DNA from: Dehalococcoidia bacterium
GTDB taxonomy: Bacteria; Chloroflexota; Dehalococcoidia; GIF9; AB-539-J10
Assembly (NCBI GenBank): GCA_007129495.1
Contig: SKVJ01000039.1
Coordinates: 20,303-84,302, forward strand
Length of the DNA stretch: 64,000 nt
Reading direction: 5' to 3'
Shown here: positions 1 to 64,000 of the stretch, one piece after another
How the letters are laid out: every line of letters starts with the position of its first letter
How positions within the stretch are numbered: position 1 is the first letter of the stretch
Notes under the pieces: model-generated
Told to the model about the DNA's origin: nothing
The model's input: the letters and a program-made list of their open reading frames with translations, nothing else
Databases searched by the model: none
Translations under genes and position numbers: made by a program

Positions 1-79
1 TGTCTGTGTATTTGATGCCAGCAGCCGCTGCTCCTGCGGTGAATCCGCGTGGTGAAGCAATTGTTCCGTTCTGAATCAT
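1..79 (-). CDS. argJ: ArgJ, glutamate N-acetyltransferase/ornithine acetyltransferase, N-terminus only (runs off window)
   Basis: Not in ORF track. Manual translation MIQNGTIASPRGFTAGAAAAGIKYTD resembles the ArgJ N-terminus (xPxGFxAxxxxAGIK). SD-like AAAGGGAG upstream; an in-frame GTG at 88 is an alternative start. Confidence 0.75.
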   Translation of the reverse strand, partial: MIQNGTIASPRGFTAGAAAAGIKYTD

Positions 80-270
80 GTTGTACACCAGCAATCTCCC
101 TTTCGAAAGCGCATTGTATCGCATGTGCCTGTGTCAAGGGCAACGAAGAGTGAAGAAGTGGTTGGGTTTCTTCGCGTACCAACGACATTGGTCTATAATG
201 AGACGCGCGGTCGCACGCATTCTGTCTTTCGGCGAACCTGCGACCTCAAGTGCACTGCTGGTAATGTCTT

Positions 271-1413
271 ATGGCGTGGAGAAGAGTTGAGAGCGTGCTC
301 AGTTCCGGGCGGCACTACCTGTCCGGGGCTGAAGCGATTGTCGAAGGTGCGGTTGTGGCCAGGAGCGGTTACTTCGCGGGTTATCCCATTACACCAACGA
401 CCGAAGTACTGGAACGTATCGCGGTGCGGTTTCCCGAGGTTGGCTCCACATTCTGTCAGATGGAAGATGAAATCGCATCTGTCTGTTCCTGCATAGGCGC
501 GTCGTGGGCGGGCGTGAAGGCCATTACGGTCACCTCCGGCCCCGGCTTCAGCCTGATGCAGGAAGGAATCAGCCACGCTATCATGACTGAGGCACCGCTC
601 GTAGTCGTCGATGGTCAACGTGCTGGGCCGAGCACCGGGCAGGTGCTGGTCGGTGCAGGGGATGTAATGCAGGCCCGCTGGGGTACACATGGTGGGATTC
701 CGGTGATCGCACTTGCCCCCTGGTCTGTACAGGAGATGTACGACCTTACTGTCCGCGCATTTAACCTGGCAGAGAGATTTCGGACACCTGTCCTCGTTAT
801 GGCTGAGGCGGCGACGATGCACCTGCGCGAAATCGTCGTGGTGGCGCCCGAAATCGATCTCTACGACCGTGACAGGGCTCCTGGGCTGCCGCCATTCGGG
901 TGTGATTCTCCTGATGGGGTACCGCCTATGCCAGCCTTTGGCGAGGGCCAGAAGCTGCTGGTAACTGCATCGACGCATGATGCTCGCGGGTTCCGACGAA
1001 CGGAGGATGCGAGCGCGCATCGTGTTCTCACCTCGCGTCTGCACAACAAGATAATGATGCATGTGCCCGAAATCGCGGAGGTGGAGAAGTATCACCTTGA
1101 GGACACGGAAGTTGCCTTCATCGCCTATGGCTTCACTGCCCGCAGTGCCTTGTCGGCTCTTGAGGAATTGAGACGTGAAGGGCTCAAGGTAGGATTATTG
1201 AGACTGCAGACACTGTGGCCCTTTCCCGAGGATGAGGTGAGGTGCCTATCCAGGCGCGTGAAGAGAATTATTGTTCCTGAGATGAATCTGGGCCAGATGG
1301 TTCACGTTGTTCTGGCGGGGGCCGACTGCCCAGTGGTACCGTACAATCAAATGGACGGCACGGTAATCTACCCGTCGTCGCTCATCAGCGCGGTACGGAG
1401 CATTGTCGCATGA
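271..1413 (+). CDS. 2-oxoacid:ferredoxin oxidoreductase alpha subunit (KorA-like)
   Basis: Motifs GYPITP, QMEDEIAS, TSGPGFSLMQE, QRAGPSTG, PEMNLGQ. Confidence 0.93.
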   Translation: MAWRRVESVLSSGRHYLSGAEAIVEGAVVARSGYFAGYPITPTTEVLERIAVRFPEVGSTFCQMEDEIASVCSCIGASWAGVKAITVTSGPGFSLMQEGISHAIMTEAPLVVVDGQRAGPSTGQVLVGAGDVMQARWGTHGGIPVIALAPWSVQEMYDLTVRAFNLAERFRTPVLVMAEAATMHLREIVVVAPEIDLYDRDRAPGLPPFGCDSPDGVPPMPAFGEGQKLLVTASTHDARGFRRTEDASAHRVLTSRLHNKIMMHVPEIAEVEKYHLEDTEVAFIAYGFTARSALSALEELRREGLKVGLLRLQTLWPFPEDEVRCLSRRVKRIIVPEMNLGQMVHVVLAGADCPVVPYNQMDGTVIYPSSLISAVRSIVA

Positions 1414-2168
1414 CAGGAGACTGGAGGAGGTTTCTTCGGCCTGGCGTAACTCTGCCTTTCTGCCCGGGTTGTGGCCACCGCATCCTGTTGCGCCACCTCC
1501 TCTCCGCCATCAATGAGATGGAGTTAGATATAGACCGTATGCTCTTCGTATCCGGCATTGGGTGTGCTGGATGGATTCCCAGTCCGTGCATCAATGCGGA
1601 TACGTTGCATTGTCTTCATGGCCGGGCGATACCGTTTGCCATTGGTGCTCAGGCGGCAAATCCATCGCTGACAACACTGGTTGTCAGCGGCGACGGCGAC
1701 CTCGCAGACATCGGTGGTAATCACTTGATTCATGCGGCGCGTCGCAATCATGACATAACAGTTATATGTGCGAACAACATGAACTATGGGATGACGGGTG
1801 GGCAAGTGTGCTCAACTACGCCGTATGGGGCGACTACACACACCACACCAGGCGGCAATCTGCATCGGCCGTTCGACCTCTGTTCGCTGGTTCGTGTTGC
1901 TGGCGCCACGTACGCCGCCCGCTATCTTGTGACACAAGGCCCGGAGCTGGCAGCTGCCATCAGAAGAGCGATCGCCGTCAGGGGATTCAGTTTCGTGGAG
2001 GCCATCTCTCCGTGTCCAACGCAGTTTGGACGACAGAACCGGCTTGACAGTGTAAAGGAGGCGTACGCGTACGTCGAGTCCCTTACAATCACACGCGACG
2101 CGGCGATGACCGGACTCGGGGACTGCGAAAGTTGGCGACTGGTGACTGGCGAGTTCTGTGATGAGTGA
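1410..2168 (+). CDS. 2-oxoacid:ferredoxin oxidoreductase beta subunit (TPP-binding)
   Basis: FCPGCG, SGIGC, GDGD...NN.NYGMTGGQ; ATGA overlap with alpha. Confidence 0.93.
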   Translation: MTGDWRRFLRPGVTLPFCPGCGHRILLRHLLSAINEMELDIDRMLFVSGIGCAGWIPSPCINADTLHCLHGRAIPFAIGAQAANPSLTTLVVSGDGDLADIGGNHLIHAARRNHDITVICANNMNYGMTGGQVCSTTPYGATTHTTPGGNLHRPFDLCSLVRVAGATYAARYLVTQGPELAAAIRRAIAVRGFSFVEAISPCPTQFGRQNRLDSVKEAYAYVESLTITRDAAMTGLGDCESWRLVTGEFCDE

Positions 2169-2709
2169 TACAAGACAGATCTTACTGTGCGGACTGGGTG
2201 GCCAGGGAGTTGTGCTCGCCGGTACCCTCCTGGGCTCCGCTGGATTTGCACAGGGATTGCAGGTATGCGGCACGAGTTCTTACGGCTCTGCTGCCCGTGG
2301 AGGAGAATGCCGTTCCGAAGTGCTGTTGTCCGAGGGCGTCATCGCATTTCCGTATGTCACTCGTGCCGACGTCCTCGTGGCACTGTCTCAATCGGCATAC
2401 AGACGTTACCTGGACTGGACGGCCAGTCCGGATGGTCTTGTTTTCTATGATCCCGCCTCCGTACAACCGGACGACAGTGTGCTGCAACGCCACATCAGGG
2501 TGCCCGCAACCGAGTCTGCTGAATGCCGGTTAGGGACCCGCCTGGGCACGAATATCGTGATGCTCGGAGCTATGGTGGCTGCTACTGGACTCTTACAGGT
2601 GGACGTACTGACGAGGGCTGTTGCAGACGGTTCGCCGAGCCGATTCCGGGACTTGAATGCGAAGGCGCTCGACCTCGGTGTTAGCCTCGCAGCAGGTTTA
2701 TCTGACTGA
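2161..2709 (+). CDS. 2-oxoacid:ferredoxin oxidoreductase gamma subunit
   Basis: GLGGQGVVLAG, SYGSAARGG, NIVMLGA. Confidence 0.92.
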   Translation: MSDTRQILLCGLGGQGVVLAGTLLGSAGFAQGLQVCGTSSYGSAARGGECRSEVLLSEGVIAFPYVTRADVLVALSQSAYRRYLDWTASPDGLVFYDPASVQPDDSVLQRHIRVPATESAECRLGTRLGTNIVMLGAMVAATGLLQVDVLTRAVADGSPSRFRDLNAKALDLGVSLAAGLSD

Positions 2710-2769
2710 CTGATTTGCAATCGCGCTCGATGACGTAACGGTGATAGAATCCTGCCAGGAGTTGCAACA

Positions 2770-3519
2770 ATGTCCGGACATTCGAAATGGGCACAGATTA
2801 AGCGCCAGAAGGGCGTTGCTGATGCACGTCGCGGCCAGGTGTTCACCAAGCTGACCCGCGAGATAATGCTGGCAGTCCGCACCGGAGGGCCGAATCCCGA
2901 TAGCAATTATCAGTTACGACTTGCGCTGCAGAAAGCCAAGGATGGCAATATGCCTTCAGAAAATGTCGAGAGGGCTATCAAGCGTGCTGTTGGTGGCGGC
3001 GAGGACTCCAATCTGGCCGAGTTCATGCTTGAGGGGTATGGTTCCAATGGTGTGGCCATTTTGATCGAGGCGCTCTCGGATAACCGCAACCGGACAGTGC
3101 AGGAAGTTCGCAGTCTGCTCACGCGTCACGGCGGCAGTCTCGGTGAGGCCGGATGTGTGTCGTGGTTGTTCGATACGCGTGGTGTCATCACTGTCGATGC
3201 GAGCCATGGAGAAGCGGATGACGTCGCATTGCGTGCCATCGACGCGGGGGCAGAGGACGTCAGAAGTGATGCCGATTACGTCGAAGTACATACGGAACCG
3301 GCTCGCATGGAAGATGTGCGAGAGGCGATTGAGCAGGAGTTCACAGTGACGTCTGCCGAGATATCCCGCATACCCAGGACCACTGTGCCTCTCGACGACG
3401 CCAAATCCAGTCAGATCATGGCGTTTCTTGAACAGCTTGATCAGCTCGATGACGTGCAGCGAGTCTATTCGAATGCGGATTTCGCCGAGTCGGTCCTTCG
3501 AGGTATGGAACAGGCGTAA
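2770..3519 (+). CDS. yebC: YebC/PmpR (TACO1) family protein
   Basis: MSGHSKWAQIKRQKG N-terminus, EGYG, DNRNRT, DDVQRVYSN. Confidence 0.96.
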   Translation: MSGHSKWAQIKRQKGVADARRGQVFTKLTREIMLAVRTGGPNPDSNYQLRLALQKAKDGNMPSENVERAIKRAVGGGEDSNLAEFMLEGYGSNGVAILIEALSDNRNRTVQEVRSLLTRHGGSLGEAGCVSWLFDTRGVITVDASHGEADDVALRAIDAGAEDVRSDADYVEVHTEPARMEDVREAIEQEFTVTSAEISRIPRTTVPLDDAKSSQIMAFLEQLDQLDDVQRVYSNADFAESVLRGMEQA

Positions 3520-3523
3520 CGTT

Positions 3524-4018
3524 ATGCGCGTACTCGGCATTGATCCTGGAACTGTCCTGCTTGGATACGGAGTTGTCCAGGGGCCCTCCAACACGACTCT
3601 CGTTGCGTGTGGAGTCCTGAAAGTGTCGGCCAAGCTTACTGTGGAGCGGAGGTTGTGCACACTGTTTGATGGCGTGTGTGATGTTATTGAGTCTTTGCAA
3701 CCTGACGAAGTTGCCATCGAGGAGCCTTTCATTGGAGTCAATGTAAAATCCGCATTCATGGTTGGTCGCGCCCAAGCTCTTGCGATACTGGCCGCCGCAA
3801 GATCAGGTCTGCCAGTCTCGTACTATTCGCCTGCTGAGGTCAAACGTCAGGTGAGTGGCCACGGACGGGGTGACAAGATTCAGGTGCGCACTATGGTAAT
3901 GTTGCAGTTGGGGCTTCAGGAGCTCGACGAGAGGTTTGATGCGACTGACGCGGTTGCGGTAGCGTTGTGTCATCTGCACGCGCGCGATGCGGCTCGTCGC
4001 CTGTCAGTTCAACCGTGA
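3524..4018 (+). CDS. ruvC: Holliday junction resolvase RuvC
   Basis: MRVLGIDPG, AIEEPF, DATDAVAVALCH; start reassigned to ATG at 3524. Confidence 0.95.
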   Translation: MRVLGIDPGTVLLGYGVVQGPSNTTLVACGVLKVSAKLTVERRLCTLFDGVCDVIESLQPDEVAIEEPFIGVNVKSAFMVGRAQALAILAAARSGLPVSYYSPAEVKRQVSGHGRGDKIQVRTMVMLQLGLQELDERFDATDAVAVALCHLHARDAARRLSVQP

Positions 4019-4599
4019 TGATCTCATTTCTAGAGGGTGTGATCGATTCCAAAGGTCCAGACCATGTGGTCCTCAACGTGGGCGGAATCGGATTTCTCGT
4101 AAGAACTTCAACCAGAACCGCGGAGGAGATCGGCACGCCTGGAACAAGTGCTGTATTGCATACCTGTTTCATGATCAGAGATGAAAGCCCCCTTCTTTAT
4201 GGCTTTGAGTCGGATGAAGCTCGTGGGGTGTTCGTTGAGCTTGTTTCGGTGAGCGGAGTTGGGCCGCGCGTCGCGATTGCGCTGTTAGGAGCGCTGCGCC
4301 CATCGGAGCTGGCTGGGGCGATTGTAAGTGGGAATACAGCCCTGCTGGCTGCTGTTCCCGGAGTGGGAAAGAAGACTGCCGCACGCGTCTGCGTGGAGCT
4401 TGCATCGAAAATGGAGCGTTACGCTCTCGCTGATTCGGTACAAGGATCTGTTGGTGATGCAGAACTCGTGCAAGCTCTGACGGCGCTCGGGTATTCTGTG
4501 AGAGAGGCAATCGGCGCTGCGAGGAATATCGAGGCAGTAGATACCATGCCGCTTGAGGATCGCCTGCGGAGAGCGCTCAGGGTTCTTGCGATTCCTTGA
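4018..4599 (+). CDS. ruvA: Holliday junction branch migration protein RuvA
   Basis: MISFLEG, LYGF, HhH motifs VSGVGPR and VPGVGKKTA, ALTALGY; TGATG coupling to ruvC. Confidence 0.95.
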   Translation: MISFLEGVIDSKGPDHVVLNVGGIGFLVRTSTRTAEEIGTPGTSAVLHTCFMIRDESPLLYGFESDEARGVFVELVSVSGVGPRVAIALLGALRPSELAGAIVSGNTALLAAVPGVGKKTAARVCVELASKMERYALADSVQGSVGDAELVQALTALGYSVREAIGAARNIEAVDTMPLEDRLRRALRVLAIP

Positions 4600-4644
4600 T
4601 TCTGTCGCGATTTTCGGCACCTCCCGTTTGATGATTCAGATACG

Positions 4645-6636
4645 ATGACACAGAAAATGTTTCGTATTACGTCTGATTTGCAGCCTATGGGTGACCAGCC
4701 GGCTGCAATTGACGGTTTAGTGACGGGACTGGAACGAGGATATCGTGAACAGACATTGGTCGGGGTGACAGGAAGCGGCAAGACCTTCACGATGGCAAAC
4801 GTTATTGCGCGGGCGCAGCGCCCCACTCTCGTCATCAGTCACAACAAGACCCTGGCTGCACAGCTTGCAGCGGAGTTTCAGGATTACTTCAAGGAGAATG
4901 CCGTTGGTTACTTCGTGAGCTATTACGACTATTATCAGCCTGAGGCCTATATTCCGAGCACTGATACCTACATTGAGAAGGAGACCGACATTAATGAGGA
5001 GATCGACCGCCTGCGGCACGCTGCGACCAAGTCGTTGTTCGAGCGTCGTGATGTTGTAATCGTTGCCTCGGTATCATGCATCTACTCCCTCGGGTCGCCA
5101 GAGGAGTATCAAAGCTTCGCGTTCCCGGTGGTGCGTGATAACCCTGTGGGACTTCAGCGGCTGGTCCGGACCCTGGTGGGAATGCAGTATGAACGAAACG
5201 ACATCGATCTCACACGGGGCAGGTTTCGAGTGAGGGGAGACACACTGGAGTTATGTCCCTCCTATGAAGAGACCGCGGTGCGGGTCGAGTTCTGGGGAGA
5301 CATAGTCGAACGTATCACTGAACTTGATCCGTTGACCGGAGAACTGCTCTCTGAACTCGATCGCGTGGACATCTATCCTGCGAAGCACTTCGTGACTCCT
5401 GACGAGAAACTCCATGCCGCAATGGCGGACATTCGTGTGGAACTTGATGAGAGGCTCACAGAGTTACGCGAAAGAGGGAAACTGATCGAGGCACAACGGC
5501 TCGAATCCCGGACGAACTACGATCTCGAGATGATGGCAGAGATCGGCTATTGCTCCGGTGTAGAGAACTACTCTCGTCACCTGCAACGGAGAAGGGCCGG
5601 CAGTACTCCGTGGACACTGCTTGACTATTTTCCAGCTGACTGTCTGCTGCTCATCGATGAATCGCATATGACTCTTCCACAAATAAAGGGAATGTACCAC
5701 GGCGATCTCGCGAGGAAGCAGGTACTGGTGGACCATGGATTCAGATTGCCTTCGGCCCTTGATAACCGCCCGCTGCGTTTTGAGGAATTCACCGAGCGTA
5801 TCAATCAGGTTGTTTATGTCTCCGCTACTCCGCGGGACTATGAAATTACCAGGAGTCAGCAAATATGTGAGCAACTCGTTCGTCCGACCGGCCTTCTTGA
5901 ACCAATGGTGGAGGTAAGGCCTACAGCCGGACAGATAGACGACCTGATCGGCGAGATCAGGAAACGCGTCGGTAGTGGAGAGCGGTGCCTCGTCACAACT
6001 CTTACAAAGAGGATGGCGGAAGACCTCAGTGAATACCTTGCGGAAATGGGGGTCAAGACACACTACATTCACTCAGAGGTGGATACTCTCGAGCGTATCC
6101 AGATATTGCGAGAACTCCGTCTGGGAACGTATGACGTGGTTGTTGGCATCAACCTGTTGCGGGAAGGGCTGGACCTCCCCGAAGTTAGTCTGGTGGCTAT
6201 ACTTGATGCTGACAAAGAGGGATACCTGAGGTCCAAAGAGGCACTAATACAGACCATGGGGCGGGCCGCCCGTCATGTGAATGCCCGGGCAATCCTCTAT
6301 GCAGACTCCATTACGAAGTCGATGCGCACCGCCATCGACGAGACGGCAAGACGCCGCCGCATCCAGGAAGAGTACAACGTGGCTCATGGCATCACACCTC
6401 AAAGCGTGTCCAAGGCGATACGAGACATTGCGCAACAGGTACAGAAGATCTCCGAACCTTTGCGTGAGTACGGAGACCGGCCGGCTACGGCACGGGAACT
6501 CAACCAGTTGCTGAAGCAACTCGAACGCGATATGAAGCAGGCGTCTGGTGCCCTCGAATTTGAGAAAGCCGCCTTGATTCGTGACCGGATCGTCGAACTC
6601 CGAAAGGAGTCGCACGATCTTCGAGTCACTTCATAG
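4645..6636 (+). CDS. uvrB: Excinuclease ABC subunit B
   Basis: [40 protein letters not shown]-terminal UVR domain. Confidence 0.98.
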
Positions 6637-6789
6637 TCGCCGGTTTCTTCGTTACTCTCATTCTTTTGCACCCTGTCTCTTTCTGCCTGCTGGAGCACAT
6701 CTGCCGGAAATATCGCATGCGACCTCTTCTAATCATCATGCAAAGAGGATACAATTACAGGTTCGAAACCGAGGCAAGGAGTCAGATTA

Positions 6790-8307
6790 GTGAGAATCGA
6801 AGTCTCTGTCGGAGATATCACAACAACGTCGGTCGACGGAATCGTGGTCAGCCTGTGTGAGGACTCTGAGCGCTTTGGCGATTCCAATGCAGCCGTAGTT
6901 GCGGTTGATCGCTTGCTGAATGGCGCCATTAGTGGGATGTTGGATTCAAAGGGTATCAAGGGCAAACCCAATGAAGTCACCGTCCTGCATTCCCTTGGTC
7001 GCCTGTCGGCGAATCTGGTGGCTGTGTGTGGGCTCGGAAGGCAATCCGAGGTCACGCCCGACCGTGTGCGTGATGCGGCTGCTGAAGGCTGTAGGGCCTT
7101 GCGCAAGGTGGGATGTCGGAGCGTCGGAACAACACTTCTGGGAGCGGGGACTGTTGGCCTGAATGCGGAGGATTGCGCTCAGGCCATAGCTGAAGGTGCG
7201 GTCATGGGCCTTTATACTTTTCTCAAGTACAAAGCACCCGAGGGGCCTGACGTCGAGCGCGTGAGCATCGTAGTTACTAACCCGGCTGAAGTTGGCGCTT
7301 TGAGCAAAGCTGTCAATACGGGTGTAGTACTCGCGGAGTCAACCAATCTTTCGCGGGACATGGTGAATGAGCCAGCCAACTATATGACCCCGTCACGCAT
7401 GGGTCAGATAGCACAGGATCTGGCAGGCACCTATGGGCTCAGTGCGACGGTTTGGGATAAGGACGACATGGTTTCTATGGGAATGGGCGCGTTGCTTGCC
7501 GTTGCCCAGGGAAGCGCCGAGCCTCCTCGATTCATACGCATGGACTATGCTGGCGACGGTACCGGCTCGTCTCGAATTGCGCTTATCGGCAAAGCAATTA
7601 CCTTCGACTCAGGAGGCATTTCCATCAAGCCGTCTGACAGCCTGGCCGAGATGAAGGACGACATGGCTGGTGGTGCGGCCGTCATGGCCTCGATGTGCGC
7701 AATTGCGCGCCTGCAGTTGGGGGCATCCGTGACTGCCCTTATTCCGGCGACTGAGAATCTGCCTGGAGGTCGCGCATTCCGACCCGGCGATGTACTGAAG
7801 TCCATGAGCGGTAAGACTATTGAGATCATGAGCACCGATGCCGAGGGCAGGCTTCTTCTGGCCGATGCCATCACCTACGCTATCAGCGAGGGAATGTCTC
7901 CGTTGATTGATGTGGCAACGCTGACGGGTGCCTGCCGCGTTGCTCTTGGAACGATCTACAGTGGAGTATTCAGCAACAACGAGGACGTGGCGGACCGTTT
8001 TATGGAGGCAGCGGTTCGCGCAGGAGAGCGGATGTGGCGAATGCCTCTTGCCGATGAGTATCGGGAATTAAATATGAGTCACTTTGCCGACATCAAGAAT
8101 ACGGGCAATCGCTACGGGGGAGCAATTACAGCTGCACTCTTTGTTTCCGAATTTGCCGGGGATACACCATGGGTGCATGTCGACATTGCTGGAACATCCA
8201 ACAGCACGAAGGACAGCGGCGTAACGGTTAAAGGGGCGACCGGTGTGCCTGTGAAGACGCTGTGCGAGTTCGCACGACAAGGAATTGCCACTTCGCGTGC
8301 CGAATGA
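6790..8307 (+). CDS. pepA: Leucyl aminopeptidase (M17)
   Basis: GKAITFDSGGISIKP, MKDDMAG, STDAEGRLLLAD, ATLTGA, WVHVDIAG. Confidence 0.96.
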   Translation: MRIEVSVGDITTTSVDGIVVSLCEDSERFGDSNAAVVAVDRLLNGAISGMLDSKGIKGKPNEVTVLHSLGRLSANLVAVCGLGRQSEVTPDRVRDAAAEGCRALRKVGCRSVGTTLLGAGTVGLNAEDCAQAIAEGAVMGLYTFLKYKAPEGPDVERVSIVVTNPAEVGALSKAVNTGVVLAESTNLSRDMVNEPANYMTPSRMGQIAQDLAGTYGLSATVWDKDDMVSMGMGALLAVAQGSAEPPRFIRMDYAGDGTGSSRIALIGKAITFDSGGISIKPSDSLAEMKDDMAGGAAVMASMCAIARLQLGASVTALIPATENLPGGRAFRPGDVLKSMSGKTIEIMSTDAEGRLLLADAITYAISEGMSPLIDVATLTGACRVALGTIYSGVFSNNEDVADRFMEAAVRAGERMWRMPLADEYRELNMSHFADIKNTGNRYGGAITAALFVSEFAGDTPWVHVDIAGTSNSTKDSGVTVKGATGVPVKTLCEFARQGIATSRAE

Positions 8308-8341
8308 ATGAAAGATCGGCTCACTGAGCCAGTTGAGTCCT

Positions 8342-9094
8342 ATGGCGAGTGTATTTGAAGCTAGAAGCTTTCGGTTCAATCCGCCACCCCAGCTTGCATG
8401 GGCACGCAGGGTACTGATTAAGCCGTACGCCTCTATCGCAGCGCCTTACCCCGTTACCAATAGCCGGGATCTGATTGAGAACATAGTGTTGGGTATCAGG
8501 CGTGTCACCGACGCCGAGATTTTGATCGCGGATGGCACGCGAGACGGAAGTCCTATATACCCGGTATACGAGGCGCTGAAGTACACGTTCAATCGAGTAT
8601 TACTTCTTGACGTCAAGGACTCGATATTTCTCGAACTAGAGAACCCGTTGCAGGAGTTTAACGCAACACCAACCTTCTGGGTGCCGAACCTCGTGCTGCG
8701 AAGCGACTTCCTGATCAGCGTCGCCCCTTTCCACGTAGTTGGCGGAAAAGGAAGGTTTACGATTGCCAACTTGCTGGGATTGTTACCATTGAGCCCCCGG
8801 AAAGGTCAAGACTTGCCAGAATATCAGGGATTGAAGGGCCTGGATGTCGAGAAGGCGCTCGCCGATCTATACTTCACTCTCCCTTTCGATATGGCTGTGC
8901 TTGAGGCTGAACAGCGACTAGACTATGATGACGATCCGCTTTCCGGTGCTGCGACTCACTATGGCAAGATCGTTGTGGGAGAGCCTTATGCGGTGGATGT
9001 GATAGCAGCCCGCCTCATCGGTCAGCAGCCGGAGCACCTGGCGCTGATTGAACAGGGGCGGCAGGCCATGACTGACACTGGCCCCGCTCAATAG
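8342..9094 (+). CDS. DUF362-like protein
   Basis: VLIKP, ILIADG, DFLISV..F, NLLG, AVDVIAARLIG resemble DUF362 blocks in degenerate form. Confidence 0.6.
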   Translation: MASVFEARSFRFNPPPQLAWARRVLIKPYASIAAPYPVTNSRDLIENIVLGIRRVTDAEILIADGTRDGSPIYPVYEALKYTFNRVLLLDVKDSIFLELENPLQEFNATPTFWVPNLVLRSDFLISVAPFHVVGGKGRFTIANLLGLLPLSPRKGQDLPEYQGLKGLDVEKALADLYFTLPFDMAVLEAEQRLDYDDDPLSGAATHYGKIVVGEPYAVDVIAARLIGQQPEHLALIEQGRQAMTDTGPAQ

Positions 9095-9369
9095 CGAATG
9101 CTGAAGCCTTGATAGGTGGTGTCGGGTTCTACAGGCTGTATCGAAACATCGGTTACCTCAGCACCTGCTGGTCCCAGTCGCAATCGGTCGATGAATCGAC
9201 TCACCTCGGCTTCGCGGCCGGAAGCATGCACTTCCACCTCGTCTGCCCGTTCCAAATTGCGCACGAAGCCTGTGATGCCCAGTTTTCTTGCTTCACTTAC
9301 CGCAAAGAAGCGATAACCCACACCCTGAACACGACCTCGAATGCGTAGTCTGAGTGTATTCAACGACAA
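9088..9369 (-). CDS. acyP: Acylphosphatase
   Basis: GRVQGVGYR, GFVRNL, VEVHASG. Confidence 0.94.
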   Translation of the reverse strand: MSLNTLRLRIRGRVQGVGYRFFAVSEARKLGITGFVRNLERADEVEVHASGREAEVSRFIDRLRLGPAGAEVTDVSIQPVEPDTTYQGFSIRY

Positions 9370-9435
9370 AGCCGCCCCAAAGGAATAGTGTCGACGCGCA
9401 CTCTGTTGCTGTCACCCACGGCCGGAATGCAGTAG

Positions 9436-9582
9436 CTAATCTTCATCCTCTTCCTCTTCTTTGCGCTTCTTGCGTACTACCTCAACTGGAGGAGGCGGGG
9501 CGAATTCCGAGATTGGTGGTGGCTTCTTCGACCCCTTTTTAGGCTTCTTGGCCTCTCTTCGCTCGAAATCTCGTTTGCCCAT
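9436..9582 (-). CDS. Small highly charged hypothetical protein (48 aa)
   Basis: Below ORF-track cutoff. Manual translation MGKRDFERREAKKPKKGSKKPPPISEFAPPPPVEVVRKKRKEEEEDED; strong AAGGAGG SD at the rnc 3' end. Confidence 0.75.
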   Translation of the reverse strand: MGKRDFERREAKKPKKGSKKPPPISEFAPPPPVEVVRKKRKEEEEDED

Positions 9583-9585
9583 TGT

Positions 9586-10287
9586 CTACTCCTCCTTCTG
9601 GTGCAATAGTGCAAGCGCATGGCGAGCGGCAGCCATTTCCGCTGCTTTTCGGCTGCCGCCCGTACCCTGGGCAAGCGCTGTGTCGTGTAGCAGCACTTGG
9701 ACCGTGAAGCGTTTGGCGTGATCCGGCCCAGTAGCGCTGATAATCCGGTAGTGTGGCAGAGGGCGGTCGGTTGCCTGGAGGTATTCCTGCAGGAGTGCCT
9801 TGTGGTTGGGGGCTACTCCATCGGCCTCGGCTGTCTGGATGTGGGGATGTAGATAGCGAAGTAGAACCTCGCGCGTCGTGTTGTATCCTTGATCGAGATA
9901 GATAGCACCGATCATCGCCTCCAGGGCATCGGCCAGATTCCGGTCCTTGTTCCGGCCCCCGCTTGCTGCTTCACCCCTGCCAAGTCGCAGGTATGACCCC
10001 AAACGTAGTCGGCGAGCCACCGATGCGAGTGTCTCTCGGCGGACCAATGTCGAGCGTAACGCCGTAAGTGTTCCCTCTCCCGCTTCAGGGAGGTGAAGGT
10101 ATAACGCCTCTGTGACTACCATGCCAAGTACGGCATCGCCGAGAAACTCCAGTCGCTCGTTGCTGGCGGTCTGCACGTCCTGTGATTCATTGACGTGACT
10201 CCCGTGTACCAGCGCATGTTCGAGAAGTGCCGGATTGCGAAACTCTATGCCAAGACTTGCCTCGATGTCCGTCATGTGCTCACTCAA
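9586..10287 (-). CDS. rnc: Ribonuclease III
   Basis: NERLEFLGDAVL signature, ADALEA.IGAIYLD, C-terminal dsRBD; start TTG 10287 or ATG 10275. Confidence 0.96.
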   Translation of the reverse strand: MSEHMTDIEASLGIEFRNPALLEHALVHGSHVNESQDVQTASNERLEFLGDAVLGMVVTEALYLHLPEAGEGTLTALRSTLVRRETLASVARRLRLGSYLRLGRGEAASGGRNKDRNLADALEAMIGAIYLDQGYNTTREVLLRYLHPHIQTAEADGVAPNHKALLQEYLQATDRPLPHYRIISATGPDHAKRFTVQVLLHDTALAQGTGGSRKAAEMAAARHALALLHQKEE

Positions 10288-10321
10288 TTCGTCTCCCCAT
10301 AGCCTGTTCCTATCGGCACAA

Positions 10322-11194
10322 TCAGCGTCGCTGCCCTGGCATGATACTTCTGGTGGCCGTGTCGAGGAGTTGCTCCGCTGTTCGTAGAGGAACTCCATCG
10401 CGTGTCAACTCGTCCAGCACCAGTTGTCTGGCGGTCCTGAGCTTATTTGCCACCACCCGAACCCCACTGTCAAGCGACGCATTAAGATCAACATGTTCCT
10501 GTGTGAGTCGCAGATCTGTTCTAGCCGAGTTGCCTGTCTTCTGGCGTATGCGCTCGAAGGCCTGATCCGACAGCTCGACTGCCGCGTTGCGGTTGAGTCC
10601 ATCTTTGACCAGCTCGTCTGCAAGTCGATTTCTGGCGGCCTTAGCCTTCTCTGTCACCAATGCCAGAGCGTCATCGTACGACGAATCAGGACTTAGATGC
10701 ACATCGCGTGTCCTGCTTTGCCCGTTAGCGGAAGTCTTGGCGCCGGCCAACTCAGTCCTGAGCGCAGAATTGACGAGGTTGACGGCGAGGTCACGCTCCA
10801 AACCATCACGGGTGATCTCGTCAATTACGTGCTGTCGTGCAGCAGCTATCTTGCCGCTGATAGCCGCAAGTATATCTTCCAGCGATGCGTTAGGATCGAT
10901 CTGCGTGGGCGTAAGGGGAGTAGTCGATCTGCTGGGTGAGTCCTGGGCTGAGAAGCCGCCGCCCGATGGTCGCCCTATTCGTGCGTGTAATGCCTGGAAG
11001 GCGACATTGATCTGCGCCATACGGACCATAGCATCCGGCGCCTCGGAGCGGTCCGGGTGATACTTCCTGGCAAGTGCACGATATGCTGCGGCGATCACCT
11101 CTGGCTCGGCCGCCGGGCTTATCTGCAACGTTTCGAAGTGATTCTTGTTATTGGTTTCACTCAATGTACTGGTCCTCTCGGTTCCGGAGGTCAC
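10322..11194 (-). CDS. J-domain protein with three C-terminal tandem repeats (68-aa period)
   Basis: AAYRALARKYHPD (HPD motif); repeats with consensus-like DxxxSxxxxxxxxxxKxxxARxxxxDExxxDG. Confidence 0.85.
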   Translation of the reverse strand: MTSGTERTSTLSETNNKNHFETLQISPAAEPEVIAAAYRALARKYHPDRSEAPDAMVRMAQINVAFQALHARIGRPSGGGFSAQDSPSRSTTPLTPTQIDPNASLEDILAAISGKIAAARQHVIDEITRDGLERDLAVNLVNSALRTELAGAKTSANGQSRTRDVHLSPDSSYDDALALVTEKAKAARNRLADELVKDGLNRNAAVELSDQAFERIRQKTGNSARTDLRLTQEHVDLNASLDSGVRVVANKLRTARQLVLDELTRDGVPLRTAEQLLDTATRSIMPGQRR

Positions 11195-11352
11195 GGTATT
11201 TCCGCAGATTGCTTATGATACCTGCACCATCGTCATGTGGCCAACCATCGGGAATGCACGGAGATGATTGAGCGCTGCGAAAGCGCCGAGACACTTTGTT
11301 CGCTCGCGTGAGTGTATGGTATGCTATTTCACGATTCAAGGTGGATTAGCTC

Positions 11353-11426
11353 TGGGGATTAGTCTAGCGGTAGGACGACTGACTCTGGATCAGTTAGGCC
11401 AGGTTCGAATCCTGGATCCCCAGCCA
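11353..11426 (+). tRNA. tRNA-Gln(CTG)
   Basis: Acceptor TGGGGAT/ATCCCCA with U1-A72, anticodon arm ACTGA-CTCTGGA-TCAGT, GGTTCGAATCC T-arm, encoded CCA. Confidence 0.97.
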
Positions 11427-11548
11427 TCTGCCGACAGCTTTTCTGTTGTGACCGTAGCACTTCTCGTCTGCCGGTGCGTTTTCTTGTATGTAAGCATTTT
11501 GGCCGCATTTCCTTTCGCACGTATAATCGCTTGACACGCGAGAAGTAA

Positions 11549-11992
11549 ATGGATCTTTCGTCAATTCTGTACCGAGTCTGGACCGCGTATTCCACCGGAT
11601 GGGGATTGTGGGTCTCCTTCGGTATGTACTTCTGGCTATCCATCTGCCTGATGGTAATCGCTCGAAAAGTGCATGTCGCTGGTTGGTGGGCTGGTTGGAT
11701 TCCCATTGTGAACTTCAAGGTGATGTGCGGAGCAGGGAAATCGTCCGGTGCGTGTTTCTGGCGACTATTTATCGTATTGTTGGCGCTGGTAGCAGGCATC
11801 GCACTGTGGATTCCAATATGGATAGTAGTCTGGCTCGTTCTTGGGGCGATTGTATGGGTTGTTACATGGAGTCGTATCTGTCGTGAACGTCACTATCCCG
11901 CTGCTCTCGGGTTGCTGTCTCTTGTTCCTGTGCTCAACCTTGTGCTGTTTGGGATACTGGCATTCGGAGATCAACCATACATGCTGGGCTAA
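11549..11992 (+). CDS. Small multi-pass membrane protein (DUF5684-like)
   Basis: Hydrophobic segments with WxxWIPIVN and LxxVPVLN repeats; TATAAT at about 11522. Confidence 0.7.
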   Translation: MDLSSILYRVWTAYSTGWGLWVSFGMYFWLSICLMVIARKVHVAGWWAGWIPIVNFKVMCGAGKSSGACFWRLFIVLLALVAGIALWIPIWIVVWLVLGAIVWVVTWSRICRERHYPAALGLLSLVPVLNLVLFGILAFGDQPYMLG

Positions 11993-12007
11993 TGCCCGTC
12001 GACACTA

Positions 12008-12036
12008 CCCAGGAACCTCCGCATCCGGTTCCTGGG
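12008..12036. terminator. Probable terminator hairpin
   Basis: CCCAGGAACC-N9-GGTTCCTGGG 10-bp stem just after the 11992 stop; no clear U-tract. Confidence 0.55.
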
Positions 12037-12440
12037 CGAGTTTCCAGGTCAGCCAGCCAGATCTTTTTGGATGAATGATGTCTTCATTTGAGGCTCACAC
12101 GGTGGACCTGCGGTCAGAACTGAGTACCGGTTTCGCCCTGTGCTTTGATCGTCATTGAGCACATCGAGGAAAATCTGCCGGACCGGTGTGGCTTTGTTCG
12201 CGGTACAGGCTCGAAACAGATTCCGAATAGCGTGAGTCTGTGTCCATCGACACCGCATTCCTTTCCATCTGAGACCCCGACTTAGGATAAGGTTCTCGCC
12301 GCCATAGCCAATCACTCGCTAATGTAATGCGTGCTCTGTTATATCGACGTATTTCCTGGCGATATGAGACCTTCCGTCGGCGACAAGAAACCCTGCACCG
12401 GATGGCGAAGAGCGCACCAATTGGGGCTTAAGGACGGATT

Positions 12441-13277
12441 TCACCTGGCAGCACGCATGGCGCGCGCGGCACCGAAACCCAAGAAGGAGTAGACCCCTGG
12501 AGAGACGCGCTGAAGACAGGCAAACGGCCTCATCTGGTCACCGGGACGACCGAGTTCAGCGTCCCTCATCACCAGATCGCTATCGAGAGCTCCCGGGGTG
12601 TCATATACAGTTGGCATCAGTTCTTCCCGCAGTGTGACTCTCATATCGTCAAGAGTGAATACACGCCGTCCCTTGGTAGTAAGAGCGAGGGCCGCAATGT
12701 AGGGACCCCACTGGCGAAACGAGTACGTCTCGTTGAAAGTTGCGCGTTCGTCCGGATCATGAATGAACAGATCCGCCAATTGGTTCTTCACATCTGCAGC
12801 GCTTGGAGCAGGTTGTGCTTGTGTTGCAGATGGAAGGACAGGAGGCATTATTGGCGACGAATCTACATGTTGGGAATTGCCGTTGGACTTGTTGTCCTGA
12901 GAACGAGAACTGCCTAGCTCCCGCAAGCGCTCCATGATCCAGAGACGTGCGAGTGTTTGAGGGGACTCATCAAGGTCGCGGGCAAGCGCCCTGAGTTGCT
13001 CCGCTCGAGAAATGGGCAGTTCGATGCGGAGCATAATGGAATCGGGTCCAGCGTTCTCGAGACCCGCCTCCTCGCTTCTGGCAAATCCTCTTACACCGCT
13101 CGGCATCCCCATGATGCTCCGCATCATATACTCGTCAACGTCTGCTGCATTGGAGCCGGAACGAGGTGACTGTCCGGCATTACCTGGCTGGCCGGACGAC
13201 AGTCCATCATTCAAGTCAGGCATGTCGCCGTACGGCGACTGGCGTGGTGACCGCCGTTTCTTTCCTTTATCGAACAT
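12441..13277 (-). CDS. Hypothetical protein with internal ribbon-helix-helix (CopG-like) segment
   Basis: 278-aa ORF; IMLRIELPISRAEQLRALARDLDESPQTLARLWIMERL fits a beta-helix-helix pattern. Confidence 0.7.
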   Translation of the reverse strand: MFDKGKKRRSPRQSPYGDMPDLNDGLSSGQPGNAGQSPRSGSNAADVDEYMMRSIMGMPSGVRGFARSEEAGLENAGPDSIMLRIELPISRAEQLRALARDLDESPQTLARLWIMERLRELGSSRSQDNKSNGNSQHVDSSPIMPPVLPSATQAQPAPSAADVKNQLADLFIHDPDERATFNETYSFRQWGPYIAALALTTKGRRVFTLDDMRVTLREELMPTVYDTPGALDSDLVMRDAELGRPGDQMRPFACLQRVSPGVYSFLGFGAARAMRAAR

Positions 13278-13381
13278 CGGGACCCTCAGTGTGAATAATC
13301 AACTCTCTGAAGAAATATAGCAGACCCGACCGTACCAGCGCATCTGGCAATCGGCGATTTCGTCTTCTGACAGATGACTTT

Positions 13382-14794
13382 TCAGCCCTCTTCCGATTCT
13401 GATCCTGATACCTTGTAGACGCGGCCGCGCGCTAGTGATGCGGCGATGCCCGCAAGACACGCCACAGTGCACAGCGCGAAGGTGGCCTGCATGGCATCTA
13501 TGAAGAGGTGCATGGGCATTGAGTGCACATCGGCAGCCCCAACTCGCGCCGCTATGAAGAGTGTGGCTATACCCATACTGAGCACCATTCCAACCTGGCG
13601 CGTCGTGGACAGAGTGGCAGATGCAATACCGTAGCGAGTCCCACTAACAGAGGTCATCACGGCATTGGTGTTTGGTGTGGCAAACAGACCTACGCCGAGC
13701 CCGAGCAGAGCAAGGGCTGATATCACGTACCATAGCGGAGACACAACGTCGAGCCGAGACATCAGGAACAGTGCACAGGCTGTGAGCGCCATACCGCTTG
13801 ACGCGAGTAGACGAGGCTCGTGGCGATCGGAGAATCGTCCGGCAATCGGAGATACGAAAGCCTGGATGATTGGCATCGAAACGAGTATGAGTCCGGTGGA
13901 TCGAGGTGTGAAGCCTGAGACCACCTGCAGGTAGAGACTTAAGAGAAATGTAGCAGCGAAGAACGCGCTGTAGTTCAGAAACGCTGCAAGGTTTGACATG
14001 GCAAATGAGGTATTGGAATGAAACAGGGAGAGATCGATAAGCGGGTGATCGACTGCACGTTCGATGCGTACCAGTGCGACGAAGCCCACGAGTCCGATTG
14101 CAAGACTTGCGAAACCATGCACAGAAGGCAATTGCGTCAGGCCATAGATGCCCCCGATGAGAAACACCGCGTATGCAGCAAAACCGGGCCAGTCGAATGG
14201 GCGTGCCTGCGAAGCCGGAATCTGTGCGGGCAGCTTGTAATGAGCTGCCAGGAGGAGAAGCAGTCCCAAGGGGATGTTCACGAAGAAGACTGCCCTCCAG
14301 CCGAAGGTTTGTGTCAGGAAACCACCGACAGCGGGTCCGATCGACAGGCCAGCGTACAAGGCTGCTGCATTTATGCCGAGAGCTTTGCCTCGCTCTCCAG
14401 GACCAAATGCTGCCGCCAGTATTGCGACAGCGGTACTGGCCAGCATGGCGCCACCGCTTCCTTGAATCGCTCTGGCAATTATGAGCGTCGTTCCATGCCA
14501 TGAAAGGCTGGCCAGGATCGAGCCGATAGTGTATACAGCAACGCCTGTCGTGAGGACACGTTTCCTGCCTCGTGAGTCGGCGATTCTACCGAACGGGATC
14601 AGGAGGAGCGAACTTGTCAGCAGGAACGATGTGGCTACCCATGCGAGTTCGACAGCGGTCATCTGCAGGCCGACCCCTATCGTCGGTAACGCGACATTCA
14701 CGGACGACCCCATGAACGGGAAGATGAAGGCGGCTGCACAGGTGACAAGGAGCACAGCACGCTTATCTGTGACGGGCACAACGGGTTGAGTCAC
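13382..14794 (-). CDS. MFS transporter, DHA2/EmrB-like
   Basis: GRIADSRGRKRV motif A, ERGKALG, GPAVGG, many TM segments; GTG start 9 nt after TATAAT. Confidence 0.92.
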   Translation of the reverse strand: MTQPVVPVTDKRAVLLVTCAAAFIFPFMGSSVNVALPTIGVGLQMTAVELAWVATSFLLTSSLLLIPFGRIADSRGRKRVLTTGVAVYTIGSILASLSWHGTTLIIARAIQGSGGAMLASTAVAILAAAFGPGERGKALGINAAALYAGLSIGPAVGGFLTQTFGWRAVFFVNIPLGLLLLLAAHYKLPAQIPASQARPFDWPGFAAYAVFLIGGIYGLTQLPSVHGFASLAIGLVGFVALVRIERAVDHPLIDLSLFHSNTSFAMSNLAAFLNYSAFFAATFLLSLYLQVVSGFTPRSTGLILVSMPIIQAFVSPIAGRFSDRHEPRLLASSGMALTACALFLMSRLDVVSPLWYVISALALLGLGVGLFATPNTNAVMTSVSGTRYGIASATLSTTRQVGMVLSMGIATLFIAARVGAADVHSMPMHLFIDAMQATFALCTVACLAGIAASLARGRVYKVSGSESEEG

Positions 14795-15023
14795 TGGTGC
14801 GGAATTATAGCCCACTCTGAAGTTCAGGCCATTGTCCGATTACCACCTTGTGGAGCAAAGTCTGATTACCCTCTTCTTCCGGCAGCGCAACCTGCTCGCC
14901 ATTTAGTTTTGCGGCGGTCCATCGCTACAATGGGAACGTGGTCACTGCGGCACAGTTCTTAGCTTCCGGCAATAGAAGTGTGTCGGCGGCGGCAGTCGCT
15001 GCGTGAAGGATGTAGGAGGTGAA

Positions 15024-17165
15024 ATGAGTAGAGAGTCAGTCGATGACCGACAGCGAGACGTCAGACGCAATCGCCTGCAGTTCGAGACGAGTCCATATCT
15101 GCTGCAGCACGCGGATAATCCCGTTGACTGGTTTCCATGGTGTGATGAGGCCTTTCAGAAGGCAGAGCGTGAAGACAAACCCGTATTCCTCTCTATCGGC
15201 TATTCCTCCTGCCATTGGTGTCATGTAATGGAGGAAGAATCATTCGAGGATCCTGAAATAGCCTCGGTGTTGAATGCCTCGTTCATCGGTATAAAGGTCG
15301 ATCGTGAGGAGCGACCAGACATCGATCAGGTATACATGACTATGGCACAACTGGTCACCGGGCAGGGAGGATGGCCACTTACTGTGATCATGGCGCCCGA
15401 TGGCAAACCATTCTTTCTCGGGACGTATCTGCCCCGGCAGTCCAGTCGCGGACAGCTGGGGTTGCTGCAATTGCTGACCACTGTGACTGAGCACTGGATG
15501 TCGCACGATAAGCGTGAGGAGTTGCTTGGTTCCAGCAGCCGCATTGTAGACGTAGCACGGAGCCTCGTTGGATCATGGTCCGGGGCGGAATTTCCGGCTG
15601 ATGCGTGGCCCATGGCAGTATCCGATTTGATGAGTACTTTTGACTCGAAACATGGCGGTTTCGGTGGGGCTCCGAAGTTTCCAATGCCAACGAGGCTGGC
15701 GTTCCTCCTCGTGCACTGGCATGACAGCGGGGATCCGCGTGCATTGGCGATGGTGACGAAGAGCCTCGACGAGATGCGGCGGGGAGGCATGTACGACCAT
15801 CTTGCCTCCGGTTTTCACCGATATTCGGTTGACGAACGCTGGGAAGTGCCTCATTTCGAAAAAATGTTGTATGACCAGGCGTTGCTCGTAGAGGTATATC
15901 TCGATGCATACCTGGCGACCGGAAAGAGGCGATACGCTGAAACAGCCAGGGATGTTATTGGCTATGTGCTCGGACGGCTGACCGGACCTGAGGGCGGATT
16001 CTATTGTTCCGAGGATGCTGACACCGAGGGGGAAGAGGGAGCCTACTACTTGTGGAGCCTGCGACAATTGCGCGAGGTGCTTTCCGCTGATGAGTTGCGG
16101 GTCCTGCTTGCGTCGGCCGGCCATTCGGTGACCGATAAACCGGGAGAGATTGAGGTCAACCTTCGAGAGGACCAGCCGTTCGTGCTCGCGCTCAGGCACC
16201 CATCGACAGAGGTGGCCGAGAGTCTTCACATGTCGCCTTCTGAAGTAGACGGGAATCTGTCGGCTGCGAAGCAGGCGCTTCTTGTTGTACGAAACAGGAG
16301 AGAGCCGGTCCCGGTTGATGATAAGGTCTCGGCTGATTGGAACGGACTGGCTATTGCTGCACTGGCGCGAGCAGGCAGGGTGCTTGACGAGCCCGAATTC
16401 ATAGTTGCGGCTGAAAGGGCCGCGGATTTCGTAATGTATCAGATGCGCCGTGATGACGGGGTGCTTATGCACACGTACAAAGACGGAAGATGCACAACCC
16501 CCGGATTTCTAGAGGATTATGCGTTTCTGGGCTATGGTCTCCTGGAATTGTTTCAGGCCGCTCAGCATTCTCGCCATCTCCAATTGTCAGTACGCTTGAC
16601 CGAACAGATGCTGGAGCTGTTTTGGGACGAGGCAGACGGGGGGCTCTTTCAAACCGGTACTCTGAATGAGCAACTCCTATTTCGGATCAAACCGATCTTC
16701 GATGGTGCACTTCCGTCCGGCAACTCGATGGCTGGTATCCTGCTGGCCAAACTCGCCCGACTCACCGAGCGGCCCGGCCTTGTAGAGAACGCCGATCGGC
16801 TGTTCGCAACCCTTGGAAAGGCTGCAGCTTCGCACCCGAGTCAATTTCCCGGCTTGCTGATCGGACATCGGTTACACAACAGGAGAACGCGCGTGACAGT
16901 AATTGTTGAGGCATCCGACGCGGCTTACAATCGTGCACTCATTAAGACCGCCAATTCTGTATATGCCCCCGACCATCTACTCGTGGTAGTGCCGGGGAAT
17001 GGTTTGAAGAGCGAAGCGGCGGCCCTTCTACCCGTCGCCAGAGATCACAAACGCATTGAGGGGCGGGCGGCAGCGTATGTGTGTGACAGGAGCAAGTGTT
17101 CGGAGCCGGTTGCGCATCCGGAGGCGCTGCGGACACTGTTACTGGGTGACAGAAAGGCACAGTGA
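15024..17165 (+). CDS. YyaL/SPATA20-like thioredoxin-domain (DUF255) protein
   Basis: [52 protein letters not shown]; GGAGG SD. Confidence 0.94.
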
Positions 17166-17206
17166 CGGGTGCTTCGGCAATTGAACGCCCGAATGATTCC
17201 CCAGTG

Positions 17207-17845
17207 TCAGGAAGGTTGAGCGGCTGCGCGATAATTGTCCCAAGTGTCCATAATGGCCGGAGTCGGGACTACGCCCTCGCGGAGCACTTCGACATTGCCC
17301 TTCACAACCCGAACGATAGTTGAGGGAGTCTTCCGTTGTGCATCGCCGGCATCGAGAATATAGTCGACCATTTCACCCAGCTGTTGCTTCACTTGTTTTA
17401 CATTAACTGCAGGCGGATGGCCGCTGCGATTCGCGCTGGTTCCGGTAACAGGGCCGCCAAATCGCTCAATGAGACGCAGGCAGATCGGGTCGTCAGGCAC
17501 TCTTACCCCCACACAGCCATCCTGAATGAGTGAGGGGTGAAGAGGAACCGTGGTTGGCAAAACGAGCGTCAGTCCACCTGGCCAGCACAGTTCGGCAAGG
17601 TGGAGCGCGAACGGGTCGGGGTCGTCAACCACATCGGTGATGTGCGAGATGTCGCTTATCAGTACCGGCAGGGGACTATCCTTTGGCCTACCCTTGACCT
17701 CGTATACCCGGTCCACAGCCCGTTGATTGCCAATGTCCGCGCCAAGACCATATACAGTGTCCGTGGGGAATGCTACGACTCCGCCGTCCGCAAGTACACG
17801 AACCGCTTCACCTATTTGGCGGTCATAGCTGCTGGTTACGAACAT
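17207..17845 (-). CDS. tsaC: L-threonylcarbamoyladenylate synthase (TsaC/Sua5)
   Basis: VAFPTDTVYGL, KGRP, WPGGLT, TSANRSG. Confidence 0.94.
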   Translation of the reverse strand: MFVTSSYDRQIGEAVRVLADGGVVAFPTDTVYGLGADIGNQRAVDRVYEVKGRPKDSPLPVLISDISHITDVVDDPDPFALHLAELCWPGGLTLVLPTTVPLHPSLIQDGCVGVRVPDDPICLRLIERFGGPVTGTSANRSGHPPAVNVKQVKQQLGEMVDYILDAGDAQRKTPSTIVRVVKGNVEVLREGVVPTPAIMDTWDNYRAAAQPS

Positions 17846-18001
17846 TCGCTGCCATATACAACAGAACATCCTGCTGACGAGTGTAGCAGATACCACCCGT
17901 AAGCCGAAACCCACAACAACTCAGGATCTCCGCCTGTGCTTTCTGGGTTGGAATGATTGGGCTTTCATGATTTCCCGACCCTCTCAAGAAGGCCGAGTTA
18001 C

Positions 18002-18030
18002 TTGTCAAAGGGGTACGGCACATGCACAAT
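18002..18030 (+). promoter_or_regulatory. Putative sigma70 promoter of the amidase gene
   Basis: TTGTCA-17 bp-CACAAT. Confidence 0.5.
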
Positions 18031-18055
18031 TCTGCCTTGGGTCAGGAGGGAAGCT

Positions 18056-19033
18056 ATGAAGCATGTGCCACTTTCACGGAACTTCGGTAGTCCTGAGAAC
18101 TACGTGTTTGATGCGCGAACCCCGCCTGTTCTAACTGTCTCCGCTGGCGAGGAGTTCACGGCCGAGGTGCAGGATGCCTACAACGGCATGCTGAGGGAGG
18201 ACCCATGCAGACTCCAGCCTGCGGATCTCACTTTTTATGCTGAGAGACAGCCGTTCTGGTACAACCCCGTGTGTGGCCCTATCTATGTAGAGGGAGCATC
18301 TAAGGGCGACGTGCTGGCGGTGACCATACTTGCCGTTGATGAATTGTCTGCCGGCTCTATTGCCACTGTACCCCGTGTACATCATTTTGCCGGACTGAGA
18401 GGATGGGAAGAGACAGATCAGCCGTTCACCGGAATTGTGACCAACGATAAGGAAGTGTCGGAATGGCAGTACGGTGAGCAGGTGCATCGATGGCCAATGC
18501 GTCCGTTCGTGGGCACCATCGCTACAGCTCCTGAATATGAGGTGCTGTCCACACTGCCCACCAACTTCGGCAGTGTAATGGGTGCAGGTGGTAATCTTGA
18601 TTGCTCTGCGATAGGCCCTGGGGCTACCGTGTACTTGCAGTCGATGAATCTCGGCGGTCTGCTCTTCTTCGGTGACTTACACGGATCTCAGGGGGACGGA
18701 GAACTGTGCGGGGTCGCGAACGAAGTGAGCGGGCGTGTTCGTCTCGTATGCAATGTGTTGAAGCGCAAGTGGCTCCGTAACGTTCGGGTTGAGAACAGCG
18801 ATTCGCTTATCTCGCTATACTGTTATCGGCCCATGGAGGAAGCGTTTCGACAGGCTACCCGCGACCTGATTCTATGGCTTGAAGAGGATTATGGACTGAC
18901 GAGGAGGGAGGTTTATCTGCTCATTAGCATGTGTCCTGATTTCCATCTGCGTACCTATCAGATGTGCGCTGGGCTTGGACGGCTCATGACCACGGTAGGT
19001 GCCGAGTTTCCCAAATACTTGCTGGGAATGTGA
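18056..19033 (+). CDS. Acetamidase/formamidase family protein
   Basis: NPVCGPIYVEGA..GDVLAV, GGNLD, GDLHGSQGDGELCG..NE. Confidence 0.92.
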   Translation: MKHVPLSRNFGSPENYVFDARTPPVLTVSAGEEFTAEVQDAYNGMLREDPCRLQPADLTFYAERQPFWYNPVCGPIYVEGASKGDVLAVTILAVDELSAGSIATVPRVHHFAGLRGWEETDQPFTGIVTNDKEVSEWQYGEQVHRWPMRPFVGTIATAPEYEVLSTLPTNFGSVMGAGGNLDCSAIGPGATVYLQSMNLGGLLFFGDLHGSQGDGELCGVANEVSGRVRLVCNVLKRKWLRNVRVENSDSLISLYCYRPMEEAFRQATRDLILWLEEDYGLTRREVYLLISMCPDFHLRTYQMCAGLGRLMTTVGAEFPKYLLGM

Positions 19034-19184
19034 ACTGGCATCACGGTTCCGCAGATTTCGGGATATGCCGATGAGTTCGCGTGTGGTAATATGAATGCTA
19101 CATACTGATGCGGTCTATGGCTGACACTTGTGTTTGCTTATTGCATGGCAGTATTGCTGGTGGTGTCTCTTCCTTTGCCGGGCT

Positions 19185-19982
19185 ATGAATGACTCGATCG
19201 AACGCGTAGCCGACATTCTAATCCGACAGCACTACGTTGTGTGTCTGTCTGGCGCCGGTATGTCAGTTGAGAGTGGCATCCGGCCATTCAGAGGCCCTGG
19301 AGGTCTCTGGACCGAATTTGGTGAGCCGCCTCTCGATGATTACCGCCGATTCGTATCCGATCCGGTCGGGTACTGGAGAAACCTACTCCAACCGCAGGGT
19401 CACTATCTCGAGTTGTATAAGACGCTTGCGGAGGCCGTACCCCATCAGGGTTACTTCGCGCTTGCCGAACTGGAAAGACAGGGTGTAGTCAAGCATGTGA
19501 TTACGCAGAACATCGATGGCCTGCACCACAGGGCTGGAAGCAAACATGTCACCGAGATTCATGGTAACTACACGTTGTGCAGATGTGTAGAGTGCGGAAC
19601 CAGGTGCGAGCGAAGTCAAGTTGATGTGTCTACACTCCCACCTCGCTGTCCTGTATGTGCAGGCATAATGAAGAGTGATGTCGTTGTCTTCGGCGAACCT
19701 ATTCCTGAGGATGTGGGACGTGCCTGCAGCGAGCAGGTCGACCTCGCGGATTGTATGCTGCTTGTTGGCACTTCCGCCTACGTGTATCCAGCGGCTGGCT
19801 TCCCGCGTCACGTGAGCGCCCAAGGCGGGATTCTGATCGAGATGGGCCCTCAGCCCACTGAGATTACGGAGTTGTGTGATATCTCGGTCCAGGGCACCGC
19901 GGCCGAAGTGCTTCCACAACTCTATGACGCTATCGTCGAGCGTGTGAAAGAGCCAATCCAGCCAGATGGGACCGCTGAATAA
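19185..19982 (+). CDS. cobB: NAD-dependent protein deacylase, Sir2 family
   Basis: GAGMSVESGIRPFRG, TQNIDGLH, HG, two CxxC zinc motifs, VGTS..VYPAA. Confidence 0.94.
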   Translation: MNDSIERVADILIRQHYVVCLSGAGMSVESGIRPFRGPGGLWTEFGEPPLDDYRRFVSDPVGYWRNLLQPQGHYLELYKTLAEAVPHQGYFALAELERQGVVKHVITQNIDGLHHRAGSKHVTEIHGNYTLCRCVECGTRCERSQVDVSTLPPRCPVCAGIMKSDVVVFGEPIPEDVGRACSEQVDLADCMLLVGTSAYVYPAAGFPRHVSAQGGILIEMGPQPTEITELCDISVQGTAAEVLPQLYDAIVERVKEPIQPDGTAE

Positions 19983-19984
19983 TT

Positions 19985-22843
19985 ATGGCACACAGGATAG
20001 AGGTTGCGTTCAGAGCAGGTCTGGTTGATCCACGAGAGGATGGAGTTCTTGCCGGGATACGCGACTTGGGAATCACCGGGATCCAGCACGTGTCTGTAGC
20101 CGACGTGTATTGGGTTGATGCGTCCCTTCTCGAGACACAACTACGAGCTGCAGGTGCGATGCTGTTGTCGGATCCGGTTGCACAGGTATGTGGCTATGAT
20201 GGCGAACATGTGCGCGATAACTCACCATCGCTGTGGGCGCTGGAAGTTGCGTACAATCGTGGTGTCAGCGATCCACTCGAGGCTACTATTCTCAAAGGAC
20301 TGAAGGATATCGGCATCGACGATGTGCCACGAGCGCGTAGCGCGGTACGGTATGTCTTTCACGGATGGTGCAGCCAGGATGATATCGATGTCATCACGCA
20401 TCGCCTACTTCTTAATCCACTCGTACAACACGTGGTACAACCAGGAGAGGATGTATTTCCGGACGAGCCGACATATCAATTCGAATTACGTCAGGTACCT
20501 TTACTACATCTGGACGATGCCGCGCGGTCCGGAATCGCTTCGGCATATGGCTTCTCTCCGTCCGAACTCGATGCAATACATCACTACTTCGCTTCCATTG
20601 GTCGTGAACCGACAGATATCGAACTCGAAACGCTTGCGCAGTCCTGGTCGGAGCACTGTGTGCACAAAACTTTCAAGGCGAGGATCACTTTGGGTCGTGA
20701 GCGCATCGACAACCTGTTGCGCAGCACGATAATGCAGGCGACACGGGCCCTTGACAAGGAATGGTGTCTGTCCGTCTTTGAGGACAATGCCGGCGTGATT
20801 GATTTCGATGGCGAACACGCCATCTGCTTCAAGGTCGAAACCCACAATCACCCATCGGCTGTAGAACCCTATGGCGGAGCCGCAACTGGTCTCGGAGGCG
20901 TTGTTCGCGACGTTCTCGGGACCGGCCTCGGTGCCCGTCCTATTGCTAATACGGATGTGTTTTGCTTCGCTCCGCCTGATATGGCATACGATGCTCTTCC
21001 TGCTGGAGTGCTGCATCCAAGGAGAGTCTTCAAAGGCGTGAGGGCAGGTGTCGCCGACTATGGCAACAGGCTGGGCATCCCCACATTGAATGGGACTCTT
21101 CGGTTCGATCCGCGTTATATCGGAAATCCACTAGTGTTTTGCGGAACTGTCGGAATCATGCCTCGCTGGGCAGCCTATATGGGGAAACAGCAGCCGGGTG
21201 ATCTTGTAGTACTAATGGGAGGTCGCACAGGACGCGATGGTATTCACGGAGTCACGTTCGCTTCTGAGAAGCTGGATGACACCTCAGTTACCAGGTCCAG
21301 AAGCGCGGTACAGATCGGAAACGCGATTGTTGAGAAGCGCGTGATCGATGCTCTCATTCAGGCCCGTGACAAGAAGCTTTATCGGCGGATAACCGATTGT
21401 GGAGGTGGTGGCTTGTCTTCTGCGGTCGGTGAGATGGGAGCCGTGACCGGGGTGCGCGTGTATTTGGACAGGGTGCCTTTGAAGTACGCGGGTCTCTCGT
21501 ATGACGAGATATGGATATCTGAATCACAGGAACGCATGATCGTCGCCGTGCCCCCGGAGAACATCGACGAGTTAATGAAAGTCTGCAGTATCGAGAGGGT
21601 TGAAACCACCGTGATTGGTGAGTTCACGAATGACCGGCGCCTGGAGCTCGTCTATGATGGTGTACTTGTCGGCAATCTCGATATGGAGTTCTTGCACAAT
21701 GGACGCCCGCAACTGGACCTTGTTGCCACACGGCCGCATCAGGAGTGGACCGGCAAGGATCCCGCGTCCCCCGAGTCCTGCACGGCGGCGCTCTTTGCTG
21801 TTTTGTCCTCGCTCAATGTATGTAGCAAAGAGTGGGTTATTCGGCAATATGACCATGAGGTGCAGGGAGGTAGTGTCCTCAGGGCTCTTGTAGGGCCGGA
21901 GGCCGATGGTCCCGGAGATGCAGCCATCATCAAGCCGCTGCTTGAATCTGATCGCGGACTGGCGATAGCTAATGGGATCAACACTCGTTTTGGCGATATT
22001 GACGCTTACTGGATGGCGGCTTCCGCTATTGACGAAGCACTTCGCCAGGTAGTTGCTGTTGGGGCCGGCCTCGACAGGGTCGCGTTACTTGATAATTTCT
22101 GCTGGGGTCGTGCATCCGAACCGGAAAGCCTGTGGGCGCTTGTACAATCCTGTAAGGCCTGTCAGGACATGTCGTTGGCGTTTGACGTGCCCTTCATTTC
22201 CGGAAAGGACAGTCTCAACAATTTCACCGAGAGTGAGGGGAATATCATTACGATACCTCACACATTGCTGATCTCAGCCATTGCAGTGATGCCGGATGTC
22301 AATCGGGCCATCACGATGGATCTGAAGTCGGCCGGCAACTTGCTGTACGCTGTCGGCAGTACATTCGCAGAACTCGCTGGCTCGGAATACTGCAGCAATC
22401 TTCCTGACTGTGGTCGCAGAGTTCCTGAGGTTCGTTTCGAGACAGCACGTGCAACAATGCTGGCATTGGTTAATGCGATTAACGATGGACTGGTAGTTTC
22501 CTGTCACGATATGAGTGAAGGAGGGCTTGCCGTAGCCGTAGCCGAAATGGCATTTGCTGGAGCGCTCGGCGCGAACATCAGCATCTCTCGTGTGCCACTG
22601 GGTGAGAGCATTGACAGAAACGACATAATCCTTTTCTCGGAATCCAACAGTCGGTTTGTAGTCGAGGTTCCGGTAAGGCAGTCGGCCGAGTTCGAGCGGC
22701 GTATGAGTGGGGTATCCTGTGCGCAGATAGGAACCGTCATGGACGATGACAATCTTCACATATTGGGACTGGATGGTACGCCGGTAGTTTCTGCGACGTT
22801 GCGTGAATTGAAAGCCGCCTGGAAGCAGCCACTGGCCTGGTAG
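19985..22843 (+). CDS. purL: Phosphoribosylformylglycinamidine synthase PurL with N-terminal PurS-like domains
   Basis: WSEHCVHK, KVETHNHPS, DCGGGGL, SESQERM, ISGKDSL; N-terminal GLVDP...LLSDPV and GVSDP...LLLNPLV PurS-like repeats. Confidence 0.97.
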   Translation: MAHRIEVAFRAGLVDPREDGVLAGIRDLGITGIQHVSVADVYWVDASLLETQLRAAGAMLLSDPVAQVCGYDGEHVRDNSPSLWALEVAYNRGVSDPLEATILKGLKDIGIDDVPRARSAVRYVFHGWCSQDDIDVITHRLLLNPLVQHVVQPGEDVFPDEPTYQFELRQVPLLHLDDAARSGIASAYGFSPSELDAIHHYFASIGREPTDIELETLAQSWSEHCVHKTFKARITLGRERIDNLLRSTIMQATRALDKEWCLSVFEDNAGVIDFDGEHAICFKVETHNHPSAVEPYGGAATGLGGVVRDVLGTGLGARPIANTDVFCFAPPDMAYDALPAGVLHPRRVFKGVRAGVADYGNRLGIPTLNGTLRFDPRYIGNPLVFCGTVGIMPRWAAYMGKQQPGDLVVLMGGRTGRDGIHGVTFASEKLDDTSVTRSRSAVQIGNAIVEKRVIDALIQARDKKLYRRITDCGGGGLSSAVGEMGAVTGVRVYLDRVPLKYAGLSYDEIWISESQERMIVAVPPENIDELMKVCSIERVETTVIGEFTNDRRLELVYDGVLVGNLDMEFLHNGRPQLDLVATRPHQEWTGKDPASPESCTAALFAVLSSLNVCSKEWVIRQYDHEVQGGSVLRALVGPEADGPGDAAIIKPLLESDRGLAIANGINTRFGDIDAYWMAASAIDEALRQVVAVGAGLDRVALLDNFCWGRASEPESLWALVQSCKACQDMSLAFDVPFISGKDSLNNFTESEGNIITIPHTLLISAIAVMPDVNRAITMDLKSAGNLLYAVGSTFAELAGSEYCSNLPDCGRRVPEVRFETARATMLALVNAINDGLVVSCHDMSEGGLAVAVAEMAFAGALGANISISRVPLGESIDRNDIILFSESNSRFVVEVPVRQSAEFERRMSGVSCAQIGTVMDDDNLHILGLDGTPVVSATLRELKAAWKQPLAW

Positions 22844-22848
22844 ACAGA

Positions 22849-23613
22849 ATGGGCAAACCAAGAGTACTGGTTCTCAGAGCGCCGGGAACCAACTGTGATC
22901 TCGAAACGGCCTACGCGTTTGAACTTGCGGGGGCCGAATCATCGCTCGTCCACATCACTCGCATGATCTCCCATGAGGTAACTTTGGCGGAGTGTTCTAT
23001 CTTCGTTATTCCCGGCGGATTCAGTTACGGTGATGATCTTGGTGCCGGAAAGGTGATGGCAAACGAATTGGATCAACGCCTTCATGACCAGGTGGCCGAG
23101 TTTGTGGCTCGAGGTGGCCTGGTGCTTGGGATCTGCAATGGCTTTCAGGTTCTGGTAAGGGCTGGGCTGCTACCTGTCCCGTTTGGCGGACAGCGGTCAA
23201 GTCTTCTGGTCAACAGATCCGGTCGATTTGAATGCCGCTGGATTCATCTGCGCATTGCTCCGGGAAATCCGTGCGTATTCACACCTGGCGTTGTCGCTCT
23301 TGATCTTGCAGTTGCGCACGGCGAAGGCAGATTGTATGTGCCTGAATCGAGCGAATCTGATTTGACTCCTGTGCTCTACTATGCCCGACCAGATGGGCGT
23401 GAGCCTGAGTACCCCGCGGATCCGAACGGATCGTTCAAACATATTGCCGGGCTTTGTGATGAATCGGGCAGGATTTTCGGGCTGATGCCGCATCCCGAGC
23501 GGTTTGTGCGTTTGTCCCAGCACCCACGGTGGAGCACCAGGGCTGAAAGGGATGGTCCTGGTGATGGGCTGGCATTCTTCGTGAACGCAGTGAATTATGC
23601 CCGGAGTTTGTAG
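22849..23613 (+). CDS. purQ: FGAM synthase glutaminase subunit
   Basis: PGTNCD, PGGFSYGD, GICNGFQ, AHGEG, MPHPER. Confidence 0.96.
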   Translation: MGKPRVLVLRAPGTNCDLETAYAFELAGAESSLVHITRMISHEVTLAECSIFVIPGGFSYGDDLGAGKVMANELDQRLHDQVAEFVARGGLVLGICNGFQVLVRAGLLPVPFGGQRSSLLVNRSGRFECRWIHLRIAPGNPCVFTPGVVALDLAVAHGEGRLYVPESSESDLTPVLYYARPDGREPEYPADPNGSFKHIAGLCDESGRIFGLMPHPERFVRLSQHPRWSTRAERDGPGDGLAFFVNAVNYARSL

Positions 23614-23629
23614 CAGATAGTGCGGTTCG

Positions 23630-24622
23630 TCAAATGTGGCTGATATCCACCAATCGCTCGTAGTCAATCAGGCCGCTCTCAGCCGAGTTTTCTACTTCAA
23701 TCCCTGCTTCTGCTGCTGCTGCGACCGGATTGAGGCCACCGAGCAAGATCATGCCTACCTTGTTCATACCAACTTCTATCTGACATATCGGCTCACTGGT
23801 GTTGCCGAGAAGGTAGACACCATGAATGCCCGCAGCTCGAAGTTCCTCGATGCGCCTTTCGACTACGACACGCGACGGAGCGAGAATTTCGCGGAAATTG
23901 GCGAGGATGCGTCCTGTGCCGGATTCAGCAGCATTTCTGACATCTGTCATTCCGGCGCGTATGTACTGTTCCGAAGGATCAAGGGAAGTGCCATCATACT
24001 TGATAATGGCAACGAACCGCCGTGGCCTCCCGCTCTTGAGTTCCAGTACGCCCCCGAAGCGTGACTCAATGGGGACCGAGGACTTCAGCAGGACACCATT
24101 CACAACCACTCCGCACACGGTTGCCAGACCTACCATCCCTGCCGGCACCACACGCGTGCCTAATTTCTCCCCCTCGTGAGCCACTGACACCAGCCGGCTC
24201 GCACAGAGATTGCGGTCGAAGGCCGGTTGCATCTCTTGTAGCGCGTTGCGAAAGTCATCGGCGCGGAAGAGCGAAGTGTTTACGGGAACAAGTCCTGTCC
24301 TGCGGTTCGGGTCGAACGTGGTCTGGAACGCGAGGAGTTGCAGTTTCTCGATGATGAACCCCACCTGTTCCGGTGCGAGTGCATTGCGCAACTCATCGAG
24401 CCCCTCCCAGGTAATGATTCTGCCATCCCGTCCTTTGGGCTCGGTATAGCCTCGTTCGTCGGTCATCCGCAGGTGATACCGTACTGCTCTCTCGCTCAGA
24501 AAGACACCGTGTCTCTCCAGGTCACGAGAAATCGTGATGGATCCGAGGGGTTCGGCTGATTCCGACAGAACCTTCAGAATGGCGATGGTCTTTCGTTCGG
24601 TGTCTCTATCAAGGGTCTGCAT
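23630..24622 (-). CDS. nrpR: NrpR-type nitrogen repressor (wHTH plus single NRD/DUF128 domain)
   Basis: N-terminal LSERAVRYHL...GRIIT..G..EL; C-terminal ATVC...NGVLLK, YDGTSLDP, LANFRE, GGLNPVAA. Confidence 0.9.
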   Translation of the reverse strand: MQTLDRDTERKTIAILKVLSESAEPLGSITISRDLERHGVFLSERAVRYHLRMTDERGYTEPKGRDGRIITWEGLDELRNALAPEQVGFIIEKLQLLAFQTTFDPNRRTGLVPVNTSLFRADDFRNALQEMQPAFDRNLCASRLVSVAHEGEKLGTRVVPAGMVGLATVCGVVVNGVLLKSSVPIESRFGGVLELKSGRPRRFVAIIKYDGTSLDPSEQYIRAGMTDVRNAAESGTGRILANFREILAPSRVVVERRIEELRAAGIHGVYLLGNTSEPICQIEVGMNKVGMILLGGLNPVAAAAEAGIEVENSAESGLIDYERLVDISHI

Positions 24623-24689
24623 CAGTGAATTCTCGGTGCCGGCTCACCTTTATTCGTGGCCGGGTGCTCTGCAGGGACAGTATACAGTG

Positions 24690-25307
24690 TCAGGCACTGG
24701 AATCCGACGGGTGTTGACCTTGAATCCCCGCAATATGCAGGAAGTACTGGTGTACACGCAGGTCTGGCACGAACTCGGGATGAAAGCTGGTGGCGAAAAT
24801 ACGGGATTGTTGACAGGCCACAATGGTTCCGCTGTGCAGCCGGGAAATGACGCGGACCTTCGGTCCGCATGACTCGATAATCGGAGCTCGAATGAAGACT
24901 CCACGAAAGACGGAACCCGCGAGACCATCTATCATCAAGTCTTCCTCGAAGCTTTGCACCTGTCTGCCAAAGGCATTGCGAGCTACGGAGACGTCGAGAA
25001 GTCCGAGAGGAGTCATACTGTGGCTGGTGACCGTCTTGGCTAGCACGATGATGCCAGCACAGGTGCCGAATGTAGGGAGACCGTTAATGATAGCGTTCAG
25101 CAATGGCTCGCGGAGGGCAAACTCATCGATTAGCTTGAGAAGCGTCGTCGATTCTCCTCCCGGCAGAATGATTCCGTCGATGCCTTCCAGGTGTTCTGGC
25201 AGGCGCACTTCTCGTACGCTCGCCCCAAGCTGTTTCAGAGCCGCGCTGTGCTCCATGAATGACCCTTGCAGGCACAGGACACCAATCGTCGGGCGACCGG
25301 ATATCAT
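24690..25307 (-). CDS. pdxT: PLP synthase glutaminase subunit
   Basis: GVLCLQGSF.EH, LPGGEST, GTCAG, RNAFGRQVQSF, VFIRAP, FHPE; ATGA overlap with purF. Confidence 0.96.
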   Translation of the reverse strand: MISGRPTIGVLCLQGSFMEHSAALKQLGASVREVRLPEHLEGIDGIILPGGESTTLLKLIDEFALREPLLNAIINGLPTFGTCAGIIVLAKTVTSHSMTPLGLLDVSVARNAFGRQVQSFEEDLMIDGLAGSVFRGVFIRAPIIESCGPKVRVISRLHSGTIVACQQSRIFATSFHPEFVPDLRVHQYFLHIAGIQGQHPSDSSA

Positions 25308-26734
25308 GGTGCGGTCTCCAGCGCCAGCTTGCCCAGTCCCATCTGGACAGGCACCGGGTACTGGCCGGTGAAGCAGGCCGTACAAAGGCTGCTACACGGG
25401 CGTTGCAGTGCTTTCTGTAGTCCTTCAAGGCTGATGTAACCGAGAGAATCGGCCTGAACATGCTTCTGTATTTCGGCAACTGAGTAGCGGGCTGCGATAA
25501 GCTCAGATTCGGTCGGAATGTCCACGCCAAGAAAGCAGGGGTGGATCAGCGGCGGGGCACAAATTCTGAGGTGAACCTCTCGTGCACCAGCGGCTCGCAG
25601 AAGAGCGACTACGTGTGGTGTGGTCGTGCCGCGAACGATGCTGTCATCCAGCACGACAAGTCGTTTACCCGCTATCGTGCCGGAAAGTGGATTGAACTTC
25701 AATTGTACGCCGAGGTCTCTCAGGCGCTGGTCGGGAGCAATGAACGTGCGGCCAATATAACGATTCTTGAGCAGCCCTTCACAGTACGGGATGCCGGATG
25801 CATCAGCGAAACCGATAGCGGCGGGAATTGCGGAATCCGGAATGCCAAGTACGAGATCTGCGTCGACCGGGTATTCACGCCAGAGTTGCGCACCCATATC
25901 CTGTCTACTGTCATAGACGAGCCTGTTCTCAAGCGTACTGTCGGGTCGTGCGAGATAGATGTATTCGAAGGCACAGAATGCATGGCGCTGCCCCTCTCCT
26001 ATGTGCAGTCGCGTAACACCATCCGCGCCAAATGCGAGCAGCTCGCCAGGCTCAAGTTCACGTTCGAATCGTGCGCCGATATGGTCGAGGGCACATGATT
26101 CGGAAGCCACAACCGGACTCAAACCGATGTATCCCAGGCACAGAGGGCGAACCCCGTTGGGATCACGCACGGCGATAAGCCTGTCTGTCGTGAGCAGGGT
26201 GAGGGAGTAGGCGCCTATGAGACGACGGGTTGCGGAAGCGACTCGCTCCACCCAATTATGACCGGGTGTCGAAAGGATGAGGTTTGCGATCACTTCGGAA
26301 TCTGTCGTTGCACTGAACTTGAATCCCTTCTCAAGCAGTTCCTGACGAAGCTGGACGGCGTTCACAATGTTGCCGTTATGCGCCAGTGCGATCTTGCCTT
26401 CAGGACCTGATACCACTATCGGCTGAGCATTGACGCTGCTGTTCGTTCCAGTAGTTGAATAGCGGTTGTGACCAATTCCAGAGAAGCCACTCAGACGGGA
26501 GAGCGACTCTTCATCGAATACCTGTGAGACAAGCCCGATTGCTGCATGGCGCTTGAGGTCGCGTCCATTAGAGACCACAATACCGCTGCTCTCCTGGCCG
26601 CGGTGCTGTAGCGCGAATAACGCGAAGAATATCAGGCGGGCCACGTCTTCGGGTGGGGAAAAAGTGCCGAAGACAGCGCACTTGTCATGGATCATGCTTG
26701 ATACAACCTCAGTAGTCCCTGAGAGTGCTGTCAA
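25304..26734 (-). CDS. purF: Amidophosphoribosyltransferase
   Basis: Propeptide then CAVFG (Ntn Cys), LQHRGQE, GHNRYST, VVLDDSIVRGTT, Fe-S Cys; start may be ATG 26695. Confidence 0.97.
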   Translation of the reverse strand: MTALSGTTEVVSSMIHDKCAVFGTFSPPEDVARLIFFALFALQHRGQESSGIVVSNGRDLKRHAAIGLVSQVFDEESLSRLSGFSGIGHNRYSTTGTNSSVNAQPIVVSGPEGKIALAHNGNIVNAVQLRQELLEKGFKFSATTDSEVIANLILSTPGHNWVERVASATRRLIGAYSLTLLTTDRLIAVRDPNGVRPLCLGYIGLSPVVASESCALDHIGARFERELEPGELLAFGADGVTRLHIGEGQRHAFCAFEYIYLARPDSTLENRLVYDSRQDMGAQLWREYPVDADLVLGIPDSAIPAAIGFADASGIPYCEGLLKNRYIGRTFIAPDQRLRDLGVQLKFNPLSGTIAGKRLVVLDDSIVRGTTTPHVVALLRAAGAREVHLRICAPPLIHPCFLGVDIPTESELIAARYSVAEIQKHVQADSLGYISLEGLQKALQRPCSSLCTACFTGQYPVPVQMGLGKLALETAP

Positions 26735-27836
26735 CTCGGTTGCGTCTAGTTGAGTTCTCGTTCATCAAGTCCACGAACTGATGAAAGAGGTATGTGCTGT
26801 CCAGGGGCCCCGGCGTACCTTCAGCATGATACTGGATGGAGATCAGGGGATACTCCTCATGAGTGATACCCTCGACAGTGCCATCGTTCAGGTTCACATG
26901 GCTTATGGCGATGCCTTGAGGAAGGGTTTCACCAGCCACAGCGTAACCATGATTTTGAGTCGTGATATATACGCGTCCTGTGTGGACGTCACGCACTGGA
27001 TGATTCCCGCCATGGTGGCCGAACTTCAGTTTGAAGGTCTGACCGCCCAGCGCGCGTGCGATAACCTGGTGGCCGAGGCAGACACCCATCAGAGGCACAC
27101 GGCCCAGCAACTGGCGCATCACCTCCTCGAGGTCGGTCAAGTGGGCCGGATCTCCAGGTCCGGGTGACAGCAGGACACCATCGGGAGACAACTCGCGTAT
27201 GCGATCAAGGCCGGCAGAGACAGGCACAACCGTAACCCTGCAGCCAGCGGCTGTGAGGTGTCTGATGATACTTTGCTTCACACCGCAGTCAACCAGAACT
27301 ACGTGATACGCCTCGTCGGGCGTAGTGGCAGTGGCCACTCGCTCGCTGTCCGTACTCACTTCATGGGCCAGTGGCATCTGTCCGTATGCCAGCGTAGAGC
27401 GAAGTTCACGCAGGGCGTCTTCCGGCAGGAGATCAGATGTGAGGACACCCATCATGACGCCGGCGGCCCGGAGCTTACGTGTCAGAGCGCGTGTATCCAG
27501 ACCTGCGATACCGGGGATGCCGTGTGTCGACAGATAGCTATCGAGTGTTTGGACGGACTGGAAATGGCTTGGTGTTGCACAGTGCTCGCGCACCACAAGG
27601 CCACGCGCCTGGACATGAGGCGACTCGTCATCGATCGGATTGATTCCGTAGTTGCCGACAAGTGGATATGTAAGCACCAGCAACTGGCCCCTGAACGAAG
27701 GGTCCGTCAGCATCTCCTGGTAGCCTGTCATGCTTGTGTCAAAAACTACCTCGCCGTACGTGGTAGTGTCAGCTCCAAATGACTCCCCCTCGTACGTAGT
27801 ACCATCTTCGAGTATCAGGTAGGCTTTCTTAGTCAT
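26709..27836 (-). CDS. carA: Carbamoyl-phosphate synthase small (glutaminase) subunit
   Basis: GEVVFDTSMTGYQE..TDPS, LSPGPGDP, GVCLGHQ, QNHGYAV, QYHAE. Confidence 0.97.
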   Translation of the reverse strand: MTKKAYLILEDGTTYEGESFGADTTTYGEVVFDTSMTGYQEMLTDPSFRGQLLVLTYPLVGNYGINPIDDESPHVQARGLVVREHCATPSHFQSVQTLDSYLSTHGIPGIAGLDTRALTRKLRAAGVMMGVLTSDLLPEDALRELRSTLAYGQMPLAHEVSTDSERVATATTPDEAYHVVLVDCGVKQSIIRHLTAAGCRVTVVPVSAGLDRIRELSPDGVLLSPGPGDPAHLTDLEEVMRQLLGRVPLMGVCLGHQVIARALGGQTFKLKFGHHGGNHPVRDVHTGRVYITTQNHGYAVAGETLPQGIAISHVNLNDGTVEGITHEEYPLISIQYHAEGTPGPLDSTYLFHQFVDLMNENSTRRNRVDSTLRDY

Positions 27837-27880
27837 ATCGTCCACTCCTGACGGGCGGTACGTATTCAACGGTCACCGGA

Positions 27881-29638
27881 TCAACCATGGAATCTGTTGG
27901 TGATCGGAAGGCGACGGTCGCGACCGAATGCCCGAGTCGTTATTTTGATTCCCGGCGGTGCCTGGCGTCTCTTGTACTCACTGTGATCGACGAGCTGTGC
28001 GGTGCGCTCAACGATGTCCGCGTCATGGCCAAGTGCGACTATCTGTGCCACGCTTCTATCGTCTTCCACGTACAGCTTGAGGATAGGATCCAGTACTTCA
28101 TAGGGTGGAAGACTATCGCTGTCTTTTTGATTCGGTCGCAGCTCTGCCGACGGTGGCCGGCACATGACCCTAGGTGGGATGACACAATCCGGGCCCAGTG
28201 AGTTGCGATGGTGCGACAATTCGTATACAAGAGACTTGGGAACGTCCTTGAGTACGGCGAAACCTCCAGCCATGTCGCCATACAGTGTAGTGTACCCGGT
28301 GGCCATCTCACTCTTGTTACCAGTAGTTAAGACAAGCCAGCGGAACTTGTTTGAGAGAGACATCAGTATTGTTCCGCGTATACGCGCCTGAAGATTTTCC
28401 TCTGTCGAGTCTTCTTCCAGTCCTTCGAAAACCGGGCCGAGCATTTCTAGGAACGCAGTGTATGCAGGCTCCACGGGAATTGTGATTAGACGGATGTTGA
28501 GGTTATCAGCGACTGCTTGAGCGTTGTCGCTACTCTCGGAAGCTGTGAATCTGGATGGCAGGCAGACTGCGACAACATTCTCCGGTCCGAGCGCATCGCA
28601 TGCGATGCAGGCCACAAGAGACGAATCGATACCACCAGACAGCCCTATGACGACCTGGTCGAATCCGTTCTTGCGCACGTAATCTGCAGTCCCGAGCACC
28701 AGGGCGCGATATACCTCGTCGCACTTGTCGACAGGCTGAAACGTGCAGGGTTGCAGCGCAGGCTTCGCGTGGTCACCCACAGTGGCGGCGATGTCTATCT
28801 CGGTGTTATCCGTCGTGCGGCCGCGCACCAACGTCTCAGTCTTGCGCCATCTCGGGTCGTGAAGGCGGGCACGAAACACGGATTCGATCTGCACGTCGGC
28901 AACGACCAGATCTTCCTTGAACGCTTCTCCCGCAGCCAGCACTGCTCCCTGTTCATCGACGATCATACTCTCGCCGTCAAATACCAATTCGTCCTGTCCG
29001 CCAACCAGATTACACATAGCGAACACGCAGACGTTATCTCTCGCCCTGGTTGCCAGCATCTGACGACGGCTGTCGCATTTTCCGCGATGATAGGGAGATG
29101 CGCTCAGATTCACGATGATCTCCGCGCCATTCGCAGCCTGTACGCTGGCGGGTCCACCCTCGTACCAGATGTCTTCGCAGATAGTGACGCCGATGCCGAC
29201 TCCGCCAAGACGGAATACCGGACTGGCACGGCCTGCGCGGAAGTATCGGTTCTCATCAAAGACGCCGTAGTTGGGGAGGAAGACCTTATGGTAGATACCA
29301 CGGACGCCGCCATCGTAGAGAATCGCTGCCGCGTTGTATACATCGGAATCGCTGTCCACGAATCCTACTATCACGAGAGAATGGCGCGTGTGTTCAGCGA
29401 TAAGGCGAAGGGAACACTGATTCTCGTTGATGAAGCGAGGGCGTAACAACAGGTCTTCAGGCGGATACCCGCTTATGGCCAACTCGGGGAACACAATTAC
29501 ATCAGCACCTCTCGCCACCGCCTCATCAACAGATGAAATGATGCGCTCGGTGTTGCCAGCCAGGTCACCGACGGTACTGTTGATCTGCGCGAGTGCGATA
29601 CGAACAGACAGCGCTTGCTGTCGGTCGGGGTAGCTCAT
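27881..29638 (-). CDS. nadE: Glutamine-dependent NAD+ synthetase
   Basis: Nitrilase domain (FPEL, YHK.FLPNY, ICEDIW) plus GLSGGIDS, ENLQARIRG, TGNKSE; start uncertain (29638/29647/29686). Confidence 0.96.
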   Translation of the reverse strand: MSYPDRQQALSVRIALAQINSTVGDLAGNTERIISSVDEAVARGADVIVFPELAISGYPPEDLLLRPRFINENQCSLRLIAEHTRHSLVIVGFVDSDSDVYNAAAILYDGGVRGIYHKVFLPNYGVFDENRYFRAGRASPVFRLGGVGIGVTICEDIWYEGGPASVQAANGAEIIVNLSASPYHRGKCDSRRQMLATRARDNVCVFAMCNLVGGQDELVFDGESMIVDEQGAVLAAGEAFKEDLVVADVQIESVFRARLHDPRWRKTETLVRGRTTDNTEIDIAATVGDHAKPALQPCTFQPVDKCDEVYRALVLGTADYVRKNGFDQVVIGLSGGIDSSLVACIACDALGPENVVAVCLPSRFTASESSDNAQAVADNLNIRLITIPVEPAYTAFLEMLGPVFEGLEEDSTEENLQARIRGTILMSLSNKFRWLVLTTGNKSEMATGYTTLYGDMAGGFAVLKDVPKSLVYELSHHRNSLGPDCVIPPRVMCRPPSAELRPNQKDSDSLPPYEVLDPILKLYVEDDRSVAQIVALGHDADIVERTAQLVDHSEYKRRQAPPGIKITTRAFGRDRRLPITNRFHG

Positions 29639-30137
29639 TCTCTGCATCAAGCTATTCTCGCTGTTAGCTCGTGGGTGTATCCTCACCGTATATTGTAGCA
29701 GGTTGTCGTCATTACGTGTGCTATGGCGTCAGCTGGCCATCGGTGATGCCGGAAAACCACGGATCTCGACGTCCGCTTGGGTACGTATTGCTGCGAATTG
29801 TGGTCATTGCTATAGTGTGTGCTGGTTACTACAATTGTTCAACGACCCTTGGGTTTCTAATAAGAATGACACGGGTGGTTCCAGTTAAAGAACTTCGTTG
29901 TCACTCGATCTCGATAGTTGCCAGGATCCGGGCAACAGTCTTCGAAACGAGGTGTGAGTTATCCGCGCGCTGCGCTGGTCTGTTGAAGAATTGAGATCGG
30001 TTACGATACGAACTTAGAAATACTACTATGTTGATTCAGTCTTCATCTGTCGTGGTGTACTCCCCGCACCTAGTTTGAAGTGGGTGGGGATATGCCGAAG
30101 CGGCTATGTGCAGCACCAGTGAAAAGGAGCAGAGTAA

Positions 30138-31385
30138 TTGGAGAGTTCTAATCCGTTCGACATTGTGAAGCGGCAGATCGATAGGTGTGCTGAGATAATG
30201 CAGCTTGAGCCAAGCGTGACTGCAATACTCAAGTCACCCGTGCGAGAATTGCACGTCTCGATGCCTGTCCGAATGGATGATGGCACTGTCAGAGTCTTCC
30301 AGGGATTCCGTGTCCAGTACAACGACGCAAGGGGAATAACAAAGGGCGGAATACGGTTTCATCCTGACGAAACTATCGATACCGTGCGTGCTCTTGCAGC
30401 ATGGATGGTGTGGAAATGCGCTCTGGTGGATCTACCACTTGGTGGCGCCAAAGGTGGCGTGATATGCAATCCTAAGGAGATGTCCACAGGTGAACTGGAG
30501 AGGTTGAGTCGAGCCTATGTCAGAAGCGTATTCCAGTTCATCGGTCCGGAACGGGATGTTCCCGCTCCCGATGTCTACACAACGCCGCAGATCATGGCAT
30601 GGATGATGGATGAGTATTCCGTCATCGCGCAGAAGCCGCAATTTGGGGTAATTACCGGGAAGCCGTTGTCCATCGGAGGATCTCTTGGACGAGGCGACGC
30701 TACTGCCCGTGGCGGGATGTACTGTATTCGGGAGGCTGCCAAAGTATTGGGTATCGATTTGAGCAAGGCTACCGTCGCGGTACACGGCTACGGAAATGCT
30801 GGCTACCACGCCGCACGCCTGTGCCGAGATCTGTTTGGCTCCAGGATCGTGGCGGTTTGTGACAGTAAGGGCGGCGCCTGTTGCGAGGTTGGAATCGATC
30901 CCGAAGCTGCGCAGCACTGCAAGGCGTCTACCAGCACGGTATGCGACCTGCCCGAAACCGAGCCGATCTCAGCAGATGAGCTTCTCGAGATGGATGTTGA
31001 CGTACTGATTCCTGCTGCCATCGAAGGTGTTATCACTGCCAGGAATGCCGGAAGAATAAAGGCCCGAATCGTTGCTGAACTGGCGAATGGCCCGACGACG
31101 CCTGAGGCAGATGACATTCTGTTCCAGAATGGCGTGCATCTCATTCCGGACTTTCTTTGTAATGCCGGCGGCGTCACAGTGTCCTATTTCGAGATGGTGC
31201 AGAATTTCTACCAGTATCCATGGTCCGAAGCCGATGTGCATGAGCGTCTGGACAGGAAAATGACTGCTGCATACCACTCTGTGCTTAACACGAGTAGAGA
31301 ATACGAGATCGATATGCGGCAAGCTGCATACATCAGGGCTGTGGAGCGTGTTGTGGAAGTGATGAAGCTTCGCGGATGGGCGTAA
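30138..31385 (+). CDS. gdhA: Glu/Leu/Phe/Val dehydrogenase, most likely glutamate dehydrogenase
   Basis: KGGIRFHP, GGAKGG, DVPAPD, ITGKP, GYGNAG, ELANGP, NAGGVTVSYFE; TTG start with AAGGAG SD. Confidence 0.93.
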   Translation: MESSNPFDIVKRQIDRCAEIMQLEPSVTAILKSPVRELHVSMPVRMDDGTVRVFQGFRVQYNDARGITKGGIRFHPDETIDTVRALAAWMVWKCALVDLPLGGAKGGVICNPKEMSTGELERLSRAYVRSVFQFIGPERDVPAPDVYTTPQIMAWMMDEYSVIAQKPQFGVITGKPLSIGGSLGRGDATARGGMYCIREAAKVLGIDLSKATVAVHGYGNAGYHAARLCRDLFGSRIVAVCDSKGGACCEVGIDPEAAQHCKASTSTVCDLPETEPISADELLEMDVDVLIPAAIEGVITARNAGRIKARIVAELANGPTTPEADDILFQNGVHLIPDFLCNAGGVTVSYFEMVQNFYQYPWSEADVHERLDRKMTAAYHSVLNTSREYEIDMRQAAYIRAVERVVEVMKLRGWA

Positions 31386-31464
31386 GGCGCGGAGTCGCTT
31401 ATTCACATATGTGCACGAGCCGGAAATGAGAGCTCGCATCGGTGCGGGCTTGATCTTGATGATG

Positions 31465-31490
31465 AACAGGGGGCTAAGTGGCCCCCTGTT
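31465..31490. terminator. Bidirectional intrinsic terminator between gdh and glnA
   Basis: AACAGGGGGCT-AAGT-GGCCCCCTGTT hairpin between convergent genes. Confidence 0.75.
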
Positions 31491-31513
31491 TCCGGATTAC
31501 GTGTGGTTGGTGT

Positions 31514-32857
31514 CTAGAACACCGGCAAGTAGCGCTTGAGCTCGTACTCTGTGACCTGAGTGCGGTAGGCATCCCACTCGATTAGCTTGTTCTGAATGAA
31601 TGCGTTGAATACGTGATCCCCAAGGGCTTTGCGGACTACTTCGCTTCCGGCGGTAAGTTGGGTCGCCTCGTAGAGAGTTGCCGGCAGGGAGCCGATGCCC
31701 CGTCGTTCTCTCTCCTCCGGGCCCATTACATAGACATTTTCCTCAACGGGCTCCGGGCACTCATAGCCCTTCTCTATACCTTCCAGCCCTGCGGCAAGCA
31801 TGACAGAAAATGCGAGATATGGATTGCACGCAGGATCGGGAGAGCGGAGCTCGACTCGCGTCGCGTTCTCCTGCCCTGGCTTGTAACCTGGTACTCTGAT
31901 GAGGTCTGCCCTGTTTCGTCTCGCCCACGAGAGATAAACGGGCGCCTCATAACCGGGCACCAGGCGCTTGTATGAATTGACCAACTGGTTGGTGACCGCG
32001 GTGAATTCCGGGGCATGTTGGAGGAGGCCAGCAATGTACGAAAGGGCGGTTCCGGACAGGCTATACCGGCCTTCCGGATCAAAGAATGCGTTGTGACCAT
32101 CTTTGAATAGCGACTGGTGGGTATGCATCCCACTGCCGTTGATGCCGAACACCGGTTTGGGCATGAATGTCGCGTGTACACCATGGTCAAGTGCTATCTG
32201 TTTGACGACCAGCCGATATGTCATGACACTGTCAGCCATTGTGAGAGCGTCGGTGTAACGCATGTCGATCTCGTGCTGGCTAGGCGCAACTTCGTGGTGG
32301 GAATACTCGACACCTATGCCCATTTCCTCAAGTGTGAGAACAGTCTCTCTTCGCAAGTCGGTCGCCAGATCCAGTGGGGTCATATCGAAGTAGCCACCTT
32401 CGTCGAGCGGCTCGGTGCCATACTTGTCCTTGAAGTAGAAATACTCCAGTTCAGGTCCAACGTAGAATGTGAAGCCCAGGTCTGCCGCCCTTTGTAGGTT
32501 CCTCTTGAGCACATAACGTGGGTCGCCCTCGAAGGGCGTTCCCTCGGGTCGAATAACATCACAGAACATCCTCGCTACTGCGTGGTGACCTTTCGGTCTC
32601 CACGGCAATAACTGAAAAGTCTCCGGATCCGGCAGGGCCATCATGTCGCTCTCATCGATGCGGCAGAATCCCTCGATCGATGATCCGTCAAAACCCATGC
32701 CCTCTTCAAGGGCTCCCTCAAGTTCTTCGACAGTGATAGCGAAACTCTTGAGGTATCCCAGGATATCAGTGAACCATAACCGGATGAACTTGACGTCGTG
32801 CTCTTTTGCCGTCTTCAGCACGTATTCCTTGGCTTCGTCCCTTGTTCTCTTGGCCAT
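31514..32857 (-). CDS. glnA: Glutamine synthetase type I (alpha-like)
   Basis: FDGSSIEGF, HHEVAPSQHEI, FMPKP...NGSGMH, SYKRLVPGYEAP, ELRSPDP..NPYL. Confidence 0.97.
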   Translation of the reverse strand: MAKRTRDEAKEYVLKTAKEHDVKFIRLWFTDILGYLKSFAITVEELEGALEEGMGFDGSSIEGFCRIDESDMMALPDPETFQLLPWRPKGHHAVARMFCDVIRPEGTPFEGDPRYVLKRNLQRAADLGFTFYVGPELEYFYFKDKYGTEPLDEGGYFDMTPLDLATDLRRETVLTLEEMGIGVEYSHHEVAPSQHEIDMRYTDALTMADSVMTYRLVVKQIALDHGVHATFMPKPVFGINGSGMHTHQSLFKDGHNAFFDPEGRYSLSGTALSYIAGLLQHAPEFTAVTNQLVNSYKRLVPGYEAPVYLSWARRNRADLIRVPGYKPGQENATRVELRSPDPACNPYLAFSVMLAAGLEGIEKGYECPEPVEENVYVMGPEERERRGIGSLPATLYEATQLTAGSEVVRKALGDHVFNAFIQNKLIEWDAYRTQVTEYELKRYLPVF

Positions 32858-32927
32858 TTCTCCTCCTTTATCTGCTGCGCCGCTGTGACGGCTCAACGTT
32901 CGATAAGGAGAATTATCAGTGCAGAAT

Positions 32928-32965
32928 GTTTCGGGTGTGTTTCGCTGGTGTTACCGGGCCGTGAA
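32928..32965 (-). promoter_or_regulatory. GlnR-box array upstream of glnA
   Basis: Minus strand TTCAC-N6-GTAAC-N6-GAAAC-N6-GAAAC, four half-sites at exact 11-bp phase, followed by -10-like GATAAT (32912-32917). Confidence 0.8.
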
Positions 32966-32985
32966 TTGTGCGACGGGCTCAGAAA

Positions 32986-34431
32986 CTAGCCCCTGAGTTC
33001 TTCTATTAACATATTGCGCGTCATGGAGGGGTTCGCCCTGCCACGTGTGAGGCGCATTACCTGGCCTGTGAGGAATGTGAGCGACTGTGCTCTTCCAGCG
33101 CGGTAGTCCGCGACTGCTTTTGGGTTCTCGACAACTACCTGGCGAACTGCGTCCAGAATTGCATCCGAGCTGCTGATCTGTCCGAGATCCAATTCCTCGA
33201 TAATGCCTGCCGGTGGTTTGCCGGTACGATACATCTCCTCAAGAACAACTTTGGCTGCAGGGCCTCCCAAATCTCCACTTTCAATGAGTCCAACCAAAGC
33301 AGCAAGTCCTTCCGGCTGGAGGGGGCAATCGCACACCTCCACCCCGTCAGCGTTGATGAGGCGACTGACGTCGCCAAGAAGCCAATTAGCAATTGTGCGC
33401 GCCTGACCGCCGGAAGTGCGTACAACACACTGTTCAAAGAAATCGGCCATGGCACGAGAGGACACCAGAGTCAGCGCATCATGTGGAGCGATATCGTACG
33501 CTGACACGAAACGAGAACGGCGGACATCGGGAAGTTCGGGCATTCGATCCTCGACTTCAGTTATCCAGGACTGATCGAGCACCAGTGGAGGCAGGTCTGG
33601 CTCGGGGAAGTAGCGGTAGTCCTCGGCGAACTCCTTGGTCCGTTGCAGTACCGTGACGCCCTCCGCTTCCAGCCAGCCTCGAGTCTCCTGCCGCAGGCTT
33701 CCGCCGGTGCTCAGGAGATCCGCCTGGCGCTGCTGCTCGTACTTGAGGGCACGATACACGCTCCGGAAGCTATTCATATTCTTCACCTCGATCTTGGTGC
33801 CGAAGTCAGTCGACCCGATCGGGCGCAGGCTGATATTCGCATCGCAGCGAAAGCTGCCCTCCTCCATGTTGCCGGTGGAAACTCCAAGGTATCTCAAGAG
33901 GCCTCTCAGTCGCACCAGATACTCTCGGGCTTCCTCAGGCGACTGCAAATTGGGGTCACTGACGGTTTCCATGAGAGGGACACTGGACCGGTTGATATCA
34001 ACGAGGCTGTGGTCTTCCATATGAAACACTTTCGCAACATCTTCCTCAAGGTGCACGCGTGTAATTCCGACTCGCTTGGACTTGCCACCTACCTCGATAT
34101 CGAGCCATCCGTTGCGTCCGATCGGGGCATCGTACTGTGAGATCTGATATCCCTTCATGAGGTCCGGGTAGAAATAGTTCTTGCGGTCGAAACGGGTGTG
34201 TAGTGGCAAATCGCAGTGCAATGCGAGCGCGGTGGTGATGACAAACTCGATGGCTTGCCGATTTGCGACAGGCAAAGTGCCCGGCATTCCCATGCAGATC
34301 GGACATACCCGCGTATTAGGGGTGGAATCCTGGTAGTCCGCGCCACACCCGCAGAACATCTTCGTACGTGTGAGTAACTGCGCGTGGACTTCAAGTCCGA
34401 TGACTGTTTCGTAAGAATCAAGATTAGCCAT
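32986..34431 (-). CDS. gatB: Asp/Glu-tRNA amidotransferase subunit B
   Basis: IGLEVHAQL, FDRKNYFYPDL.KGYQISQ, HLEED, RCDANIS, DYRYFPEPDL. Confidence 0.97.
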   Translation of the reverse strand: MANLDSYETVIGLEVHAQLLTRTKMFCGCGADYQDSTPNTRVCPICMGMPGTLPVANRQAIEFVITTALALHCDLPLHTRFDRKNYFYPDLMKGYQISQYDAPIGRNGWLDIEVGGKSKRVGITRVHLEEDVAKVFHMEDHSLVDINRSSVPLMETVSDPNLQSPEEAREYLVRLRGLLRYLGVSTGNMEEGSFRCDANISLRPIGSTDFGTKIEVKNMNSFRSVYRALKYEQQRQADLLSTGGSLRQETRGWLEAEGVTVLQRTKEFAEDYRYFPEPDLPPLVLDQSWITEVEDRMPELPDVRRSRFVSAYDIAPHDALTLVSSRAMADFFEQCVVRTSGGQARTIANWLLGDVSRLINADGVEVCDCPLQPEGLAALVGLIESGDLGGPAAKVVLEEMYRTGKPPAGIIEELDLGQISSSDAILDAVRQVVVENPKAVADYRAGRAQSLTFLTGQVMRLTRGRANPSMTRNMLIEELRG

Positions 34432-34724
34432 TCACTCCTCCGGAGACAAGGCGTGGAAAGCCTGCCACGGTGCACTCATAGTCTGTGTGAAAGCTATTCA
34501 CCAGCGCCAACTGAATGTAGTATCGTCTCAAACCGTCGACCACAGATGATCTGCAGGCAACCTCATGCATTGAGCGGTTCCCAGCATCAGCGCTGACACG
34601 GGTCTTAGGTCAAGAAACAATAATAACACACGTGCCACAACCTGTCGGCTGAGCCCTGATGGTGCGTAGAGGAATCGATTACAATGCTCCGCCAGCGCGG
34701 TTGATTCATCGGCAGTTGCCGATC

Positions 34725-35396
34725 CTACACGTGCTTGCGAAAGCGGTAACCGATGTTGCGCACTGTGTCGATGAATGTATGCCCCGGATCCTCAAGTTTG
34801 CTCCGTAGCCGCCTTATGTGCACGTCCACTGTTCGATCGCCACCATAGTAGTCGTAGCCCCACACTTTGTTGAGAAGCGACTGACGAGTGTGTACACGAC
34901 CAGGCTCGCGTGCCAGAAACTTGAGAAGTTCATACTCTTTGAAGGTCAACTCGACTAGTCGTCCTGCGATACTAACCTCGCACGTCGCGGCATTGATGGC
35001 GAGGTCTCCATGCCGCATGAGGTCGGCGCTTTCGGGGTGAAGAGTGAGAAGGTGCCTGACTCTGGCACGCAATTCGGTATCCGAAGAACTGCCAACGAAG
35101 AAGTCCTCGATGCCGATGGCAGGCCAGGCGACGTCAAGGAGGTCGAACGTGATAACGGTGAGCAGCGGGCTGTCCGTGATTGCCTTTATCCTCGGCGGCA
35201 TTGCGGTAAGATCGTCGGGCGAGTCAGCAACGAGAATCACCGCCGATGTCGCTGCGAGCAGAAAACTCTCGATCGAAGTGGTATTCGAGGCTTTCCTGAC
35301 CTTGGCGGGAAGCAGGGCAAGCGCCTGTGGCAGTTCAGGAAAAGGAGAGGGTTCGGGATGCACGATTGCGAGATGCGGGATCGGTAGGTTGTTCAC
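34725..35396 (-). CDS. glnR: Orphan OmpR-family regulator resembling actinobacterial GlnR
   Basis: LTFKEYELLKFL...VWGYDYYGGDRTVDVHIRRLRSKL...TVRNIGYRF; atypical receiver domain; no kinase nearby. Confidence 0.78.
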   Translation of the reverse strand: MNNLPIPHLAIVHPEPSPFPELPQALALLPAKVRKASNTTSIESFLLAATSAVILVADSPDDLTAMPPRIKAITDSPLLTVITFDLLDVAWPAIGIEDFFVGSSSDTELRARVRHLLTLHPESADLMRHGDLAINAATCEVSIAGRLVELTFKEYELLKFLAREPGRVHTRQSLLNKVWGYDYYGGDRTVDVHIRRLRSKLEDPGHTFIDTVRNIGYRFRKHV

Positions 35397-35408
35397 TTGC
35401 GTCCTGCG

Positions 35409-36176
35409 TTAGTAAGCGTATAGTCTGCCGTATGGCCGCAGGTATAGTGGGAACAGCTTCACGAAATCAGCATCCAATATTTGATCCGCATTCGTTCCAA
35501 ATTGAGCCGAGTACCTGCCGATAGCCTCCCTGATGATACAGAAATCCCTATCATCAGGAGCAGCGACTCCAACTTCCTTCCCAAGCTGGTGACTTTCTAT
35601 TGGGCCACGAAGGAAGATGGCTCCGCCGTGCATTCCTGTACCCACGAACCTCGCTCGCGACCATGCAGATCCACGTGTCATCAATCCTAACACGATAAGT
35701 GTGCCACCTGCCATGTACTCGCCCAAAAAGTCCTGCGCTCCACCTCCTACAACCACTGTTGGACCTTTTCCCTCATACTCCTTCATGTGGATGCCGGCTC
35801 TGTAGCCTGCACTGTCACGGACCAGAATGGTTCCGCCACGAGCGGCCAGTCCAAGCGCATCACCTGTATGCCCGTGAATCACTATCTCGCCACCATTCAT
35901 GGTATTGCCCACGCCATCCTGGCCGTTGCCATGGATGATGAGAGATGGTCCACTCATGAACGCACCGAGATCGTTGCCAGGCGTTCCATGCAGGTCAATC
36001 GTCACTTGCGCGTTCAGGTTTGTTCCGATATAGCGCTGGCCATTCACATTGCGGACCGTGATGTGTTTGGCACCTTGGCCGACCGCCTGGTTGAGGAGGG
36101 TATTCAGATCGCGAAATGCCATTCTGCGTGCGTCGATTTCCATCGCCATACTCTCCAATGGTGTGGCTGTTGCCAT
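35409..36176 (-). CDS. Glutamate synthase GXGXG (domain 3) subunit
   Basis: GQRYIG, GTPGNDLGAFM, GDALG, GYRAGIHMKEY, DFLGEYMAGG. Confidence 0.92.
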   Translation of the reverse strand: MATATPLESMAMEIDARRMAFRDLNTLLNQAVGQGAKHITVRNVNGQRYIGTNLNAQVTIDLHGTPGNDLGAFMSGPSLIIHGNGQDGVGNTMNGGEIVIHGHTGDALGLAARGGTILVRDSAGYRAGIHMKEYEGKGPTVVVGGGAQDFLGEYMAGGTLIVLGLMTRGSAWSRARFVGTGMHGGAIFLRGPIESHQLGKEVGVAAPDDRDFCIIREAIGRYSAQFGTNADQILDADFVKLFPLYLRPYGRLYAY

Positions 36177-36179
36177 ATT

Positions 36180-37682
36180 TCACCTGCCAGCCATTCTGAC
36201 CCCGAGGATTTCAAGCTCTGTGTCGCTAAGGCCAACTCCCCTGAGGTGGAGCCGATTGCCCCGAAGGCTCTCGATTGCATTTACTCCCATTCCGCCAAGC
36301 ATATCCATTATTTCAAGGCTCCATCCCCTGACGAGATTGATCACTCTTTGCGCACCAATCTCCGGGTTAATGCGTTTAGTAAGAACCGGGTCGCTCGTGC
36401 ATATGCCCCAGTTGCACTTGCCTGTGTAGCACTGCTGGCACACGTGGCAGCCAAGGGCGATCAAGGCTGCGGTGCCGATATATACGGCATCTGCCCCCAA
36501 CGCGATAGCTTTTGCCACGTCGCCACTGCACCGAAGACCACCGGAGGCGACGACCGAAGCCTGGTTGCGGATACCCTCTTCACGCAACCTGGTATCAACC
36601 GATGCCAGCGCCAGCTCTAAGGGGATTCCGACGCTATCCCGAATCGCCTTGGGTGCAGCGCCGGTTGCGCCGCGCAATCCATCAACTACGATGATGTCCG
36701 CTCCCGCACGTACCATTCCGCTTGCAATGGCTGCCACATTATGCACTGCTGCTATCTTCACCGAGACCGGCTTCTCATAGTTGGTCACTTCCTTGATCGC
36801 ATAGATGAGTTGACGGAGATCCTCTATTGAATAGATGTCGTGATGCGGAGCGGGTGATAGTGCATCGGTACCGATGGGGATCATTCTGGTCTTGGAAACC
36901 TCGTCAGTCACCTTCTCTCCGGGTAGATGGCCGCCGATTCCAGGCTTGGCTCCCTGGCCAATCTTGATCTCGATGATGCGGGCAGAGCGAAGATACTCCG
37001 GGTTCACGCCATAGCGGCCTGATGCAACTTGAACCGTGGTGTTCGGTCCATACCGGGCGAGAGACGGGTGCAGTCCGCCTTCACCAGTGTTCCATAGAGT
37101 ACCCAATTCGGTGGCGGCCCTCGCCAGGGAGAGTTGAACGTTCAGGCTGACCGCGCCGTACGACATCGCGGCGAACATGATAGGTGTCTCCAGCTTCACC
37201 TGTGGGGCCAAGGTTGTCGTTAGGATTCCGGCTTCATCGAAGGTGAGCCGGTCGGGTTTCCTTCCGAGGTACGTACTGAGTTCCATCGGCTCCCGCAGTG
37301 GGTCAATTGAAGGATTAGTTACCTGGCTCGCGTTAAGCAGCAGATGATCCCAGTAGATAGTATGGTTCTTATCGTCGCCCATTCCCGTAAGGAGCATGCC
37401 TCCGCTCTCTGCCTGCTTGAGAATATCTTCAATAACCTCGGGCCGCCAGTTAGCATTCGTGCGGTATTCGAGGGGATTGCGGCGAATTGTGAGTGCGTTG
37501 GTAGGACAGAAGACCACACACCTGTGGCATCCCACACAGTTGTCTTCATGAGCTTTTACAGTGTGGTCATCCTCGTCGAAATAGTGGACCTTGAAGCTGC
37601 ACTGGGTCACGCAGACGTTGCACTGGATGCATCTTGTCGGATCGCGTTCCACAATGAATCTGGTAGGCAAGAAACTCTTCAT
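36180..37682 (-). CDS. Glutamate synthase FMN-binding subunit with N-terminal 2x[4Fe-4S] domain
   Basis: CIQCNVC..C, CVGCHRC..CP, AMSYGA, NTGEGG, IKIGQGAKPGIGGHLPG.KV, SPAPHHDIYSIEDL, C-terminal 3Fe-4S Cys. Confidence 0.95.
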   Translation of the reverse strand: MKSFLPTRFIVERDPTRCIQCNVCVTQCSFKVHYFDEDDHTVKAHEDNCVGCHRCVVFCPTNALTIRRNPLEYRTNANWRPEVIEDILKQAESGGMLLTGMGDDKNHTIYWDHLLLNASQVTNPSIDPLREPMELSTYLGRKPDRLTFDEAGILTTTLAPQVKLETPIMFAAMSYGAVSLNVQLSLARAATELGTLWNTGEGGLHPSLARYGPNTTVQVASGRYGVNPEYLRSARIIEIKIGQGAKPGIGGHLPGEKVTDEVSKTRMIPIGTDALSPAPHHDIYSIEDLRQLIYAIKEVTNYEKPVSVKIAAVHNVAAIASGMVRAGADIIVVDGLRGATGAAPKAIRDSVGIPLELALASVDTRLREEGIRNQASVVASGGLRCSGDVAKAIALGADAVYIGTAALIALGCHVCQQCYTGKCNWGICTSDPVLTKRINPEIGAQRVINLVRGWSLEIMDMLGGMGVNAIESLRGNRLHLRGVGLSDTELEILGVRMAGR

Positions 37683-37692
37683 GATGTTATTC

Positions 37693-38460
37693 CTAGTTTC
37701 GGATTGCGATGCCTTTCGCTGCAAGGTACTGCTTTGTCGCAAGAATGTCGGTTTCATTGTAGTGGAATATGCTTGCCGCCAGTACGGCATCAGCTTCGCC
37801 TTCCTCAAGCGCACGATAGAGATCCTGAGGTGATCCTGCTCCCCCACTTGCAATTACGGGGATCGACACCTGCGTCGAGATCGCTCGAGTGAGTTCAATG
37901 TCGTAACCCGTGCGGTGGCCGTCGGCATCCATGCTGGTGAGAAGTATTTCTCCCGCTCCCAGTGCGGCAGCCTGCGCAGCCCACTGCACGGCATCGATGT
38001 CTACAGCCACGCTTCCACCGTACGCGTGTACCTGCCATCGGAGAGGATTGCTGCCGGGAATACGTTTCGCATCTATTGCGACGACGACACACTGGCTGCC
38101 GAAGCGGTCGGCGGCCTGGCTGATTAGATCCGGGTGGCGTACCGCCGAGGTATTGACCGAAATTTTGTCCGCGCCGCTCAACAGCAGGCGCCGCATGTCC
38201 TCAACAGTGCGAAGTCCACCGCCCACTGTAAGTGGAATGAAGACGACCTCAGCTATGCGCTCCACGAGTGTAGCCATAGTTTCCCTGTGCTCTTTGCTTG
38301 CAGTGATGTCGAGGAAGACCAGTTCGTCAGCCCCTCCGCGGTAGTAGCGGCGGGCGAGTTCGACCGGATCCCCGGAGTCGCGAAGGGACTGGAAGCTCTT
38401 TCCCTTCACGACGCGACCATCCTTCACGTCGAGACAGGGAATGATGCGCTTAGTCAGCAC
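37693..38460 (-). CDS. hisF: Imidazole glycerol phosphate synthase cyclase subunit
   Basis: [46 protein letters not shown]. Confidence 0.96.
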
Positions 38461-39598
38461 GAGCAGGTACCTCAATTGCAGGCCGTTGCTCGTCGGATGA
38501 CGGCATGTTCCCCAAGCGTGAGATGACAGGCTGGCCGCCGATCGGTATCCAGGTGTCGTCCAGTTCGGGGCTTACAAGTCTGATAGCCGATTCTTCCGAG
38601 GAGAGAAAGACCCTGGTACCCTGCGTAGCCACTACCAGCGGGCGGAGGCGGATCCTGTCGGTGAGTCCTACCATTTCACCTTCACGTGCGATGATGACAG
38701 TGAATGGCCCGTTCAGCAACAAACCGCCGTATGTGATGCGCAACGCCTCCATCACTTGAGCCTCAACTGCCTCCATCCGCGGAGCATCAGACCAGAAGGG
38801 TGCGGCGAGAACCTTCGCGGCTATCCGCATCGGCAGCTGATGTCGTCGAACCAGCAGATCGACTGCATAAGCAACAACTTCGGTGTCCGTTTGCAGCGAA
38901 CATATGTAGCCATACTGTTCGAGTGTGCGCTTGTTAATGCCATACGAAGATATTTCGCCATTGTGAACGACGGTCCAATCCAGAAGGCTGAATGGGTGAG
39001 CGCCGCCCCACCATCCGGGAGTGTTGGTGGGAAATCTGCCATGGGCTGTCCATATATAGCCGCTATAGTGTTCGAGTCTGAAGAACCGGGCGATATCGTA
39101 TGGATGGCCAACGCCCTTGAAGACACCCATGTTCTTCCCGGCCGAAAACACGAAGCTATCGGAGATATGTGAATTGATATGCATGGTCTTGTCGGCAACG
39201 TACTGAGCTTCATCGCTGACACCGAGTTTCTCGGGCCGGACGGACGCGAAGTACCTTTGCATCAAGGGTGGATTGGCGATGAGGTCCGGATCAACCTCCA
39301 TCGCCTCGGATTGCGCGATGACGAAGGACTCCGCAAGGTAGGCTTCAGTGTCACGTTGCCCTTGCCTGCTTGTGTACATAACGTGAAACGCAAACTCCTC
39401 CGGACGCTCCGGGTATAAGCCGTATGCGGCGAATCCACCACCGAGACCGTTATCCCTGTCCCTCATCAGGTCGATTGCCTGAATGGCTACATCCGCCGGA
39501 ATGGAGGCGCCGGATGTATCCATCACTCCAAAAATCGAGCACCCGTCGGATACCTTGTCGTCCCTGTATCTGTTATTGAGCTGGGTTAGATTCTTCAT
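38450..39598 (-). CDS. Class II (Ntn) glutamine amidotransferase, glutamate synthase domain-1 subunit
   Basis: DG|[50 protein letters not shown]. Confidence 0.92.
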
Positions 39599-39637
39599 TT
39601 CGTCACCGCTTCCTGCTGATAATGCGCCGACATCTCT

Positions 39638-40909
39638 TCATGTCACCGCAGTCAGTTCGTCATGCCATAGATGCGCTGGAATGGACAGTAGTCCGAAGTC
39701 TTCGCGGACGAGGATCTCCTGCCAGCCTTCAACCCTGACCTTCTCCTTCATGAGTAGATGCAGTAGGCCGCACTTGCTCGTGTCCCCGATGGCAACCATA
39801 CCAATCACTATGCCACCCTTCAGGATTACTTGTCTATAATAGCCTGGTCCCTCTGATACTACCTTCTCATGGAGTGCGGGATTGTATTCAACCACACCCG
39901 CCGATCCCACAGACAAGCCGAAATAGGGAATAGAATTAAGTGTGGTGCTCCCATCATATAAACGCTGTTGGCCGGTCATACTAGCACCCGCTACTGCACC
40001 TCCTGCCACTGCATTAGGCCAAGTGGCAAGCACGGACTCCTGCTCCCGTACGAAGTCGTATGTCCTGCAGGCATCACCACATGCGAAGATGTCCTGCGCC
40101 GTAGTTCTCATGGAAGTATCCACTAGGATGCCCTGGTCGATGAAGGCGATGCTTTCAGCCAGTTCAGTACGAGGTCTCACTCCTACTGCAAGTATTACGA
40201 GTTCACACTGGATCCTTGTACCATCGTCGAGAGTCACGCTGGAGACTGACAGTGATTCCGGATGATCGCCATTTATGGATGTCACCTGTTTCCCGGTTGC
40301 GACATGCACTCCGGCTGCAATCGCGGCGCCCTGCACAAGTGAGGAGCCTGTGGCATCAAGCATCGTGCTGAGTAGGCGAGGCTGCATCTCAATGACAGTT
40401 ACGTCCACCCCGTACTTGCGCAATGCGTCGGCTGCACTGAGTCCGATGAGACCACCTCCCACGACTACTGCACGCCGGGATGCCGGTAGATGTCGCGCAA
40501 TCTGCCGGGCATCATCATATGTGGTGAAGGTGAACACTCCCCGCCTGTTGGTTCCGGTGATCTGTGGCACAATCGGCGAGCTTCCTGTTGCAATCAATAG
40601 GCGACGCCAAGATGGGTTAGTGCCGTCCCTCAATGAAACCGTTCTCGCAGCGGTGTCAATATGTAACGCAGGGGTGTCCAATCTCAGGTCTATGGAATGG
40701 TTCTTGTAGAATTCCCGTGGAACAAGATACATCGCATCGATGGTCTTGCCCTCGGATAGGTGTTTGGCTATGAGCGGTCGTGAGTACGCAGCATAGGGTT
40801 CATCCGAAACCATCAATATACGGTTCGACGTATCCGCCTTGCGAATTTCACGGGCGGCAGCGACTGCTCCTGCTGAGTTTCCTATTATCACGTATTCGTA
40901 ATCGGCCAT
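39638..40909 (-). CDS. NAD(P)/FAD-dependent oxidoreductase
   Basis: IIGNSAG, YSRP, ATGS, VVGGGLIG, FACGD. Confidence 0.92.
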   Translation of the reverse strand: MADYEYVIIGNSAGAVAAAREIRKADTSNRILMVSDEPYAAYSRPLIAKHLSEGKTIDAMYLVPREFYKNHSIDLRLDTPALHIDTAARTVSLRDGTNPSWRRLLIATGSSPIVPQITGTNRRGVFTFTTYDDARQIARHLPASRRAVVVGGGLIGLSAADALRKYGVDVTVIEMQPRLLSTMLDATGSSLVQGAAIAAGVHVATGKQVTSINGDHPESLSVSSVTLDDGTRIQCELVILAVGVRPRTELAESIAFIDQGILVDTSMRTTAQDIFACGDACRTYDFVREQESVLATWPNAVAGGAVAGASMTGQQRLYDGSTTLNSIPYFGLSVGSAGVVEYNPALHEKVVSEGPGYYRQVILKGGIVIGMVAIGDTSKCGLLHLLMKEKVRVEGWQEILVREDFGLLSIPAHLWHDELTAVT

Positions 40910-40933
40910 GTAGATGTTCTCCCCCGGTATATA

Positions 40934-41545
40934 CTATGAAGCGGCCAAGTGGAGGAAGTTCTTGTATAGGCGAAGGCCATCAGCACCACTCTTCTCAGGA
41001 TGAAACTGCGTGGCAACGGTAAGTCCGTGCTTCACTACACTACAAAAAGGCACGCCGTACTCCGTGGTTGCATTGACAAGCGATGGGTCCACTGGCTCGA
41101 CCACGTAGCTGTGCACGAAGTAGAAACTGGCGTCGTTTGGAATGCCGTCGAATAGCGCCGGAACACCTTCGTAGTGGACCTGGTTCCAGCCCATGTGAGG
41201 CACTTTTTGAGAGGCAGGCAAGCGAACAACCCGGCCCCGGAATATGCCGAGACAGTCTTGGCCGATGCCTTCCTCCGAGTGCTCGAACAGAACCTGCATC
41301 CCCATGCAGATCCCAAGGAAAGGGCGCTCAGCCGCAATCCACTGCGTCACCATCTGAGACGAACCACGAAGTTGCATGTTGGCCATTGTATCGGTGGCTG
41401 CGCCTACCCCAGGCAGTATCATCGCGTGAGCTTTTCGCGCGTCCAAAGCCGATTCGACCACAAGCGGGTCGCTGCCTAGAAACCGCAACGCCGAAATAAC
41501 ACTTCTGAGGTTTCCTGCTCCGTAGTCCACGACTGCTACATGCAT
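40934..41545 (-). CDS. hisH: Imidazole glycerol phosphate synthase glutaminase subunit
   Basis: DYGAGNL.SV, LPGVG, GICMGMQ, VPHMGWN, YFVHSY, QFHPEKS. Confidence 0.96.
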   Translation of the reverse strand: MHVAVVDYGAGNLRSVISALRFLGSDPLVVESALDARKAHAMILPGVGAATDTMANMQLRGSSQMVTQWIAAERPFLGICMGMQVLFEHSEEGIGQDCLGIFRGRVVRLPASQKVPHMGWNQVHYEGVPALFDGIPNDASFYFVHSYVVEPVDPSLVNATTEYGVPFCSVVKHGLTVATQFHPEKSGADGLRLYKNFLHLAAS

Positions 41546-41567
41546 GATGCTGATACCGCTCCTCTTG

Positions 41568-41939
41568 TCAGTTCTGGATCGCTACTTTCACGGTGTTCAT
41601 TCGGGCTACTACCTGCTGGTTGCTTCCATGTTTCACCACCACGTTCATCTGCTCCAAGACCTCATAGTCGCCATTTGCCACTGAAGCCGAGTCCCACAAT
41701 ACCGGGAAGCTGGCGTCTCTTCTGTCGGATGTGCCGACCTGCAACCACGTGTTCTGTCCAACGCTGCGGATATACCAGTTATTCATAATCCGCACGACTG
41801 GGCCGGACAACCCCATAGAGTCCAAATCCCGGCGGAGAAGTCCTTCGTCAACATTCTCCTTCAGGAGAATGCGACCGGACAGGATCCTGGATGCTTCTGA
41901 TGTCGCGACGAAATGGGGGCCCCAATTATCCTGTTGCAT
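41568..41939 (-). CDS. Hypothetical protein (123 aa) inside the glutamate synthase operon
   Basis: Strong AAGGAGG SD; fills the gap between co-oriented genes; beta-rich C-terminus with WD....NG.YEV. Confidence 0.8.
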   Translation of the reverse strand: MQQDNWGPHFVATSEASRILSGRILLKENVDEGLLRRDLDSMGLSGPVVRIMNNWYIRSVGQNTWLQVGTSDRRDASFPVLWDSASVANGDYEVLEQMNVVVKHGSNQQVVARMNTVKVAIQN

Positions 41940-42029
41940 TACTCTTCCTCCTTGGTCGCAAGAATCTCCGGCAGAATGAGTTCATCGTGCGAATCGGGTG
42001 AACATCACGCGATTCCACGTCGCTCCTTC

Positions 42030-43622
42030 CTAGCTGTCAAGTACCGCTAGTGCCTCCTCTCTATATGCATCCATTACGTAGGGGATGCCTGTGACCAGAG
42101 CGCATTCCTGAGTCAGTGACATAAGGTCCCTCCGGCTGATTGCGGACACACTGAAGTTGCGGCTGCCAGCCATAATCTGCTGCAGGCCGACCTTAAGTTT
42201 CTGCGCATAGCTGTAAATGCCTATGGCACCGAGTGGTATTCTCGCCATCTCTTCGTGGCCGACTATCTGCTTCACATCTTCGTAAGAGACGAAGATCTCC
42301 TCCGGTGTAGAGCCGAACTGCCCGACTGTGTTTGGCAGTTTGCCATCGGCTATCCACTTGGCAATATTTTTGCCGACCATACCAGGAATCATGAGGGCGC
42401 GGCCCATGCAGACAGCCTTGACAAATGGCGCACCCAGCGCTAGGGCTTTGAAGACACCATCCTCGCTGCTGAACCCGCCGGCAAATGCGATATCGGGAAC
42501 ACGTTCGCCCCTGATCTCAAGTCGCTCGCAGAATTCGTAGGCGGCTGAGTGCAGATAGATGCTGGGGATTCCCCATTCCTCCATCATGCGCCAGGGGCTC
42601 ATCCCGGTTCCACCGGGAGCGCCATCTATAGTGATCAGGTCAAGCCGGGCTTTCGAGCCCCATTTGAGGGACATTGCAAGTTCGCGCAGACTGTAGGCTC
42701 CGGTCTTGAGAGTGATGCGCTTGAAGCCGATGTCACGCAACTCCTGTACCGCCTGAAGGAAACCCTCCTCGTCGATGAATCCCAGACGGCTATGACGCTC
42801 GACTTCCTTGAGCGCGCCGCTGGTGAATGCCGATTTGCTCGCCGTAAGCGAGGGGTCAGGTGTCACGATGTACCCCCGCTGCTGCAATTGAAGGGCTCGC
42901 TCCAGCGAGCCGACTTTAATTTCCCCGCCGATGCACTTGGCACCCTGCCCCCATTTGAGTTCGATTGTCTCGAGACCATGCCTGTCATGTACGTATTCTG
43001 CGGCACCGAGGCGTGTATCTTCCACGTTCAGTTGCACGAGGATCTCGCCATAACCATCATGATACCGCCGATAGGTTTCGATGCGACGGTCCATGTCGGG
43101 CGCCCGTCGTACTTTGCCACTGCTATCGAGTTCCAGTTCGGGATCAATGCCGCAGACGTTTTCACCGCAGACGAGTGTGATGCCGCTCAGCGCGGCACCT
43201 ACCGCGAAATGGTCCCAGTTCTTGCGTGCAATCTCTGTTGATCCGAGTGCGCCTGTGAACACAGGCACGCGCAAAGGTACCTTGGAATCCCATCCATAGC
43301 CGGTTTCCGTGTTCACCACGGGAAATGTCGCGGTATCGGGATTGCCTGCTACGCCTTCGGGTAATCCCTTGGCTCCCAGCGCATAACCCTGAATGTTAAG
43401 GTGGGAGTAGTCGACCGGATAGTCTTTGTCTGCTCCGGCAGTAACGTCGCCAAAAGGTCCCGGATAGATCAGTTCGCGGCCACGGAAAGTAGCCTTGAAG
43501 ACCTCGCAGTTACCGGTGCATCCGTCGATGCAACGTGAGCACAGGCCACTCATGGGCACGACATCGCGTGAACGGTTGGTGGTACGAGTGGCGTCATTGC
43601 CATTGGGGCGTTTCAAATTCAT
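42030..43622 (-). CDS. Second FMN-binding glutamate-synthase-family protein with N-terminal Cys cluster
   Basis: CSRCIDGCTGNC, GALGS, ELKWGQGAKCIGGE, IDGAPGGTGMSP, AGG....VFKALALGA, MGRA. Confidence 0.88.
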   Translation of the reverse strand: MNLKRPNGNDATRTTNRSRDVVPMSGLCSRCIDGCTGNCEVFKATFRGRELIYPGPFGDVTAGADKDYPVDYSHLNIQGYALGAKGLPEGVAGNPDTATFPVVNTETGYGWDSKVPLRVPVFTGALGSTEIARKNWDHFAVGAALSGITLVCGENVCGIDPELELDSSGKVRRAPDMDRRIETYRRYHDGYGEILVQLNVEDTRLGAAEYVHDRHGLETIELKWGQGAKCIGGEIKVGSLERALQLQQRGYIVTPDPSLTASKSAFTSGALKEVERHSRLGFIDEEGFLQAVQELRDIGFKRITLKTGAYSLRELAMSLKWGSKARLDLITIDGAPGGTGMSPWRMMEEWGIPSIYLHSAAYEFCERLEIRGERVPDIAFAGGFSSEDGVFKALALGAPFVKAVCMGRALMIPGMVGKNIAKWIADGKLPNTVGQFGSTPEEIFVSYEDVKQIVGHEEMARIPLGAIGIYSYAQKLKVGLQQIMAGSRNFSVSAISRRDLMSLTQECALVTGIPYVMDAYREEALAVLDS

Positions 43623-43692
43623 GGCCTATCCTCCTCAGATGTTCAAGAGAGTTTCTATCTGCTGGCTCACATGTGCTCTAGTTGCAGTGCAG

Positions 43693-44151
43693 TCAGATCA
43701 CAAGGCAATGTGATGTTTCTTCCACGACCATTAGTGCACCATTTGGACATACGCTGATGCACCTCGACACATCGCGGTCGAAACATCCATCGCACTTGAC
43801 AACCTTGCCTGTTTGTTCATCTTTGCGTATTGCACCGAACGGACAAACCAGCATGCATGTGCCACAACCGATGCACTTCTCCCTGTCGACGAGTACAAAC
43901 CCCGTGTTCTCGTCCCTGCTCATAGCTCCGGTGATGCAGGCATCGATACAGGAAGCGTTTGGACAGTGGCGACATCGTATCGATATACAATGCAGGCCGT
44001 TGTGCTCGACCCTGATTCCTCCAGCAGGAGGAGCAAGTCGTTTCTTCAGCGCTTTCGCGGGATCATCATTCCCAGCGTGATGTGCTTCGCAGAAGACACG
44101 GCACAATCCACAGCCAATACACAGGTCTTCTTGTATGACGACACGTCTCAT
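43693..44151 (-). CDS. 4Fe-4S dicluster electron-transfer protein (HydN/CooF/DmsB-like)
   Basis: CIGCGLC..C, CRHC...C..AC, CIGCGTC..VCPFG, KCDGC....C..VCP; GGAGG SD. Confidence 0.93.
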   Translation of the reverse strand: MRRVVIQEDLCIGCGLCRVFCEAHHAGNDDPAKALKKRLAPPAGGIRVEHNGLHCISIRCRHCPNASCIDACITGAMSRDENTGFVLVDREKCIGCGTCMLVCPFGAIRKDEQTGKVVKCDGCFDRDVSRCISVCPNGALMVVEETSHCLVI

Positions 44152-44193
44152 CTTGTACTTCCTCCAACGCAACCGAAAGAGTTGTGCGGTGCC

Positions 44194-44245
44194 TACGGTA
44201 ACCGGTTGCCGTATAACGCTATCATGTGAACTGACCGATTGTCAA
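44194..44245 (-). promoter_or_regulatory. Promoter of the glutamate synthase operon with a palindromic operator at the predicted start site
   Basis: Minus strand TTGACA-18 bp-TAGCGT (TGn extended -10), followed after 2 bp by the 20-bp near-perfect palindrome TACGGCAACCGGTTACCGTA. Confidence 0.65.
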
Positions 44246-44384
44246 GCGACCTGAACCAAAACCCGAGAGAATTACCAGAAGGACCGTTTGGGGTGGGTTT
44301 AGACGATAACGGCAATAGTACGGGGCAGCATTGCCGCCAGTTACGTTGGTGCAACATGGTTCTGCGGCAATTATGAACCCTTAA

Positions 44385-44413
44385 TTGACATCGCTGGGTG
44401 TCCTTCCTATAAT
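44385..44413 (+). promoter_or_regulatory. Consensus sigma70 promoter of pyrG
   Basis: TTGACA-17 bp-TATAAT. Confidence 0.85.
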
Positions 44414-44440
44414 GCTGGAGGTTGGTGTCCGGCCAGAATC

Positions 44441-46069
44441 ATGGCAAAACATATCTTTGTCACCGGCGGTGTTGTCAGTTCAGTAGGCAAAGGCATAACC
44501 GTCGCCTCGATCGGCACTCTCCTCAAGGCGCGCGGCATAGATGTCGCGGTCCAGAAACTCGATCCCTATCTCAATGTAGACCCAGGTACTATGTCGCCCT
44601 ATCAACATGGTGAGGTGTATGTAACTGAGGATGGTGCCGAGACCGACCTGGATCTGGGACATTATGAGCGCTTCATCGGAGTCGACCTCTCGTGCGACGC
44701 CAATGCGACATCCGGTCGCATCTACAGTTCCGTCATTAACCATGAGCGGGAGGGCAGGTTTCTTGGGGGAACGATTCAGGTGGTGCCGCATGTTACCAAC
44801 GAAATCAAGCGATTGATCTTGAACTGTGCTCAGCAACTGGATGCTGGTGTCCTCATAACTGAGATTGGTGGTACCGTCGGAGACATCGAAGGGCAACCTT
44901 TCATTGAGGCCATACGGCAAATCCGCAAAGACGTAGGAAGAGGTAACGTCCTCTATATTCACGTGACGTATCTTCCTCACCTGATGTCTACCGGAGAGTT
45001 GAAGACTAAGCCAACCCAGCACAGCGTTCGGGAACTGCGCAGCATGGGTATTCAACCCGACATCATCGTGTGCCGGAGCGATCTTCCGATGCCGGATGAG
45101 CTCCGTGCCAAAATTGCGCTGTTCTGCGACGTGCCTTCGAGCGCGGTGGTTCCACTCCCGACCGTCGAAAGCATTTACGAAGTGCCGCTGGTGCTAGCCC
45201 GTTCGGGAATTGGGCAATTGATTGCTCGCACGCTTGCACTTCCCGAAGGCGAGGGTGATTTGTCCGCCTGGGAAGAAATGGTGACACGCCTGCATCAAGC
45301 TGAGGAGACAGTGTCAATCGCGCTGGTGGGCAAGTATGTGGAATTTGAAGACACCTATCTATCTGTACGGGAGGCGTTGCATCATGCTGCGCTGTTTCAC
45401 AACCGGAAGCTTGACCTTTTCTGGGTGCACTCTGAAGAGCTTACAGAGGAGAATGTCGTGTCGAAACTCGCCTTAGCACAGGGTATTGTTGTTCCGGGAG
45501 GGTTCGGTATTCGCGGTATTGAGGGCATGGTTCTGGCTGCCCGGTATGCACGGGAACACAGCATTCCCTATTTTGGTTTGTGTTTGGGTATGCAGATCAT
45601 GGTGATCGAGCTTGCCCGCTGCGCGCTTGGCGACACATGTGTTAATTCGGCGGAATTCGAGCCCGAGGTTGCGCATCCCATCATTGATTTGCTTCCAGGA
45701 CAACGGACGGTCGATCGTAAGGGTGGTACGATGCGTCTTGGGAGTTACCCCTGCAGACTGATGCCTCATTCCAAAGCTGCTCAAGCCTATGGCGTTGACC
45801 TCGTCAATGAACGGCATCGTCATCGCTTTGAATTCAACAATGAGTACCGTGAATTGCTCTCGGGGCAGGGACTTCTGTTCAGTGGTGTATCGATGGATGG
45901 GAGCCTTGTTGAAATAGCCGAGATCAAGGAACACCCATGGATGATCGGCTGCCAGTTTCACCCTGAGTTCAAATCACGTCCGAATTGCCCGCATCCCCTG
46001 TTTCGCGAGTTCATACACGCCGCGATACAGACGGTACCTCCAGGCAGTCAGGCTCAGCTTCCGTTATAG
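44441..46069 (+). CDS. pyrG: CTP synthase
   Basis: FVTGGVVSSVGKG, DPYLNVDPGTMSPYQHGEV, KTKPTQHSV, LCLGMQ, ERHRHR, QFHPE. Confidence 0.98.
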   Translation: MAKHIFVTGGVVSSVGKGITVASIGTLLKARGIDVAVQKLDPYLNVDPGTMSPYQHGEVYVTEDGAETDLDLGHYERFIGVDLSCDANATSGRIYSSVINHEREGRFLGGTIQVVPHVTNEIKRLILNCAQQLDAGVLITEIGGTVGDIEGQPFIEAIRQIRKDVGRGNVLYIHVTYLPHLMSTGELKTKPTQHSVRELRSMGIQPDIIVCRSDLPMPDELRAKIALFCDVPSSAVVPLPTVESIYEVPLVLARSGIGQLIARTLALPEGEGDLSAWEEMVTRLHQAEETVSIALVGKYVEFEDTYLSVREALHHAALFHNRKLDLFWVHSEELTEENVVSKLALAQGIVVPGGFGIRGIEGMVLAARYAREHSIPYFGLCLGMQIMVIELARCALGDTCVNSAEFEPEVAHPIIDLLPGQRTVDRKGGTMRLGSYPCRLMPHSKAAQAYGVDLVNERHRHRFEFNNEYRELLSGQGLLFSGVSMDGSLVEIAEIKEHPWMIGCQFHPEFKSRPNCPHPLFREFIHAAIQTVPPGSQAQLPL

Positions 46070-46118
46070 CTTGACTGGAGCCTGTGCCACACCATACAAT
46101 TCGCAGGGTCTTCTTCGT

Positions 46119-46195
46119 GGCGCATTCGTCTAGCGGCCCAGGACACCTCCCTCTCAAGGAGGAGATCACCGGTTCGAATCCGGTATGCGCTACCA
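46119..46195 (+). tRNA. tRNA-Glu(CTC)
   Basis: Acceptor GGCGCAT/ATGCGCT, anticodon arm CCTCC-CTCTCAA-GGAGG, GGTTCGAATCC, encoded CCA; TTGACT-18-TACAAT upstream. Confidence 0.97.
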
Positions 46196-46225
46196 TTTTC
46201 TGTTCATGGAGACTTGTTCACGATT

Positions 46226-47203
46226 ATGAGTAAGCGCGTATTCTCGGGATTTCGCCCCACTGGCCGACAGCATATCGGTAACTACTTCGGCACGATACAG
46301 AATTGTCTGTGCCTACAGGAAGAGTACGAATGTTTCTACTGCGTCGTTGACCTTCATGCCCTGACGACTCTTGAAAGCACTCTTACTCTCAAAGACGATG
46401 TGTACAACATGGTGTTGGACTGGCTTGCCGCCGGTATTGATCCGGACAAGAGCGTGATATTTGTGCAGTCACATGTTCCGGAGGTTACCGAACTGCATAT
46501 GTACCTGAGCATGGTGACCCCCTTGAGTTGGCTTTTGCGTGTGCCGACGTTCAAGGAAAAGGTCCGTATGCATTCCGAAAATGTAAACTACGGTCTTGTG
46601 GGTTACCCCGTGCTGATGACTTCCGACATTGCGCTCTACAAAGGGGAAGTCGTGCCGGTTGGCGAAGACCAGTTACCTCATCTCGAATTGGCTAGAGAGA
46701 TTCTGCGTCGGTTCAACTCCATATTCGGCGAGATATTTCCCGAACCACAAGCGAAGCTGACGGAGTTCTCGATGATCGTTGGATTGAATGGCGCTGAGAA
46801 GATGAGCAAGAGCGCTGACAACTATATCGAGATTGCAGCATCTCCGGACGATATTCGCAAGAGGATCAGCTCCGCTTATACGGATCCAGCGCGCAAATAT
46901 CGTTCCGATCCCGGGCACCCGGAGATCTGCAACGTATTCACGCTTCATAAGATATTCACACCGGGGCGAGTTGCTGAACTGGAACAGGAATGTCGTCGCG
47001 CGGGGATCGGTTGCACGGATTGTAAGATGATTCTGGCCCAGTCCGTGACTCAGTATTTCGAACCGTTCAGAGAACGGCGACTCAGGTTGCAGTCACGCCC
47101 CGAGTATGTGAGTGAGGTCGTGCGGGATGGAGCCGCTCGAGCGGCCGCTGTCGCCCGCCAGACACTGCACGAAGTTAAGACCGTGATGAATCTTCTTCCG
47201 TAG
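46226..47203 (+). CDS. trpS: Tryptophan--tRNA ligase
   Basis: SGFRPTG..HIGNY, FVQSHV, YPVLM, VPVGEDQ..H.E, KMSKS. Confidence 0.97.
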   Translation: MSKRVFSGFRPTGRQHIGNYFGTIQNCLCLQEEYECFYCVVDLHALTTLESTLTLKDDVYNMVLDWLAAGIDPDKSVIFVQSHVPEVTELHMYLSMVTPLSWLLRVPTFKEKVRMHSENVNYGLVGYPVLMTSDIALYKGEVVPVGEDQLPHLELAREILRRFNSIFGEIFPEPQAKLTEFSMIVGLNGAEKMSKSADNYIEIAASPDDIRKRISSAYTDPARKYRSDPGHPEICNVFTLHKIFTPGRVAELEQECRRAGIGCTDCKMILAQSVTQYFEPFRERRLRLQSRPEYVSEVVRDGAARAAAVARQTLHEVKTVMNLLP

Positions 47204-47433
47204 CTCTTGAATCGTGACGTAAACGTAATTCTGAGTCGCTGGGCAGTCTCATCTGCATCGCACAGGTGAATTGCAGTATTGTCAGGCAACCCTCACAGTT
47301 CTACACGGTGGGTTCTTGACTCCGAAGCATCTCCCCTGGGACTTATGCCCCGTTGCTGATGCTGAATCGTGCGACGAAATCATCCAAAGTCCAGGCTTAG
47401 TGAGAACGCGGCGGGCGATGAGGAAGAGCGGAG

Positions 47434-48897
47434 TCAGAGGTCGGGGTGCCTGAGGTGCCATTCGGTAGCCTGCTCGTAGGCGTGCCCTGCTTGTATCAAG
47501 ACGTCCTCTCTGAATCGGTTGGCCATGAGTTGCAGTCCTACGGGTAGTCCGTCCGTGAAGCCACAGGGGATCGACAGCGCGGGAATACCAGCAATGTTCG
47601 CCGGGATGGTCAAGATATCTGTCAAGTACATCTGGAGCAGATCGTGGATCTTAGAACCCAGGGGGAACGCGACAGTAGGTGATGTGGGCACTGCAAGCAG
47701 GTCACACTGTTCAAATGCCCGCTGAAACTCTTCGTTGATGCGGTGCCTCACTTTCAGCGCTTTGACGTAGTAGGCATTGTAGTAGCCCGAAGAGAGCGTG
47801 TGGGTACCGAGCATTATTCTGCGCTTCACTTCAGGGCCAAAGCCCTCCCCGCGCGTTGCCGTAACGGAGTCTTCGGTGGTAGCCCGTTGTCGTGAGAACC
47901 CGTATTTCACGCCATCGAATCGTGCTAGATTGGCCGATGCTTCTGACGGGGCAATGATGTAGTAAGCAGCAAGGGCATACTCCGTGGAAGGTAGTGAGAT
48001 ATCGCGATGGATATAGGCTCCCATGCGTTCCAGAAGGAGAATCGCATCCTCCACGCAGGTGCGGACTTCGGGCAGTATGCCAGCGCCGAAGTATTCTTTC
48101 GGGACACCAATTCTCAGACCACGGACACCGCGGTTAAGAAACGATGTGAAGTCTGGAACTGATACCGGGGCTGAGGTGGAGTCTTTGTGGCACTGGCCAG
48201 CGATAGCATTCATTACCAGAGCGCAGTCATGCAAGTCCCTGGTAAACGGACCGATTTGATCGAGAGAGCTGGCAAATGCGATGAGGCCGTATCGGCTGAC
48301 GCGACCATAGGTCGGTTTCAGCCCCACCACCCCGCAGAAGCCGGCAGGTTGTCTTATGCTTCCTCCGGTATCTGATCCCAGCGTAAACAGAGCTTCACCG
48401 GCCGAGAGTGCTGCCGCAGAACCGCCACTGCTCCCCCCTGGTACGAAGTCACGATTCCACGGATTGCGAGAAGGGAAGAAGGCTGAGTGTTCAGTCGATG
48501 AGCCCATGGCGAACTCATCCATGTTGGATTTTCCGAGTAAGACAGAACCCTGCCTGAGTAACCGGTCAATAACGGTTGCATCATATGGTGGCACAAAACC
48601 TTCCAGCATCCTGGATCCGCATGTAGTTACAATGCCGCGTGTGCAGAGCAGGTCTTTGGCTATGAACGGAATTCCCGTCAGAGGTGCTGCGCTGTCGGAG
48701 GCGAGAAGTCGGTCGGCCGCGGATGCCTGGGCAAGTGCGTGCTCGGAACATACGGTGAGGAGCGCGTTCACATGAGGTTCGACGCTCGCCAACCTGTTGA
48801 GGCATGCATCAGTCAACTCACGCGCTGAAATTTCGCGGGAGTGGAGCAGCTTCTGTGCCTGGTGTATGGGCAACTCGTGAAGCTGATCAACACTCAT
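47434..48897 (-). CDS. gatA: Asp/Glu-tRNA amidotransferase subunit A
   Basis: GKSNMDEFAMGSS, PGGSSGGS, GSDTGGSIRQPA, EVKRRIMLG. Confidence 0.97.
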   Translation of the reverse strand: MSVDQLHELPIHQAQKLLHSREISARELTDACLNRLASVEPHVNALLTVCSEHALAQASAADRLLASDSAAPLTGIPFIAKDLLCTRGIVTTCGSRMLEGFVPPYDATVIDRLLRQGSVLLGKSNMDEFAMGSSTEHSAFFPSRNPWNRDFVPGGSSGGSAAALSAGEALFTLGSDTGGSIRQPAGFCGVVGLKPTYGRVSRYGLIAFASSLDQIGPFTRDLHDCALVMNAIAGQCHKDSTSAPVSVPDFTSFLNRGVRGLRIGVPKEYFGAGILPEVRTCVEDAILLLERMGAYIHRDISLPSTEYALAAYYIIAPSEASANLARFDGVKYGFSRQRATTEDSVTATRGEGFGPEVKRRIMLGTHTLSSGYYNAYYVKALKVRHRINEEFQRAFEQCDLLAVPTSPTVAFPLGSKIHDLLQMYLTDILTIPANIAGIPALSIPCGFTDGLPVGLQLMANRFREDVLIQAGHAYEQATEWHLRHPDL

Positions 48898-48938
48898 TCG
48901 AAATACAACTCCTCACGGTCTCCCAAAGCCGTACTGTG

Positions 48939-49223
48939 TTATTCCAGAATTGGGGGTACGCGAAAGCAGAAATCCTGACTTTGGGGGGCATTGGCAAGAA
49001 CCTCTTCCTTGGTCAGGGAAGGCTGGGTAATATCTTCGCGGAAAACGTTGTGAAGCTGACTGGCGTGTACCGCTGCAGGTATATGGTCAGTATCGAGTTT
49101 CTCGAGCATGCTGAAATGCTCGAGAACGATGGACAGGTCTTCCTGGAATCGCTCTACTTCGGCATCTGAGATGCCGAGGCGAGCTAACCAGGCGATATGA
49201 CGTACCTGTTCGATGGATAACAT
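48939..49223 (-). CDS. gatC: Asp/Glu-tRNA amidotransferase subunit C
   Basis: EQVRHIAWLARL, NVFRED, LANAP, FRVPPILE; upstream of gatA. Confidence 0.95.
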   Translation of the reverse strand: MLSIEQVRHIAWLARLGISDAEVERFQEDLSIVLEHFSMLEKLDTDHIPAAVHASQLHNVFREDITQPSLTKEEVLANAPQSQDFCFRVPPILE

Positions 49224-49243
49224 AGTATTGCTGGAACTGGCGC

Positions 49244-49305
49244 ATTGTAGCATCGTGCCCCTGCTCTCGCAATCCTTGCGAATCGGGCAGCGCTACTCGT
49301 ATAAT
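49244..49305. promoter_or_regulatory. Back-to-back divergent promoters for gatCA and the EF-G paralogue
   Basis: Minus: TTGCGA-17-TACAAT; plus: TTGCGA-18-TATAAT; the two -35 boxes are 3 bp apart. Confidence 0.65.
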
Positions 49306-49355
49306 CTTTCCTGTTATGACCTTTGATTGCGGGAGTCACTAAAAGGAGTGCTGTT

Positions 49356-51389
49356 GTGGAATTATATTCACCCGAGAAGATACGCAATGTTGCATTAGTA
49401 GGGCATTACGGGTGTGGAAAGACCACGCTTGCCGAAATGATGGCGTTCAAGGCAGGTGCCAGCAAGCGGCTTGGGAGTGTCGACGAAGGCACGAGCGTAT
49501 CCGACTATGACCAAAGCGAAGTGGAACGCCACATGAGTCTCAATCTCGCGCTGTTGCCTCTGGAGTGTAAAGGTTACAAGATCAATGTCCTCGATACGCC
49601 CGGTTATATGGATTTCGCTGGTGAAGTAAAGGCGGCACTTCGTGTTGCTGATTCGGCACTCGTGGTAGTATGCGCAACGAACTCCGTTGAGGTGGGGACC
49701 GAACAGGTATGGACATATGCGCGTGAATCCGGTCTTCCTGTAGTGGTGGTCATCAGCAAGATGGACAGGGAGAACGCTGACTTCTCAAAGACGCTGAGTG
49801 ACGTGCAGTCCAGATTGTCGAACCGCTGCGTAGCTACGCAGCTCCCCATAGGTTCTCAGTCCGACCTTCGTGGGCATGTTGACCTCATCACTATGCGCGC
49901 GCACATCCAAGGTGTTGAACAGGATGTGCCGGGCGATGTGGAAGAGCAAGCGCTTGTCTTGCGGGAGAACCTTATCGAGGTTGTCGTTGAGGCTGACGAT
50001 GATCTCATGGCCAAGTACCTTGAAGGCGTTGAACTCTCAACTGCTGAGATTGCAGATGCCATACAACGTGCTACCTCACAGGGTATAGCTATGCCTGTTG
50101 TCTTCACTTCATCTCCCAAGACAATCGGCGCAGATGCACTTATGGACACGGTCTGCAACGTACTGCCGTCTCCTGTTGAGCAGCAGGCTGCCGGTGCGCA
50201 GATAGAAGCCGCCCCGTCCGGACTGGTTGCCGCGTTCGTATTCAAGACTACCGCAGACCCATTCACGGGCAAGATCAGTTACTTCCGTGTGTATTCGGGT
50301 GAGGTGGTCAGCAATTCTCAGCTCACTAACATCAACAAAGGAGTCACGGAACGCATAGGCCAGTTGTTCATCCCTCTTGGCAAGCAGCAGAATACCGTCG
50401 GGAAGGTGGTGGAGGGAGATATCGGCGCCGTTGCCAAGCTTAGCGTCACCGCGACTGGCGATACGCTCGGTGCAAAAGAACAACCAGCTTTGCCCGGTAT
50501 TGCATTCCCTAAGGCCACCTTCAGTATGGCAGTACATCCGGAGTCAAAGGGGGACCTGGATAAGATGAGCACTGTCCTTCCTCGCATGATTGAGGAGGAC
50601 CCATCATTGATCCTCAAACGTGACCCGGACACAGGGGAAACCCTGCTGTCTGGTGTAGGTGATACACACCTCGAGGTGGTCAAGGACAAGATGAGCCGAA
50701 AGTTCGGGGTGAAGGTGGCGCTTAGTCCTCCTGCGGTGCCGTACAAGGAGACTATCACTGTTCCAACCCGTGCGGAATACAAACATAAGAAGCAGACCGG
50801 TGGACATGGCCAGTATGGTCACGTAGTGATGCAACTTGAGCCTTTGCCAAAGGGTGGCGGATTTGAGTACGAGACCAAAATCGTTGGTGGCGCAATTCCG
50901 ACCAATTTCCTGCCTTCCGTTGAGAAGGGTGTGAATGAGGGCAGGCACGAGGGTGTGCTGGCGGGATTTCCCTTGGTTGATCTCAAGGTCATCATCGTCG
51001 ATGGTAGCTTTCATGCAGTCGATTCATCTGACATCGCTTTCAAGATTGCTGCCGCCCAAGCGCTGCGGAAGGGACTGCAACAAGGGCAGCCGGTACTGCT
51101 CGAGCCAATCATGAATATCACTATCAGGGTGCCCGAAGGCATGACTGGCGATGTTATTAGCGACCTGAATACCAAGAGAGGCAGAGTGCAGGGAATGAAT
51201 CCTGAGGGAAGTTACAATCTGATATCTGCCCAGGTTCCCTATTCGGAGTTACTGCGCTATTCGATTGACCTGCGATCAATGTTGCAGGGCAGAGGGGAGT
51301 TCGAAATGCAGTTCAGTCACTATGAAGAAGTCCCTGCACACCAGAGTCAGAAGATAATTGCGCGACAACAGGCGCAGAAGTCCGATTAG
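49356..51389 (+). CDS. Elongation factor G paralogue (EF-G2-like)
   Basis: GHYGCGKTT, DTPGY, SKMD, HKKQTGGHGQYG, DGSFHAVDSS, LLEPIM; outside the rpsL-rpsG operon. Confidence 0.92.
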   Translation: MELYSPEKIRNVALVGHYGCGKTTLAEMMAFKAGASKRLGSVDEGTSVSDYDQSEVERHMSLNLALLPLECKGYKINVLDTPGYMDFAGEVKAALRVADSALVVVCATNSVEVGTEQVWTYARESGLPVVVVISKMDRENADFSKTLSDVQSRLSNRCVATQLPIGSQSDLRGHVDLITMRAHIQGVEQDVPGDVEEQALVLRENLIEVVVEADDDLMAKYLEGVELSTAEIADAIQRATSQGIAMPVVFTSSPKTIGADALMDTVCNVLPSPVEQQAAGAQIEAAPSGLVAAFVFKTTADPFTGKISYFRVYSGEVVSNSQLTNINKGVTERIGQLFIPLGKQQNTVGKVVEGDIGAVAKLSVTATGDTLGAKEQPALPGIAFPKATFSMAVHPESKGDLDKMSTVLPRMIEEDPSLILKRDPDTGETLLSGVGDTHLEVVKDKMSRKFGVKVALSPPAVPYKETITVPTRAEYKHKKQTGGHGQYGHVVMQLEPLPKGGGFEYETKIVGGAIPTNFLPSVEKGVNEGRHEGVLAGFPLVDLKVIIVDGSFHAVDSSDIAFKIAAAQALRKGLQQGQPVLLEPIMNITIRVPEGMTGDVISDLNTKRGRVQGMNPEGSYNLISAQVPYSELLRYSIDLRSMLQGRGEFEMQFSHYEEVPAHQSQKIIARQQAQKSD

Positions 51390-51415
51390 ATTTCACTGCA
51401 CTTTGACCAGACGAA

Positions 51416-51438
51416 AGGCGCGGCTCCGAGCCGCGCCT
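51416..51438. terminator. Bidirectional intrinsic terminator
   Basis: AGGCGCGGCT-CCG-AGCCGCGCCT between convergent EF-G and etfA; A-run on the left, pyrimidine run on the right. Confidence 0.75.
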
Positions 51439-51461
51439 CTCTCAATTCGGCAGGTTGCCAA

Positions 51462-52457
51462 CTAGTCTGCCAGCAGTTCACGGAGCTTCGCCGTGAATGC
51501 GGGCACCACATCCTCGAATCTGCCTACGACACCGAATGCGGCCTCCCGAAAGATATTCGCCTCTGCATCTTTGTTAATGGCGACGATTGTCTTAGCGCTG
51601 GAACAGCCGGACATGTGTTGACTGGCGCCCGAAATAGCCACTGCAACATATAGCTCTGGAGCGACTATCTTACCAGTAAGACCGATGTGCATCGACTCAG
51701 GCGCCCATCCATTATCGCAGGCGGGTCTCGATGCACCGACGACTCCATGTAATGCATCAGCCAGATCTTTGAGAGTGGTAGTGAATGGTTCAGGTCCACA
51801 GACGCCACGCCCCCCACTGACTATAATCGGCGCGTCCTCGAGCTTGACCCCAACTACCTCTTCCTGTACCCGGTCCTTGACTGTCAGTCGACTCGGTGGC
51901 AGGTCAACAGGTAGTTCAATGATATTGGGCTGTGCCCCTGAGGCTGGCTCCCCTGCTGCCATCGCCTTTGGGCGAATCGTGGCTATTTGAGGAGAACAGT
52001 GGGTGAGGAGATCAGCAAGTGCGTTACCCCCGTATACCGGTTTTGTCGTCACGAGTCTGCCCGTATTTGCATCAATCTTCACATCGATGCAATCGGTCGT
52101 GACTGCCGTGCCCAGACGGAAAGCCAGTCGCGGGCCGAGTTCCCTTCCGACAGGTGTATGTCCCATGAGGATGACGGCAGGCATTGCCTGTTGGACAGCG
52201 GTCATAGCTACTGTGAGGTGTCCATCAGAATCGAGGGGTGCGGTAGCAGTGCTCGCTGCCGTGTAAATAGTGACAGCTCCTCGCGCCGCTGCATCTGCGA
52301 GTACGTCAGAGGACAGATCGCCGGTGAGGACGCACGCGACCTCCTGGCCGAGATCCGAAGCGATCCTGCGACCGGCTTCTATGAGTTCGCATGTACTTCC
52401 AGAAAGCTTGTCCGTGACGGGTTCGCCGTATATTAGTACACCTTTGTAGTCTTTCAT
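51462..52457 (-). CDS. etfA: Electron transfer flavoprotein alpha subunit
   Basis: IVSGGRG, GASRP, IGLTGKIVAPELY, ISGASQH, AINKD. Confidence 0.95.
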   Translation of the reverse strand: MKDYKGVLIYGEPVTDKLSGSTCELIEAGRRIASDLGQEVACVLTGDLSSDVLADAAARGAVTIYTAASTATAPLDSDGHLTVAMTAVQQAMPAVILMGHTPVGRELGPRLAFRLGTAVTTDCIDVKIDANTGRLVTTKPVYGGNALADLLTHCSPQIATIRPKAMAAGEPASGAQPNIIELPVDLPPSRLTVKDRVQEEVVGVKLEDAPIIVSGGRGVCGPEPFTTTLKDLADALHGVVGASRPACDNGWAPESMHIGLTGKIVAPELYVAVAISGASQHMSGCSSAKTIVAINKDAEANIFREAAFGVVGRFEDVVPAFTAKLRELLAD

Positions 52458-52482
52458 ATGTAGACCTCCCGCTATGTGAATA

Positions 52483-53292
52483 CTAAATGACCTTGGCTTC
52501 GCGCAGACGTACCGCGAGATTCGCGCCCGCCTCGGCAGGTGACTCTCCTTCGACGATCTCGCAGCGAGCCTCTTTCACTGGCTGATACAAACGCTCGAGC
52601 TGGAGACGTCTGCCCAAAGATCCGATTTCGGATGGGTCGACTCCAAGGTCGGCTGGCGTCCAGACAGTCGGCTGTTTCTTCGCGGCGGCCATGATGCCCT
52701 TCAGTACTGCATAGCGGAGGTTGCCTAGTTCGCTGGTGACGGTTACGACCGCGGGGGTCTGTACTTCGACTATCTGATAACCGTCGGGTATGACCTGCTC
52801 AACGCGAAGGCTTCCTTCGAGAACATCGACTTTGCGGGCCAGTGTTACGATCGGAATGCCCAGAAGTTCGGCCAGACCGAGACCAACCTGTCCCGAATCC
52901 CAGTCGGAAGACTGACGGCCGCAGAACACCACATCGTACGGCTCGAGCTTCCTGATAGCCAGCGCAAGGGCATAGGCTGTAGACCAACTGTCACTGTCTT
53001 CGAATGACGGGTCTTCAAGAAGCACCAATTCGTCTCCACCGACGGCGAGGGCCTTCTTGATGACATCTCGAACAAGCTTGTTGCCGAGACTCAGAACAGT
53101 GATACTTCCCCCATGGGCATCTTTCAAACGCAGTGCTGCTTCCAGCGCAAACTCATCATATTGTCCTATCACTGGCTTGATGTCGGACGGTAGGGTCATT
53201 CGGTTGCTCGTGGAATCGACCTTGAAAGCAGACGGTGGAGCTTCGGGATCCAACGTCTGCTTGCAGCACACAACCATTCTCAATTCAGTCAT
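52483..53292 (-). CDS. etfB: Electron transfer flavoprotein beta subunit
   Basis: VVCCKQ, D..ALEAALRLK, ALAVGGD, CGRQSSDWDSGQVG. Confidence 0.95.
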   Translation of the reverse strand: MTELRMVVCCKQTLDPEAPPSAFKVDSTSNRMTLPSDIKPVIGQYDEFALEAALRLKDAHGGSITVLSLGNKLVRDVIKKALAVGGDELVLLEDPSFEDSDSWSTAYALALAIRKLEPYDVVFCGRQSSDWDSGQVGLGLAELLGIPIVTLARKVDVLEGSLRVEQVIPDGYQIVEVQTPAVVTVTSELGNLRYAVLKGIMAAAKKQPTVWTPADLGVDPSEIGSLGRRLQLERLYQPVKEARCEIVEGESPAEAGANLAVRLREAKVI

Positions 53293-53317
53293 CTGCGGAA
53301 CCTCCTTGAACTAGTAT

Positions 53318-54799
53318 CTACGTACCGTTGCCGGAGCCTGTGACCAGGTCATCAATAATCTCAAGAGCGCGTGAGAGCCGATTGAGGCAACGCGTCTTTC
53401 CCAGGACGTCCATGGTATCAAACAGCGGGGGTGTGGCAGTGCGACCGGTGACCGCTACGCGTAGTGTGGTGAATACCTGTTTAGTAGACAGTTCTAATGA
53501 AGCGCAGAGGGGCCGGATCATCGACTCGAGAGAAGGGGCGTCCCACGCATCAAGGTCTTCGAGGACAGACAGTACCTTGCTGAGAACCAGGCGCGTCTGC
53601 GTACCATCCATGCCTTTCGGAATCATGGTGGCGGCAGGGTATTCAATCGAGTCCACGAAGAAGAACTCGCTAAGGTCCCCAAGCTCCGAGAGTACCTTAG
53701 TGCGCTCCTGGAGTAGGGCTGCCACGCGGGTGACGTAGTTCGGGTCGAGTGGTCGTATTACCTCTTCCGGCAAATCCCTGTCAAGAAATGGCAGAGATCG
53801 TCGTGCAAACTCATCAACTGGAAGGGCACGTATATAGACGCCGTTCATCCAGTCCAGTTTCGTCCTGTCGAACACGGCAGCGGTCTTACCGACTCTGTCG
53901 AGCGAAAAGACAGCGACAAGCTCATCGCGTGTGAATAGCTCGGACCGGTCGTCGAGTGCCCATCCGAGGAGGGCCAGGAAATTAAGAAGGGCTTCCGGCA
54001 GATATCCTTGTTCCCGATACTCGATGATTGTCGTAGCGCCGTGGCGTTTCGACAGTTTCGTTTTGTCGGGGCCGAGAATCATAGGGAGATGACCGAACGC
54101 AGGAGGTGACCAACCAAAGGCGGAATAGAGCATAACATGCAGTGGCGTGCTGGAAATCCACTCATCAGCCCTCAAAACGTGCGTGATGTGCATCTCATGA
54201 TCATCCACCACATTTGCAAGGTGGTAGGTGGGGTAGGCGTCCGACTTGAGAAGCACATAGTCGTTAAGGGTAGCGTTGCTGAAAGTAACGTCACCACGTA
54301 TGAGGTCATGGAAATGGGTGTCACCTACCCGTGGTGTCCTGAAACGTACGACGGATGGTATGCCGTCATCCAGATGTGCCGTCACATCGCTGGGACTCAG
54401 TTTCCGGCAGTAGCCGTCGTATCTGGGCGGCAATTTCTGTCGTGCCAGCTCGGTTCTCACCTGCTCCAGCCGCTCCGGAGAGCAAAAGCAGCGATAGGCT
54501 ACTCCTGCACTAATGAGAGTCTCCGCGGCTGAGCGGTAGAGTGGCAACCTCTGCGACTGGAATATCGGGCCCTCGTCGAAATCGAGACCGAGCCAGGCAA
54601 GCCCCTCCACGATGGATTCGACGGCGCCTTCCACCTGGCGGGCAGCATCAGTATCTTCAATTCTCAGGATGAAGTCGCCACCATGGTGGCGTGCGAACAG
54701 CCAATTGAATAGGGCGGTGCGGATATTACCTACATGGGGGTGACCGGTAGGGCTGGGTGCGAATCGTACGCGGACCGGACCGTGAATATCAGTGACCAT
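53318..54799 (-). CDS. gltX: Glutamate--tRNA ligase
   Basis: RFAPSPTG..HVGN, LRIEDTD, PTYHLANVVDDH, KLSKR. Confidence 0.97.
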   Translation of the reverse strand: MVTDIHGPVRVRFAPSPTGHPHVGNIRTALFNWLFARHHGGDFILRIEDTDAARQVEGAVESIVEGLAWLGLDFDEGPIFQSQRLPLYRSAAETLISAGVAYRCFCSPERLEQVRTELARQKLPPRYDGYCRKLSPSDVTAHLDDGIPSVVRFRTPRVGDTHFHDLIRGDVTFSNATLNDYVLLKSDAYPTYHLANVVDDHEMHITHVLRADEWISSTPLHVMLYSAFGWSPPAFGHLPMILGPDKTKLSKRHGATTIIEYREQGYLPEALLNFLALLGWALDDRSELFTRDELVAVFSLDRVGKTAAVFDRTKLDWMNGVYIRALPVDEFARRSLPFLDRDLPEEVIRPLDPNYVTRVAALLQERTKVLSELGDLSEFFFVDSIEYPAATMIPKGMDGTQTRLVLSKVLSVLEDLDAWDAPSLESMIRPLCASLELSTKQVFTTLRVAVTGRTATPPLFDTMDVLGKTRCLNRLSRALEIIDDLVTGSGNGT

Positions 54800-54869
54800 A
54801 CGCAGTATTCCCGGGCGATCTCAGTTCAGCCGTTCCAGTATCCGCCGGATGCGTGAGCTTCGCGCACTT

Positions 54870-55151
54870 CTACTTGGAAGAGAGAACTTTCTGTAGTCCC
54901 TTCAGCCGATCGAGGTGTTTCTTAAGCTTCTGGGCAAGCTGTTCGGCTCGGCGAAGAGCCATCTCGGTGTCTTCGAGTTCGGCCTGAATGGAAAAAAGGA
55001 GACGGCTCTGCTGTTCCGCAAGGTTCGCTTCGTAGGTGGCCAAATCGTCATACCCGGCCTCGCCAAGCATCTCGCCGAGCAATTTGCTCTCACGACGCTG
55101 CTGTTCGCCGGCGAGTCGGTCGAGTGATTCCAGATACTTACTGCTGTCCAT
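54870..55151 (-). CDS. Small coiled-coil hypothetical protein
   Basis: 93 aa, heptad-rich, co-oriented with neighbours; TATAGT just upstream. Confidence 0.7.
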   Translation of the reverse strand: MDSSKYLESLDRLAGEQQRRESKLLGEMLGEAGYDDLATYEANLAEQQSRLLFSIQAELEDTEMALRRAEQLAQKLKKHLDRLKGLQKVLSSK

Positions 55152-55196
55152 ATAGAGGTTAAGGCACTATACCATTTCACAGATTCATGAGCAAGG

Positions 55197-56144
55197 TCAG
55201 TATTGTGAGAGCCGGCGGGCGAGTGAAAGAACGTCTTTGAGATCATCGGGGAGTGGTGAAGAGAATTCGCGTTCGTCAGTCCAATACTGCAGTTTCAACC
55301 TGAGGGAAGAAGCATGCAGAAAGTGGCGTTGCAGAACGGGTCCCAAGTGACGCCAGGAAGAGCGTTGTGCGTACGTGAGATCTCCTGCAACCGGGTGTCC
55401 GATGGACGCGAAGTGTACTCGAATCTGATGGGTGCGCCCGGTCAGGGGACGAGCTTCGATGAGGGTGAACTCATTAAATTGCTCCACAACAGAGTAATCG
55501 GTGCGCGCCGGTTTGCCGAACGGAACGATCGCCATCTTCTTACGATGAACGGGATGGCGTCCTATCGGCCCATCGATAGTCCCATCAGATGTAAGCCGGC
55601 CTGCCACAAGGGCAAGATACACTTTGCGGACCGCCCCGCACTTGAACTGCGAAATCAACCATTCCCTGACGTCAGCGTTTCGGGCCACAATCATGACCCC
55701 GGAAGTATCTTTGTCAAGGCGATGGACTATCCCTGGCCGCATCACATCGCCCGAATCGAGACCCGGATATCGGGCAAGAAGCGCATTGACGAGTGTATGT
55801 TCCTCGTGGCCCGGTGCGGGATGCACCACAATCCCCGGCGGCTTATCAATCACAATAACTTCGGAGTCTTCGTAGAGGATTTTCAGAGGCAGAGCCTCCG
55901 GGCGCAGCGGGATAGTGTCATCCGGGATGTGGATGGTGACCGAATCGCCCGCGTGGACCGGCTGTCGGGATTTGCAGGGCAGATCGTTAACCGCTACGAG
56001 CCCATTCTGTATGAGGCGCTGGGCCCGAGAACGGGTAATAGATACGGTTTGTTGTGACACGAATACATCTAGACGGCCCCAGGCCTCTGCGGCGTGAAGC
56101 CTGATGGATTGCCCCTTGAGTTCAGGCTCCACCGGTTTGCTCAC
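55197..56144 (-). CDS. RluA-family (RluD-like) pseudouridine synthase
   Basis: S4 domain, DKPPGIVVHP, GIVHRLDKDTSG, TGRTHQIRVH, FLHA. Confidence 0.95.
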   Translation of the reverse strand: MSKPVEPELKGQSIRLHAAEAWGRLDVFVSQQTVSITRSRAQRLIQNGLVAVNDLPCKSRQPVHAGDSVTIHIPDDTIPLRPEALPLKILYEDSEVIVIDKPPGIVVHPAPGHEEHTLVNALLARYPGLDSGDVMRPGIVHRLDKDTSGVMIVARNADVREWLISQFKCGAVRKVYLALVAGRLTSDGTIDGPIGRHPVHRKKMAIVPFGKPARTDYSVVEQFNEFTLIEARPLTGRTHQIRVHFASIGHPVAGDLTYAQRSSWRHLGPVLQRHFLHASSLRLKLQYWTDEREFSSPLPDDLKDVLSLARRLSQY

Positions 56145-56628
56145 CAGTTGAGGTGCCTCGGCGGTACATGACGAATAAGAGAAGCAGAGTTCCGACGACT
56201 ATGGATGCGTCGGCCACATTGAATGCCGGCCACCGAATCCCTGGCAGAATCTCGATGTCGATGAAATCCGTGACACCCCGAAATATGATGCGATCGATAA
56301 GGTTGCCGATGGCACCTCCGGCGATAAGAGCAACTGAAATAATCTCCAATATGTTAGGGGCGAAGTTATGGTGAACTATCAGGTGACGGAGGATGATCGG
56401 AATTAACGCGAGCACGACTATGGTTGCGATAGTAGGAATGATGACATATCCCTGCCCCAGGCCGAACACGGCACCAGTATTCAGGACATGCGTGAAGAAT
56501 ATGGGTCCGATCACGTGTACGGATTCGCCCAAGGCAAACGACTCTCTGATCCAGACTTTGGTAAGCTGGTCAGCCATGATCGTGCCGACTGTGATGGCGG
56601 CACCGGTGATCAAGAGGTTACGGCGCAC
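56122..56628 (-). CDS. lspA: Lipoprotein signal peptidase II
   Basis: DQLTK, NTGAVFG, GGAIGNLIDR, VTDFI, FNVAD. Confidence 0.95.
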   Translation of the reverse strand: MRRNLLITGAAITVGTIMADQLTKVWIRESFALGESVHVIGPIFFTHVLNTGAVFGLGQGYVIIPTIATIVVLALIPIILRHLIVHHNFAPNILEIISVALIAGGAIGNLIDRIIFRGVTDFIDIEILPGIRWPAFNVADASIVVGTLLLLFVMYRRGTSTGEQTGGA

Positions 56629-56986
56629 TGGGGACACTCTTAGTCTGTTGCGCCTTACAGCGCATGCAGAGGCTCGCCTGCGGGCGGGCCTCCAGTCGAT
56701 TGGGTTCAATGTCATTGCCACATGATTCGCACTTGCCATACTGACCGGCATCAAACTTGGCAAGGGCACGAGTAATCTCGGCCAGACTCTCTCGAAGGCG
56801 TCGCTCCATGGCCATCCTTTTCTCGAGCTCGAAAGCCTCCGTCGCCTCCTCCTCGCGTTTACCGAATGGGCTGCCTTCTCTCATATCGCCGGCGCTGAGA
56901 CCATCAGCCTTCAGCAACTCCAGTCGCTCAAGTACCTGCGTCTTGTCGTGTTCGAGTTTTGCGCGTAGTTGTTCCATAGTCGCCAT
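56618..56986 (-). CDS. TraR/DksA family C4 zinc-finger protein
   Basis: Coiled coil then YGKCESCG..I...RLEARP...LCMRC. Confidence 0.92.
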   Translation of the reverse strand: MATMEQLRAKLEHDKTQVLERLELLKADGLSAGDMREGSPFGKREEEATEAFELEKRMAMERRLRESLAEITRALAKFDAGQYGKCESCGNDIEPNRLEARPQASLCMRCKAQQTKSVPSAP

Positions 56987-57698
56987 GTTGGTATGCCCTC
57001 ACCTTCTGACCGGTTTAACCGGTATTGTACTTAAGATATGTCTGGATACCAAGAGCAGTGTGAGGCATCTGCTCTGTGTGTTCCGCGAGATGCACCACAC
57101 TGCTATATTGTATGCGGCCCGGGCAACACGTCAATCTGAGCTGAGTTCACGCATGGAAAGCTTCCCTCACCGAGGGATGGAGCCCACTTTCCAACGTCCC
57201 GTTCGCCTCGCGGCGCACCAGATTGAGGCCATATTAATTCTCTTCAAACTCTGTTGGGGTGAATAGTCTTGCTGGGAGGAAACGTATGTCGTCCACTAAC
57301 CGGACCGAGGCCGGCATGTGGAAAGCCGTTGGTGAGTCGATCCAATTCTGAGACCTCCACCGAGCAGAGAGTCGTGAATCGCCTTGGTGTCCTCCAGCCT
57401 GATATCTATGGTATCGGACCTGCATCGTTTCCTCGAGGTCCCCGTCACCGGCGCCGGGAGTGAATATGCCAATGCCACCTGTATCGAGCAGATAGTAGTC
57501 TGTGAAAGTCATCGAGAGAGACGTGAACTCGCTCTATGCAACATAGTTGCCCGATACGGTGCATCTCACTCCCGGCTCTCGTGCGAGGATTGATCGCACG
57601 TCGCTGTCGTCAGGATTGTCGACCAGCTTTCCTACCGCTAGTGCCTTGTTGCGGATACGAACAGTCGTGCGTTCAAACTCGCACAGATTTGCACTCAC

Positions 57699-59588
57699 TT
57701 AGACCTCCCTGAATTCACCTTCCATTGTTCCCTCGTCCGGTTCACCACCAGGGGCCTCAGGCCCTTCCGGGCCGGGCTGCTGATCGCCTTGTCCATACAC
57801 AGCGCCACCAGCCTTCTGAATGCTGTCAGACAGCGTTCCCATTGCACCCTTTATGGCTGACACGTCCTGTCCCTGCAGGGCACTGCGAAGGGCCGTGGTA
57901 TGGCCTTCGATCTCCTGTTTAACGTCTGCTGGAAGCTTATCGCCGTGGTCACGGAGGGTCTTCTCGGCGGTGTAGGCCAGGCTGTCTGCGGCGTTTCGGG
58001 TTTCCACCTCTTCTTTGCGCTGCATGTCCTCATCCGCGTGCCTTTCCGCCTCCTGCCGCATCTTCTCGACTTCTTCGTTGCTCAACCCACTTGAGGCTGT
58101 GATCGTAATCTTCTGCTCTTTGCCCGTACCCTTGTCGCGTGCACTCACGTTGAGGATTCCGTTGGCATCGATTTCAAATGTGACCTCAACCTGGGGCACA
58201 CCACGGGGGGCTGGCAAGATTCCGTCAAGAATGAATTTCCCGAGGGTTCGGTTATCTGCCGCCATCGGCCGCTCCCCTTGGATGACGTGAATCTCGACGC
58301 TGGACTGGTTGTCCGTTGCCGTACTGAATATCTGGCTTTTCTCGGTAGGAATGGTAGTATTCTTGGGGATGAGCGGTGTGGCAACCCCTCCAAGTGTTTC
58401 AATGCCGAGTGTCAACGGCGTCACATCGAGCAAGAGTACCTCGCCGACATCGCCCTTCAGGACTCCAGCCTGGATAGCTGCACCTAAGCCCACCGCCTCA
58501 TCAGGATTGATACCCTTGACAGGTTCCTTGCCGAAGAACTGTCGAATTACTTCCTGAACTTTTGGCATTCGAGTCTGGCCACCCACCAGAATTACGTCGT
58601 CGATCTGCGAGGCACTGATGCCTGCATCTTTGAGCGCCTGCTTGACCGGTTCAAGCGTTCGTTCGATAAGGTCTGCGGCAAGCTGTTCAAGCTTTGCACG
58701 CGACAGCGTCATCGTAAGGTGCTTTGGTCCACTCGCGTCAGCTGTGATGAAGGGCAGGTTGATCTCTGTCTGGGCTACCGTCGAGAGTTCCTTCTTCGCT
58801 TTCTCCGCCGCGTCTTTAATGCGCTGTAATGCCATACGATCCTGTTTCAGATCGATACCCGATTCCTTGCGGAACTCATCGCAGATCCAGTCCAGTATTC
58901 TCTGGTCGATGTCGTCACCACCAAGGTGCGTATCACCATTGGTCGCCTTCACCTGAAATGTGCCTTCCCCTATATCAAGTATCGAGATGTCGAACGTACC
59001 TCCGCCAAGGTCGTACACCGCAATAGTCTGGTCCCCTGTCCTGTCCATGCCGTACGCAAGCGACGAGGCGGTTGGCTCGTTGATGATGCGCAGCACATTG
59101 AGTCCGGCGATCGCTCCTGCGTCCTTGGTTGCCTGCCGCTGGCTATCGTTGAAGTATGCTGGTACTGTTATGACAGCGTCCGTCACCTTCTCGCCGAGGT
59201 AAGCTTCGGCGTCAGCCTTGAGCTTCTGCAGGATCATCGCCGAAATCTCCTGGGGGCTGTAGTCCTTGCCTCCCATTACAACCTTGCAGTCGCCATTCGG
59301 CGCTTCGACGATCTTGTAGGGAAGTCGCTGCGTGTCGTACTGAACGGCCGTGTCCTGAAACTTCCGGCCGATCAGGCGTTTGATGCTAAAGACCGTGTTC
59401 TCGGGATTGACGATCGATTGGCGTTTGGCTATCTCCCCGACGAGGCGTTCGCCGTTCTTGCTGATTGCAACGACTGACGGGATGAGATTCCCACCTTCGG
59501 CGCTTTGTATTATTTTTGGCTCACCGCCTTCCATGACGGCAACCACGCTGAGGGTAGTCCCCAGGTCAATTCCGATTGCTTTCCCCAT
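57699..59588 (-). CDS. dnaK: Chaperone DnaK
   Basis: [42 protein letters not shown]. Confidence 0.98.
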
Positions 59589-59606
59589 CGTATTCCTCCT
59601 TGCTCC

Positions 59607-60149
59607 TTATTCCTCGTAATCAGTCGCTTCCGATGTGCCAACCACCACGTGGCTCGGACGTAGTACGCGGTCGTTCAGCGTGTAGCCCTTCTGCGCCTCT
59701 TCCAGTACAATGCCCTCTTCGCCCGGGCGCCGCATAATTGCCTGATGATATCTCGGGTCGAATGGTTGTCCAACTGCATTAATCTGTCGTAATCCTTCGC
59801 TTTCGAGGGCGGATTTCAGTTTCTGAAAGCTGAGTCTCGCGCCTTCGGCCCAGGCCGCCTTCCTCATTTCCGATGTGGGGCGAGAAAACGCACGATCGAG
59901 ATCATCCAGAGCACTCATTATCTTTGCGACAAGGGTGCTGTTCGCTATATCCATGGACTCGCGCCGCTCTTGCTGCGCTCGCCTCTTGTAGTTCTCCAGG
60001 TCTGCTTGTGCTCGCTGCCAATTGGCGAGATATGTCCTGGAGAGTTCTTCAGCCGTATGCAACTGCTCTATGAGAGCAGAGACTCTATCCTCAATTTCGG
60101 GAGATTCGTTCTCGGCGTTCCCCTCATATTGCTGTTCGTCCTGGTTCAC
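59607..60149 (-). CDS. grpE: Nucleotide exchange factor GrpE
   Basis: RAQADLENYKRR, FDPRYHQA, KGYTLNDRVLRPS.V.V; GTG start with AAGGAG SD. Confidence 0.95.
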   Translation of the reverse strand: MNQDEQQYEGNAENESPEIEDRVSALIEQLHTAEELSRTYLANWQRAQADLENYKRRAQQERRESMDIANSTLVAKIMSALDDLDRAFSRPTSEMRKAAWAEGARLSFQKLKSALESEGLRQINAVGQPFDPRYHQAIMRRPGEEGIVLEEAQKGYTLNDRVLRPSHVVVGTSEATDYEE

Positions 60150-60159
60150 GGGCGGCTCC

Positions 60160-61179
60160 TTATTGTGGCGCGGAATCACTGAGAGATTCACTTAGTAGCA
60201 ACGAAAGATAGTTGACCGAAGAGATTGCTTTGGTGTAGTCCATACGCTTAGGCCCCACAACTCCGATAACGCCACGGGAGTGTCCAGTGAGGCCGTAATT
60301 GCCAATCACAAGGCTGAGATCCTGCAGGGCCTCATCGCGGTTCTCCTGACCTATAATCACGCGAATCCCTTGTTCCACTGACTCGGAGCCGAGTGCAGTC
60401 TCCAGCCAGTCCTCGCGTTCTATCAGTCTCAACAAAGTCAGCGTTCTCTGGCTCTTGGCGAACTCGGGCTGGCTAAGGACCAGGTGTAGGCCTTCGAGAT
60501 AAGCCCTGCCCAGTTCGGGGCGGTCTTCTGCGCGCATCATGCTCGCAATCTGGGTTACGAAGTCTCGGTCCGGACCGGCCTGTGCGACTTCAGCAGCGAC
60601 ATCATTGCCGCTCATACCCGAGAACCTCGCGCCAAGTCTGTTCGAGAGTTCTGTAAGCTGATCCTGGGTGTGCGGCACAGGCAACGGGACGGTCTTCTGT
60701 CGCACCACAGCAGGCTCACACATGACGAGTATGAGAAGCGCCAGCATATCGTGCAGTGAAACGAGGTGGAGGTGTCGAAGAGTCGCTTTGGCCGCTTTGG
60801 GCTGTGTGACTAGTGCAGCATTATGCACGAAGTGCGCCAATAGAGTCGCGATTAAGCGTAGACGCTTGTCGAGTTCGTCACCTGCATCGTGGCAGACGCC
60901 GGCAATCAGTAGCTGGTCAGCAAGCGGTAGTTGTGCGTCGCGGCCTATTGATTCGACATAGAATCGATAGGCACGGTCAGTAGGAACCGACCCAGCAGAC
61001 GTATGCGGGCGAGTAACGTATCCATCTTCCTCCAGAGCAGTCACATCGTTGCGAATTGTCGCAGCACTCACACGGACGTCAGTGAGAGAGATTGTCTTCG
61101 AGGCAACGGGTATACCAGTCGCGACGTACTCGGTCACGATGGTACGCAAAATTGCCTCTCGTCTTGCTGTAAGTTCCAT
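60160..61179 (-). CDS. hrcA: Heat-inducible repressor HrcA
   Basis: ILRTIV.EY, PVASK, SAATIRN, PHTSAG.VPT, GPKRMDY. Confidence 0.96.
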   Translation of the reverse strand: MELTARREAILRTIVTEYVATGIPVASKTISLTDVRVSAATIRNDVTALEEDGYVTRPHTSAGSVPTDRAYRFYVESIGRDAQLPLADQLLIAGVCHDAGDELDKRLRLIATLLAHFVHNAALVTQPKAAKATLRHLHLVSLHDMLALLILVMCEPAVVRQKTVPLPVPHTQDQLTELSNRLGARFSGMSGNDVAAEVAQAGPDRDFVTQIASMMRAEDRPELGRAYLEGLHLVLSQPEFAKSQRTLTLLRLIEREDWLETALGSESVEQGIRVIIGQENRDEALQDLSLVIGNYGLTGHSRGVIGVVGPKRMDYTKAISSVNYLSLLLSESLSDSAPQ

Positions 61180-61205
61180 TAGCACTCTACCCCGTCGGCT
61201 GCTAA
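61179..61205. promoter_or_regulatory. CIRCE element
   Basis: TTAGCACTC-N9-GGCTGCTAA, 2 mismatches to TTAGCACTC-N9-GAGTGCTAA; overlaps the hrcA ATG. Confidence 0.92.
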
Positions 61206-61213
61206 TTTACGGT

Positions 61214-61242
61214 AATCTAACACGGTGATGTACCAGTGTCAA
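61214..61242 (-). promoter_or_regulatory. sigma70 promoter of hrcA-grpE-dnaK
   Basis: TTGACA-17 bp-TAGATT just upstream of CIRCE. Confidence 0.8.
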
Positions 61243-61265
61243 AGCAGCGTTGGCTCACGCTGCGG

Positions 61266-61294
61266 TTGACCGAACGAATGGTCGGTAGTATAGT
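61266..61294 (+). promoter_or_regulatory. sigma70 promoter of glyA
   Basis: TTGACC-17 bp-TATAGT, 9 nt before ATG. Confidence 0.75.
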
Positions 61295-61303
61295 ATCGTT
61301 TCG

Positions 61304-62563
61304 ATGAACCCGGGGGCTCAAGCCGATTCGCTTCGATCTTTCGATCCCGAACTCGCCTCATTAATCCAGCGTGAACATGAGCGGCAGTCCAGCACCATCG
61401 ACTTGATTGCCTCTGAGAATCACGTGAGCCACTCGGTTCGTGCCGCATTGGGCAGTCTGCTCACTGACAAGTATGCCGAAGGATATCCCGGCCGCCGATA
61501 TTACAGCGGTTGTGGTGTGGTTGATGACATAGAAACGCTCACAGTAGATCGGGCGAAAGCAGTCTTCGGCTCTGAACACGCGAATGTTCAGCCTCACTCC
61601 GGAAGCCAGGCTAACTTCGCCGTCTATCAGGCACTCATCCCCCCCGGTTCCACGATTCTTGGCATGGACTTGAGTCATGGGGGGCACTTAACTCACGGCG
61701 CTGAGGTGAGTTTTTCCGGAAAGTTCTTCCGGTCCATGACATATGGTGTCGACCGGAAGACGCATCGAATCGATTACGATCATGTGCGTGCCCTTGCATT
61801 GCACCATCGGCCCTCTCTCATTATTGCCGGTGCCAGTTCGTATCCGCGCATAATCGACTTCTCCATTTTCGGCGATATTGCCCGGGAAGCCGGTGCGCCT
61901 CTGATGGTGGATGTGGCACATATCGCAGGATTGATTGCAGGCGGCGTACATCCATCACCTGTCCCAGTTGCGGATGTCGTGACCGGTACCACCCAGAAGA
62001 CCCTGCGTGGCCCACGAGGTGGCTTCATTCTGAGTAAGGCCAGCCACTCCTCCAAGATAGACTCAGCGGTGTTTCCGGGCAGCCAGGGCGGCCCACTGAT
62101 GCATGTTATCGCCGCGAAGGCGGTGTGCTTCCGAGAGGCGCTGTTGCCATCCTTCTCGGAGTATGCACGGTCGATTGTAGAGAATTCACGCATTATTGCC
62201 CAACAAGTCATGGACGAAGGCCTGCGGGTCATAAGTGGAGGAACGGACAACCACCTCGTGCTCGTCGACCTCGCATCCCTTAATATCACAGGCAAAGAAG
62301 CCGAGCTGGCGCTTGAGCGCGCAGGTATTGTTGCCAACCGCAACAAGATACCCTACGACACTCGTTCTGCGATGGTGGCAGGTGGGCTCCGGGTAGGTAC
62401 CGCCGCGATCACTACGAGAAATTTCGGTGTGGATGAAGTCGTCACCATCGCCCAGCTTATCTGCCAGGTCTTGCGGGATCCGTCCAGCGAGAGTTTGCGA
62501 GCGCGGGTTCAGTCCCGTGTGCGGGAAATGTGTGAACGTCATCCTATACCCGGTGCTGATTGA
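61304..62563 (+). CDS. glyA: Serine hydroxymethyltransferase
   Basis: LIASEN, KYAEGYPG.RYY, NVQPHSGSQAN, GGHLTHG, TTQKTLRGPRGG, QGGP. Confidence 0.97.
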   Translation: MNPGAQADSLRSFDPELASLIQREHERQSSTIDLIASENHVSHSVRAALGSLLTDKYAEGYPGRRYYSGCGVVDDIETLTVDRAKAVFGSEHANVQPHSGSQANFAVYQALIPPGSTILGMDLSHGGHLTHGAEVSFSGKFFRSMTYGVDRKTHRIDYDHVRALALHHRPSLIIAGASSYPRIIDFSIFGDIAREAGAPLMVDVAHIAGLIAGGVHPSPVPVADVVTGTTQKTLRGPRGGFILSKASHSSKIDSAVFPGSQGGPLMHVIAAKAVCFREALLPSFSEYARSIVENSRIIAQQVMDEGLRVISGGTDNHLVLVDLASLNITGKEAELALERAGIVANRNKIPYDTRSAMVAGGLRVGTAAITTRNFGVDEVVTIAQLICQVLRDPSSESLRARVQSRVREMCERHPIPGAD

Positions 62564-62657
62564 TGGCAACAATCGTGGCGTGCTGGCGCGGACAACACCG
62601 GGAAGTACGGGTGATACAATGCTTGAGCGACTTCTTCGTGGTTGAGGTGCCTTCTAA

Positions 62658-63596
62658 ATGAACGAACTCAAGGTCTTTACGGGGAATGCTCATCCGGCCT
62701 TAGCGAAAGCTGTCTGCGATTATCTGAGAATACCGGTCGGCAAGAGTGAGGTATTCGAATTCTCCAACGAGAACACTTTTGTGCGCATTCTGGAGAATGT
62801 CAGACAGCGGGACGTCTTCGTTATTCAACCCATCTGCAGGCCGGTTAATACGAGCATCATCGAACTGTTGATCATGCTCGATGCATTGAGGCGGGCATCT
62901 GCCGGTCGTATAACAGCAGTAGTTCCTTACTACGGCTACGGGCGTACCGATAAGAAAGATCAGCCGCGTGTCCCGATCACCGCACGGCTCGTAGCTGACT
63001 TACTGACTACCTCTGGCGCCAATCGCATTCTTACCGTTGATCTCCATGCACCGCAAATCCAGGGATTCTTCACCATACCGGTGGATGAACTCACAGCAGA
63101 AACGTTGCTGAGTCAGCATTTCCGTAGCAAACAGCTGGAAGACCTGGTGGTAGTTGCGACTGATATCGGTATCTCCAAACGCGCAAGGGATATCGCTGCC
63201 AATCTGGGCGCATCGCTGGCTATCATTGAGAAACGACGCCTCGGTAACAGTGAAGCGGCAGAAGCTCTTAACGTAATCGGCGAAGTTGCCGGCCGTACCG
63301 CGCTGACCGTGGATGATGAGATTGACACGGCTGGCTCACTTGTTGCCGTCGTGGACACTTTGCTCGCGAAGGGAGCCCGGGAGGTGTACGCGTGTGCTAC
63401 ACATCCGGTTCTGTCAGGCGAGTCAATCGAAAGGATACGCTCGTGTCCTGTGAAAGAAGTCGTGGTGACTGACACCATCCCTGTCAGGGACGGAAAGGCA
63501 TTGGACAAGGTTACCGTGTTGTCGATGTCCTCCCTTCTAGGTGAAGCGATCCACCGCATCCATACCGGTCTTTCAATCGGTGCGATGTTTGAGTAG
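62658..63596 (+). CDS. prs: Ribose-phosphate pyrophosphokinase
   Basis: PYYGYGR.DKK...[24 protein letters not shown]. Confidence 0.96.
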
Positions 63597-63625
63597 CCCG
63601 GCCAATCAGAGGTAAACTAGTTGCA

Positions 63626-64000
63626 GTGGCAAACTTAGCAACACTTATCGGCCGAACCTTTGGCGGTCTATTCGATTCCAACGAGAAACAACTCAAGAAG
63701 GTCGAGTTGTCGGTGCGTCTTATCAACGAGCTTGAGCCCGAGTTCAGCGCGTTGAGCGACGAAGGACTTGCTGCGACGACCTCTGATCTTCGTGCCCGTC
63801 TTGCAGCCGGAGCAACGTTTGATGACATACTGCCCGAGGCTTTTGCTGCGGTGCGGGAAACTTCACGGCGCACAATCGGCCTGCGTCACTTCGATGTGCA
63901 GCTTGTTGGCGGGGTCTTTCTCCATCAGGGGCGAATTGCTGAGATGAAGACCGGTGAAGGTAAGACCCTGGTTGCGACGCTGCCGCTCTACCTGAACGCG
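63626..64000 (+). CDS. secA: Preprotein translocase SecA, N-terminal part (runs off window)
   Basis: Manual translation: ...[50 protein letters not shown]. Confidence 0.96.

Follow-up and report, generated by a model that had tools for sequence, protein, structure and literature searches.

The locus lies in a metagenome-assembled genome (MAG; 2.107 Mb) of an uncultured soda-lake bacterium. Within the 64,000-nucleotide window, which is the whole stretch of DNA that was analysed, the block under study (positions 19985-49253) holds 24 protein genes and a tRNA-Glu gene (Table 1). Identities were assigned with an NCBIfam scan of 55 ORFs and a Pfam scan of 18 ORFs, and every gene named in the original prediction was recovered. 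These include the two predicted regulators, an NrpR-family repressor with winged helix and NRD domains (PF08461, PF01995) and an OmpR-type, GlnR-like protein. trpS also lies inside the block. The flanks had been expected to extend the glutamine theme, and GltX, tRNA-Gln, the alpha, beta and gamma subunits of a 2-oxoacid oxidoreductase and an FmdA-type amidase were indeed found there; argJ reaches window bases 1-124 only.

Table 1. Genes, transcription units and predicted regulatory sites of the block (window coordinates).
Feature	Position	Strand	Evidence or remark
Unit 1: Sir2-type deacylase, PurL, PurQ	19128..23613	+	TIGR01736 613.6 bits, NF002252/TIGR01737, NF001753
PurL, PurS-like N-terminal part, 952 aa	19985-22843	+	PurS + FGAR-AT domains
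PurQ	22849-23613	+	
Unit 2: nadE-carA-purF-pdxT-nrpR	23630..29686	-	NF010588 739, TIGR01368 467, TIGR01134 504, TIGR03800 219 bits
NrpR	23630-24622	-	PF01995 E 6e-72; PF08461 (HTH_12) E 1.4e-17
PdxT	24690-25385	-	
PurF	25304-26734	-	
CarA	26709-27869	-	
NadE, two-domain	27881-29686	-	
Unit 3: gdh	30138..31385	+	
Gdh (glutamate dehydrogenase)	30138-31385	+	NF040817 603 bits, under the model's 750-bit cut-off
GlnA, type I glutamine synthetase	31514-32896	-	TIGR00653 539 bits
GlnR-box-like direct repeats GTAAC-N6-GAAAC-N6-GAAAC	32928..32954	-	just upstream of glnA GATAAT -10
GatB	32986-34431	-	NF004012 630 bits
Unit 4, core operon	34725..44172	-	family matches, RNA contigs, conserved order
GlnR-like, OmpR-type regulator	34725-35396	-	
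GltB3	35409-36176	-	
GltB2	36180-37853	-	
HisF	37693-38475	-	
GltB1	38450-39598	-	
HisH	40934-41545	-	
NrpR-type predicted operator TACGGTAACCGGTTGCCGTA, core CGGYAA-N4-TTRCCG	44194..44213	.	PWM + pattern scans
Unit 5: sigma-70 promoter + pyrG, then tRNA-Glu + trpS	44385..46069	+	
PyrG	44441-46069	+	NF003792 799 bits
tRNA-Glu	46119-46195		
Unit 6: gatC-gatA	47434..49253	-	TIGR00132 581 bits, TIGR00135 77.7 bits
GatA	47434-48897	-	
GatC	48939-49253	-	

To determine how concentrated such genes are, candidate glutaminase-bearing genes were counted across the genome. Nine out of 15 (purQ, pdxT, purF, carA, nadE, gltB1, hisH, pyrG and gatA) lie in the block, beside glnA, gdh and a split glutamate synthase (GOGAT). 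The other six encode GlmS, TrpG, GuaA, a second PurF (PurF2), a second PyrG and a C19 amidase of unknown substrate; all of these except the second PyrG are clearly outside the block, GlmS being on the same contig, 36 kb off. The observed peak was nine genes per 29,239 bp. In 1e6 random placements, a peak of six was reached 20 times and seven was never reached, and the analytic bound is P <= 6e-11. With transcription units counted in place of genes, 5/11 fell in the block (bound, 8e-5). We conclude that the predicted supercluster of glutamine enzymes is confirmed.

The trait common to the recruited genes is glutaminase function, not pathway. carA and pdxT are in the block without their partner genes: carB belongs to a pyr operon on contig C18, together with pyrB and a pyrK-like gene, and pdxS lies on contig C11. 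The clustered PyrG keeps both GGFG and GLCLGMQ, which we take to be the oxyanion motif and the catalytic Cys site, respectively. The second PyrG (contig C74) has lost the catalytic Cys and reads GI(Q/D)(A/T)GMH in genomes G000, G003 and G006; a single PyrG copy with intact motifs is present in G029, G036 and G039. A CTP synthase paralogue without the glutaminase nucleophile is thereby brought to light. The block PurF is an extra paralogue, so the block contains at least one gene that is not the only housekeeping copy; the PurF outside, encoded in purF-purM-purH, has the N-terminus of the single copy in other families. Pathway-type sets are also present in the genome (trpE-G-D, purF-purM-purH, pyrB..carB).

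The core operon, unit 4, contains fdx, u530 (an FMN-type glutamate-synthase-family protein, named by Atlas features), u123 (a conserved, 123-aa protein), hisH, PNDR (a pyridine-nucleotide-disulfide oxidoreductase), gltB1, hisF, gltB2, gltB3 and the glnR-like gene, and is represented by RNA contigs at 39801-44199, 38176-39813, 37457-38088, 36169-37473 and 35485-35905. The parts of GltB are found on three separate ORFs, matching PF00310 (Ntn amidotransferase), PF01645 plus a 4Fe-4S dicluster (FMN/Fe-S) and PF01493 (GXGXG), and fdx and PNDR, to judge from conserved adjacency, would be the partners of the split enzyme. Separate gltB1, gltB2 and gltB3 genes are also characteristic of archaeal-type split GOGAT clusters, and the order fdx-PNDR-gltB1-gltB2-gltB3 is common to Bathyarchaeia-, Methanothrix- and Firmicutes-labelled loci and this block. 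Unlike archaeal-type clusters, the operon has hisH and hisF inserted, and eight more amidotransferase genes lie beside it.

In the remaining units, unit 1 has intergenic gaps of 2 and 5 nt, and its order is kept in G003 and G006. Unit 2 joins four amidotransferases of four pathways, followed by the NrpR gene, in ORFs that overlap or lie 11-67 nt apart; the extended -10 element upstream of nadE (TGCTACAAT) is kept in G000, L022 and G003, and reads TGTTACAAT in G006. glnA is probably on its own transcript; an RNA contig over 31500-32894 has a depth of 112.6 there, compared to 4-14 over gatB. The pyrG promoter, TTGACA-17-TATAAT at 44385-44413, is a 12/12 match and is kept in five genus loci.

The predicted NrpR-type operator follows the TTGACA -35 element of the fdx promoter at a distance of ca. 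27 nt and lies over the predicted transcript start; in relatives, it begins a few nucleotides past the -10. The end of an RNA contig at 44199, inside the operator, is a weak hint only of such an overlap. In a PWM scan of the whole genome, the site scored 30.0 out of 30.5 bits, and the runner-up 18.6. Each of the 60-kb loci of seven relatives contained one site, always before fdx, which was also the strongest operator-like site (15-28 bits in six loci, 11.2 bits in G027). The strict pattern was found in 23 out of 36 Dehalococcoidia-type loci and in 2 out of 23 others. An excerpt of PMC2723118 gives the NrpR consensus operator as GGAAN6TTCC. There is no exact match to it in the window; the conserved site shares its 4-6-4 geometry and differs in the third base, and two of 25 strict sites are exact GGAA-N6-TTCC. 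The likeness to the methanogen NrpR regulon (nif, glnA and glnK-amtB in Methanococcus maripaludis) consists in an NrpR-family protein and in the geometry of a palindromic predicted operator, GGnA-N6-TnCC, while the host here is bacterial, with sigma-70 promoters, the third base of the half-site is usually C or T, and the single predicted target is GOGAT, not glnA or nif. Two NrpR homologues were noted earlier in Dehalococcoides and ascribed to gene transfer (PMC1852104, in excerpt).

The gene of the GlnR-like regulator is flanked by gltB3 and gatB, the latter 293 nt downstream. No histidine kinase was found among the 55 window ORFs scanned, and the regulator is an orphan. Its best solved-structure matches are 8hig (E 2.8e-38, residues 24-220) and 8hih, the M. 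tuberculosis GlnR complex (E 2e-34, residues 11-218); other response regulators mostly match chiefly the C-terminal half. The match to PF21695, the Pfam GlnR N-terminal domain, was 21.1 bits, under the cut-off of 27. The geometry of the repeats upstream of glnA is identical in G006 and looser in L022, and the triple pattern has its sole genome match at this site. A GlnR box of an a-site and a b-site (gTnAc-n6-GaAAC), of equal geometry, is described in an excerpt of PMC10235972. The locus thus resembles the actinobacterial GlnR regulon in its OmpR-type regulator, similar over the full length to solved GlnR proteins, and in the a-site/b-site form of the direct repeats before glnA; it differs in belonging to another phylum and in having one candidate box array only.

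Co-regulation of the whole block, which had also been proposed, was not borne out. The genes are divided between the two strands and make up six or more transcription units, not one operon. An Rfam scan returned two tRNAs only and no riboswitch, a palindrome search revealed no dyad shared by at least three of 12 intergenic regions, and no operator or box common to other units was found in genome PWM and pattern scans, each motif having one site. RNA contig depth, a poor measure taken from one metatranscriptome, ranged from 0 to 138 across bins of 29500-49450; it was near zero for pyrG, trpS and gatA, and the spread between units was more than 100-fold. It is therefore unlikely that the 29-kb block is one nitrogen regulon under NrpR and/or the GlnR-type protein. 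Such a regulon would agree with the presence of two nitrogen regulator genes in the block, one of them (nrpR) ending the nadE-carA-purF-pdxT unit, with a TACGG half-site behind the conserved nadE -10 element in G000, L022 and G003, and with another inverted repeat of that half-site between fdx and pyrG. The full operator and the box array are, however, single in the genome, the strongest operator-like site in each of the seven relatives' 60-kb loci is the one before fdx, units on both strands have their own promoters, and RNA depth is strongly uneven.

Comparison with relatives revealed that the gene order recurs in independent assemblies within the genus and that a core is common to other families of the order. 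The entire order is present in G003 and G006, except that gdh was not found at the corresponding place in the G003 locus (the G006 Gdh is 90% identical), and is kept as far as the contig ends in G013, G014 and L022. Of 16 genomes of the genus, 6 encode CarA, GltB1 and PyrG on one contig with equal spacing, and five more do so for two of these proteins. Conservation inside the genus may reflect recent shared descent, not selection. The core fdx-hisH-PNDR-gltB1-hisF-gltB2-gltB3-glnR…glnA-nadE was found in other families of the order; an arrangement of nadE, glnA, GOGAT and hisF, suggested for Dehalococcoides in the original prediction, was seen in MAGs labelled Dehalococcoidaceae and 'Dehalococcoides sp.'. 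Archaea-labelled relatives have fdx-PNDR-gltB1-3 only, and we therefore conclude that the block grew by accretion. When loci were grouped by record label, HisF was found between GltB1 and GltB2 in 28/40 Chloroflexota-labelled, 0/22 archaea-labelled and 1/10 other-bacteria loci. G019, G024 and L042 have PdxT within their GOGAT operons, CarA adjoins NadE in G029, G039 and L048, and NadE, PurQ, PurL and PdxT flank the core in L031, which supports different placement of PdxT, CarA and PurLQ at the locus by different lineages. The predicted organisation around glutamine use and GS/GOGAT thus holds, with stepwise growth on an older GOGAT operon, carA and pdxT present without their synthase partners, and the Cys-bearing PyrG inside.

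A historical accident, in which the genus inherited a handful of random rearrangements from a small, little-recombining genome without selection, is an improbable origin of the block. The full block has been seen in one genus only, pathway operons are generally loosened here (hisA-hisI and hisF2 stand by themselves, on C74 and C30, respectively), and the extra PurF indicates that gene gain happens, all of which such an origin would accommodate; the bounds on chance clustering (6e-11 for 9/15 genes in 29 kb, 8e-5 for units), the recurrence of the same gene classes in other arrangements in other lineages, and the fact that the clustered PyrG paralogue is the Cys-bearing one argue against it. Very unlikely is a physical glutamine hub, in which GS, GOGAT and free glutaminase subunits, being encoded by neighbouring genes, would be made and assembled in the same place, with local hand-over of glutamine. 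The genes gathered do encode stand-alone glutaminase subunits (HisH, PdxT, CarA, PurQ, GltB1) and not their synthase partners, and three such subunits share one operon in some lineages, but CarA and PdxT must meet CarB and PdxS encoded elsewhere, contrary to assembly at the site of synthesis, and RNA contig depth differs greatly between units. An assembly or binning artefact, suggested by the 75 contigs and 5.02% estimated contamination of the MAG, can be dismissed almost entirely, mis-assembly being excluded by the matching order of other assemblies (among them a 750-kb G003 contig) and by coverage of all 30 bins of 29500-49450 in two DNA runs, with the block in the interior of one 87-kb contig.

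The block is thus probably a genus-conserved neighbourhood that arose as glutamine-hydrolysing genes joined a more ancient nitrogen-assimilation core step by step, and it works in several separately promoted units. The oldest layer is the archaeal-type split GOGAT operon, fdx-PNDR-gltB1-gltB2-gltB3, with a predicted NrpR-type operator over its transcript start. In Dehalococcoidales, hisH and hisF entered the operon, which became linked to the GlnR-type regulator, glnA, nadE and nrpR, and in the genus purLQ, pdxT, the second purF, carA, gdh, gatB, the Cys-bearing pyrG and gatCA were added. Together with GS, the recruited genes encode most of the cell's glutamine-to-glutamate cycle. We infer which regulator acts where and in what direction: the GOGAT-hisHF operon would be repressed by NrpR until 2-oxoglutarate rises, and glnA would be driven by the GlnR-type protein from boxes in place of a -35 element. 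Co-transcription of nadE-carA-purF-pdxT with nrpR would tie repressor supply to the expression of glutamine consumers. pyrG, purLQ and gatCA have their own promoters.

As to a selective reason, we offer only tentatively, and as a rather doubtful proposal, that the block is a Dehalococcoidales 'glutamine economy island', where glutaminase modules are under selection as a class, with free glutaminase subunits and Cys-bearing paralogues repeatedly drawn to GS/GOGAT so that glutamine-making and total glutamine-spending capacity are balanced, either via linked dosage and NrpR feedback or via physical assembly. If this is true, gene order would follow a half-reaction shared across pathways, which is outside the usual operon picture. 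Uber-operons are neighbourhoods of functionally linked genes. In them, as in pathway operons with amidotransferases (pur, pyr, his, trp) and in this block, functionally linked genes stay neighbours; the link in the block, in contrast, is a shared substrate and half-reaction over at least six pathways, and heteromeric enzymes (carA/carB, pdxT/pdxS) are split. A literature search found no paper on this gene arrangement. The widely used inference of function from neighbourhoods assumes a common pathway or complex, and the neighbours here share a substrate half-reaction only. For nitrogen control in Dehalococcoidia, the locus provides testable predicted sites, namely an NrpR-type operator and a GlnR-box promoter. 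If selection maintains the arrangement, it would point to a constraint on the balance between glutamine supply and all of its consumers in small-genome anaerobes.

The block (19985-49253 of the window, which is G000:C2:20303-84302) was mapped in the source genome (G000), a 2.107-Mb Dehalococcoidia MAG of 75 contigs (93.8% complete, 5.02% contamination), with an NCBIfam scan (55 ORFs), a Pfam scan (18 ORFs) and ARAGORN for tRNAs. Nearly all block genes had been predicted to be tied to glutamine or glutamate, and among 24 protein genes no such tie was evident just for TrpS and u123, a conserved 123-aa protein. The GltX, tRNA-Gln, 2-oxoacid oxidoreductase and FmdA-type amidase expected in the flanks were all present; argJ was present as well, but just as window bases 1-124. 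PurL (952 aa) carries an N-terminal fusion of one or two PurS-like segments, matched by PF02700 and NF005019 at residues 4-67 and 86-148, and a Sir2-type NAD-dependent deacylase gene stops 2 nt ahead of it. The nadE-gdh spacer is weakly conserved relative to G006, a genome of the same genus; a 107-aa ORF in it had no Pfam hit at E <= 0.001, and the spacer also holds an everted repeat, GTTGCC-N8-GGCAAC.

Features of the block and the genome's second CTP synthase (window coordinates unless a contig is given; X5 RNA depth is contig depth, a poor measure)
Feature	Position	Strand	Remark	X5 RNA depth
PurL (PurS-like N-terminus)	19985-22843	+	family scans	
PurQ		+	family scans	
NadE (nitrilase + synthetase domains), CarA, PurF, PdxT, NrpR		-	transcription order; family scans	
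107-aa ORF	29671-29994	+		
nadE-gdh spacer	29687-30137		451 bp	
Everted repeat	about 29917			
Gdh		+	family scans	about 4
GatB, then GlnA		-	beyond GlnR-like gene; gaps 293 nt, then 89 nt	glnA 113-138
glnA repeats (GlnR box)	32928-32954			
Fdx, u530, u123, HisH, PNDR, GltB1, HisF, GltB2, GltB3, GlnR-like OmpR-type regulator		-	this order	Fdx to PNDR about 24; GltB1 about 16-17; HisF, GltB2, GltB3 6-10
u123	41568-41939	-		
u530	42030-43622	-	530 aa	
Predicted operator	44194-44213			
Second inverted repeat	about 44309-44340			
PyrG, tRNA-Glu, TrpS		+		PyrG, TrpS 0-2.6
GatC, GatA		-		GatA 0-2.6
Second CTP synthase	G000:C74:28562-30169 (locus L103:5562-7175)		53% identity to clustered copy	

Glutaminase genes of the whole genome were counted by combining Pfam searches with local tblastn. 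Six genes matched PF00117 (CarA, PyrG, HisH, TrpG, GuaA and a second PyrG), four matched PF13522 (PurF, GltB1, GlmS and a second PurF), and GatA and one other amidase matched PF01425; PF07685 produced cross-hits to PdxT, PurQ and HisH only, and no paralogues of NadE, PdxT or PurQ were found in the genome by tblastn. AsnB, CobQ/CobB and Peptidase_C26 (PF00733 and PF07722 among the scans) were rejected, having just cross-hits to genes already in the count. Nine of the 15 candidate glutaminase-bearing genes lie inside 29,239 bp, 1.4% of the genome (9/13 if the unknown-substrate amidase and the Cys-less PyrG copy are excluded). The clustering claimed in the original prediction was borne out: 1e6 random placements peaked at six genes per window (20 times), against nine observed, and the analytic bound was P <= 6e-11. 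Counting transcription units instead of genes placed 5/11 in the block (P at most 8e-5).

The block is not an assembly artefact. It lies wholly within one 87-kb contig, other assemblies show the same gene order, among them the congeneric genome G003 on a 750-kb contig, and DNA sequencing runs X4 and X6 cover 30/30 bins of 29500-49450.

Conserved order was found in relatives. Within the genus, the arrangement of G003 and G006 runs from TsaC through to GltX, with Gdh absent from the G003 locus and a glnA-like match there just 44% identical, and the order matches as far as contig ends reach in G013, G014 and the genus locus L022. Among the matches listed (with 62 further matches), CarA, GltB1 and PyrG share one contig at equal spacing in six of 16 genus genomes (G000, G002, G003, G006, G007, G009), and two of the three are co-located at equal spacing in five others (G008, G010, G011, G013, G014); GltB1 lies on short contigs in the remaining five. 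In other families of the order, G029, G036 and G039 have the core Fdx-HisH-PNDR-GltB1-HisF-GltB2-GltB3-NrpR-GlnR…GlnA-u123-NadE, then a second NrpR (PNDR, pyridine-nucleotide-disulfide oxidoreductase); CarA also follows NadE in G029 and G039, and in G027 the core lacks HisH and HisF. PdxT is inserted between PNDR and GltB1 in G019 and G024 (which belong to the window's family but to other genera) and in locus L042, and NadE, PurQ, PurL and PdxT adjoin the core in locus L031.

Loci of the genome collection were sorted by record label in the best 80 of 587 confirmed matches, a set that leans to close relatives and in which many loci end at contig ends. Within these best 80, GltB1 and GltB2 flank HisF in 28/40 Chloroflexota-labelled loci having both genes, 0/22 archaea-labelled loci and 1/10 other-bacteria loci (labelled Deltaproteobacteria), and HisH accompanies Fdx and PNDR in 24/37, 0/15 and 1/8, respectively. 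The simplest history of the block has three steps. An fdx-PNDR-gltB1-3 operon, common to Bathyarchaeia-labelled and other anaerobe loci, would have come first; in Dehalococcoidales, hisH and hisF would have been inserted and linkage to glnR, glnA, nadE and nrpR acquired; finally, more genes would have been added within this genus.

Several variants were observed. In relatives, an ammonium transporter gene (amt) and a PII gene lie inside the cluster, between glnR and glnA or gatB (L022:14872-16584 and many relatives' glnA-upstream regions); in G000 they are on a different contig (C48), adjoining a GAF/HAMP histidine kinase. A fused, different GOGAT form occurs in some genera of another family (G025:C7, G040:C25; loci L117-L120); its open frames are 820-950 aa long and share about 30-35% identity with GltB1, and in G025 NrpR, HisF and Gdh stand together about 10 kb from it. 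Two GltB1 matches in the window's genus (G009:C130:59866-61011 and G014:C7:36763-37908) contain one in-frame TGA each, which may be due to a sequencing error, to decay into a pseudogene or to codon recoding.

CarA is in the block, whereas CarB is on contig C18 beside pyrB and a pyrK-like gene; likewise, PdxT is in the block and PdxS on C11. Pathway-type sets are retained elsewhere in the genome (trpE-G-D; purF-purM-purH; guaA beside purD and purB; and, 36 kb upstream on the block's own contig, C2, glmS next to a glmU-like gene), and hisA-hisI and a second hisF stand alone on C74 and C30, respectively. There are two PyrG copies in this genus, and the second is not contamination, since that of G003 shares the 750-kb contig with the cluster. 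The clustered PyrG has intact GGFG and GLCLGMQ, which we take to be the oxyanion loop and the nucleophile motif. The outside copy reads GSSH…/GI(Q/D)(A/T)GMH in G000, G003 and G006, with the Cys lost, the GGFG loop replaced and the HPEF stretch retained; G029, G036 and G039 have one copy each, with intact motifs. The C74 CTP synthase may be an ammonia-only enzyme. Neither PurF copy has lost the N-terminal Cys, and the clustered one looks like an added paralogue, because the outside copy has the N-terminus of other families' single copy. A neofunctionalised hisF was rejected, as both copies align, through the CLDV and AID motifs, to the sequence of the reconstructed HisF-LUCA structure; a second HisF was also found in three genomes of another family.

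RNA evidence came from one metatranscriptome, X5, stored as contigs and compared over 29500-49450; it contains 86% of sampled words of 34700-44650. A 4.4-kb RNA contig spans 39801-44199 (PNDR to Fdx), and its end falls inside the predicted operator, although transcript ends cannot be proved from contigs. Additional contigs lie over GltB1, HisF, GltB2 and GltB3, and a separate contig corresponds exactly to glnA (31500-32894, depth 112.6). DNA run X4 was flat (depth 3.6-13.5 in 29/30 bins). Uncovered parts (trpS, part of gatA) were not counted as silence. Co-regulation of the block had been proposed, but X5 depths differ strongly between units of this interval, which fits separate units at very different levels rather than one co-expressed block.

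The GlnR-like regulator matches solved GlnR over both domains (8hig, E 2.8e-38; 8hih, E 2e-34); PMC10235972 describes 8HIH and 8HML as structures of GlnR. Upstream of glnA, GTAAC-N6-GAAAC-N6-GAAAC adjoins a GATAAT -10 element; this triple repeat is the sole match in the genome, and its geometry is equal in G006 and looser in L022. The repeats have the a-site/b-site form of the GlnR box in that paper, and constitute a putative box. nadE has a conserved extended -10 of its own. No exact palindromic dyads were common to three or more of 12 intergenic regions, no riboswitches were found (Rfam at gathering threshold and E <= 0.1 gave the two tRNAs only), and totals in sigma-70 and terminator consensus scans were no higher than in shuffles, the sole perfect match being the pyrG promoter.

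Alignment of the fdx-pyrG spacer from five genus loci revealed that promoter (TTGACA-17-TATAAT) and, on the opposite strand, TTGACA followed by a palindrome, the predicted NrpR-type operator. The palindrome recurs upstream of fdx in relatives, directly after the -10 element, with the core CGGYAA-N4-TTRCCG; the strict pattern occurs in 23/36 Dehalococcoidia-type loci versus 2/23 others, both Bathyarchaeia-labelled. By PWM the G000 site (44194-44213) scores 30.0 of 30.5 bits, the runner-up in the genome scores 18.6, and nothing else in the genome reaches 20 bits; shuffled genomes yield comparable weak matches. The top site precedes fdx in 7/7 relatives' loci (15-28 bits in six; weak, 11.2, in G027). 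The operator shares the geometry GGnA-N6-TnCC with the NrpR consensus GGAAN6TTCC, as given in PMC2723118; the canonical form has 0 matches in the window versus 0.8 expected, and exact GGAA-N6-TTCC occurs at 2/25 strict sites. Two NrpR homologues were noted earlier in three Dehalococcoides species (PMC1852104). The five genus loci also keep, in the stretch that separates the promoters of fdx and pyrG, a second inverted repeat (CGGCAAT-N15-ATTGCCG), which has the operator half-site with halves 11 bp (one helical turn) wider; genome-wide, half-site pairs (GGCAA-Nk-TTGCC and reverse order) were not clearly above control half-sites. Each in-cluster regulator appears to have one recognisable target, since operator and GlnR-box motifs are each single in the genome, and other units have no shared signal. 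The operator palindrome (CGGCAATAGGTTGCCG) also stands ahead of the archaeal fdx-GOGAT operon, about 30-38 nt upstream of fdx, in the Bathyarchaeia-labelled loci L061 and L071. This shared palindrome hints that operon and operator moved jointly between Bathyarchaeia and Dehalococcoidia.

Throughout the order, u123 accompanies the GOGAT genes, glnA and nadE; 16 distinct u123 sequences were aligned. Its AF2 model is an Ig-like beta sandwich, with good confidence in the folded region (mean pLDDT 85; residues 1-15 below 50); Foldseek found nothing in the PDB at E <= 0.001, no Pfam family matched, and the Atlas gave hypothetical-protein clusters only. u530, which lies between fdx and hisH, is a stand-alone FMN-binding protein of the glutamate-synthase family; its gene is among the block's best conserved genes (81-87% identity within the genus) and is also near GOGAT genes in two Bathyarchaeia-labelled loci (L066, L076).

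A search of the literature on Dehalococcoides and Dehalococcoidia nitrogen genes, in a library without most subscription journals, turned up no account of the arrangement, a provisional negative. Our conclusion is that the block is a real neighbourhood that looks selected, with glutaminase function as its organising theme round GS and GOGAT, and that its regulation is modular. We infer as the selective reason that it encodes most of the glutamine-glutamate cycle, because GS produces the glutamine that GOGAT and all the amidotransferases convert back to glutamate. With nrpR linked to the nadE-carA-purF-pdxT unit, the supply of repressor would be tied to the expression of glutamine consumers.

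Follow-up and report, generated by a model that had tools for sequence, protein, structure and literature searches.

Why would a bacterium gather the glutamine-hydrolysing steps of four unrelated pathways, those to NAD, carbamoyl phosphate, purines and PLP, in one predicted operon that ends in a nitrogen regulator, with two of the glutaminases away from the synthases they serve? The question is raised by a 64,000-nucleotide stretch of a Dehalococcoidia genome (hereafter the window), in which we confirmed the grouping nadE-carA-purF-pdxT-nrpR (Table 1). The genome is a 2.1-Mb MAG in 75 contigs, 93.8% complete with 5% estimated contamination, and all genomes compared with it are also MAGs. We read the locus as a predicted nitrogen-linked operon of glutamine users that stands in a larger glutamine block and is conserved across the genus, and we give this reading a probability of roughly 0.55.

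The sequence-only reading that preceded our analysis had described five co-oriented genes with short gaps, and both the orientation and the gaps were as claimed; the strand, which that reading did not state, is the minus strand for all five. The nadE stop (27881) and the carA ATG (27836) are 44 bp apart, with AGGAG upstream. Between the carA stop (26709) and the purF ATG (26695) lie 13 bp, and an alternative purF start, a TTG at 26734, would give an overlap with carA. The purF TGA and the pdxT ATG share an ATGA (25307-25304, −4 bp), and 67 bp separate the pdxT stop (24690) from the nrpR ATG (24622). One strand, these short or overlapping junctions and a conserved promoter upstream are what is expected of an operon at the level of sequence. 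Terminator-like sites were not more numerous than in shuffled sequence. A search of the main texts of open-access articles returned no description of such an arrangement.

Table 1. Features of the operon and of the surrounding block (positions in the window)
Feature	Position	Strand	Description
purS-purL fusion and purQ	19985..23613	+	TIGR01736 614 bits; PurQ GATase_5 252 bits
nrpR	23630..24622	-	homologue of the euryarchaeal 2-oxoglutarate-responsive nitrogen repressor
-10-like box	24679..24686	-	TGTATACT; pdxT-nrpR gap
pdxT	24690..25307	-	glutaminase subunit of PLP synthase
purF copy A	25304..26695	-	amidophosphoribosyltransferase, extra paralogue
carA	26709..27836	-	glutaminase (small) subunit of carbamoyl-phosphate synthetase
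nadE	27881..29647	-	glutamine-dependent NAD+ synthetase; alternative start 29638
P_nadE	29692..29703	-	12-nt box ACCTGCTACAAT: extended -10 (TGnTAnAAT) plus upstream ACC
gdhA	30138..31385	+	glutamate dehydrogenase, Pfam ELFV_dehydrog; divergent from nadE
glnA	31514..32896	-	type I glutamine synthetase, TIGR00653 539 bits
three direct repeats	32928..32954	-	GTAAC-n6-GAAAC-n6-GAAAC upstream of glnA, GlnR-box arrangement
gatB	32986..34431	-	NF004012 630 bits
GlnR-like gene	34725..35396	-	OmpR-family regulator, Trans_reg_C 96.7 bits
split glutamate-synthase block	35409..44172	-	nine genes, listed in the next nine lines
GXGXG gene	35409-36176	-	
FMN+Fer4 gene	36180-37853	-	
hisF copy	37693-38475	-	
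GATase_2 gene	38450-39598	-	
flavin reductase	39638-40909	-	
hisH	40934-41545	-	only copy
123-aa gene		-	between hisH and the Glu_synthase-like gene; uncharacterised
Glu_synthase-like gene	42030-43622	-	530 aa
ferredoxin	43693-44172	-	
pyrG	44441..46069	+	one of two CTP synthase copies, Pfam CTP_synth_N and GATase
gatC-gatA	47434..49253	-	Pfam Amidase 503 bits; GatC 70.5 bits

Alignment to solved homologues bore out the claim that the catalytic residues of all four enzymes are intact. NadE (NF010588, 739 bits, cut-off 479; Pfam CN_hydrolase and NAD_synthase) is a nitrilase-type glutaminase domain fused to a synthetase domain, and its E-K-C motifs (PEL, K and CED) align with 4f4h_A. CarA (TIGR01368, 467 bits, cut-off 307) contains PF00988 (CPSase small-chain, N-terminal) and PF00117 (class I GATase); its Cys-His-Glu triad, carried by GVCLGHQ and H-A-E, aligns with GICLGHQ and H-P-E of E. 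coli CarA (1cs0_B). The PurF of the operon, copy A (TIGR01134, 504 bits, cut-off 350), has an N-terminal nucleophile Cys and a PRTase domain. It starts with a 5-residue propeptide, MIHDK, after which Cys6 aligns with Cys1 of mature B. subtilis PurF (1ao0_A); its Cys positions are of the Fe-S type and the C-terminal C-x-x-C is conserved. In PdxT, a SNO-family glutaminase (TIGR03800, 219 bits, cut-off 106), the motifs GTCAG and FHPE align with 2ywd_A. The sequence-only reading had also stated that the operon holds no partner subunits, which is right for CarA and PdxT and wrong for NadE and PurF, whose synthase domains lie in the same chain. Since NadE and PurF are complete two-domain fused enzymes, only CarA and PdxT are orphaned.

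Both orphans are present once in the genome, inside the window (for carA, by an HMM search of all contigs). Their partners had been reported missing from the window, and we located them elsewhere, again as single copies: carB on contig C18, in the order pyrR-pyrB-gap-carB-pyrK without carA, and pdxS on contig C11, with no pdxT beside it. The proposed encoding of carA and pdxT apart from their synthases thus holds for unlinked, single-copy genes. Canonical carAB or pdxST pairs elsewhere had been named as evidence against the proposal; the genome has none, and no second carA or pdxT stands beside carB or pdxS. The pyrB-carB gap of C18 was considered as the site of a decayed carA, where the best match reached only E 0.16, on the wrong strand, and the HMM found nothing. 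As a purF-purM-purH copy, 59% identical, exists on C63, copy A is a second purF; in the tree it forms a separate clade with support of 100/100. In some other bacteria, Lactococcus lactis among them, carA and carB are likewise unlinked. Compared with the carAB pairs of pyr operons and with pdxST pairs, the proteins are the same and catalytically intact, but here both glutaminase subunits are encoded away from their partners and grouped with each other.

Of 15 congeners, 11 have all five genes in this order; protein identities are 58-85%. Three further congeners are consistent with it but cut by contig ends, and the remaining one, 72% complete, gave no data on order. Relatives of the same order keep the canonical arrangements: pyrR-pyrB-carA-carB-pyrK was found at 18 of 22 carA loci (21 genomes of other genera), and pdxT adjoins pdxS in 9 genomes. 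At the other four loci carA lies beside nadE/nrpR, gltB or a GlnR-like gene. In the 11 genomes of the order with unlinked pdxT, the gene is without exception beside glnA or inside a gltB/hisHF/nadE cluster. Judging by these gene orders, carA outside the pyr operon is the derived state. The pattern suggests that glutaminase genes were taken from pathway operons into one, which would make a shared substrate the organising principle of the gene order.

Only this one genus has the exact five-gene order, and shared descent therefore explains much of its conservation. The operon might then be a historical accident, a constitutive housekeeping unit that arose by rearrangement or transfer in the ancestor of the genus and was kept by descent without nitrogen control. 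The trees agree with such a history: in them carA, purF copy A and pdxT of the genus form clades on long branches apart from those of the sister genera, a pattern compatible with import or rapid change following one event. On the other hand, other genera and families reach a like neighbourhood in different gene orders, as the 11 unlinked pdxT genes and the four carA loci demonstrate.

The wider surroundings also speak against an accident. The operon is part of a glutamine-centred block of about 29 kb, larger than the five genes first singled out, which also has glnA, gdhA, a split gltB, gatCAB, NrpR and a GlnR-like regulator. Within 19985-48897 lie 9 of the 14 glutamine amidotransferase genes of the genome. 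Counted as transcription units, 5 of 10 fall within 29 kb, a result rare by chance (36 in 1,000,000 random placements). In addition, nrpR adjoins or is embedded among glutamine or glutamate genes in 13 of the 13 loci found with it.

At one end of the block purSL-purQ is convergent with nrpR, a synteny conserved in the genus. We observed that purQ, the FGAM synthase glutaminase, still adjoins its partner purSL. The gene gdhA is present in 5 of the aligned genus loci and missing from others, in which glnA abuts nadE. The pyrG of the block scores 764 bits and the copy on C74 scores 653.

The form of the promoter and the RNA depth, in turn, count in favour of an accident. P_nadE, about 45-55 nt before the nadE start, has the look of an ordinary strong extended -10. 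Of 13 genus genomes, 12 carry exactly the same box and one has ACCTGTTACAAT; the flanks are unconserved, and the box is kept whether the upstream gene is glnA or the divergent gdhA. Scans for GGAA-N6-TTCC, for GlnR boxes and for conservation found no operator for nitrogen regulators at this promoter. Of 12 genus loci, 6 conserve a GTATACT at the pdxT stop and 6 lack it; the box TGTATACT is a possible promoter of nrpR itself. A riboswitch or other known RNA was considered as the operon control and rejected, as an Rfam scan of 23400-35600 gave no match at E≤1; in the whole window it returned only two tRNAs. A conserved leader hairpin after the nadE promoter was likewise rejected (RNAalifold, 0 pairs; 13 single-sequence folds, z from -2.3 to +3.1).

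RNA was available as contigs of one run (X8). In these contigs the depth over glnA was 113-129, with one contig of depth 113 covering 31500-32894. Over the operon the depth did not exceed 9.5 and dropped to 0 at nrpR, with no cover over 23476-24803, and among the 8 RNA pieces listed of 47 none bridged a gene junction. The operon is thus unlike glnA in its RNA depth. Set against the recurrence and density of the glutamine neighbourhood, these observations leave a purely historical origin unlikely in our view.

The block encodes two candidate nitrogen regulators. NrpR has a winged helix (HTH_12, PF08461, 63.8 bits) and one NRD1/2 domain (NRD1_2, PF01995, 242 bits), and matched no NCBIfam model. 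In methanogens NrpR releases DNA when 2-oxoglutarate rises. According to PMC9765008, it represses nif and glnA there in a 2-oxoglutarate-dependent manner, and its own abundance reportedly does not respond to nitrogen supply. The protein studied here shares its domain family with the euryarchaeal regulators of Methanococcus maripaludis and Methanosarcina mazei, and is likewise encoded among nitrogen-assimilation genes including glnA. In contrast to them, its host is bacterial, its gene lies at the 3′ end of an operon, and its neighbours are glutamine-consuming biosynthetic enzymes and not nif or amt. The archaeal operator GGAA-N6-TTCC does not occur in the window, and its 45 occurrences in the genome, with about 31 expected, are no excess.

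The second candidate resembles the actinobacterial GlnR, an orphan OmpR/PhoB regulator. Its best solved relatives are 8hig, 8hih and 8hml, two of which (8HIH and 8HML) are GlnR entries; the match to 8hig has an E of 2.8e-38 over residues 24-220, and the next family follows at 2.9e-23. The triple repeat upstream of glnA matches the GlnR a-site/b-site consensus gTnAc-n6-GaAAC (PMC10235972), is conserved in 10 of 10 aligned genus loci and is the sole triple site in the window. By full-length similarity and by putative boxes at a nitrogen-assimilation promoter, the gene at 34725-35396 qualifies as a predicted glnR. It differs from its actinobacterial counterparts in its Chloroflexota host and in having predicted boxes at glnA only: the nadE promoter was searched for GlnR boxes and has none, glnA alone having a convincing triple site. 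Genome-wide, two-site matches number 44, with an estimated chance expectation of about 55. Upstream of the ferredoxin/Glu_synthase-like operon lies a 20-bp near-palindrome similar to a motif at the nrpR promoters of three distant loci. It was rejected as a regulon motif: the genome has too many of its short versions, and 1.29 Mb of retrieved loci yielded no other copy at a promoter.

In the nitrogen-linked operon that we favour, the extended -10 would drive nadE-carA-purF-pdxT, and nrpR, added at the 3′ end, also has in about half of the species a -10-like box of its own. The block joins the makers and recyclers of glutamine and glutamate (glnA, gdhA and the split gltB) to most spenders of amide nitrogen (purLQ, nadE, carA, purF, pdxT, hisHF, pyrG and gatCAB) and encodes two predicted nitrogen regulators, NrpR of the archaeal type and GlnR of the actinobacterial type. 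Its purpose would be to set glutamine-drawing capacity jointly with glutamine supply and nitrogen status. By analogy with the 2-oxoglutarate response of methanogens, NrpR is the likely sensor. The glutaminase halves carA and pdxT, once detached from the pyr and pdxST operons, would follow nitrogen logic, and carB and pdxS would be left to follow pathway logic.

A stricter form of this idea, a special case of it and no alternative, is the ammonia/glutamine switch raised by the sequence-only reading, taken here to mean that the cell would produce CarA and PdxT only under ammonia scarcity and that CarB and PdxS would otherwise use free ammonia. Both synthases are able to use ammonia in vitro. Every run in which the stretch occurs has salt lake, soda lake or alkali sediment as its label, settings in which much ammonia is unprotonated. 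The unlinked, single-copy carA and pdxT and a regulator of the 2-oxoglutarate type in the operon would suit such a switch. In 5 of 25 relatives outside the genus (91-98% complete) pdxS occurs without detectable pdxT (E≤1e-25), one weak hint that PdxS may possibly work without a glutaminase in this lineage. We nevertheless consider the switch quite improbable: nadE and the extra purF encode complete enzymes, a misfit for subunit withholding; the searches of the promoter gave no operator; nadE and carA are represented by RNA contigs in a sample with far higher glnA, which is no on/off picture; and the search for carB without carA gave no case, the four relatives lacking carA having carB missing or cut by contig ends.

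The nitrogen-linked block bears comparison with the uber-operons, or supra-operons, reportedly described by Lathe, Snel and Bork in 2000 as neighbourhoods conserved above the operon level. As in those, a gene set is held together across lineages while its internal order is reshuffled. The theme here differs, being a shared co-substrate, the amide nitrogen of glutamine, that serves at least seven pathways and not one pathway or complex. It is conceivable, if doubtful, that the chromosome of this lineage of Dehalococcoidia is organised around this nitrogen. Two borrowed regulators, NrpR and GlnR, would then allot glutaminase capacity to at least seven pathways through detached subunits (CarA, PdxT and HisH) and nitrogen-specific isoenzymes (the second purF, pyrG and hisF), so that biosynthesis could shift between glutamine and free ammonia according to 2-oxoglutarate.

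An operon is usually taken to represent a single pathway or a single complex. In this genome two obligate heteromeric enzymes are split, and the glutaminase half of each lies among other users of glutamine, near glutamine synthetase, glutamate synthase and nitrogen regulators. Across an order of uncultured bacteria the same tendency is seen again with other gene orders. Should the grouping reflect control, it would offer a testable example of regulation by a shared co-substrate and a natural setting in which to ask under what conditions amidotransferase synthases work with ammonia alone, and it would extend NrpR and GlnR-type control into Chloroflexota.

The genome that holds the window, G000, is a 2.1-Mb MAG of 75 contigs (93.8% complete, 5% contaminated), and the window covers C2:20303-84302. 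This DNA is bacterial, with ruvA, uvrB, hrcA-grpE-dnaK and lspA among its genes. The closest relatives of its nrpR, a member of the 2-oxoglutarate-responsive nitrogen repressor family of methanogens, are genes of MAGs labelled Dehalococcoidia or Dehalococcoidales.

The junctions of the nadE-carA-purF-pdxT-nrpR operon are exactly those of the sequence-only reading: a 44-bp gap between nadE and carA, which holds an AGGAG ribosome site, a 13-bp gap between carA and purF, an ATGA overlap of purF and pdxT, and a 67-bp gap ahead of nrpR. All operon enzymes score well above the curated NCBIfam cut-offs, and the catalytic motifs described earlier as intact align with those of solved homologues (GVCLGHQ and H-A-E in CarA, GTCAG and FHPE in PdxT, PEL, K and CED in NadE). 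Cys6 of PurF corresponds to Cys1 of the mature B. subtilis enzyme and is preceded by a five-residue propeptide.

Features in and around the operon (positions in the window)
Feature	Position	Strand	Basis or content
nadE	27881-29647, alternative start 29638	-	family scan
carA	26709-27836	-	family scan
purF (copy A)	25304-26695	-	family scan
pdxT	24690-25307	-	family scan
nrpR	23630-24622	-	family scan
12-mer ACCTGCTACAAT upstream of nadE	29703-29692
glnA promoter array	32954-32928	-	GTAAC-n6-GAAAC-n6-GAAAC
OmpR-family gene	34725-35396	-	closest solved structures are actinobacterial GlnR entries
Stretch upstream of gatB	34432-34724		293 bp, non-coding
hisF copy	37693-38475	-	373 bits; between two glutamate-synthase domain genes
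hisH	40934-41545	-	the only one in the genome; 2.5 kb from the block hisF
Glu_synthase-like gene	42030-43622	-	530 aa; weak Glu_synthase match only (54 bits), no NCBIfam match
20-bp near-palindrome TACGGTAACCGGTTGCCGTA	44194-44213		just downstream of a TTGACA-N17 promoter-like site
Formamidase-like gene, Sir2-type NAD-dependent deacylase and purS-purL fusion	17957-22843	+	adjoining, in this order
Glutamine block	19985-49253		purS-purL, purQ, five-gene operon, gdhA, glnA, gatB, GlnR-like regulator, glutamate synthase as three split domain genes, hisF copy, only hisH, flavin reductase, Glu_synthase-like 530-aa gene, ferredoxin, pyrG, trpS, gatC-gatA
gltX	53318-54799		after the block

The only carB of the genome lies on contig C18 in the order pyrR-pyrB-(1.3-kb gap)-carB-pyrK, and the only pdxS on C11 among fatty-acid and nucleotide genes. 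As carA and pdxT are also single-copy and both lie inside the window, the genome has no canonical carAB or pdxST pair elsewhere. The description of the operon as glutaminases without partner subunits holds for CarA and PdxT but not for NadE and PurF, which are complete two-domain enzymes. The operon purF is a second copy, the other being part of a purF-purM-purH operon on C63 (494 bits, 59% identity). In the 1.3-kb pyrB-carB slot (locus L009, C18:2243-3536), where relatives carry carA, no carA remnant is detectable; the sole plus-strand ORF of at least 70 aa has 75 aa, and the only long ORF, of 257 aa, looks antisense and has no family matches.

We searched 40 relatives, 15 from the same genus, 9 from the same family and 16 from the same order. 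The five-gene order is complete in 11 congeners and consistent, though cut by contig ends, in 3; in the remaining one (72% complete) it is not assessable. As a gene arrangement, the operon is secure and conserved in the genus. All 13 genus genomes in which both carA and carB were found have them on different contigs, and pdxT is in the operon with pdxS on another contig in 14/14 congeners. One congener, G003, carries an extra adjacent pdxS-pdxT pair (C3:701513-702956, locus L081), on the 750-kb contig that also holds its nadE operon, about 32 kb away.

Because 18 of the 22 carA loci outside the genus (21 genomes) keep the order pyrR-pyrB-carA-carB-pyrK, the carA/carB split is, judged by gene order, derived in this genus. 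Four loci depart from that order in an instructive way: glnA-(small gene)-nadE-carA-carB-nrpR in two genomes, nrpR-hisF-(Glu_synthase-like)-carA in one, and, in another, a second carA flanked by a gltB domain gene and a GlnR-like gene. Among the 25 relatives outside the genus, pdxT adjoins pdxS in 9 genomes, is unlinked from it in 11 and was not found in 5 (at E<=1e-25 in G020, G022, G023, G028 and G038, which are 91-98% complete and have pdxS). Every unlinked pdxT (11/11) either has glnA next to it or sits in a group of gltB/hisHF/nadE genes, and several gene orders occur.

Two purF copies are present in G000 and in 14/15 congeners, and a single one in the 25 other genomes. In a maximum-likelihood tree that left out 3 truncated rows, the operon copies group as a separate clade (100/100) and the purF-purM copies join the single-copy relatives. 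Likewise, pyrG is duplicated in the genus only, but there it is the block copy that looks like the family model and like the single-copy relatives. In FastTree trees, rooted at the midpoint and with one row misplaced at zero length, the carA and pdxT of the genus form long-branched clades of their own, a pattern that would suit import as well as fast change once the genes had moved.

Nearly all genes of the block concern glutamine or glutamate. Pfam and NCBIfam searches found 14 glutamine amidotransferase genes in the genome, 9 of them between 19985 and 48897 (purQ, pdxT, purF-A, carA, nadE, the gltB glutaminase, hisH, pyrG and gatA); the other five are trpG, which adjoins trpE, guaA, purF-B, the second pyrG and glmS. 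By our own definition of transcription units, 5 of 10 amidotransferase units fall within 29 kb, a density reached by 36 of 1,000,000 random placements.

Several neighbours deserve mention. Contig C30 carries a second, isolated hisF (329 bits), with ychF on one side and an aminotransferase gene on the other. The 530-aa gene is the commonest nrpR neighbour in distant relatives (L020, L021, L023, L025, G016, G021, G028), one of them a MAG labelled Spirochaetales. The formamidase-like/Sir2-type/purS-purL order is retained in most genus genomes. At congener loci L043, L053, L058, L059 and L067, coding sequence takes the place of the non-coding stretch upstream of gatB; by eye, its product seems to have a PII-type C-terminus (…GDGKIFV…). 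G000 itself has a single PII gene, on C48.

The 12-mer ACCTGCTACAAT is shared without change by 12 of 13 genus genomes, the sequence around it is not alignable, and the gene upstream varies (glnA in some genomes, a divergent gdhA in others). It reads as an extended -10 promoter with a conserved ACC at its front. Neither an archaeal NrpR operator, a GlnR box nor an Rfam element was found at the nadE promoter that would tie it to a regulator. A leader structure after this promoter was also tried and is unsupported. Since a -10-like GTATACT stands directly at the pdxT stop in 6/12 genomes, nrpR may also be transcribed independently.

The glnA promoter array is kept in 10/10 genus genomes and has the a-site/b-site arrangement that PMC10235972 quotes for actinobacterial GlnR boxes. 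Together with the OmpR-family gene, it suggests that glnA is under GlnR-type control here, outside Actinobacteria. The promoter-like site next to the TACGGTAACCGGTTGCCGTA near-palindrome is that of the ferredoxin/Glu_synthase-like operon. A related motif, ACGGTTRCCGGT, comes immediately after the TATAAT box that precedes nrpR at the distant loci L020 and L021, and a third distant locus, L023, has a variant of it. As a candidate bacterial NrpR operator, this motif is a lead, nothing more.

The stretch is present in runs whose labels name salt lake, soda lake or alkali sediment metagenomes; X8, one of these, is a metatranscriptome. Its depths come from contigs, which cannot rank genes: 113-129 over glnA, 4.6-9.5 over nadE, about 4.4 over carA, below 2 over purF and pdxT, and no RNA cover of nrpR among the contigs. 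The DNA run of the same sample has a flat depth of about 11.5. A single contig of depth 113 covers 31500-32894, almost exactly the glnA reading frame, with neighbours at 10 or less. No RNA piece among those listed spans an operon gene junction. At most, this shows that the RNA library contains sequences of nadE and carA and that glnA behaves differently.

Our preferred reading, with a probability of roughly 0.55, is that joint control by nitrogen status has been selected for, because different lineages reach similar neighbourhoods through different gene orders. The same convergence makes historical accident a rather unlikely source of the operon. Still less probable as its explanation is the proposed switching of the synthases between ammonia and glutamine, which might follow from common nitrogen control and leaves nadE and the extra purF unexplained. 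We infer nitrogen control of the operon from its neighbourhood only.

We found no published description of this glutamine-gene arrangement in Dehalococcoidia or Chloroflexi in the open-access literature. All of the proteins belong to known families; the novelty lies in the organising principle and in finding NrpR together with a GlnR-type regulator in Chloroflexota. The operon is one product of an order-wide tendency of glutamine-using genes to lie next to glnA, gltB and nitrogen regulators, even where this splits heteromeric enzymes.

What the first reader, a model, noticed from the sequence alone, without database searches (positions are those of the whole stretch)
23630..44245. Possible NrpR-to-GlnR regulatory cascade
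Seen: the glnR-like gene is the last co-oriented gene of the operon whose promoter carries the candidate operator (12-bp gap after the GXGXG gene). glnA carries GlnR boxes, and weaker 11-bp-phased pairs occur at 44286-44301 (minus, TAAAC-N6-CAAAC) and 44340-44355 (plus, GTTAC-N6-GCAAC). Inference: high 2-oxoglutarate releases NrpR, which induces GOGAT and GlnR, and GlnR then activates glnA. This would join an archaeal-type sensor to an actinobacterial-type activator and supply the input signal for a kinase-less regulator.
Basis: inference. Interest (0 to 1): 0.7.

Follow-up and report, generated by a model that had tools for sequence, protein, structure and literature searches.

The report
NrpR-operator operon feeding a GlnR-type activator
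A Dehalococcoidia bacterium appears to wire an archaeal-type nitrogen repressor (NrpR) upstream of an actinobacterial-type activator (GlnR) that lacks a phosphorylation site, a plausible two-step nitrogen switch that is well supported by comparative genomics but not yet by experiment.

Summary
The core observation holds. The window is from a 2.1-Mb Dehalococcoidia-like genome. A minus-strand operon (fer4 to split GOGAT, with hisH/hisF) ends in an OmpR-type gene 12 bp after the GXGXG gene. Its best solved relatives are actinobacterial GlnR, and its receiver domain lacks the phospho-acceptor Asp.

The operon promoter carries an 18-bp palindrome (44195-44212) just after the -10. It is the only strong copy in the genome. 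It is conserved at the same place in 17 of 24 relatives. In another genus it sits directly upstream of nrpR itself.

glnA carries four GlnR-type sites 11 bp apart (32928-32965). A matrix trained only on relatives ranks this site and the amtB promoter as the two clear outliers in the whole genome.

The two "weaker pairs" near 44300 are not supported: one is expected by chance, one is marginal, and such repeats are not enriched at relatives' operon heads.

The cascade (NrpR represses GOGAT+glnR; GlnR activates glnA/amtB) is the best reading, at about 0.5. Binding, the 2-oxoglutarate response and co-transcription of glnR remain inferred. I found no published description of it.

The parts
23630..24622 (-). 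nrpR: winged-helix HTH plus one NrpR regulatory module, 330 aa; the only copy in this genome
   Evidence: Pfam PF08461 at 1.4e-17 and PF01995 at 6e-72. PDB 3nek (MJ0159 NrpR-like domain) at 1.2e-18. One PF01995 match in G000.
24690..29686 (-). nadE-carA-purF-pdxT: co-oriented string of glutamine-using enzymes that ends in nrpR
   Evidence: Pfam. No palindrome or four-site repeat found upstream.
31514..32857 (-). glnA (glutamine synthetase); likely start is the ATG at 32857 behind AAGGAGGA
   Evidence: Pfam PF00120 at 2.6e-131. Sequence. A metatranscriptome contig lies on 31500-32894.
32912..32917 (-). Predicted -10 (GATAAT) of the glnA promoter, 10 nt after the fourth GlnR-type site
   Evidence: Sequence. 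Relatives show the same spacing to TAnACT.
32928..32965 (-). Four GlnR-type sites, TTCAC / GTAAC / GAAAC / GAAAC, each separated by 6 nt
   Evidence: Core matrix trained on 37 relatives' sites scores it 22.9. It is one of two genome-wide outliers; the other (23.4) is upstream of amtB at G000:C48:9215-9253, and the next hit scores 13.6.
32986..34431 (-). gatB, between glnR and glnA; preceded by a 293-bp spacer
   Evidence: Pfam. Sequence.
34725..35396 (-). glnR-like gene: OmpR-type winged helix with a degenerate receiver lacking the acceptor Asp
   Evidence: PF00486 at 8.7e-28. Best PDB matches are 8hig_A (2.8e-38, residues 24-220) and 8hih_O (2e-34, residues 11-218); the next family members score 1e-23. 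8HIH is linked to actinobacterial GlnR by the structure paper; 8hig_A is titled only as an OmpR-family regulator. Acceptor column across 17 orthologues: E 11, A 3, P/T/V 1 each, D 0.
35397..35408 (-). 12-nt junction between the GXGXG stop and the glnR GTG, holding an AGGA ribosome-binding site
   Evidence: Sequence.
35409..44151 (-). Operon body: fer4, GltB-like 530 aa, 123-aa unknown, hisH, flavin oxidoreductase, GATase-2 (GltB N-domain), hisF, GltB FMN domain, GXGXG domain (archaeal-type split GOGAT)
   Evidence: Pfam and NCBIfam. Same order in relatives. RNA contigs lie on 35485-35905, 36169-37473, 37457-38088, 38176-39813 and 39801-44199.
44195..44212 (.). Palindromic operator ACGGTAA-CCGG-TTGCCGT; predicted NrpR site overlapping the transcription start
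   Evidence: In another genus the same motif lies upstream of nrpR itself.
44216..44245 (-). Predicted operon promoter: TTGACA (44240-44245), 18-nt spacer with TG, TAGCGT (44216-44221)
   Evidence: Sequence. Relatives show the same TTGACA-17-TAnnnT-palindrome layout.
44286..44301 (-). Weak pair TAAAC-N6-CAAAC: chance-level
   Evidence: Expected 0.55 per spacer.
44340..44355 (+). Weak pair GTTAC-N6-GCAAC: marginal; GlnR-type repeats not enriched at operon heads
   Evidence: Expected 0.06 per spacer. 3 of 19 operon heads at p<0.05, the window not among them.
44385..44413 (+). Divergent pyrG promoter, a perfect TTGACA-17-TATAAT

Best explanation
This is a two-tier nitrogen circuit. Tier 1: the single NrpR of this genome binds as a dimer to the palindrome at 44195-44212. 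That site overlaps the start of the fer4...split-GOGAT...glnR operon, so NrpR blocks transcription when nitrogen is sufficient. When 2-oxoglutarate rises, NrpR lets go, and both the GOGAT enzymes and the GlnR-type protein are made. Tier 2: the GlnR-type protein cannot be phosphorylated because its receiver has no acceptor Asp (most orthologues carry Glu there), so its activity follows its amount. It occupies four direct repeats from about -60 to -23 at the glnA and amtB promoters and recruits RNA polymerase, as actinobacterial GlnR does.

Shown here: the genes, the motifs, their positions, their conservation and their genome-wide uniqueness. Inferred: who binds what, the signs of regulation, the 2-oxoglutarate signal, and that glnR is transcribed from the operon promoter.
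For: PALINDROME AS OPERATOR.
- It is the only strong copy in 2.1 Mb.
- 17 of 24 relatives' operon heads have a site scoring >=19.9 within about 100 bp of the first gene. 13 of these were training sites; 5 are new (L011, L026, L030, L036, L038).
- The layout TTGACA-17-(-10)-3..6 nt-palindrome is constant.
- It also heads the short hisH-hisF-glnR operons of L024 and L025.

PALINDROME LINKED TO NrpR.
- It has the same 14-bp GG...CC span as the methanogen operator GGAAN6TTCC (passage in PMC2723118).
- In genus g62 it sits upstream of nrpR in 3 of 3 genomes. In G133 it lies about 40 bp before the start of a monocistronic nrpR. G079 was also checked as a locus; G055 by coordinates only.

GlnR TIER.
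- Best solved relatives over both domains are 8hig_A and 8hih_O. 8HIH is linked to actinobacterial GlnR by the structure paper; 8hig_A carries only a generic title.
- The four sites separated by 6 nt match the gTnAc/GaAAC a1-b1-a2-b2 element at amtB described in PMC10235972 (passages and section 5).
- 37 of the 79 loci with a GlnR-like match carry the motif just after the glnR-like gene.
- 53 of 54 hits >=20 in 1.15 Mb lie there, none at operon heads; 37 of the 54 were training sites.
- In this genome, which was not used for training, the two outliers are amtB and glnA.

LINK BETWEEN THE TIERS.
- 12-nt junction.
- glnR-like directly follows GXGXG or hisF in 42 of 80 loci, two of them with nrpR in between.
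- All 37 genomes with a GlnR-like score >=265 bits have NrpR, against 99 of 301 overall. In 14 of them an nrpR copy sits immediately upstream of the glnR-like gene.
- The whole layout recurs in a complete genome of a distant family (G133).

RNA contigs of one coded metatranscriptome (X5) lie on the operon up to 44199 and on glnA up to 32894. This is compatible with both predicted promoters, but contigs cannot prove starts.
Against: - No binding, effector or expression experiment exists for any bacterial NrpR or for this GlnR-type protein.
- The exact methanogen consensus is absent from the window.
- 7 of 24 relatives' operon heads lack a strong palindrome (L001, L010, L014, L018, L020, L022 at 17.7, L034).
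- 16 of 42 relatives have more than 45 nt before the glnR-like gene by my rough start calls, enough room for a promoter of its own.
- The five NrpR-negative genomes tested lack the split operon: four carry a fused GltB-length frame and the fifth (G020) a single 458-aa match. So there was no 'operon without NrpR' control.
- The co-occurrence threshold of 265 bits was set after seeing the scores, related genomes are not independent, and at least 9 NrpR-positive genomes lack a strong GlnR-like hit.
- nrpR-glnR gene pairs could point to a relationship other than repressor and target.
- A receiver without Asp may still be controlled after translation.
Confidence: 0.5

Rival explanations
1. The two regulators act in parallel, not in series. 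NrpR controls the GOGAT operon. The GlnR-type protein is always present at a sufficient level, and its activity is set after translation (by PII/GlnK, a metabolite or a modification). Its place at the end of the operon gives only mild co-expression.
For: Actinobacterial GlnR is thought to be modified after translation, and its input is unresolved (PMC10235972 passages). 16 of 42 relatives leave more than 45 nt before the glnR-like gene. PII genes sit in the GlnR-controlled amtB operon of relatives, judged from a 112-aa ORF after the transporter in L011 that was not tested by Pfam.
Against: The acceptor Asp, the Lys and the acidic pair are missing, and 11 of 17 orthologues carry Glu at the acceptor column. 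The 12-nt junction in the window. The palindrome also heads the short hisH-hisF-glnR operons of L024 and L025.
Confidence: 0.25
2. The palindrome is not an NrpR site. It is bound by another regulator, or it acts as an RNA hairpin in the 5' leader.
For: The exact GGAA-N6-TTCC is absent. No control genome with the operon but without NrpR could be found. The sequence could fold as a hairpin, and the RNA contig reaches into it.
Against: The arms are conserved in sequence rather than by compensatory change. No Rfam family matches in 22000-47000. The motif lies directly upstream of a monocistronic nrpR in another genus, in 3 of 3 genomes. NrpR and the GlnR-type gene are the only regulator genes I identified in the cluster, and OmpR-type proteins bind direct repeats.
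Confidence: 0.13
3. NrpR and the GlnR-type protein work as a physical pair: the NrpR sensor domain docks on the degenerate receiver and passes the 2-oxoglutarate signal by contact rather than through transcription.
For: An nrpR copy lies immediately upstream of the glnR-like gene in 14 genomes and in loci L001 and L002.
Against: In the window genome the only nrpR lies 10 kb from glnR, in another gene string. No positive evidence of contact exists.
Confidence: 0.08

Closest known systems
NrpR of methanogenic archaea (Methanococcus maripaludis NrpR; Methanosarcina mazei NrpRI)
   Same: Same two Pfam domains. The regulatory domain matches the solved MJ0159 domain. Palindromic site with a 14-bp GG...CC span at promoters of nitrogen-assimilation genes. 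JGI names some close homologues NrpRI.
   Different: The host is a bacterium. The operator is GGYAA-N4-TTRCC with ACG/CGT extensions, not GGAA-N6-TTCC. It sits behind a sigma-70-type -10 box, not a TATA box. In this genome the only strong site is at the GOGAT-glnR operon, not at glnA or amtB, and no nif link was seen. There is one regulatory module, whereas M. maripaludis NrpR has two (the latter recalled).
GlnR of actinobacteria (OmpR/PhoB-family orphan regulator; structures 8HIH, 8HIG)
   Same: Closest solved relatives over both domains. Same cis-element of four 5-nt sites separated by 6 nt, with GTAAC/GAAAC cores. Same flagship targets, amtB and glnA. The sites reach to about -23, as in the amtB scaffold of the activation complex. 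No cognate kinase gene in the cluster.
   Different: The phylum is Chloroflexota, class Dehalococcoidia by the record titles of relatives. Pfam GlnR_1st is below its cut-off, and only 3 of 17 orthologues match it at E <=0.01. The acceptor Asp is replaced (E/A/P/T/V), whereas actinobacterial GlnR keeps it (recalled). The gene is embedded in a GOGAT operon behind a repressor site.
NtrC-Nac cascade of enterobacteria (recalled, not checked here)
   Same: Same logic: a signal-sensing regulator sets the amount of a second regulator that has no effector of its own, and the second regulator then controls sigma-70 promoters of nitrogen genes.
   Different: Unrelated protein families (sigma-54 activator and LysR type). 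Tier 1 there is an activator, not a repressor.
Bacillus GlnR/TnrA (MerR type)
   Same: Only the name and the target glnA.
   Different: Different fold and mechanism (feedback-inhibited glutamine synthetase as co-repressor; recalled). Not related to the protein here.

Membership tests
NrpR (archaeal-type nitrogen repressor) | N-terminal winged-helix HTH followed by an NrpR regulatory domain | tested here: met
   PF08461 at 1.4e-17 and PF01995 at 6e-72. 3nek at 1.2e-18.
NrpR (archaeal-type nitrogen repressor) | Palindromic operator GGAA-N6-TTCC at promoters of nitrogen genes | tested here: inconclusive
   The exact consensus occurs 0 times in the window. A related palindrome with the same 14-bp span overlaps the start of the GOGAT-glnR operon and is conserved. 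The same motif lies upstream of nrpR in 3 of 3 g62 genomes.
NrpR (archaeal-type nitrogen repressor) | DNA binding relieved by 2-oxoglutarate | not testable with these tools
   Needs purified protein.
Actinobacterial GlnR (OmpR/PhoB orphan regulator) | C-terminal OmpR-type winged-helix DNA-binding domain | tested here: met
   PF00486 at 8.7e-28. Found in 17 of 17 orthologues.
Actinobacterial GlnR (OmpR/PhoB orphan regulator) | GlnR-type N-terminal domain (Pfam PF21695) | tested here: inconclusive
   21.1 bits against a cut-off of 27. 3 of 17 orthologues match at E <=0.01 and 9 of 17 match Response_reg weakly. The best PDB matches, 8hig_A and 8hih_O, include this domain.
Actinobacterial GlnR (OmpR/PhoB orphan regulator) | Cis-element of a/b sites (gTnAc / GaAAC), typically four, separated by 6 nt, at amtB and glnA | tested here: met
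   Window glnA site, and the amtB site on contig C48, are the two genome-wide outliers. 37 relatives carry the motif. The element is defined in PMC10235972.
Actinobacterial GlnR (OmpR/PhoB orphan regulator) | Orphan: works without a cognate kinase or Asp phosphorylation | tested here: met
   No kinase gene in the 21 genes scanned. The acceptor column has D in 0 of 17 orthologues, Lys before the conserved Pro in 2 of 17, and no DD pair. Absence of a kinase elsewhere in the genome was not tested.
Actinobacterial GlnR (OmpR/PhoB orphan regulator) | Orthology to GlnR shown by a family tree | not tested
   No tree with named actinobacterial GlnR sequences was built. The profile of the 17 orthologues does not separate them cleanly from other OmpR-type regulators (242 of 301 genomes hit at 1e-45).

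The most novel reading that the evidence does not exclude
In Dehalococcoidia the long-sought input of a GlnR-type regulator is transcriptional. A bacterial NrpR senses 2-oxoglutarate and sets the amount of a permanently 'on' GlnR (Glu or another residue in place of the acceptor Asp). In many relatives that GlnR also drives the amtB-glnK-glnA-nadE-nrpR string, closing a negative feedback loop on its own repressor. This would be the first defined regulon and operator of a bacterial NrpR, and the first GlnR-box regulon outside the Actinobacteria.
Probability: 0.4. Interest if true: 0.75.

Novelty: new variant of a known kind. Interest (0 to 1): 0.62.

Why it matters
NrpR has been studied only in methanogens, and OmpR-type GlnR only in actinobacteria. 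How GlnR receives its nitrogen signal is still open there (PMC10235972 passages).

Here both occur in one bacterial class, which includes organohalide-respiring genera, with clear conserved DNA motifs for each. This gives testable operators and a simple hypothesis for the signal path. It also gives a handle on nitrogen control in organisms that are hard to manipulate genetically. It shows how regulators typical of different lineages can be combined into one circuit.

My searches of the held library for NrpR or GlnR together with Dehalococcoides/Dehalococcoidia/Chloroflexi returned no paper describing this. For one search I read the single hit's passage; the others I judged from titles and abstract openings. 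Subscription journals and regulon databases could not be searched.

Tried and rejected
- Exact methanogen operator GGAA-N6-TTCC: 0 hits in the window.
- Full 40-column matrix for the direct repeats: over-fitted to AT-rich relatives; it found only an out-of-register glnA hit at 12.7. Replaced by a core-position matrix.
- Co-occurrence using a profile of the 17 GlnR-like orthologues: not specific (242 of 301 genomes at 1e-45). Only the top-scoring range could be used.
- Negative control (split GOGAT operon in NrpR-free genomes): none of the five genomes tried has the split operon. Four carry a fused GltB-length frame and G020 a single 458-aa match.
- Complex prediction of NrpR with the GlnR-type protein: no verdict (score 0.00). 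It says nothing either way.
- Metatranscriptome contigs (run X5, contigs only, one study): no listed RNA contig bridges the GXGXG/glnR junction, and the bins over glnR have depth 0.64 and 0. Contigs cannot show absence, so co-transcription remains open.
- GlnR-type repeats upstream of the operator as possible autoregulation: not general. 3 of 19 heads at p<0.05 (L024, L070, G133); the window's best pair on that strand has p=0.06.
- Rfam scan of 22000-47000: only a tRNA.
- Promoter and terminator scans: counts at shuffle level, no convincing promoter just before glnR.
- The Dehalococcoides nitrogen-limitation transcriptome paper (Lee et al. 2012) is not held, so published expression data could not be consulted.

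Full report
WHAT IS IN THE WINDOW. The window is G000:C2:20303-84302 of a 2.1-Mb, 56% G+C, 75-contig genome. The nearest loci in public genomes are titled Dehalococcoidia or Chloroflexota MAGs.

The finding's coordinates cover a long run of nitrogen genes. On the minus strand, from 44151 downwards, the order is:
- a 4Fe-4S protein, a 530-aa GltB-like protein and a 123-aa unknown;
- hisH, a flavin oxidoreductase, the GltB amidotransferase domain, hisF, the GltB FMN domain and the GXGXG domain (an archaeal-type split glutamate synthase);
- an OmpR-type regulator at 34725-35396.
After a 293-bp spacer come gatB and glnA. gdh lies on the plus strand. Then nadE, carA, purF, pdxT and nrpR (23630-24622) are again on the minus strand. 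pyrG diverges from the operon head.

CHECK OF THE OBSERVATION. The GXGXG stop and the regulator's GTG are 12 nt apart, with an AGGA in between.

The regulator's best solved relatives are 8hig_A (2.8e-38) and 8hih_O (2e-34), aligned over both domains. The next OmpR-family entries score about 1e-23, and most align over the DNA-binding half only. A paper-library search links 8HIH to the structure paper on actinobacterial GlnR. The code 8HIG does not occur in that paper's main text, and 8hig_A is titled only as an OmpR-family regulator.

In an alignment of 17 orthologues the phospho-acceptor column holds Glu 11, Ala 3 and Pro/Thr/Val 1 each, with no Asp. The window protein has Ala there, followed by Asp. 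The conserved Lys is present in 2 of 17, and there is no acidic pair. So "kinase-less" is fair.

Upstream of glnA lie TTCAC, GTAAC, GAAAC and GAAAC, each separated by 6 nt (32928-32965). GATAAT follows 10 nt later.

At the operon head the minus strand reads TTGACA, an 18-nt spacer with TG, TAGCGT, three bases, and then the palindrome ACGGCAACCGGTTACCGT (44195-44212 in plus-strand coordinates).

The two "weaker pairs" have the stated letters but are not above chance. They are expected 0.55 and 0.06 times per spacer, against about 1e-4 for the glnA pairs.

THE DIRECT REPEATS ARE A CONSERVED GlnR-TYPE ELEMENT. In relatives the spacer right after the glnR-like gene lies upstream of the next gene. 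In L011 that gene is a 411-aa ORF followed by a 112-aa ORF and glnA; I did not Pfam-test these two. The spacer carries GTAAC-N6-TTAAC-N6-GTAAT-N6-GAAAC, then about 10 nt, then TAnACT.

I found this in 37 of the 79 loci that had a GlnR-like match. A matrix of the core positions gave 54 hits >=20 in the 1.15 Mb of 80 loci, all on the gene strand. 53 lie after the glnR-like gene and before amtB/glnA, and none lies at an operon head. 37 of the 54 were training sites.

The same matrix was run over the window's own genome, which was not used for training. A speed filter required A at one core position. There are two outliers: 23.4 at C48:9215-9253, about 50 bp before an ammonium-transporter gene (Pfam 2.4e-125), and 22.9 at glnA. 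The next hit scores 13.6.

The element matches the published GlnR cis-element: a and b sites gTnAc/GaAAC, four sites separated by six bases, first worked out at amtB. The activation-complex scaffold spans -64 to +13 (PMC10235972, passages and section 5). The base-contacting residues named there (R186, V190, R193, R194) are all present in the window protein's recognition helix. From memory the same helix occurs in PhoB, so this does not discriminate.

THE PALINDROME IS A CONSERVED OPERATOR. ACGGYAA-N4-TTRCCGT has one perfect copy in the genome, the window's. In the relatives' loci, 25 hits with at most 2 mismatches were found in 1.15 Mb. About half lie 20-160 bp before the first gene of the operon, fer4 or hisH.

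A symmetrised matrix from 13 relatives' sites scores the window site 28.0 and the next genomic hit 16.0. Of 24 loci with an operon head and at least 250 bp upstream, 17 have a site >=19.9 just before the first gene. 13 were training sites; L011, L026, L030, L036 and L038 are new. The misses are L001, L010, L014, L018, L020, L022 (17.7) and L034.

The palindrome always starts 3-6 nt after the -10, which is a repressor position. The arms are conserved as sequence, not by compensating changes, and no Rfam family matches.

WHY NrpR IS THE LIKELY BINDER.
(a) NrpR operators in Methanococcus are GGAAN6TTCC (PMC2723118 passage). The core here, GGYAA-N4-TTRCC, has the same 14-bp span and the same outer GG/CC.
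(b) NrpR and the GlnR-type gene are the only regulator genes I identified in the cluster, and OmpR-type proteins bind head-to-tail repeats.
(c) Independent context: in three complete 1.4-1.5-Mb genomes of genus g62, a palindrome with one mismatch lies just upstream of nrpR. In G133 it is about 40 bp before the ATG of a monocistronic nrpR whose downstream neighbour is convergent. G079 was checked as a locus, G055 only by coordinates.
(d) G133 also has the whole circuit: a palindrome (19.2) before fer4, the same operon ending in the glnR-like gene, and four-site repeats after glnR (19.4) and before glnA (29.6).

THE nrpR-glnR ASSOCIATION. PF01995 is found in 99 of 301 sampled genomes of the class. 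The GlnR-like profile is not specific, but all 37 genomes with a hit >=265 bits are NrpR-positive. In 14 of them (G289, G250, G298, G200, G169, G162, G078, G285, G057, G266, G013, G182, G197, G253) an nrpR copy ends 35-170 bp before the glnR-like gene on the same strand. Loci L001 and L002 show the same.

Caveats: I chose the threshold after seeing the scores, and related genomes are not independent. Conversely, at least 9 NrpR-positive genomes lack a strong GlnR-like hit.

In several relatives (L004, L010, L011, L036, L037, L070) nrpR closes the co-oriented string glnA-nadE-nrpR; in L011 two untested ORFs sit between the glnR-like gene and glnA. GlnR could therefore feed back on its repressor. 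In the window this link is broken by gdh.

RNA. One coded metatranscriptome (X5), from the same sample as a DNA run (X1), holds 85% of the sampled words of 34500-44450. Its contigs lie on 39801-44199 (depth 23.9), 38176-39813 (16.6), 36169-37473 (9.1), 35485-35905 (7.7) and glnA 31500-32894 (112.6). pyrG bins are 0.6-1, and the DNA run is flat near 11.5.

The operon and glnA are therefore probably expressed in situ. The upper ends of the two contigs fall inside the palindrome and 18 nt after the predicted glnA -10. Contigs cannot prove starts, levels or absence, so I treat this only as compatible.

HOW IT MOST LIKELY WORKS. Nitrogen excess: NrpR sits on the start site of the fer4-GOGAT-glnR operon. 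Nitrogen limitation: 2-oxoglutarate rises and NrpR leaves (inferred from methanogens). GOGAT and the GlnR-type protein are made. GlnR fills the four sites at -60 to -23 of amtB and glnA and recruits polymerase (inferred from the actinobacterial complex).

Because the receiver cannot be phosphorylated, GlnR's amount is the simplest control variable. The logic resembles the NtrC-Nac cascade (recalled). I put the whole chain at about 0.5. The GlnR-box tier alone is about 0.85. The palindrome being the NrpR site is about 0.8. Co-transcription of glnR is about 0.7.

NOVELTY. Both protein families are known; their combination, the lineage and both motifs appear undescribed. My searches for NrpR or GlnR with Dehalococcoides/Dehalococcoidia/Chloroflexi in the held library returned nothing relevant. 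For one search I read the single hit's passage; the others I judged from titles and abstract openings. Regulon databases, subscription journals and the 2012 Dehalococcoides nitrogen-limitation transcriptome (not held) could not be checked.

Noticed in passing
window 23630-48897: Glutamine-using enzymes are concentrated to an unusual degree in about 25 kb: pdxT, purF, carA, nadE, gatB, hisH/hisF, split GOGAT, pyrG and gatA, together with glnA and gdh. It looks like a 'glutamine economy' island.
   Followed up: partly
G133:C1:116700-116717, also G055:C1:211413 and G079:C1:110053 (loci L087, L093, L089): A second conserved copy of the palindrome (one mismatch) lies just upstream of a TTGACA...TAGAAT promoter. 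In L087 the downstream gene encodes a carboxylase (HMGL-like plus PYC_OADA domains). This may link NrpR to the supply of carbon skeletons.
   Followed up: partly
window 34708-34723: Palindrome ATCGGCA-AC-TGCCGAT begins 2 nt after the glnR stop codon. It has no T-run and contains a GGCAAC half-site like the operator. It could be a terminator stem or a further protein site.
   Followed up: no
window 29917-29936: Inverted repeat GTTGCC-N8-GGCAAC (operator half-sites in everted order) in the 450-bp nadE/gdh spacer.
   Followed up: no
window 41568-43622: Two operon genes have no clear family: a 123-aa ORF with no Pfam or NCBIfam hit, and a 530-aa protein with only a partial Glu_synthase match (1.5e-14). 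Both recur in some relatives.
   Followed up: no
L014:14031-14266; L022:13086: In L014 glnA carries both the palindrome (20.2) and a four-site repeat (29.2). In L022 a palindrome (24.2) precedes a second, divergent GOGAT cluster. The wiring therefore varies between lineages.
   Followed up: partly
L099 (G133) 17610-17648; L024 upstream of hisH: A few relatives have GlnR-type repeats 60-100 bp upstream of the operator (0 of 300 shuffles reach them), hinting at positive autoregulation in those lineages only.
   Followed up: partly
window 46119-46192: A tRNA gene lies between pyrG and the class-I tRNA-synthetase gene.
   Followed up: no
G000:C48 (L081) 3789-4940: A bacterial eRF1-like (baeRF family) gene lies a few kb from amtB.
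   Followed up: no

Follow-up and report, generated by a model that had tools for sequence, protein, structure and literature searches.

The minus-strand ORF 34725-35396 very likely encodes a GlnR-like activator that works without a partner kinase and controls both glnA and amtB-glnK through four-site operator arrays. The window, which is the whole stretch of 64,000 nucleotides analysed here, contains the regulator gene together with the glnA array. The first-pass annotation had proposed that a GlnR regulator-operator pair extends beyond Actinobacteria, and this extension was supported by the tree, by reciprocal best hits, and by the conserved array, as judged by sequence comparison. The host had also been called apparently non-actinobacterial; in agreement with this, the nearest named homologues were from Chloroflexota/Dehalococcoidia MAGs.

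The operator array and promoter of glnA

The predicted target glnA (31514..32857, minus strand) codes for a type I glutamine synthetase (Gln-synt_C, 438 bits; TIGR00653, 539 bits, above the cut-off). Its start is most likely the ATG at 32857, preceded by a ribosome-binding site, GGAGGAG (32860-32866), and not the TTG at 32896 of the ORF list. Upstream of glnA, the first-pass annotation had described the repeat TTCAC-n6-GTAAC-n6-GAAAC-n6-GAAAC. We found this array on the minus strand at 32928-32965, where it lies 20 nt past the gatB stop codon (32986-32988), and its full letters are TTCAC GGCCCG GTAAC ACCAGC GAAAC ACACCC GAAAC. The operator consists of four 5-nt sites with an 11-nt period, all on the minus strand: TTCAC (site 1, 32961-32965), GTAAC (site 2, 32950-32954), GAAAC (site 3, 32939-32943), and GAAAC (site 4, 32928-32932). 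When up to three mismatches were allowed, the array was the sole match in the window, and dinucleotide shuffles gave an array match in 0/100 cases. A relaxed pattern, T.AC-n6-GT.AC-n6-G.AAC-n6-G.AAC, was matched once when both strands of the 2,106,958-base genome were searched. The window array also had the highest score genome-wide with a matrix that was built without it (41.4 bits vs. 19.5 bits for the next). The window scan gave no further strong array; gdh, the glutamate synthase genes, and the regulator gene itself are not preceded by one.

Conservation of the repeat before glnA in relatives had been named as a test of the pairing. The same array with the same spacing was present in 10/10 same-genus loci, and across these 10 arrays the half-sites were kept and the spacers varied. 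Published GlnR boxes read gTnAc-n6-GaAAc, and A at position 4 is irreplaceable (PMC10704036). The site consensus found here matches the published boxes, with A at position 4 reaching 0.93 in the matrix built here. The glnA promoter carries the a- and b-site operator gTnAc-n6-GaAAc, which usually occurs as two boxes (four sites).

A -10 hexamer, GATAAT (32912-32917, minus strand), lies exactly 10 nt downstream of site 4. The -35 hexamer is absent from the glnA promoter, as the usual distance reads ACACAC (0/6 matches at 17-nt spacing), and no full sigma-70-type promoter was found in 32700-33200. A hexamer of the form nAnAAT was present at the same 10-nt distance in 10/10 same-genus glnA arrays. 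When the glnA and amtB arrays were taken together, 21/21 had, exactly 10 nt on, a hexamer whose second base is A and whose sixth is T. In the structure of M. tuberculosis GlnR with RNA polymerase, the proximal (b2) site is likewise found downstream of the -35 position, and the four protomers are bound head to tail (PMC10235972).

Kinship and receiver of the regulator

The regulator gene (34725-35396, minus strand, GTG start) encodes 223 aa and was defined by its ORF, Pfam and PDB matches, and the tree. The protein combines a degenerate receiver (approximately residues 1-120) with an OmpR/PhoB winged-helix domain at residues 146-219 (PF00486 Trans_reg_C, 96.7 bits). The peptides quoted earlier as GlnR-like, namely LTFKEYELL, VWGYDYYGG, RTVDVHIRRLRSKL, LPQALALLPAKV, and PLLTVITFDLL...GIED, all lie within this ORF. 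The likeness claimed for the DNA-binding domain held: the modelled domain and its counterpart in S. erythraea GlnR share 51-52% identity and superpose at 1.9 A. The recognition-helix residues that contact bases (R, V, R, R) are also kept; they occur in non-GlnR OmpR regulators as well, such as the C35 paralogue, and therefore do not prove specificity. The structure model of the regulator had a pLDDT of 83.4. A fold search with it gave M. tuberculosis GlnR first (9.6e-17) and then KdpE (8.9e-15); it was rejected as a discriminator of GlnR, as many OmpR regulators followed close behind.

The best PDB sequence matches were S. erythraea GlnR (2.8e-38, residues 24-220) and M. tuberculosis GlnR (2e-34), and the next match after the GlnRs reached 2.9e-23 with the DNA-binding domain only. 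In 5/5 actinobacterial genomes, the best match of the regulator was the GlnR locus, with 108-135 bits vs. 79-87 bits for the runner-up. In the reverse search, ORF 34725-35396 was the best match in the genome of the window for 25/25 actinobacterial GlnR_1st proteins. Grouping with kinase-paired PhoB-like regulators had been named as a refuting result, but a maximum-likelihood tree of 80 proteins placed the regulator with characterised GlnR: 19 GlnR and 24 GlnR-like proteins were split from 37 other OmpR paralogues with 100/100 support. These paralogues were drawn from few genomes, cyanobacterial NblR was left out of the tree, and so was the long-branch row L198, whose inclusion in a quick tree lowered the SH-aLRT support of the GlnR split to only 91. 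The GlnR and GlnR-like groups share a 2-residue deletion and the motif H..TVRNxGY. Actinobacterial GlnR was monophyletic (100/99) with the regulator outside; the regulator forms part of a sister or broader group instead of branching within the GlnRs of Actinobacteria.

The claim of a GlnR-like receiver stood in part. The resemblance is present and weak: the match to GlnR_1st (PF21695) reached 21.1 bits, below the cut-off of 27, and the Asp of GlnR is not kept. This match carries no weight, because a canonical phosphorylatable paralogue of the same genome scored 22.5 bits on GlnR_1st. The model was rejected as a test of kinship, since 20-27 bits were also obtained from ordinary receivers, including the paralogue and those of E. 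coli and other control genomes. GlnR_1st was above its cut-off in 37/81 sampled Actinomycetota genomes (three unpublished included) and in 11/151 Chloroflexota genomes. In searches with the regulator, a Response_reg match was absent from Pfam, and no NCBIfam model reached its cut-off. When aligned with canonical paralogues, the phosphorylation positions DD, D, T, and K read HP, V, I, and G in the regulator; the receiver has lost the acidic pair, the Thr, and the Lys of the active site. The conserved Asp was present in 7/7 actinobacterial GlnRs aligned. In the regulator this column holds Val, with an Asp two residues later, and no Asp is found in the same-genus orthologues L084 and L090. The Asp of GlnR is reported to be essential for dimer formation and to stabilise the homodimer (PMC12632262). 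As Val replaces it in the regulator, the assembly of protomers may differ from that of GlnR. The regulator had also been described as an orphan, and in keeping with this no histidine kinase domain was found in the ORFs of 23.6-43.6 kb, that is, within 10 kb.

Second target, distribution, and gene context

A genome-wide motif scan had been proposed in the first-pass annotation. We trained a half-site matrix only on the glnA sites of 9 relatives and scanned the complete 2.1 Mb genome on both strands. The glnA array of the window ranked first with 28.1 bits. Rank two (25.7 bits) was an array before amtB (PF00909) and glnK (PF00543), at G000:C48:9216-9253, and an amtB-promoter array was present in 11/11 same-genus genomes. 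The two best arrays of the genome are those of the predicted core regulon, glnA and amtB-glnK. Three other candidates were rejected as targets: C40:588-625 (20.6 bits), which is next to an ORF without an identified function and near which no nitrogen gene was seen; C73:23351-23389 (19.5 bits), which lies inside overlapping ORFs with no nitrogen gene nearby; and C1:10805-10864, the TTAAC repeats before pstS that ranked fourth in the half-site scan.

Loci with a related regulator and an array were common in Dehalococcoidia. An array of at least 20 bits was present in 47/80 related loci, of which 46 were on the strand of the regulator and 32 began no more than 300 nt after the regulator gene; 0/400 shuffled loci reached 20 bits. 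The glnA gene was downstream in 35/80 related loci, and in relatives the regulator gene is usually located directly upstream of amtB-glnK-glnA. Four complete genomes that each consist of one contig (G143, G155, G179, and G191), probably those of isolates, have the order regulator-amtB-glnK-glnA and arrays that score 27-31 bits. A crude search for arrays directly upstream of glnA found few in distant loci, because the promoter there follows the regulator gene immediately and precedes amtB or glnK. Five same-family genomes had no detected regulator; glnA was found in three of them and amtB in none. In the three with glnA, which are related to one another and are the only informative genomes of this comparison, no array was found (0/3; best scores -5.9, 1.6, and -5.0 bits).

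These data bear on whether another protein binds the arrays. The genome encodes four canonical, phosphorylatable OmpR/PhoB paralogues, and one of them could bind real arrays while the GlnR-like protein has other targets. Tandem sites with an 11-nt period are a general OmpR-family pattern, as the fourth-ranked TTAAC repeats before pstS illustrate, and in Streptomyces both PhoP and MtrA have been reported to bind promoters targeted by GlnR. However, arrays lie directly after the GlnR-like gene in 32/80 related loci, no array precedes glnA in the 3/3 related genomes without a detected regulator, and the half-sites share their consensus with those of GlnR, the nearest relative that has been characterised. 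We therefore consider binding by a paralogue quite unlikely.

Between the regulator gene and the operator lies gatB (32986..34431, minus strand; Pfam GatB_N and GatB_Yqey), which serves as context only and was not counted in the predicted regulon. The other neighbours of the regulator gene are glutamate synthase genes, located upstream on the minus strand: the GXGXG part (35409-36176), the FMN/Fe-S part (36180-37853), and the amidotransferase part (38450-39598), with hisF (37693-38475, minus strand) among these split genes. Since the last upstream stop codon is 12 nt before the regulator start, the regulator gene is likely to be co-transcribed with the glutamate synthase and hisF genes of 35409..39598. 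In metatranscriptome run X1, 32907-33043 and most of the regulator gene were without contig cover; such contig gaps are uninformative.

Mode of action and relation to known systems

We infer that the GlnR-like protein binds DNA, that it activates rather than represses its targets, and that it responds to nitrogen supply. Its OmpR/PhoB winged-helix domain would recognise the 5-nt (G/T)nAAC sites, and four protomers would bind head to tail on sites 11 nt apart, which is one helical turn. Since 10 nt separate the promoter-proximal site from the -10 hexamer downstream, the bound regulator may stand in for the missing -35 contact and bring RNA polymerase to the promoter of glnA. From the array on C48, the regulator would also drive amtB-glnK. 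Its N-terminal pseudo-receiver cannot be phosphorylated on Asp, so that activity would have to be set otherwise; a ligand, a protein partner, a different modification, or protein abundance could serve.

The direction of regulation is not readable from sequence alone, and the sites overlap the RNA polymerase binding region; the GlnR-like protein could bind the arrays, cover the -35 region, and repress glnA and amtB. However, a promoter without a -35 hexamer should be weak unless helped, the constant 10-nt gap ahead of the -10 hexamer in 21/21 arrays is as needed for a contact with RNA polymerase on one helix face, and the geometry matches the GlnR activation complex. A metatranscriptome contig of 1396 nt spans 31500-32894, covering glnA and a 37-nt leader, with a word depth of 112.6 vs. 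2.9-10.2 for contigs on gatB; these contigs give neither transcript start, strand, nor level, and the difference is a weak hint of glnA activation and counts weakly against repression. On this evidence repression is improbable. Least credible of all is chance or convergence, in which an ordinary degenerate response regulator unrelated to GlnR would accompany non-functional repeats: the GlnR_1st score below its cut-off and the lack of an NCBIfam model at cut-off would fit, but this is already contradicted by the conservation of a unique array with free spacers in 21 promoters, and 0/400 shuffled loci at array score and the 100/100 tree split also argue against it.

The activator reading places the protein closest to actinobacterial GlnR (Streptomyces, Mycobacterium, Saccharopolyspora, and Amycolatopsis). 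The two have in common the domain order, the lack of a partner kinase, and a receiver without the acidic pocket, Thr, and Lys. They also share promoters with four 5-nt sites of an 11-nt period that read (g/t)TnAC or GnAAC, a proximal site between the -35 position and the -10 hexamer, and glnA and amtB-glnK as targets. In contrast to actinobacterial GlnR, the host of the window belongs to Chloroflexota (class Dehalococcoidia), and the protein lies outside the monophyletic actinobacterial GlnR group, is below the GlnR_1st cut-off, and has no dimer Asp. The regulator gene of relatives usually adjoins its predicted amtB-glnK-glnA targets, whereas a position directly before these genes is not known to be usual in Streptomyces or Mycobacterium.

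PhoB and PhoP also use tandem direct repeats with an 11-nt period in place of a -35 hexamer, and the recognition helix RTVDVHIRRLR is common to both systems. The E. coli pho box likewise ends about 10 nt before the -10 hexamer. However, a complete phosphorylation site and a partner kinase are features of PhoB that the window protein lacks. Compared with the kinase-paired PhoB, PhoP, and MtrA type, its receiver site is incomplete, a kinase is not adjacent, and it lies on the other side of the 100/100 split; the pho-type boxes of the same genome, the TTAAC repeats before pstS, are set apart from the arrays. The top NCBIfam match was NblR, an atypical orphan OmpR-family regulator of cyanobacteria (100.9 bits, residues 90-221), but this score falls far short of the model cut-off of 300, and the match is confined to the linker and the DNA-binding domain. 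NblR is phosphorylation-independent and has a link to nutrient stress. In Bacillus and other Firmicutes, GlnR is an unrelated MerR-family repressor that acts on inverted repeats and has only the name and the glnA target in common; a Bacillus-type GlnR was rejected for the window regulator, which is of a different protein family.

A broader reading is tentative, and we hold it with somewhat less than even confidence in all its parts together. OmpR-type GlnR may not be actinobacterial in origin and may represent a single branch within a broader, older family of nitrogen regulators that lack a kinase, with the gene coupled to amtB-glnK-glnA and a four-site (G/T)nAAC operator. This family would be common in Dehalococcoidia and would also include proteins from contigs labelled Omnitrophota, Planctomycetota, Nitrospirota, and Acidimicrobiia. 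As the receiver Asp has been lost in the genus of the window, control there would follow a mechanism not yet described for GlnR, for example a ligand or a PII-type partner on the pseudo-receiver.

The control of GlnR activity was left open in a review (PMC10704036), and natural variants without the conserved Asp could help to resolve it. In the literature searched, with subscription journals and RegPrecise outside its scope, we did not find an OmpR-type GlnR in Chloroflexota (including Dehalococcoides, five genera), nor any named nitrogen regulator of Dehalococcoidia or of the phylum as a whole. Dehalococcoidia occur in large numbers in sediments, in aquifers, and in the deep ocean, and among them are the organohalide respirers employed in bioremediation. 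For this class, the present finding supplies a concrete candidate regulator, a defined operator, and two predicted target operons, and it would recast GlnR from an actinobacterial speciality into a wider family.

Finally, the archaeal-type nitrogen repressor NrpR belongs to a family different from that of the window regulator. We queried the window with GGAA-n6-TTCC, the NrpR operator of methanogens, and obtained 0 matches. An NrpR homologue (242 bits on PF01995) is encoded 7 kb away, at 23630-24622, and may act as an additional nitrogen regulator in this genome.

The glnA array and a second array before amtB-glnK

The minus-strand gene order is split glutamate synthase, regulator, gatB and glnA. 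Glutamate synthase is encoded by genes for the amidotransferase (38450-39598), the FMN/Fe-S subunit (36180-37853) and the GXGXG subunit (35409-36176), with hisF (37693-38475) between them. The OmpR-family regulator ORF (34725-35396, 223 aa) follows after a gap of 12 nt and seems to be co-transcribed with these genes. gatB (32986-34431, minus strand) lies between the regulator gene and glnA, whose most likely start codon is the ATG at 32857, just downstream of GGAGGAG. On the plus strand, a gene for glutamate dehydrogenase (30138-31385) is convergent with glnA.

The first-pass annotation had read a four-site GlnR-type operator upstream of glnA, and this was confirmed letter for letter. TTCAC-n6-GTAAC-n6-GAAAC-n6-GAAAC runs on the minus strand from 32965 to 32928, beginning 20 nt past the gatB stop codon. 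It was the sole match in the window at up to three mismatches, none of 100 shuffles contained a match, and a relaxed four-site pattern occurred once in the entire 2.1-Mb genome. A half-site scan of the window showed no array before the regulator gene itself. GATAAT is located 10 nt downstream of the last array site (32917-32912); ACACAC, at 17-nt spacing upstream of it, matches TTGACA at 0 of 6 positions, and a promoter scan of 32700-33200 found no complete sigma-70-type promoter. In one metatranscriptome, a contig of 1396 nt spans 31500-32894, covering glnA and a 37-nt leader, with a word depth of 112.6 versus 2.9-10.2 for gatB contigs. A strong glnA transcript, separate and starting near the predicted site, would agree with these data, although contigs cannot prove start, strand or level.

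Each of the other 15 genomes in the window's genus had a regulator orthologue. Nine of the 15 loci reach glnA (at least 80% identical) including its upstream region, five stop short of it, and one (L087) was omitted, its match being partial, more distant and at the locus end. Conservation of the repeat in relatives had been proposed as a check on the operator, and the array was found between gatB and glnA in 10 of 10 loci, the window and nine relatives. The in-register consensus is TTcAc-n6-G.AAc-n6-GaAAcA-n5-G.AACA; the spacers are free to vary, and an nAnAAT hexamer lies exactly 10 nt past the array in every locus. Judged from sequence comparison, the predicted operator is under selection. 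Another conserved motif, ATTTGTGGTTTGATA(G/A)C, was seen about 30-50 nt before glnA in L099, L218 and L219, with variants in L101 and L102. These are relatives without the four-site array, and the motif may be a different control element.

A genome-wide motif scan, also suggested in the first-pass annotation, was performed with matrices built from the nine relatives' glnA sites only, excluding the window's own. With the position matrix, the window site scored 41.4 bits versus 19.5 for the runner-up among 4.2 million genome positions. A generic matrix of half-sites, scored as the sum across four sites with 11-nt periodicity, ranked the glnA array first (28.1 bits) and a site on contig C48 of the same genome (G000:C48:9216-9253) second (25.7 bits). 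Downstream of the latter are genes for an ammonium transporter (PF00909, 419 bits) and then a PII protein (PF00543, 110 bits). This amtB array, TTAAC-n6-G(A/T)AAC-n6-GCAA(C/T)-n6-G(C/T)AA(C/T), occurred in all 11 same-genus amtB promoters examined, those of the window's genome and ten relatives with sequence upstream of the match (scores 19.8-29.3). Each was followed exactly 10 nt later by CA(C/T/G)ACT. A twelfth genome with an amtB match, G004, offered only contig-end fragments and lies outside this count. Since a matrix trained on other genomes' glnA promoters ranked amtB second, the second classical GlnR target was recovered independently.

TTAAC repeats with an 11-nt period also occur outside the window, at G000:C1:10805-10864 (plus strand), before a pstS-like and pstC-like pair and beside a phoU-like gene, all named by eye from translations. 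They probably serve a canonical OmpR paralogue as pho boxes.

Kinship of the regulator with actinobacterial GlnR

In a search of all PDB sequences, the top matches of the window protein were S. erythraea GlnR (8HIG, 2.8e-38, residues 24-220), M. tuberculosis GlnR (8HIH, 2e-34, residues 11-218) and the S. erythraea DNA-binding domain (8HML), as identified from structure titles and PMC10235972. The next match was VicR (2.9e-23), in the DNA-binding domain only. In five of five actinobacterial genomes, the window protein's best match was the locus above the cut-off of the Pfam GlnR N-terminal model (GlnR_1st, PF21695), at 108-135 bits versus 79-87 for runners-up. In reverse, 25 of 25 GlnR_1st proteins from actinobacteria had the window ORF as their best match in its genome, ahead of the next by 7 to 37 bits. 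Counts from the GlnR_1st genome survey include the unpublished genomes G043, G060 and G090, on which no other claim depends.

An unrooted IQ-TREE phylogeny was built from 80 proteins and 233 columns, with the long-branch row L198 dropped. One split (100/100) separated 19 actinobacterial GlnRs and 24 GlnR-like proteins, including the window's, from 37 other OmpR paralogues, which came from the window's genome, seven actinobacterial genomes and five Firmicutes or Ktedonobacteria loci. A quick tree keeping L198 gave the GlnR split at 91 SH-aLRT. The grouping with GlnR that the first-pass annotation expected was thus obtained. Actinobacterial GlnR was monophyletic (100/99) and the GlnR-like proteins were united in only 10% of bootstrap trees, so this tree cannot separate a sister group from a grade giving rise to GlnR. 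Both groups have a 2-residue deletion and an H..TVRNxGY motif in the wing region. R186, V190, R193 and R194, which contact bases in the S. erythraea co-crystal, are conserved in the window protein; this is consistent with a common specificity but not decisive, because other OmpR regulators have them too.

Pfam assigned the window protein a DNA-binding domain of the OmpR/PhoB type (96.7 bits); Response_reg did not match. GlnR_1st scored 21.1 bits, under its cut-off of 27. We dismissed this match as evidence of kinship because an ordinary paralogue from this genome, one that can be phosphorylated, scored 22.5 bits and control genomes such as E. coli matched too. Among the NCBIfam models listed, none came near its cut-off, the best being NblR (100.9 bits versus 300). 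In alignment with canonical paralogues, the receiver has HP for the acidic pair (DD), Val for the phospho-acceptor Asp, Ile for the Thr and Gly for the Lys. The Asp was kept in seven of seven actinobacterial GlnRs aligned; inside the window's genus it is not conserved, being absent from L084 and L090. No histidine kinase gene was found in 23.6-43.6 kb of the window. An AlphaFold model (pLDDT 83.4) showed a receiver-like alpha/beta domain and a winged helix. Its best structural match was M. tuberculosis GlnR (9.6e-17), and the fold lacks discriminating power because other OmpR regulators score closely.

The claim of an actinobacterial-type GlnR therefore stood as to closest kin, and not as to two features of that family, the Pfam N-terminal model and the conserved Asp. 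Because these fail, we withheld the label of strict GlnR orthologue and classed the system as a new member of the GlnR kind from outside the Actinobacteria. By its sequences, it is the closest relative of actinobacterial GlnR, and the two would work alike.

Proposed activation and distribution

Published GlnR boxes are two copies of gTnAc-n6-GaAAc, in which A cannot be replaced at position 4 (PMC10704036); this A has a frequency of 0.93 in our half-site matrix. According to PMC10235972, four GlnR protomers bind four sites head to tail in the activation complex, with the proximal b2 site downstream of the -35 position and contacting sigma region 4 and the beta flap. Since the window's array and promoter anatomy fits this complex and these boxes, we infer DNA binding, activation and a nitrogen signal for the regulator. 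As an activator, it would compensate for the -35 contact that the promoters of glnA and amtB-glnK lack. GlnR is described as a regulator of actinobacteria or actinomycetes in PMC10235972 and PMC3087709. In the partly accessible literature on GlnR with Chloroflexi, Chloroflexota, Dehalococcoides and five Chloroflexota genera, we found no paper on such a system.

Among 80 related loci from species-representative genomes, 35 carried glnA at least 55% identical and 47 a four-site array of at least 20 bits, a score reached by 0 of 400 shuffled loci. All but one of these arrays (46) lie on the regulator's strand, and 32 begin within 300 nt after its gene. The loci are labelled mostly Dehalococcoidia or Chloroflexota, and some Deltaproteobacteria, Thermodesulfovibrionales, Omnitrophota or Acidimicrobiia. 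A regulator match at 1e-35 or better was found in 79 of 121 genomes sampled from the class. The order regulator-amtB-glnK-glnA, with arrays scoring 27.4-31.2 bits, is present in four complete genomes of 1.4-1.9 Mb, each a single contig. Among window-family genomes in which the regulator was not found, a small sample of members related to one another, amtB was found in none of five, and none of the three with glnA had an array upstream of it (best -5.9, 1.6 and -5.0 bits).

Regulator and arrays were also seen on contigs labelled Thermodesulfovibrionales, Deltaproteobacteria or Omnitrophota (L020, L021, L048, L070, L047, L049, L057). At least one of their proteins, that of L020, branches well within the Dehalococcoidia in the tree, so that mis-binning or recent transfer may be involved. 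Two MAGs labelled Actinomycetes and Acidimicrobiia (L051/L103, L061/L104) have a Chloroflexota-type GlnR-like protein beside glnA instead of a classical GlnR, and in genome G041 such a protein is the best GlnR_1st match (26.7 bits).

Neighbouring nitrogen genes

About 20 kb of the window (23600-43600) is dense in glutamine- or glutamate-using enzymes: PdxT, a class-II amidotransferase, CarA, glutamine-dependent NAD synthase, GDH, GlnA, GatB, the split glutamate synthase with hisF, a class-I amidotransferase and a second glutamate-synthase-like gene. A homologue of NrpR, an archaeal-type nitrogen repressor, is encoded at 23630-24622 on the minus strand (PF01995, 242 bits, and HTH_12). It is 7 kb away from glnA, and this genome may thus contain two nitrogen regulators that differ in origin. 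The NrpR operator of methanogens had 0 matches in the window. In six same-genus genomes (L090, L088, L093, L092, L094, L087), the place of gatB in the window, directly 3' of the regulator gene, is taken by a second and more divergent amtB paralogue (36-41% identical).
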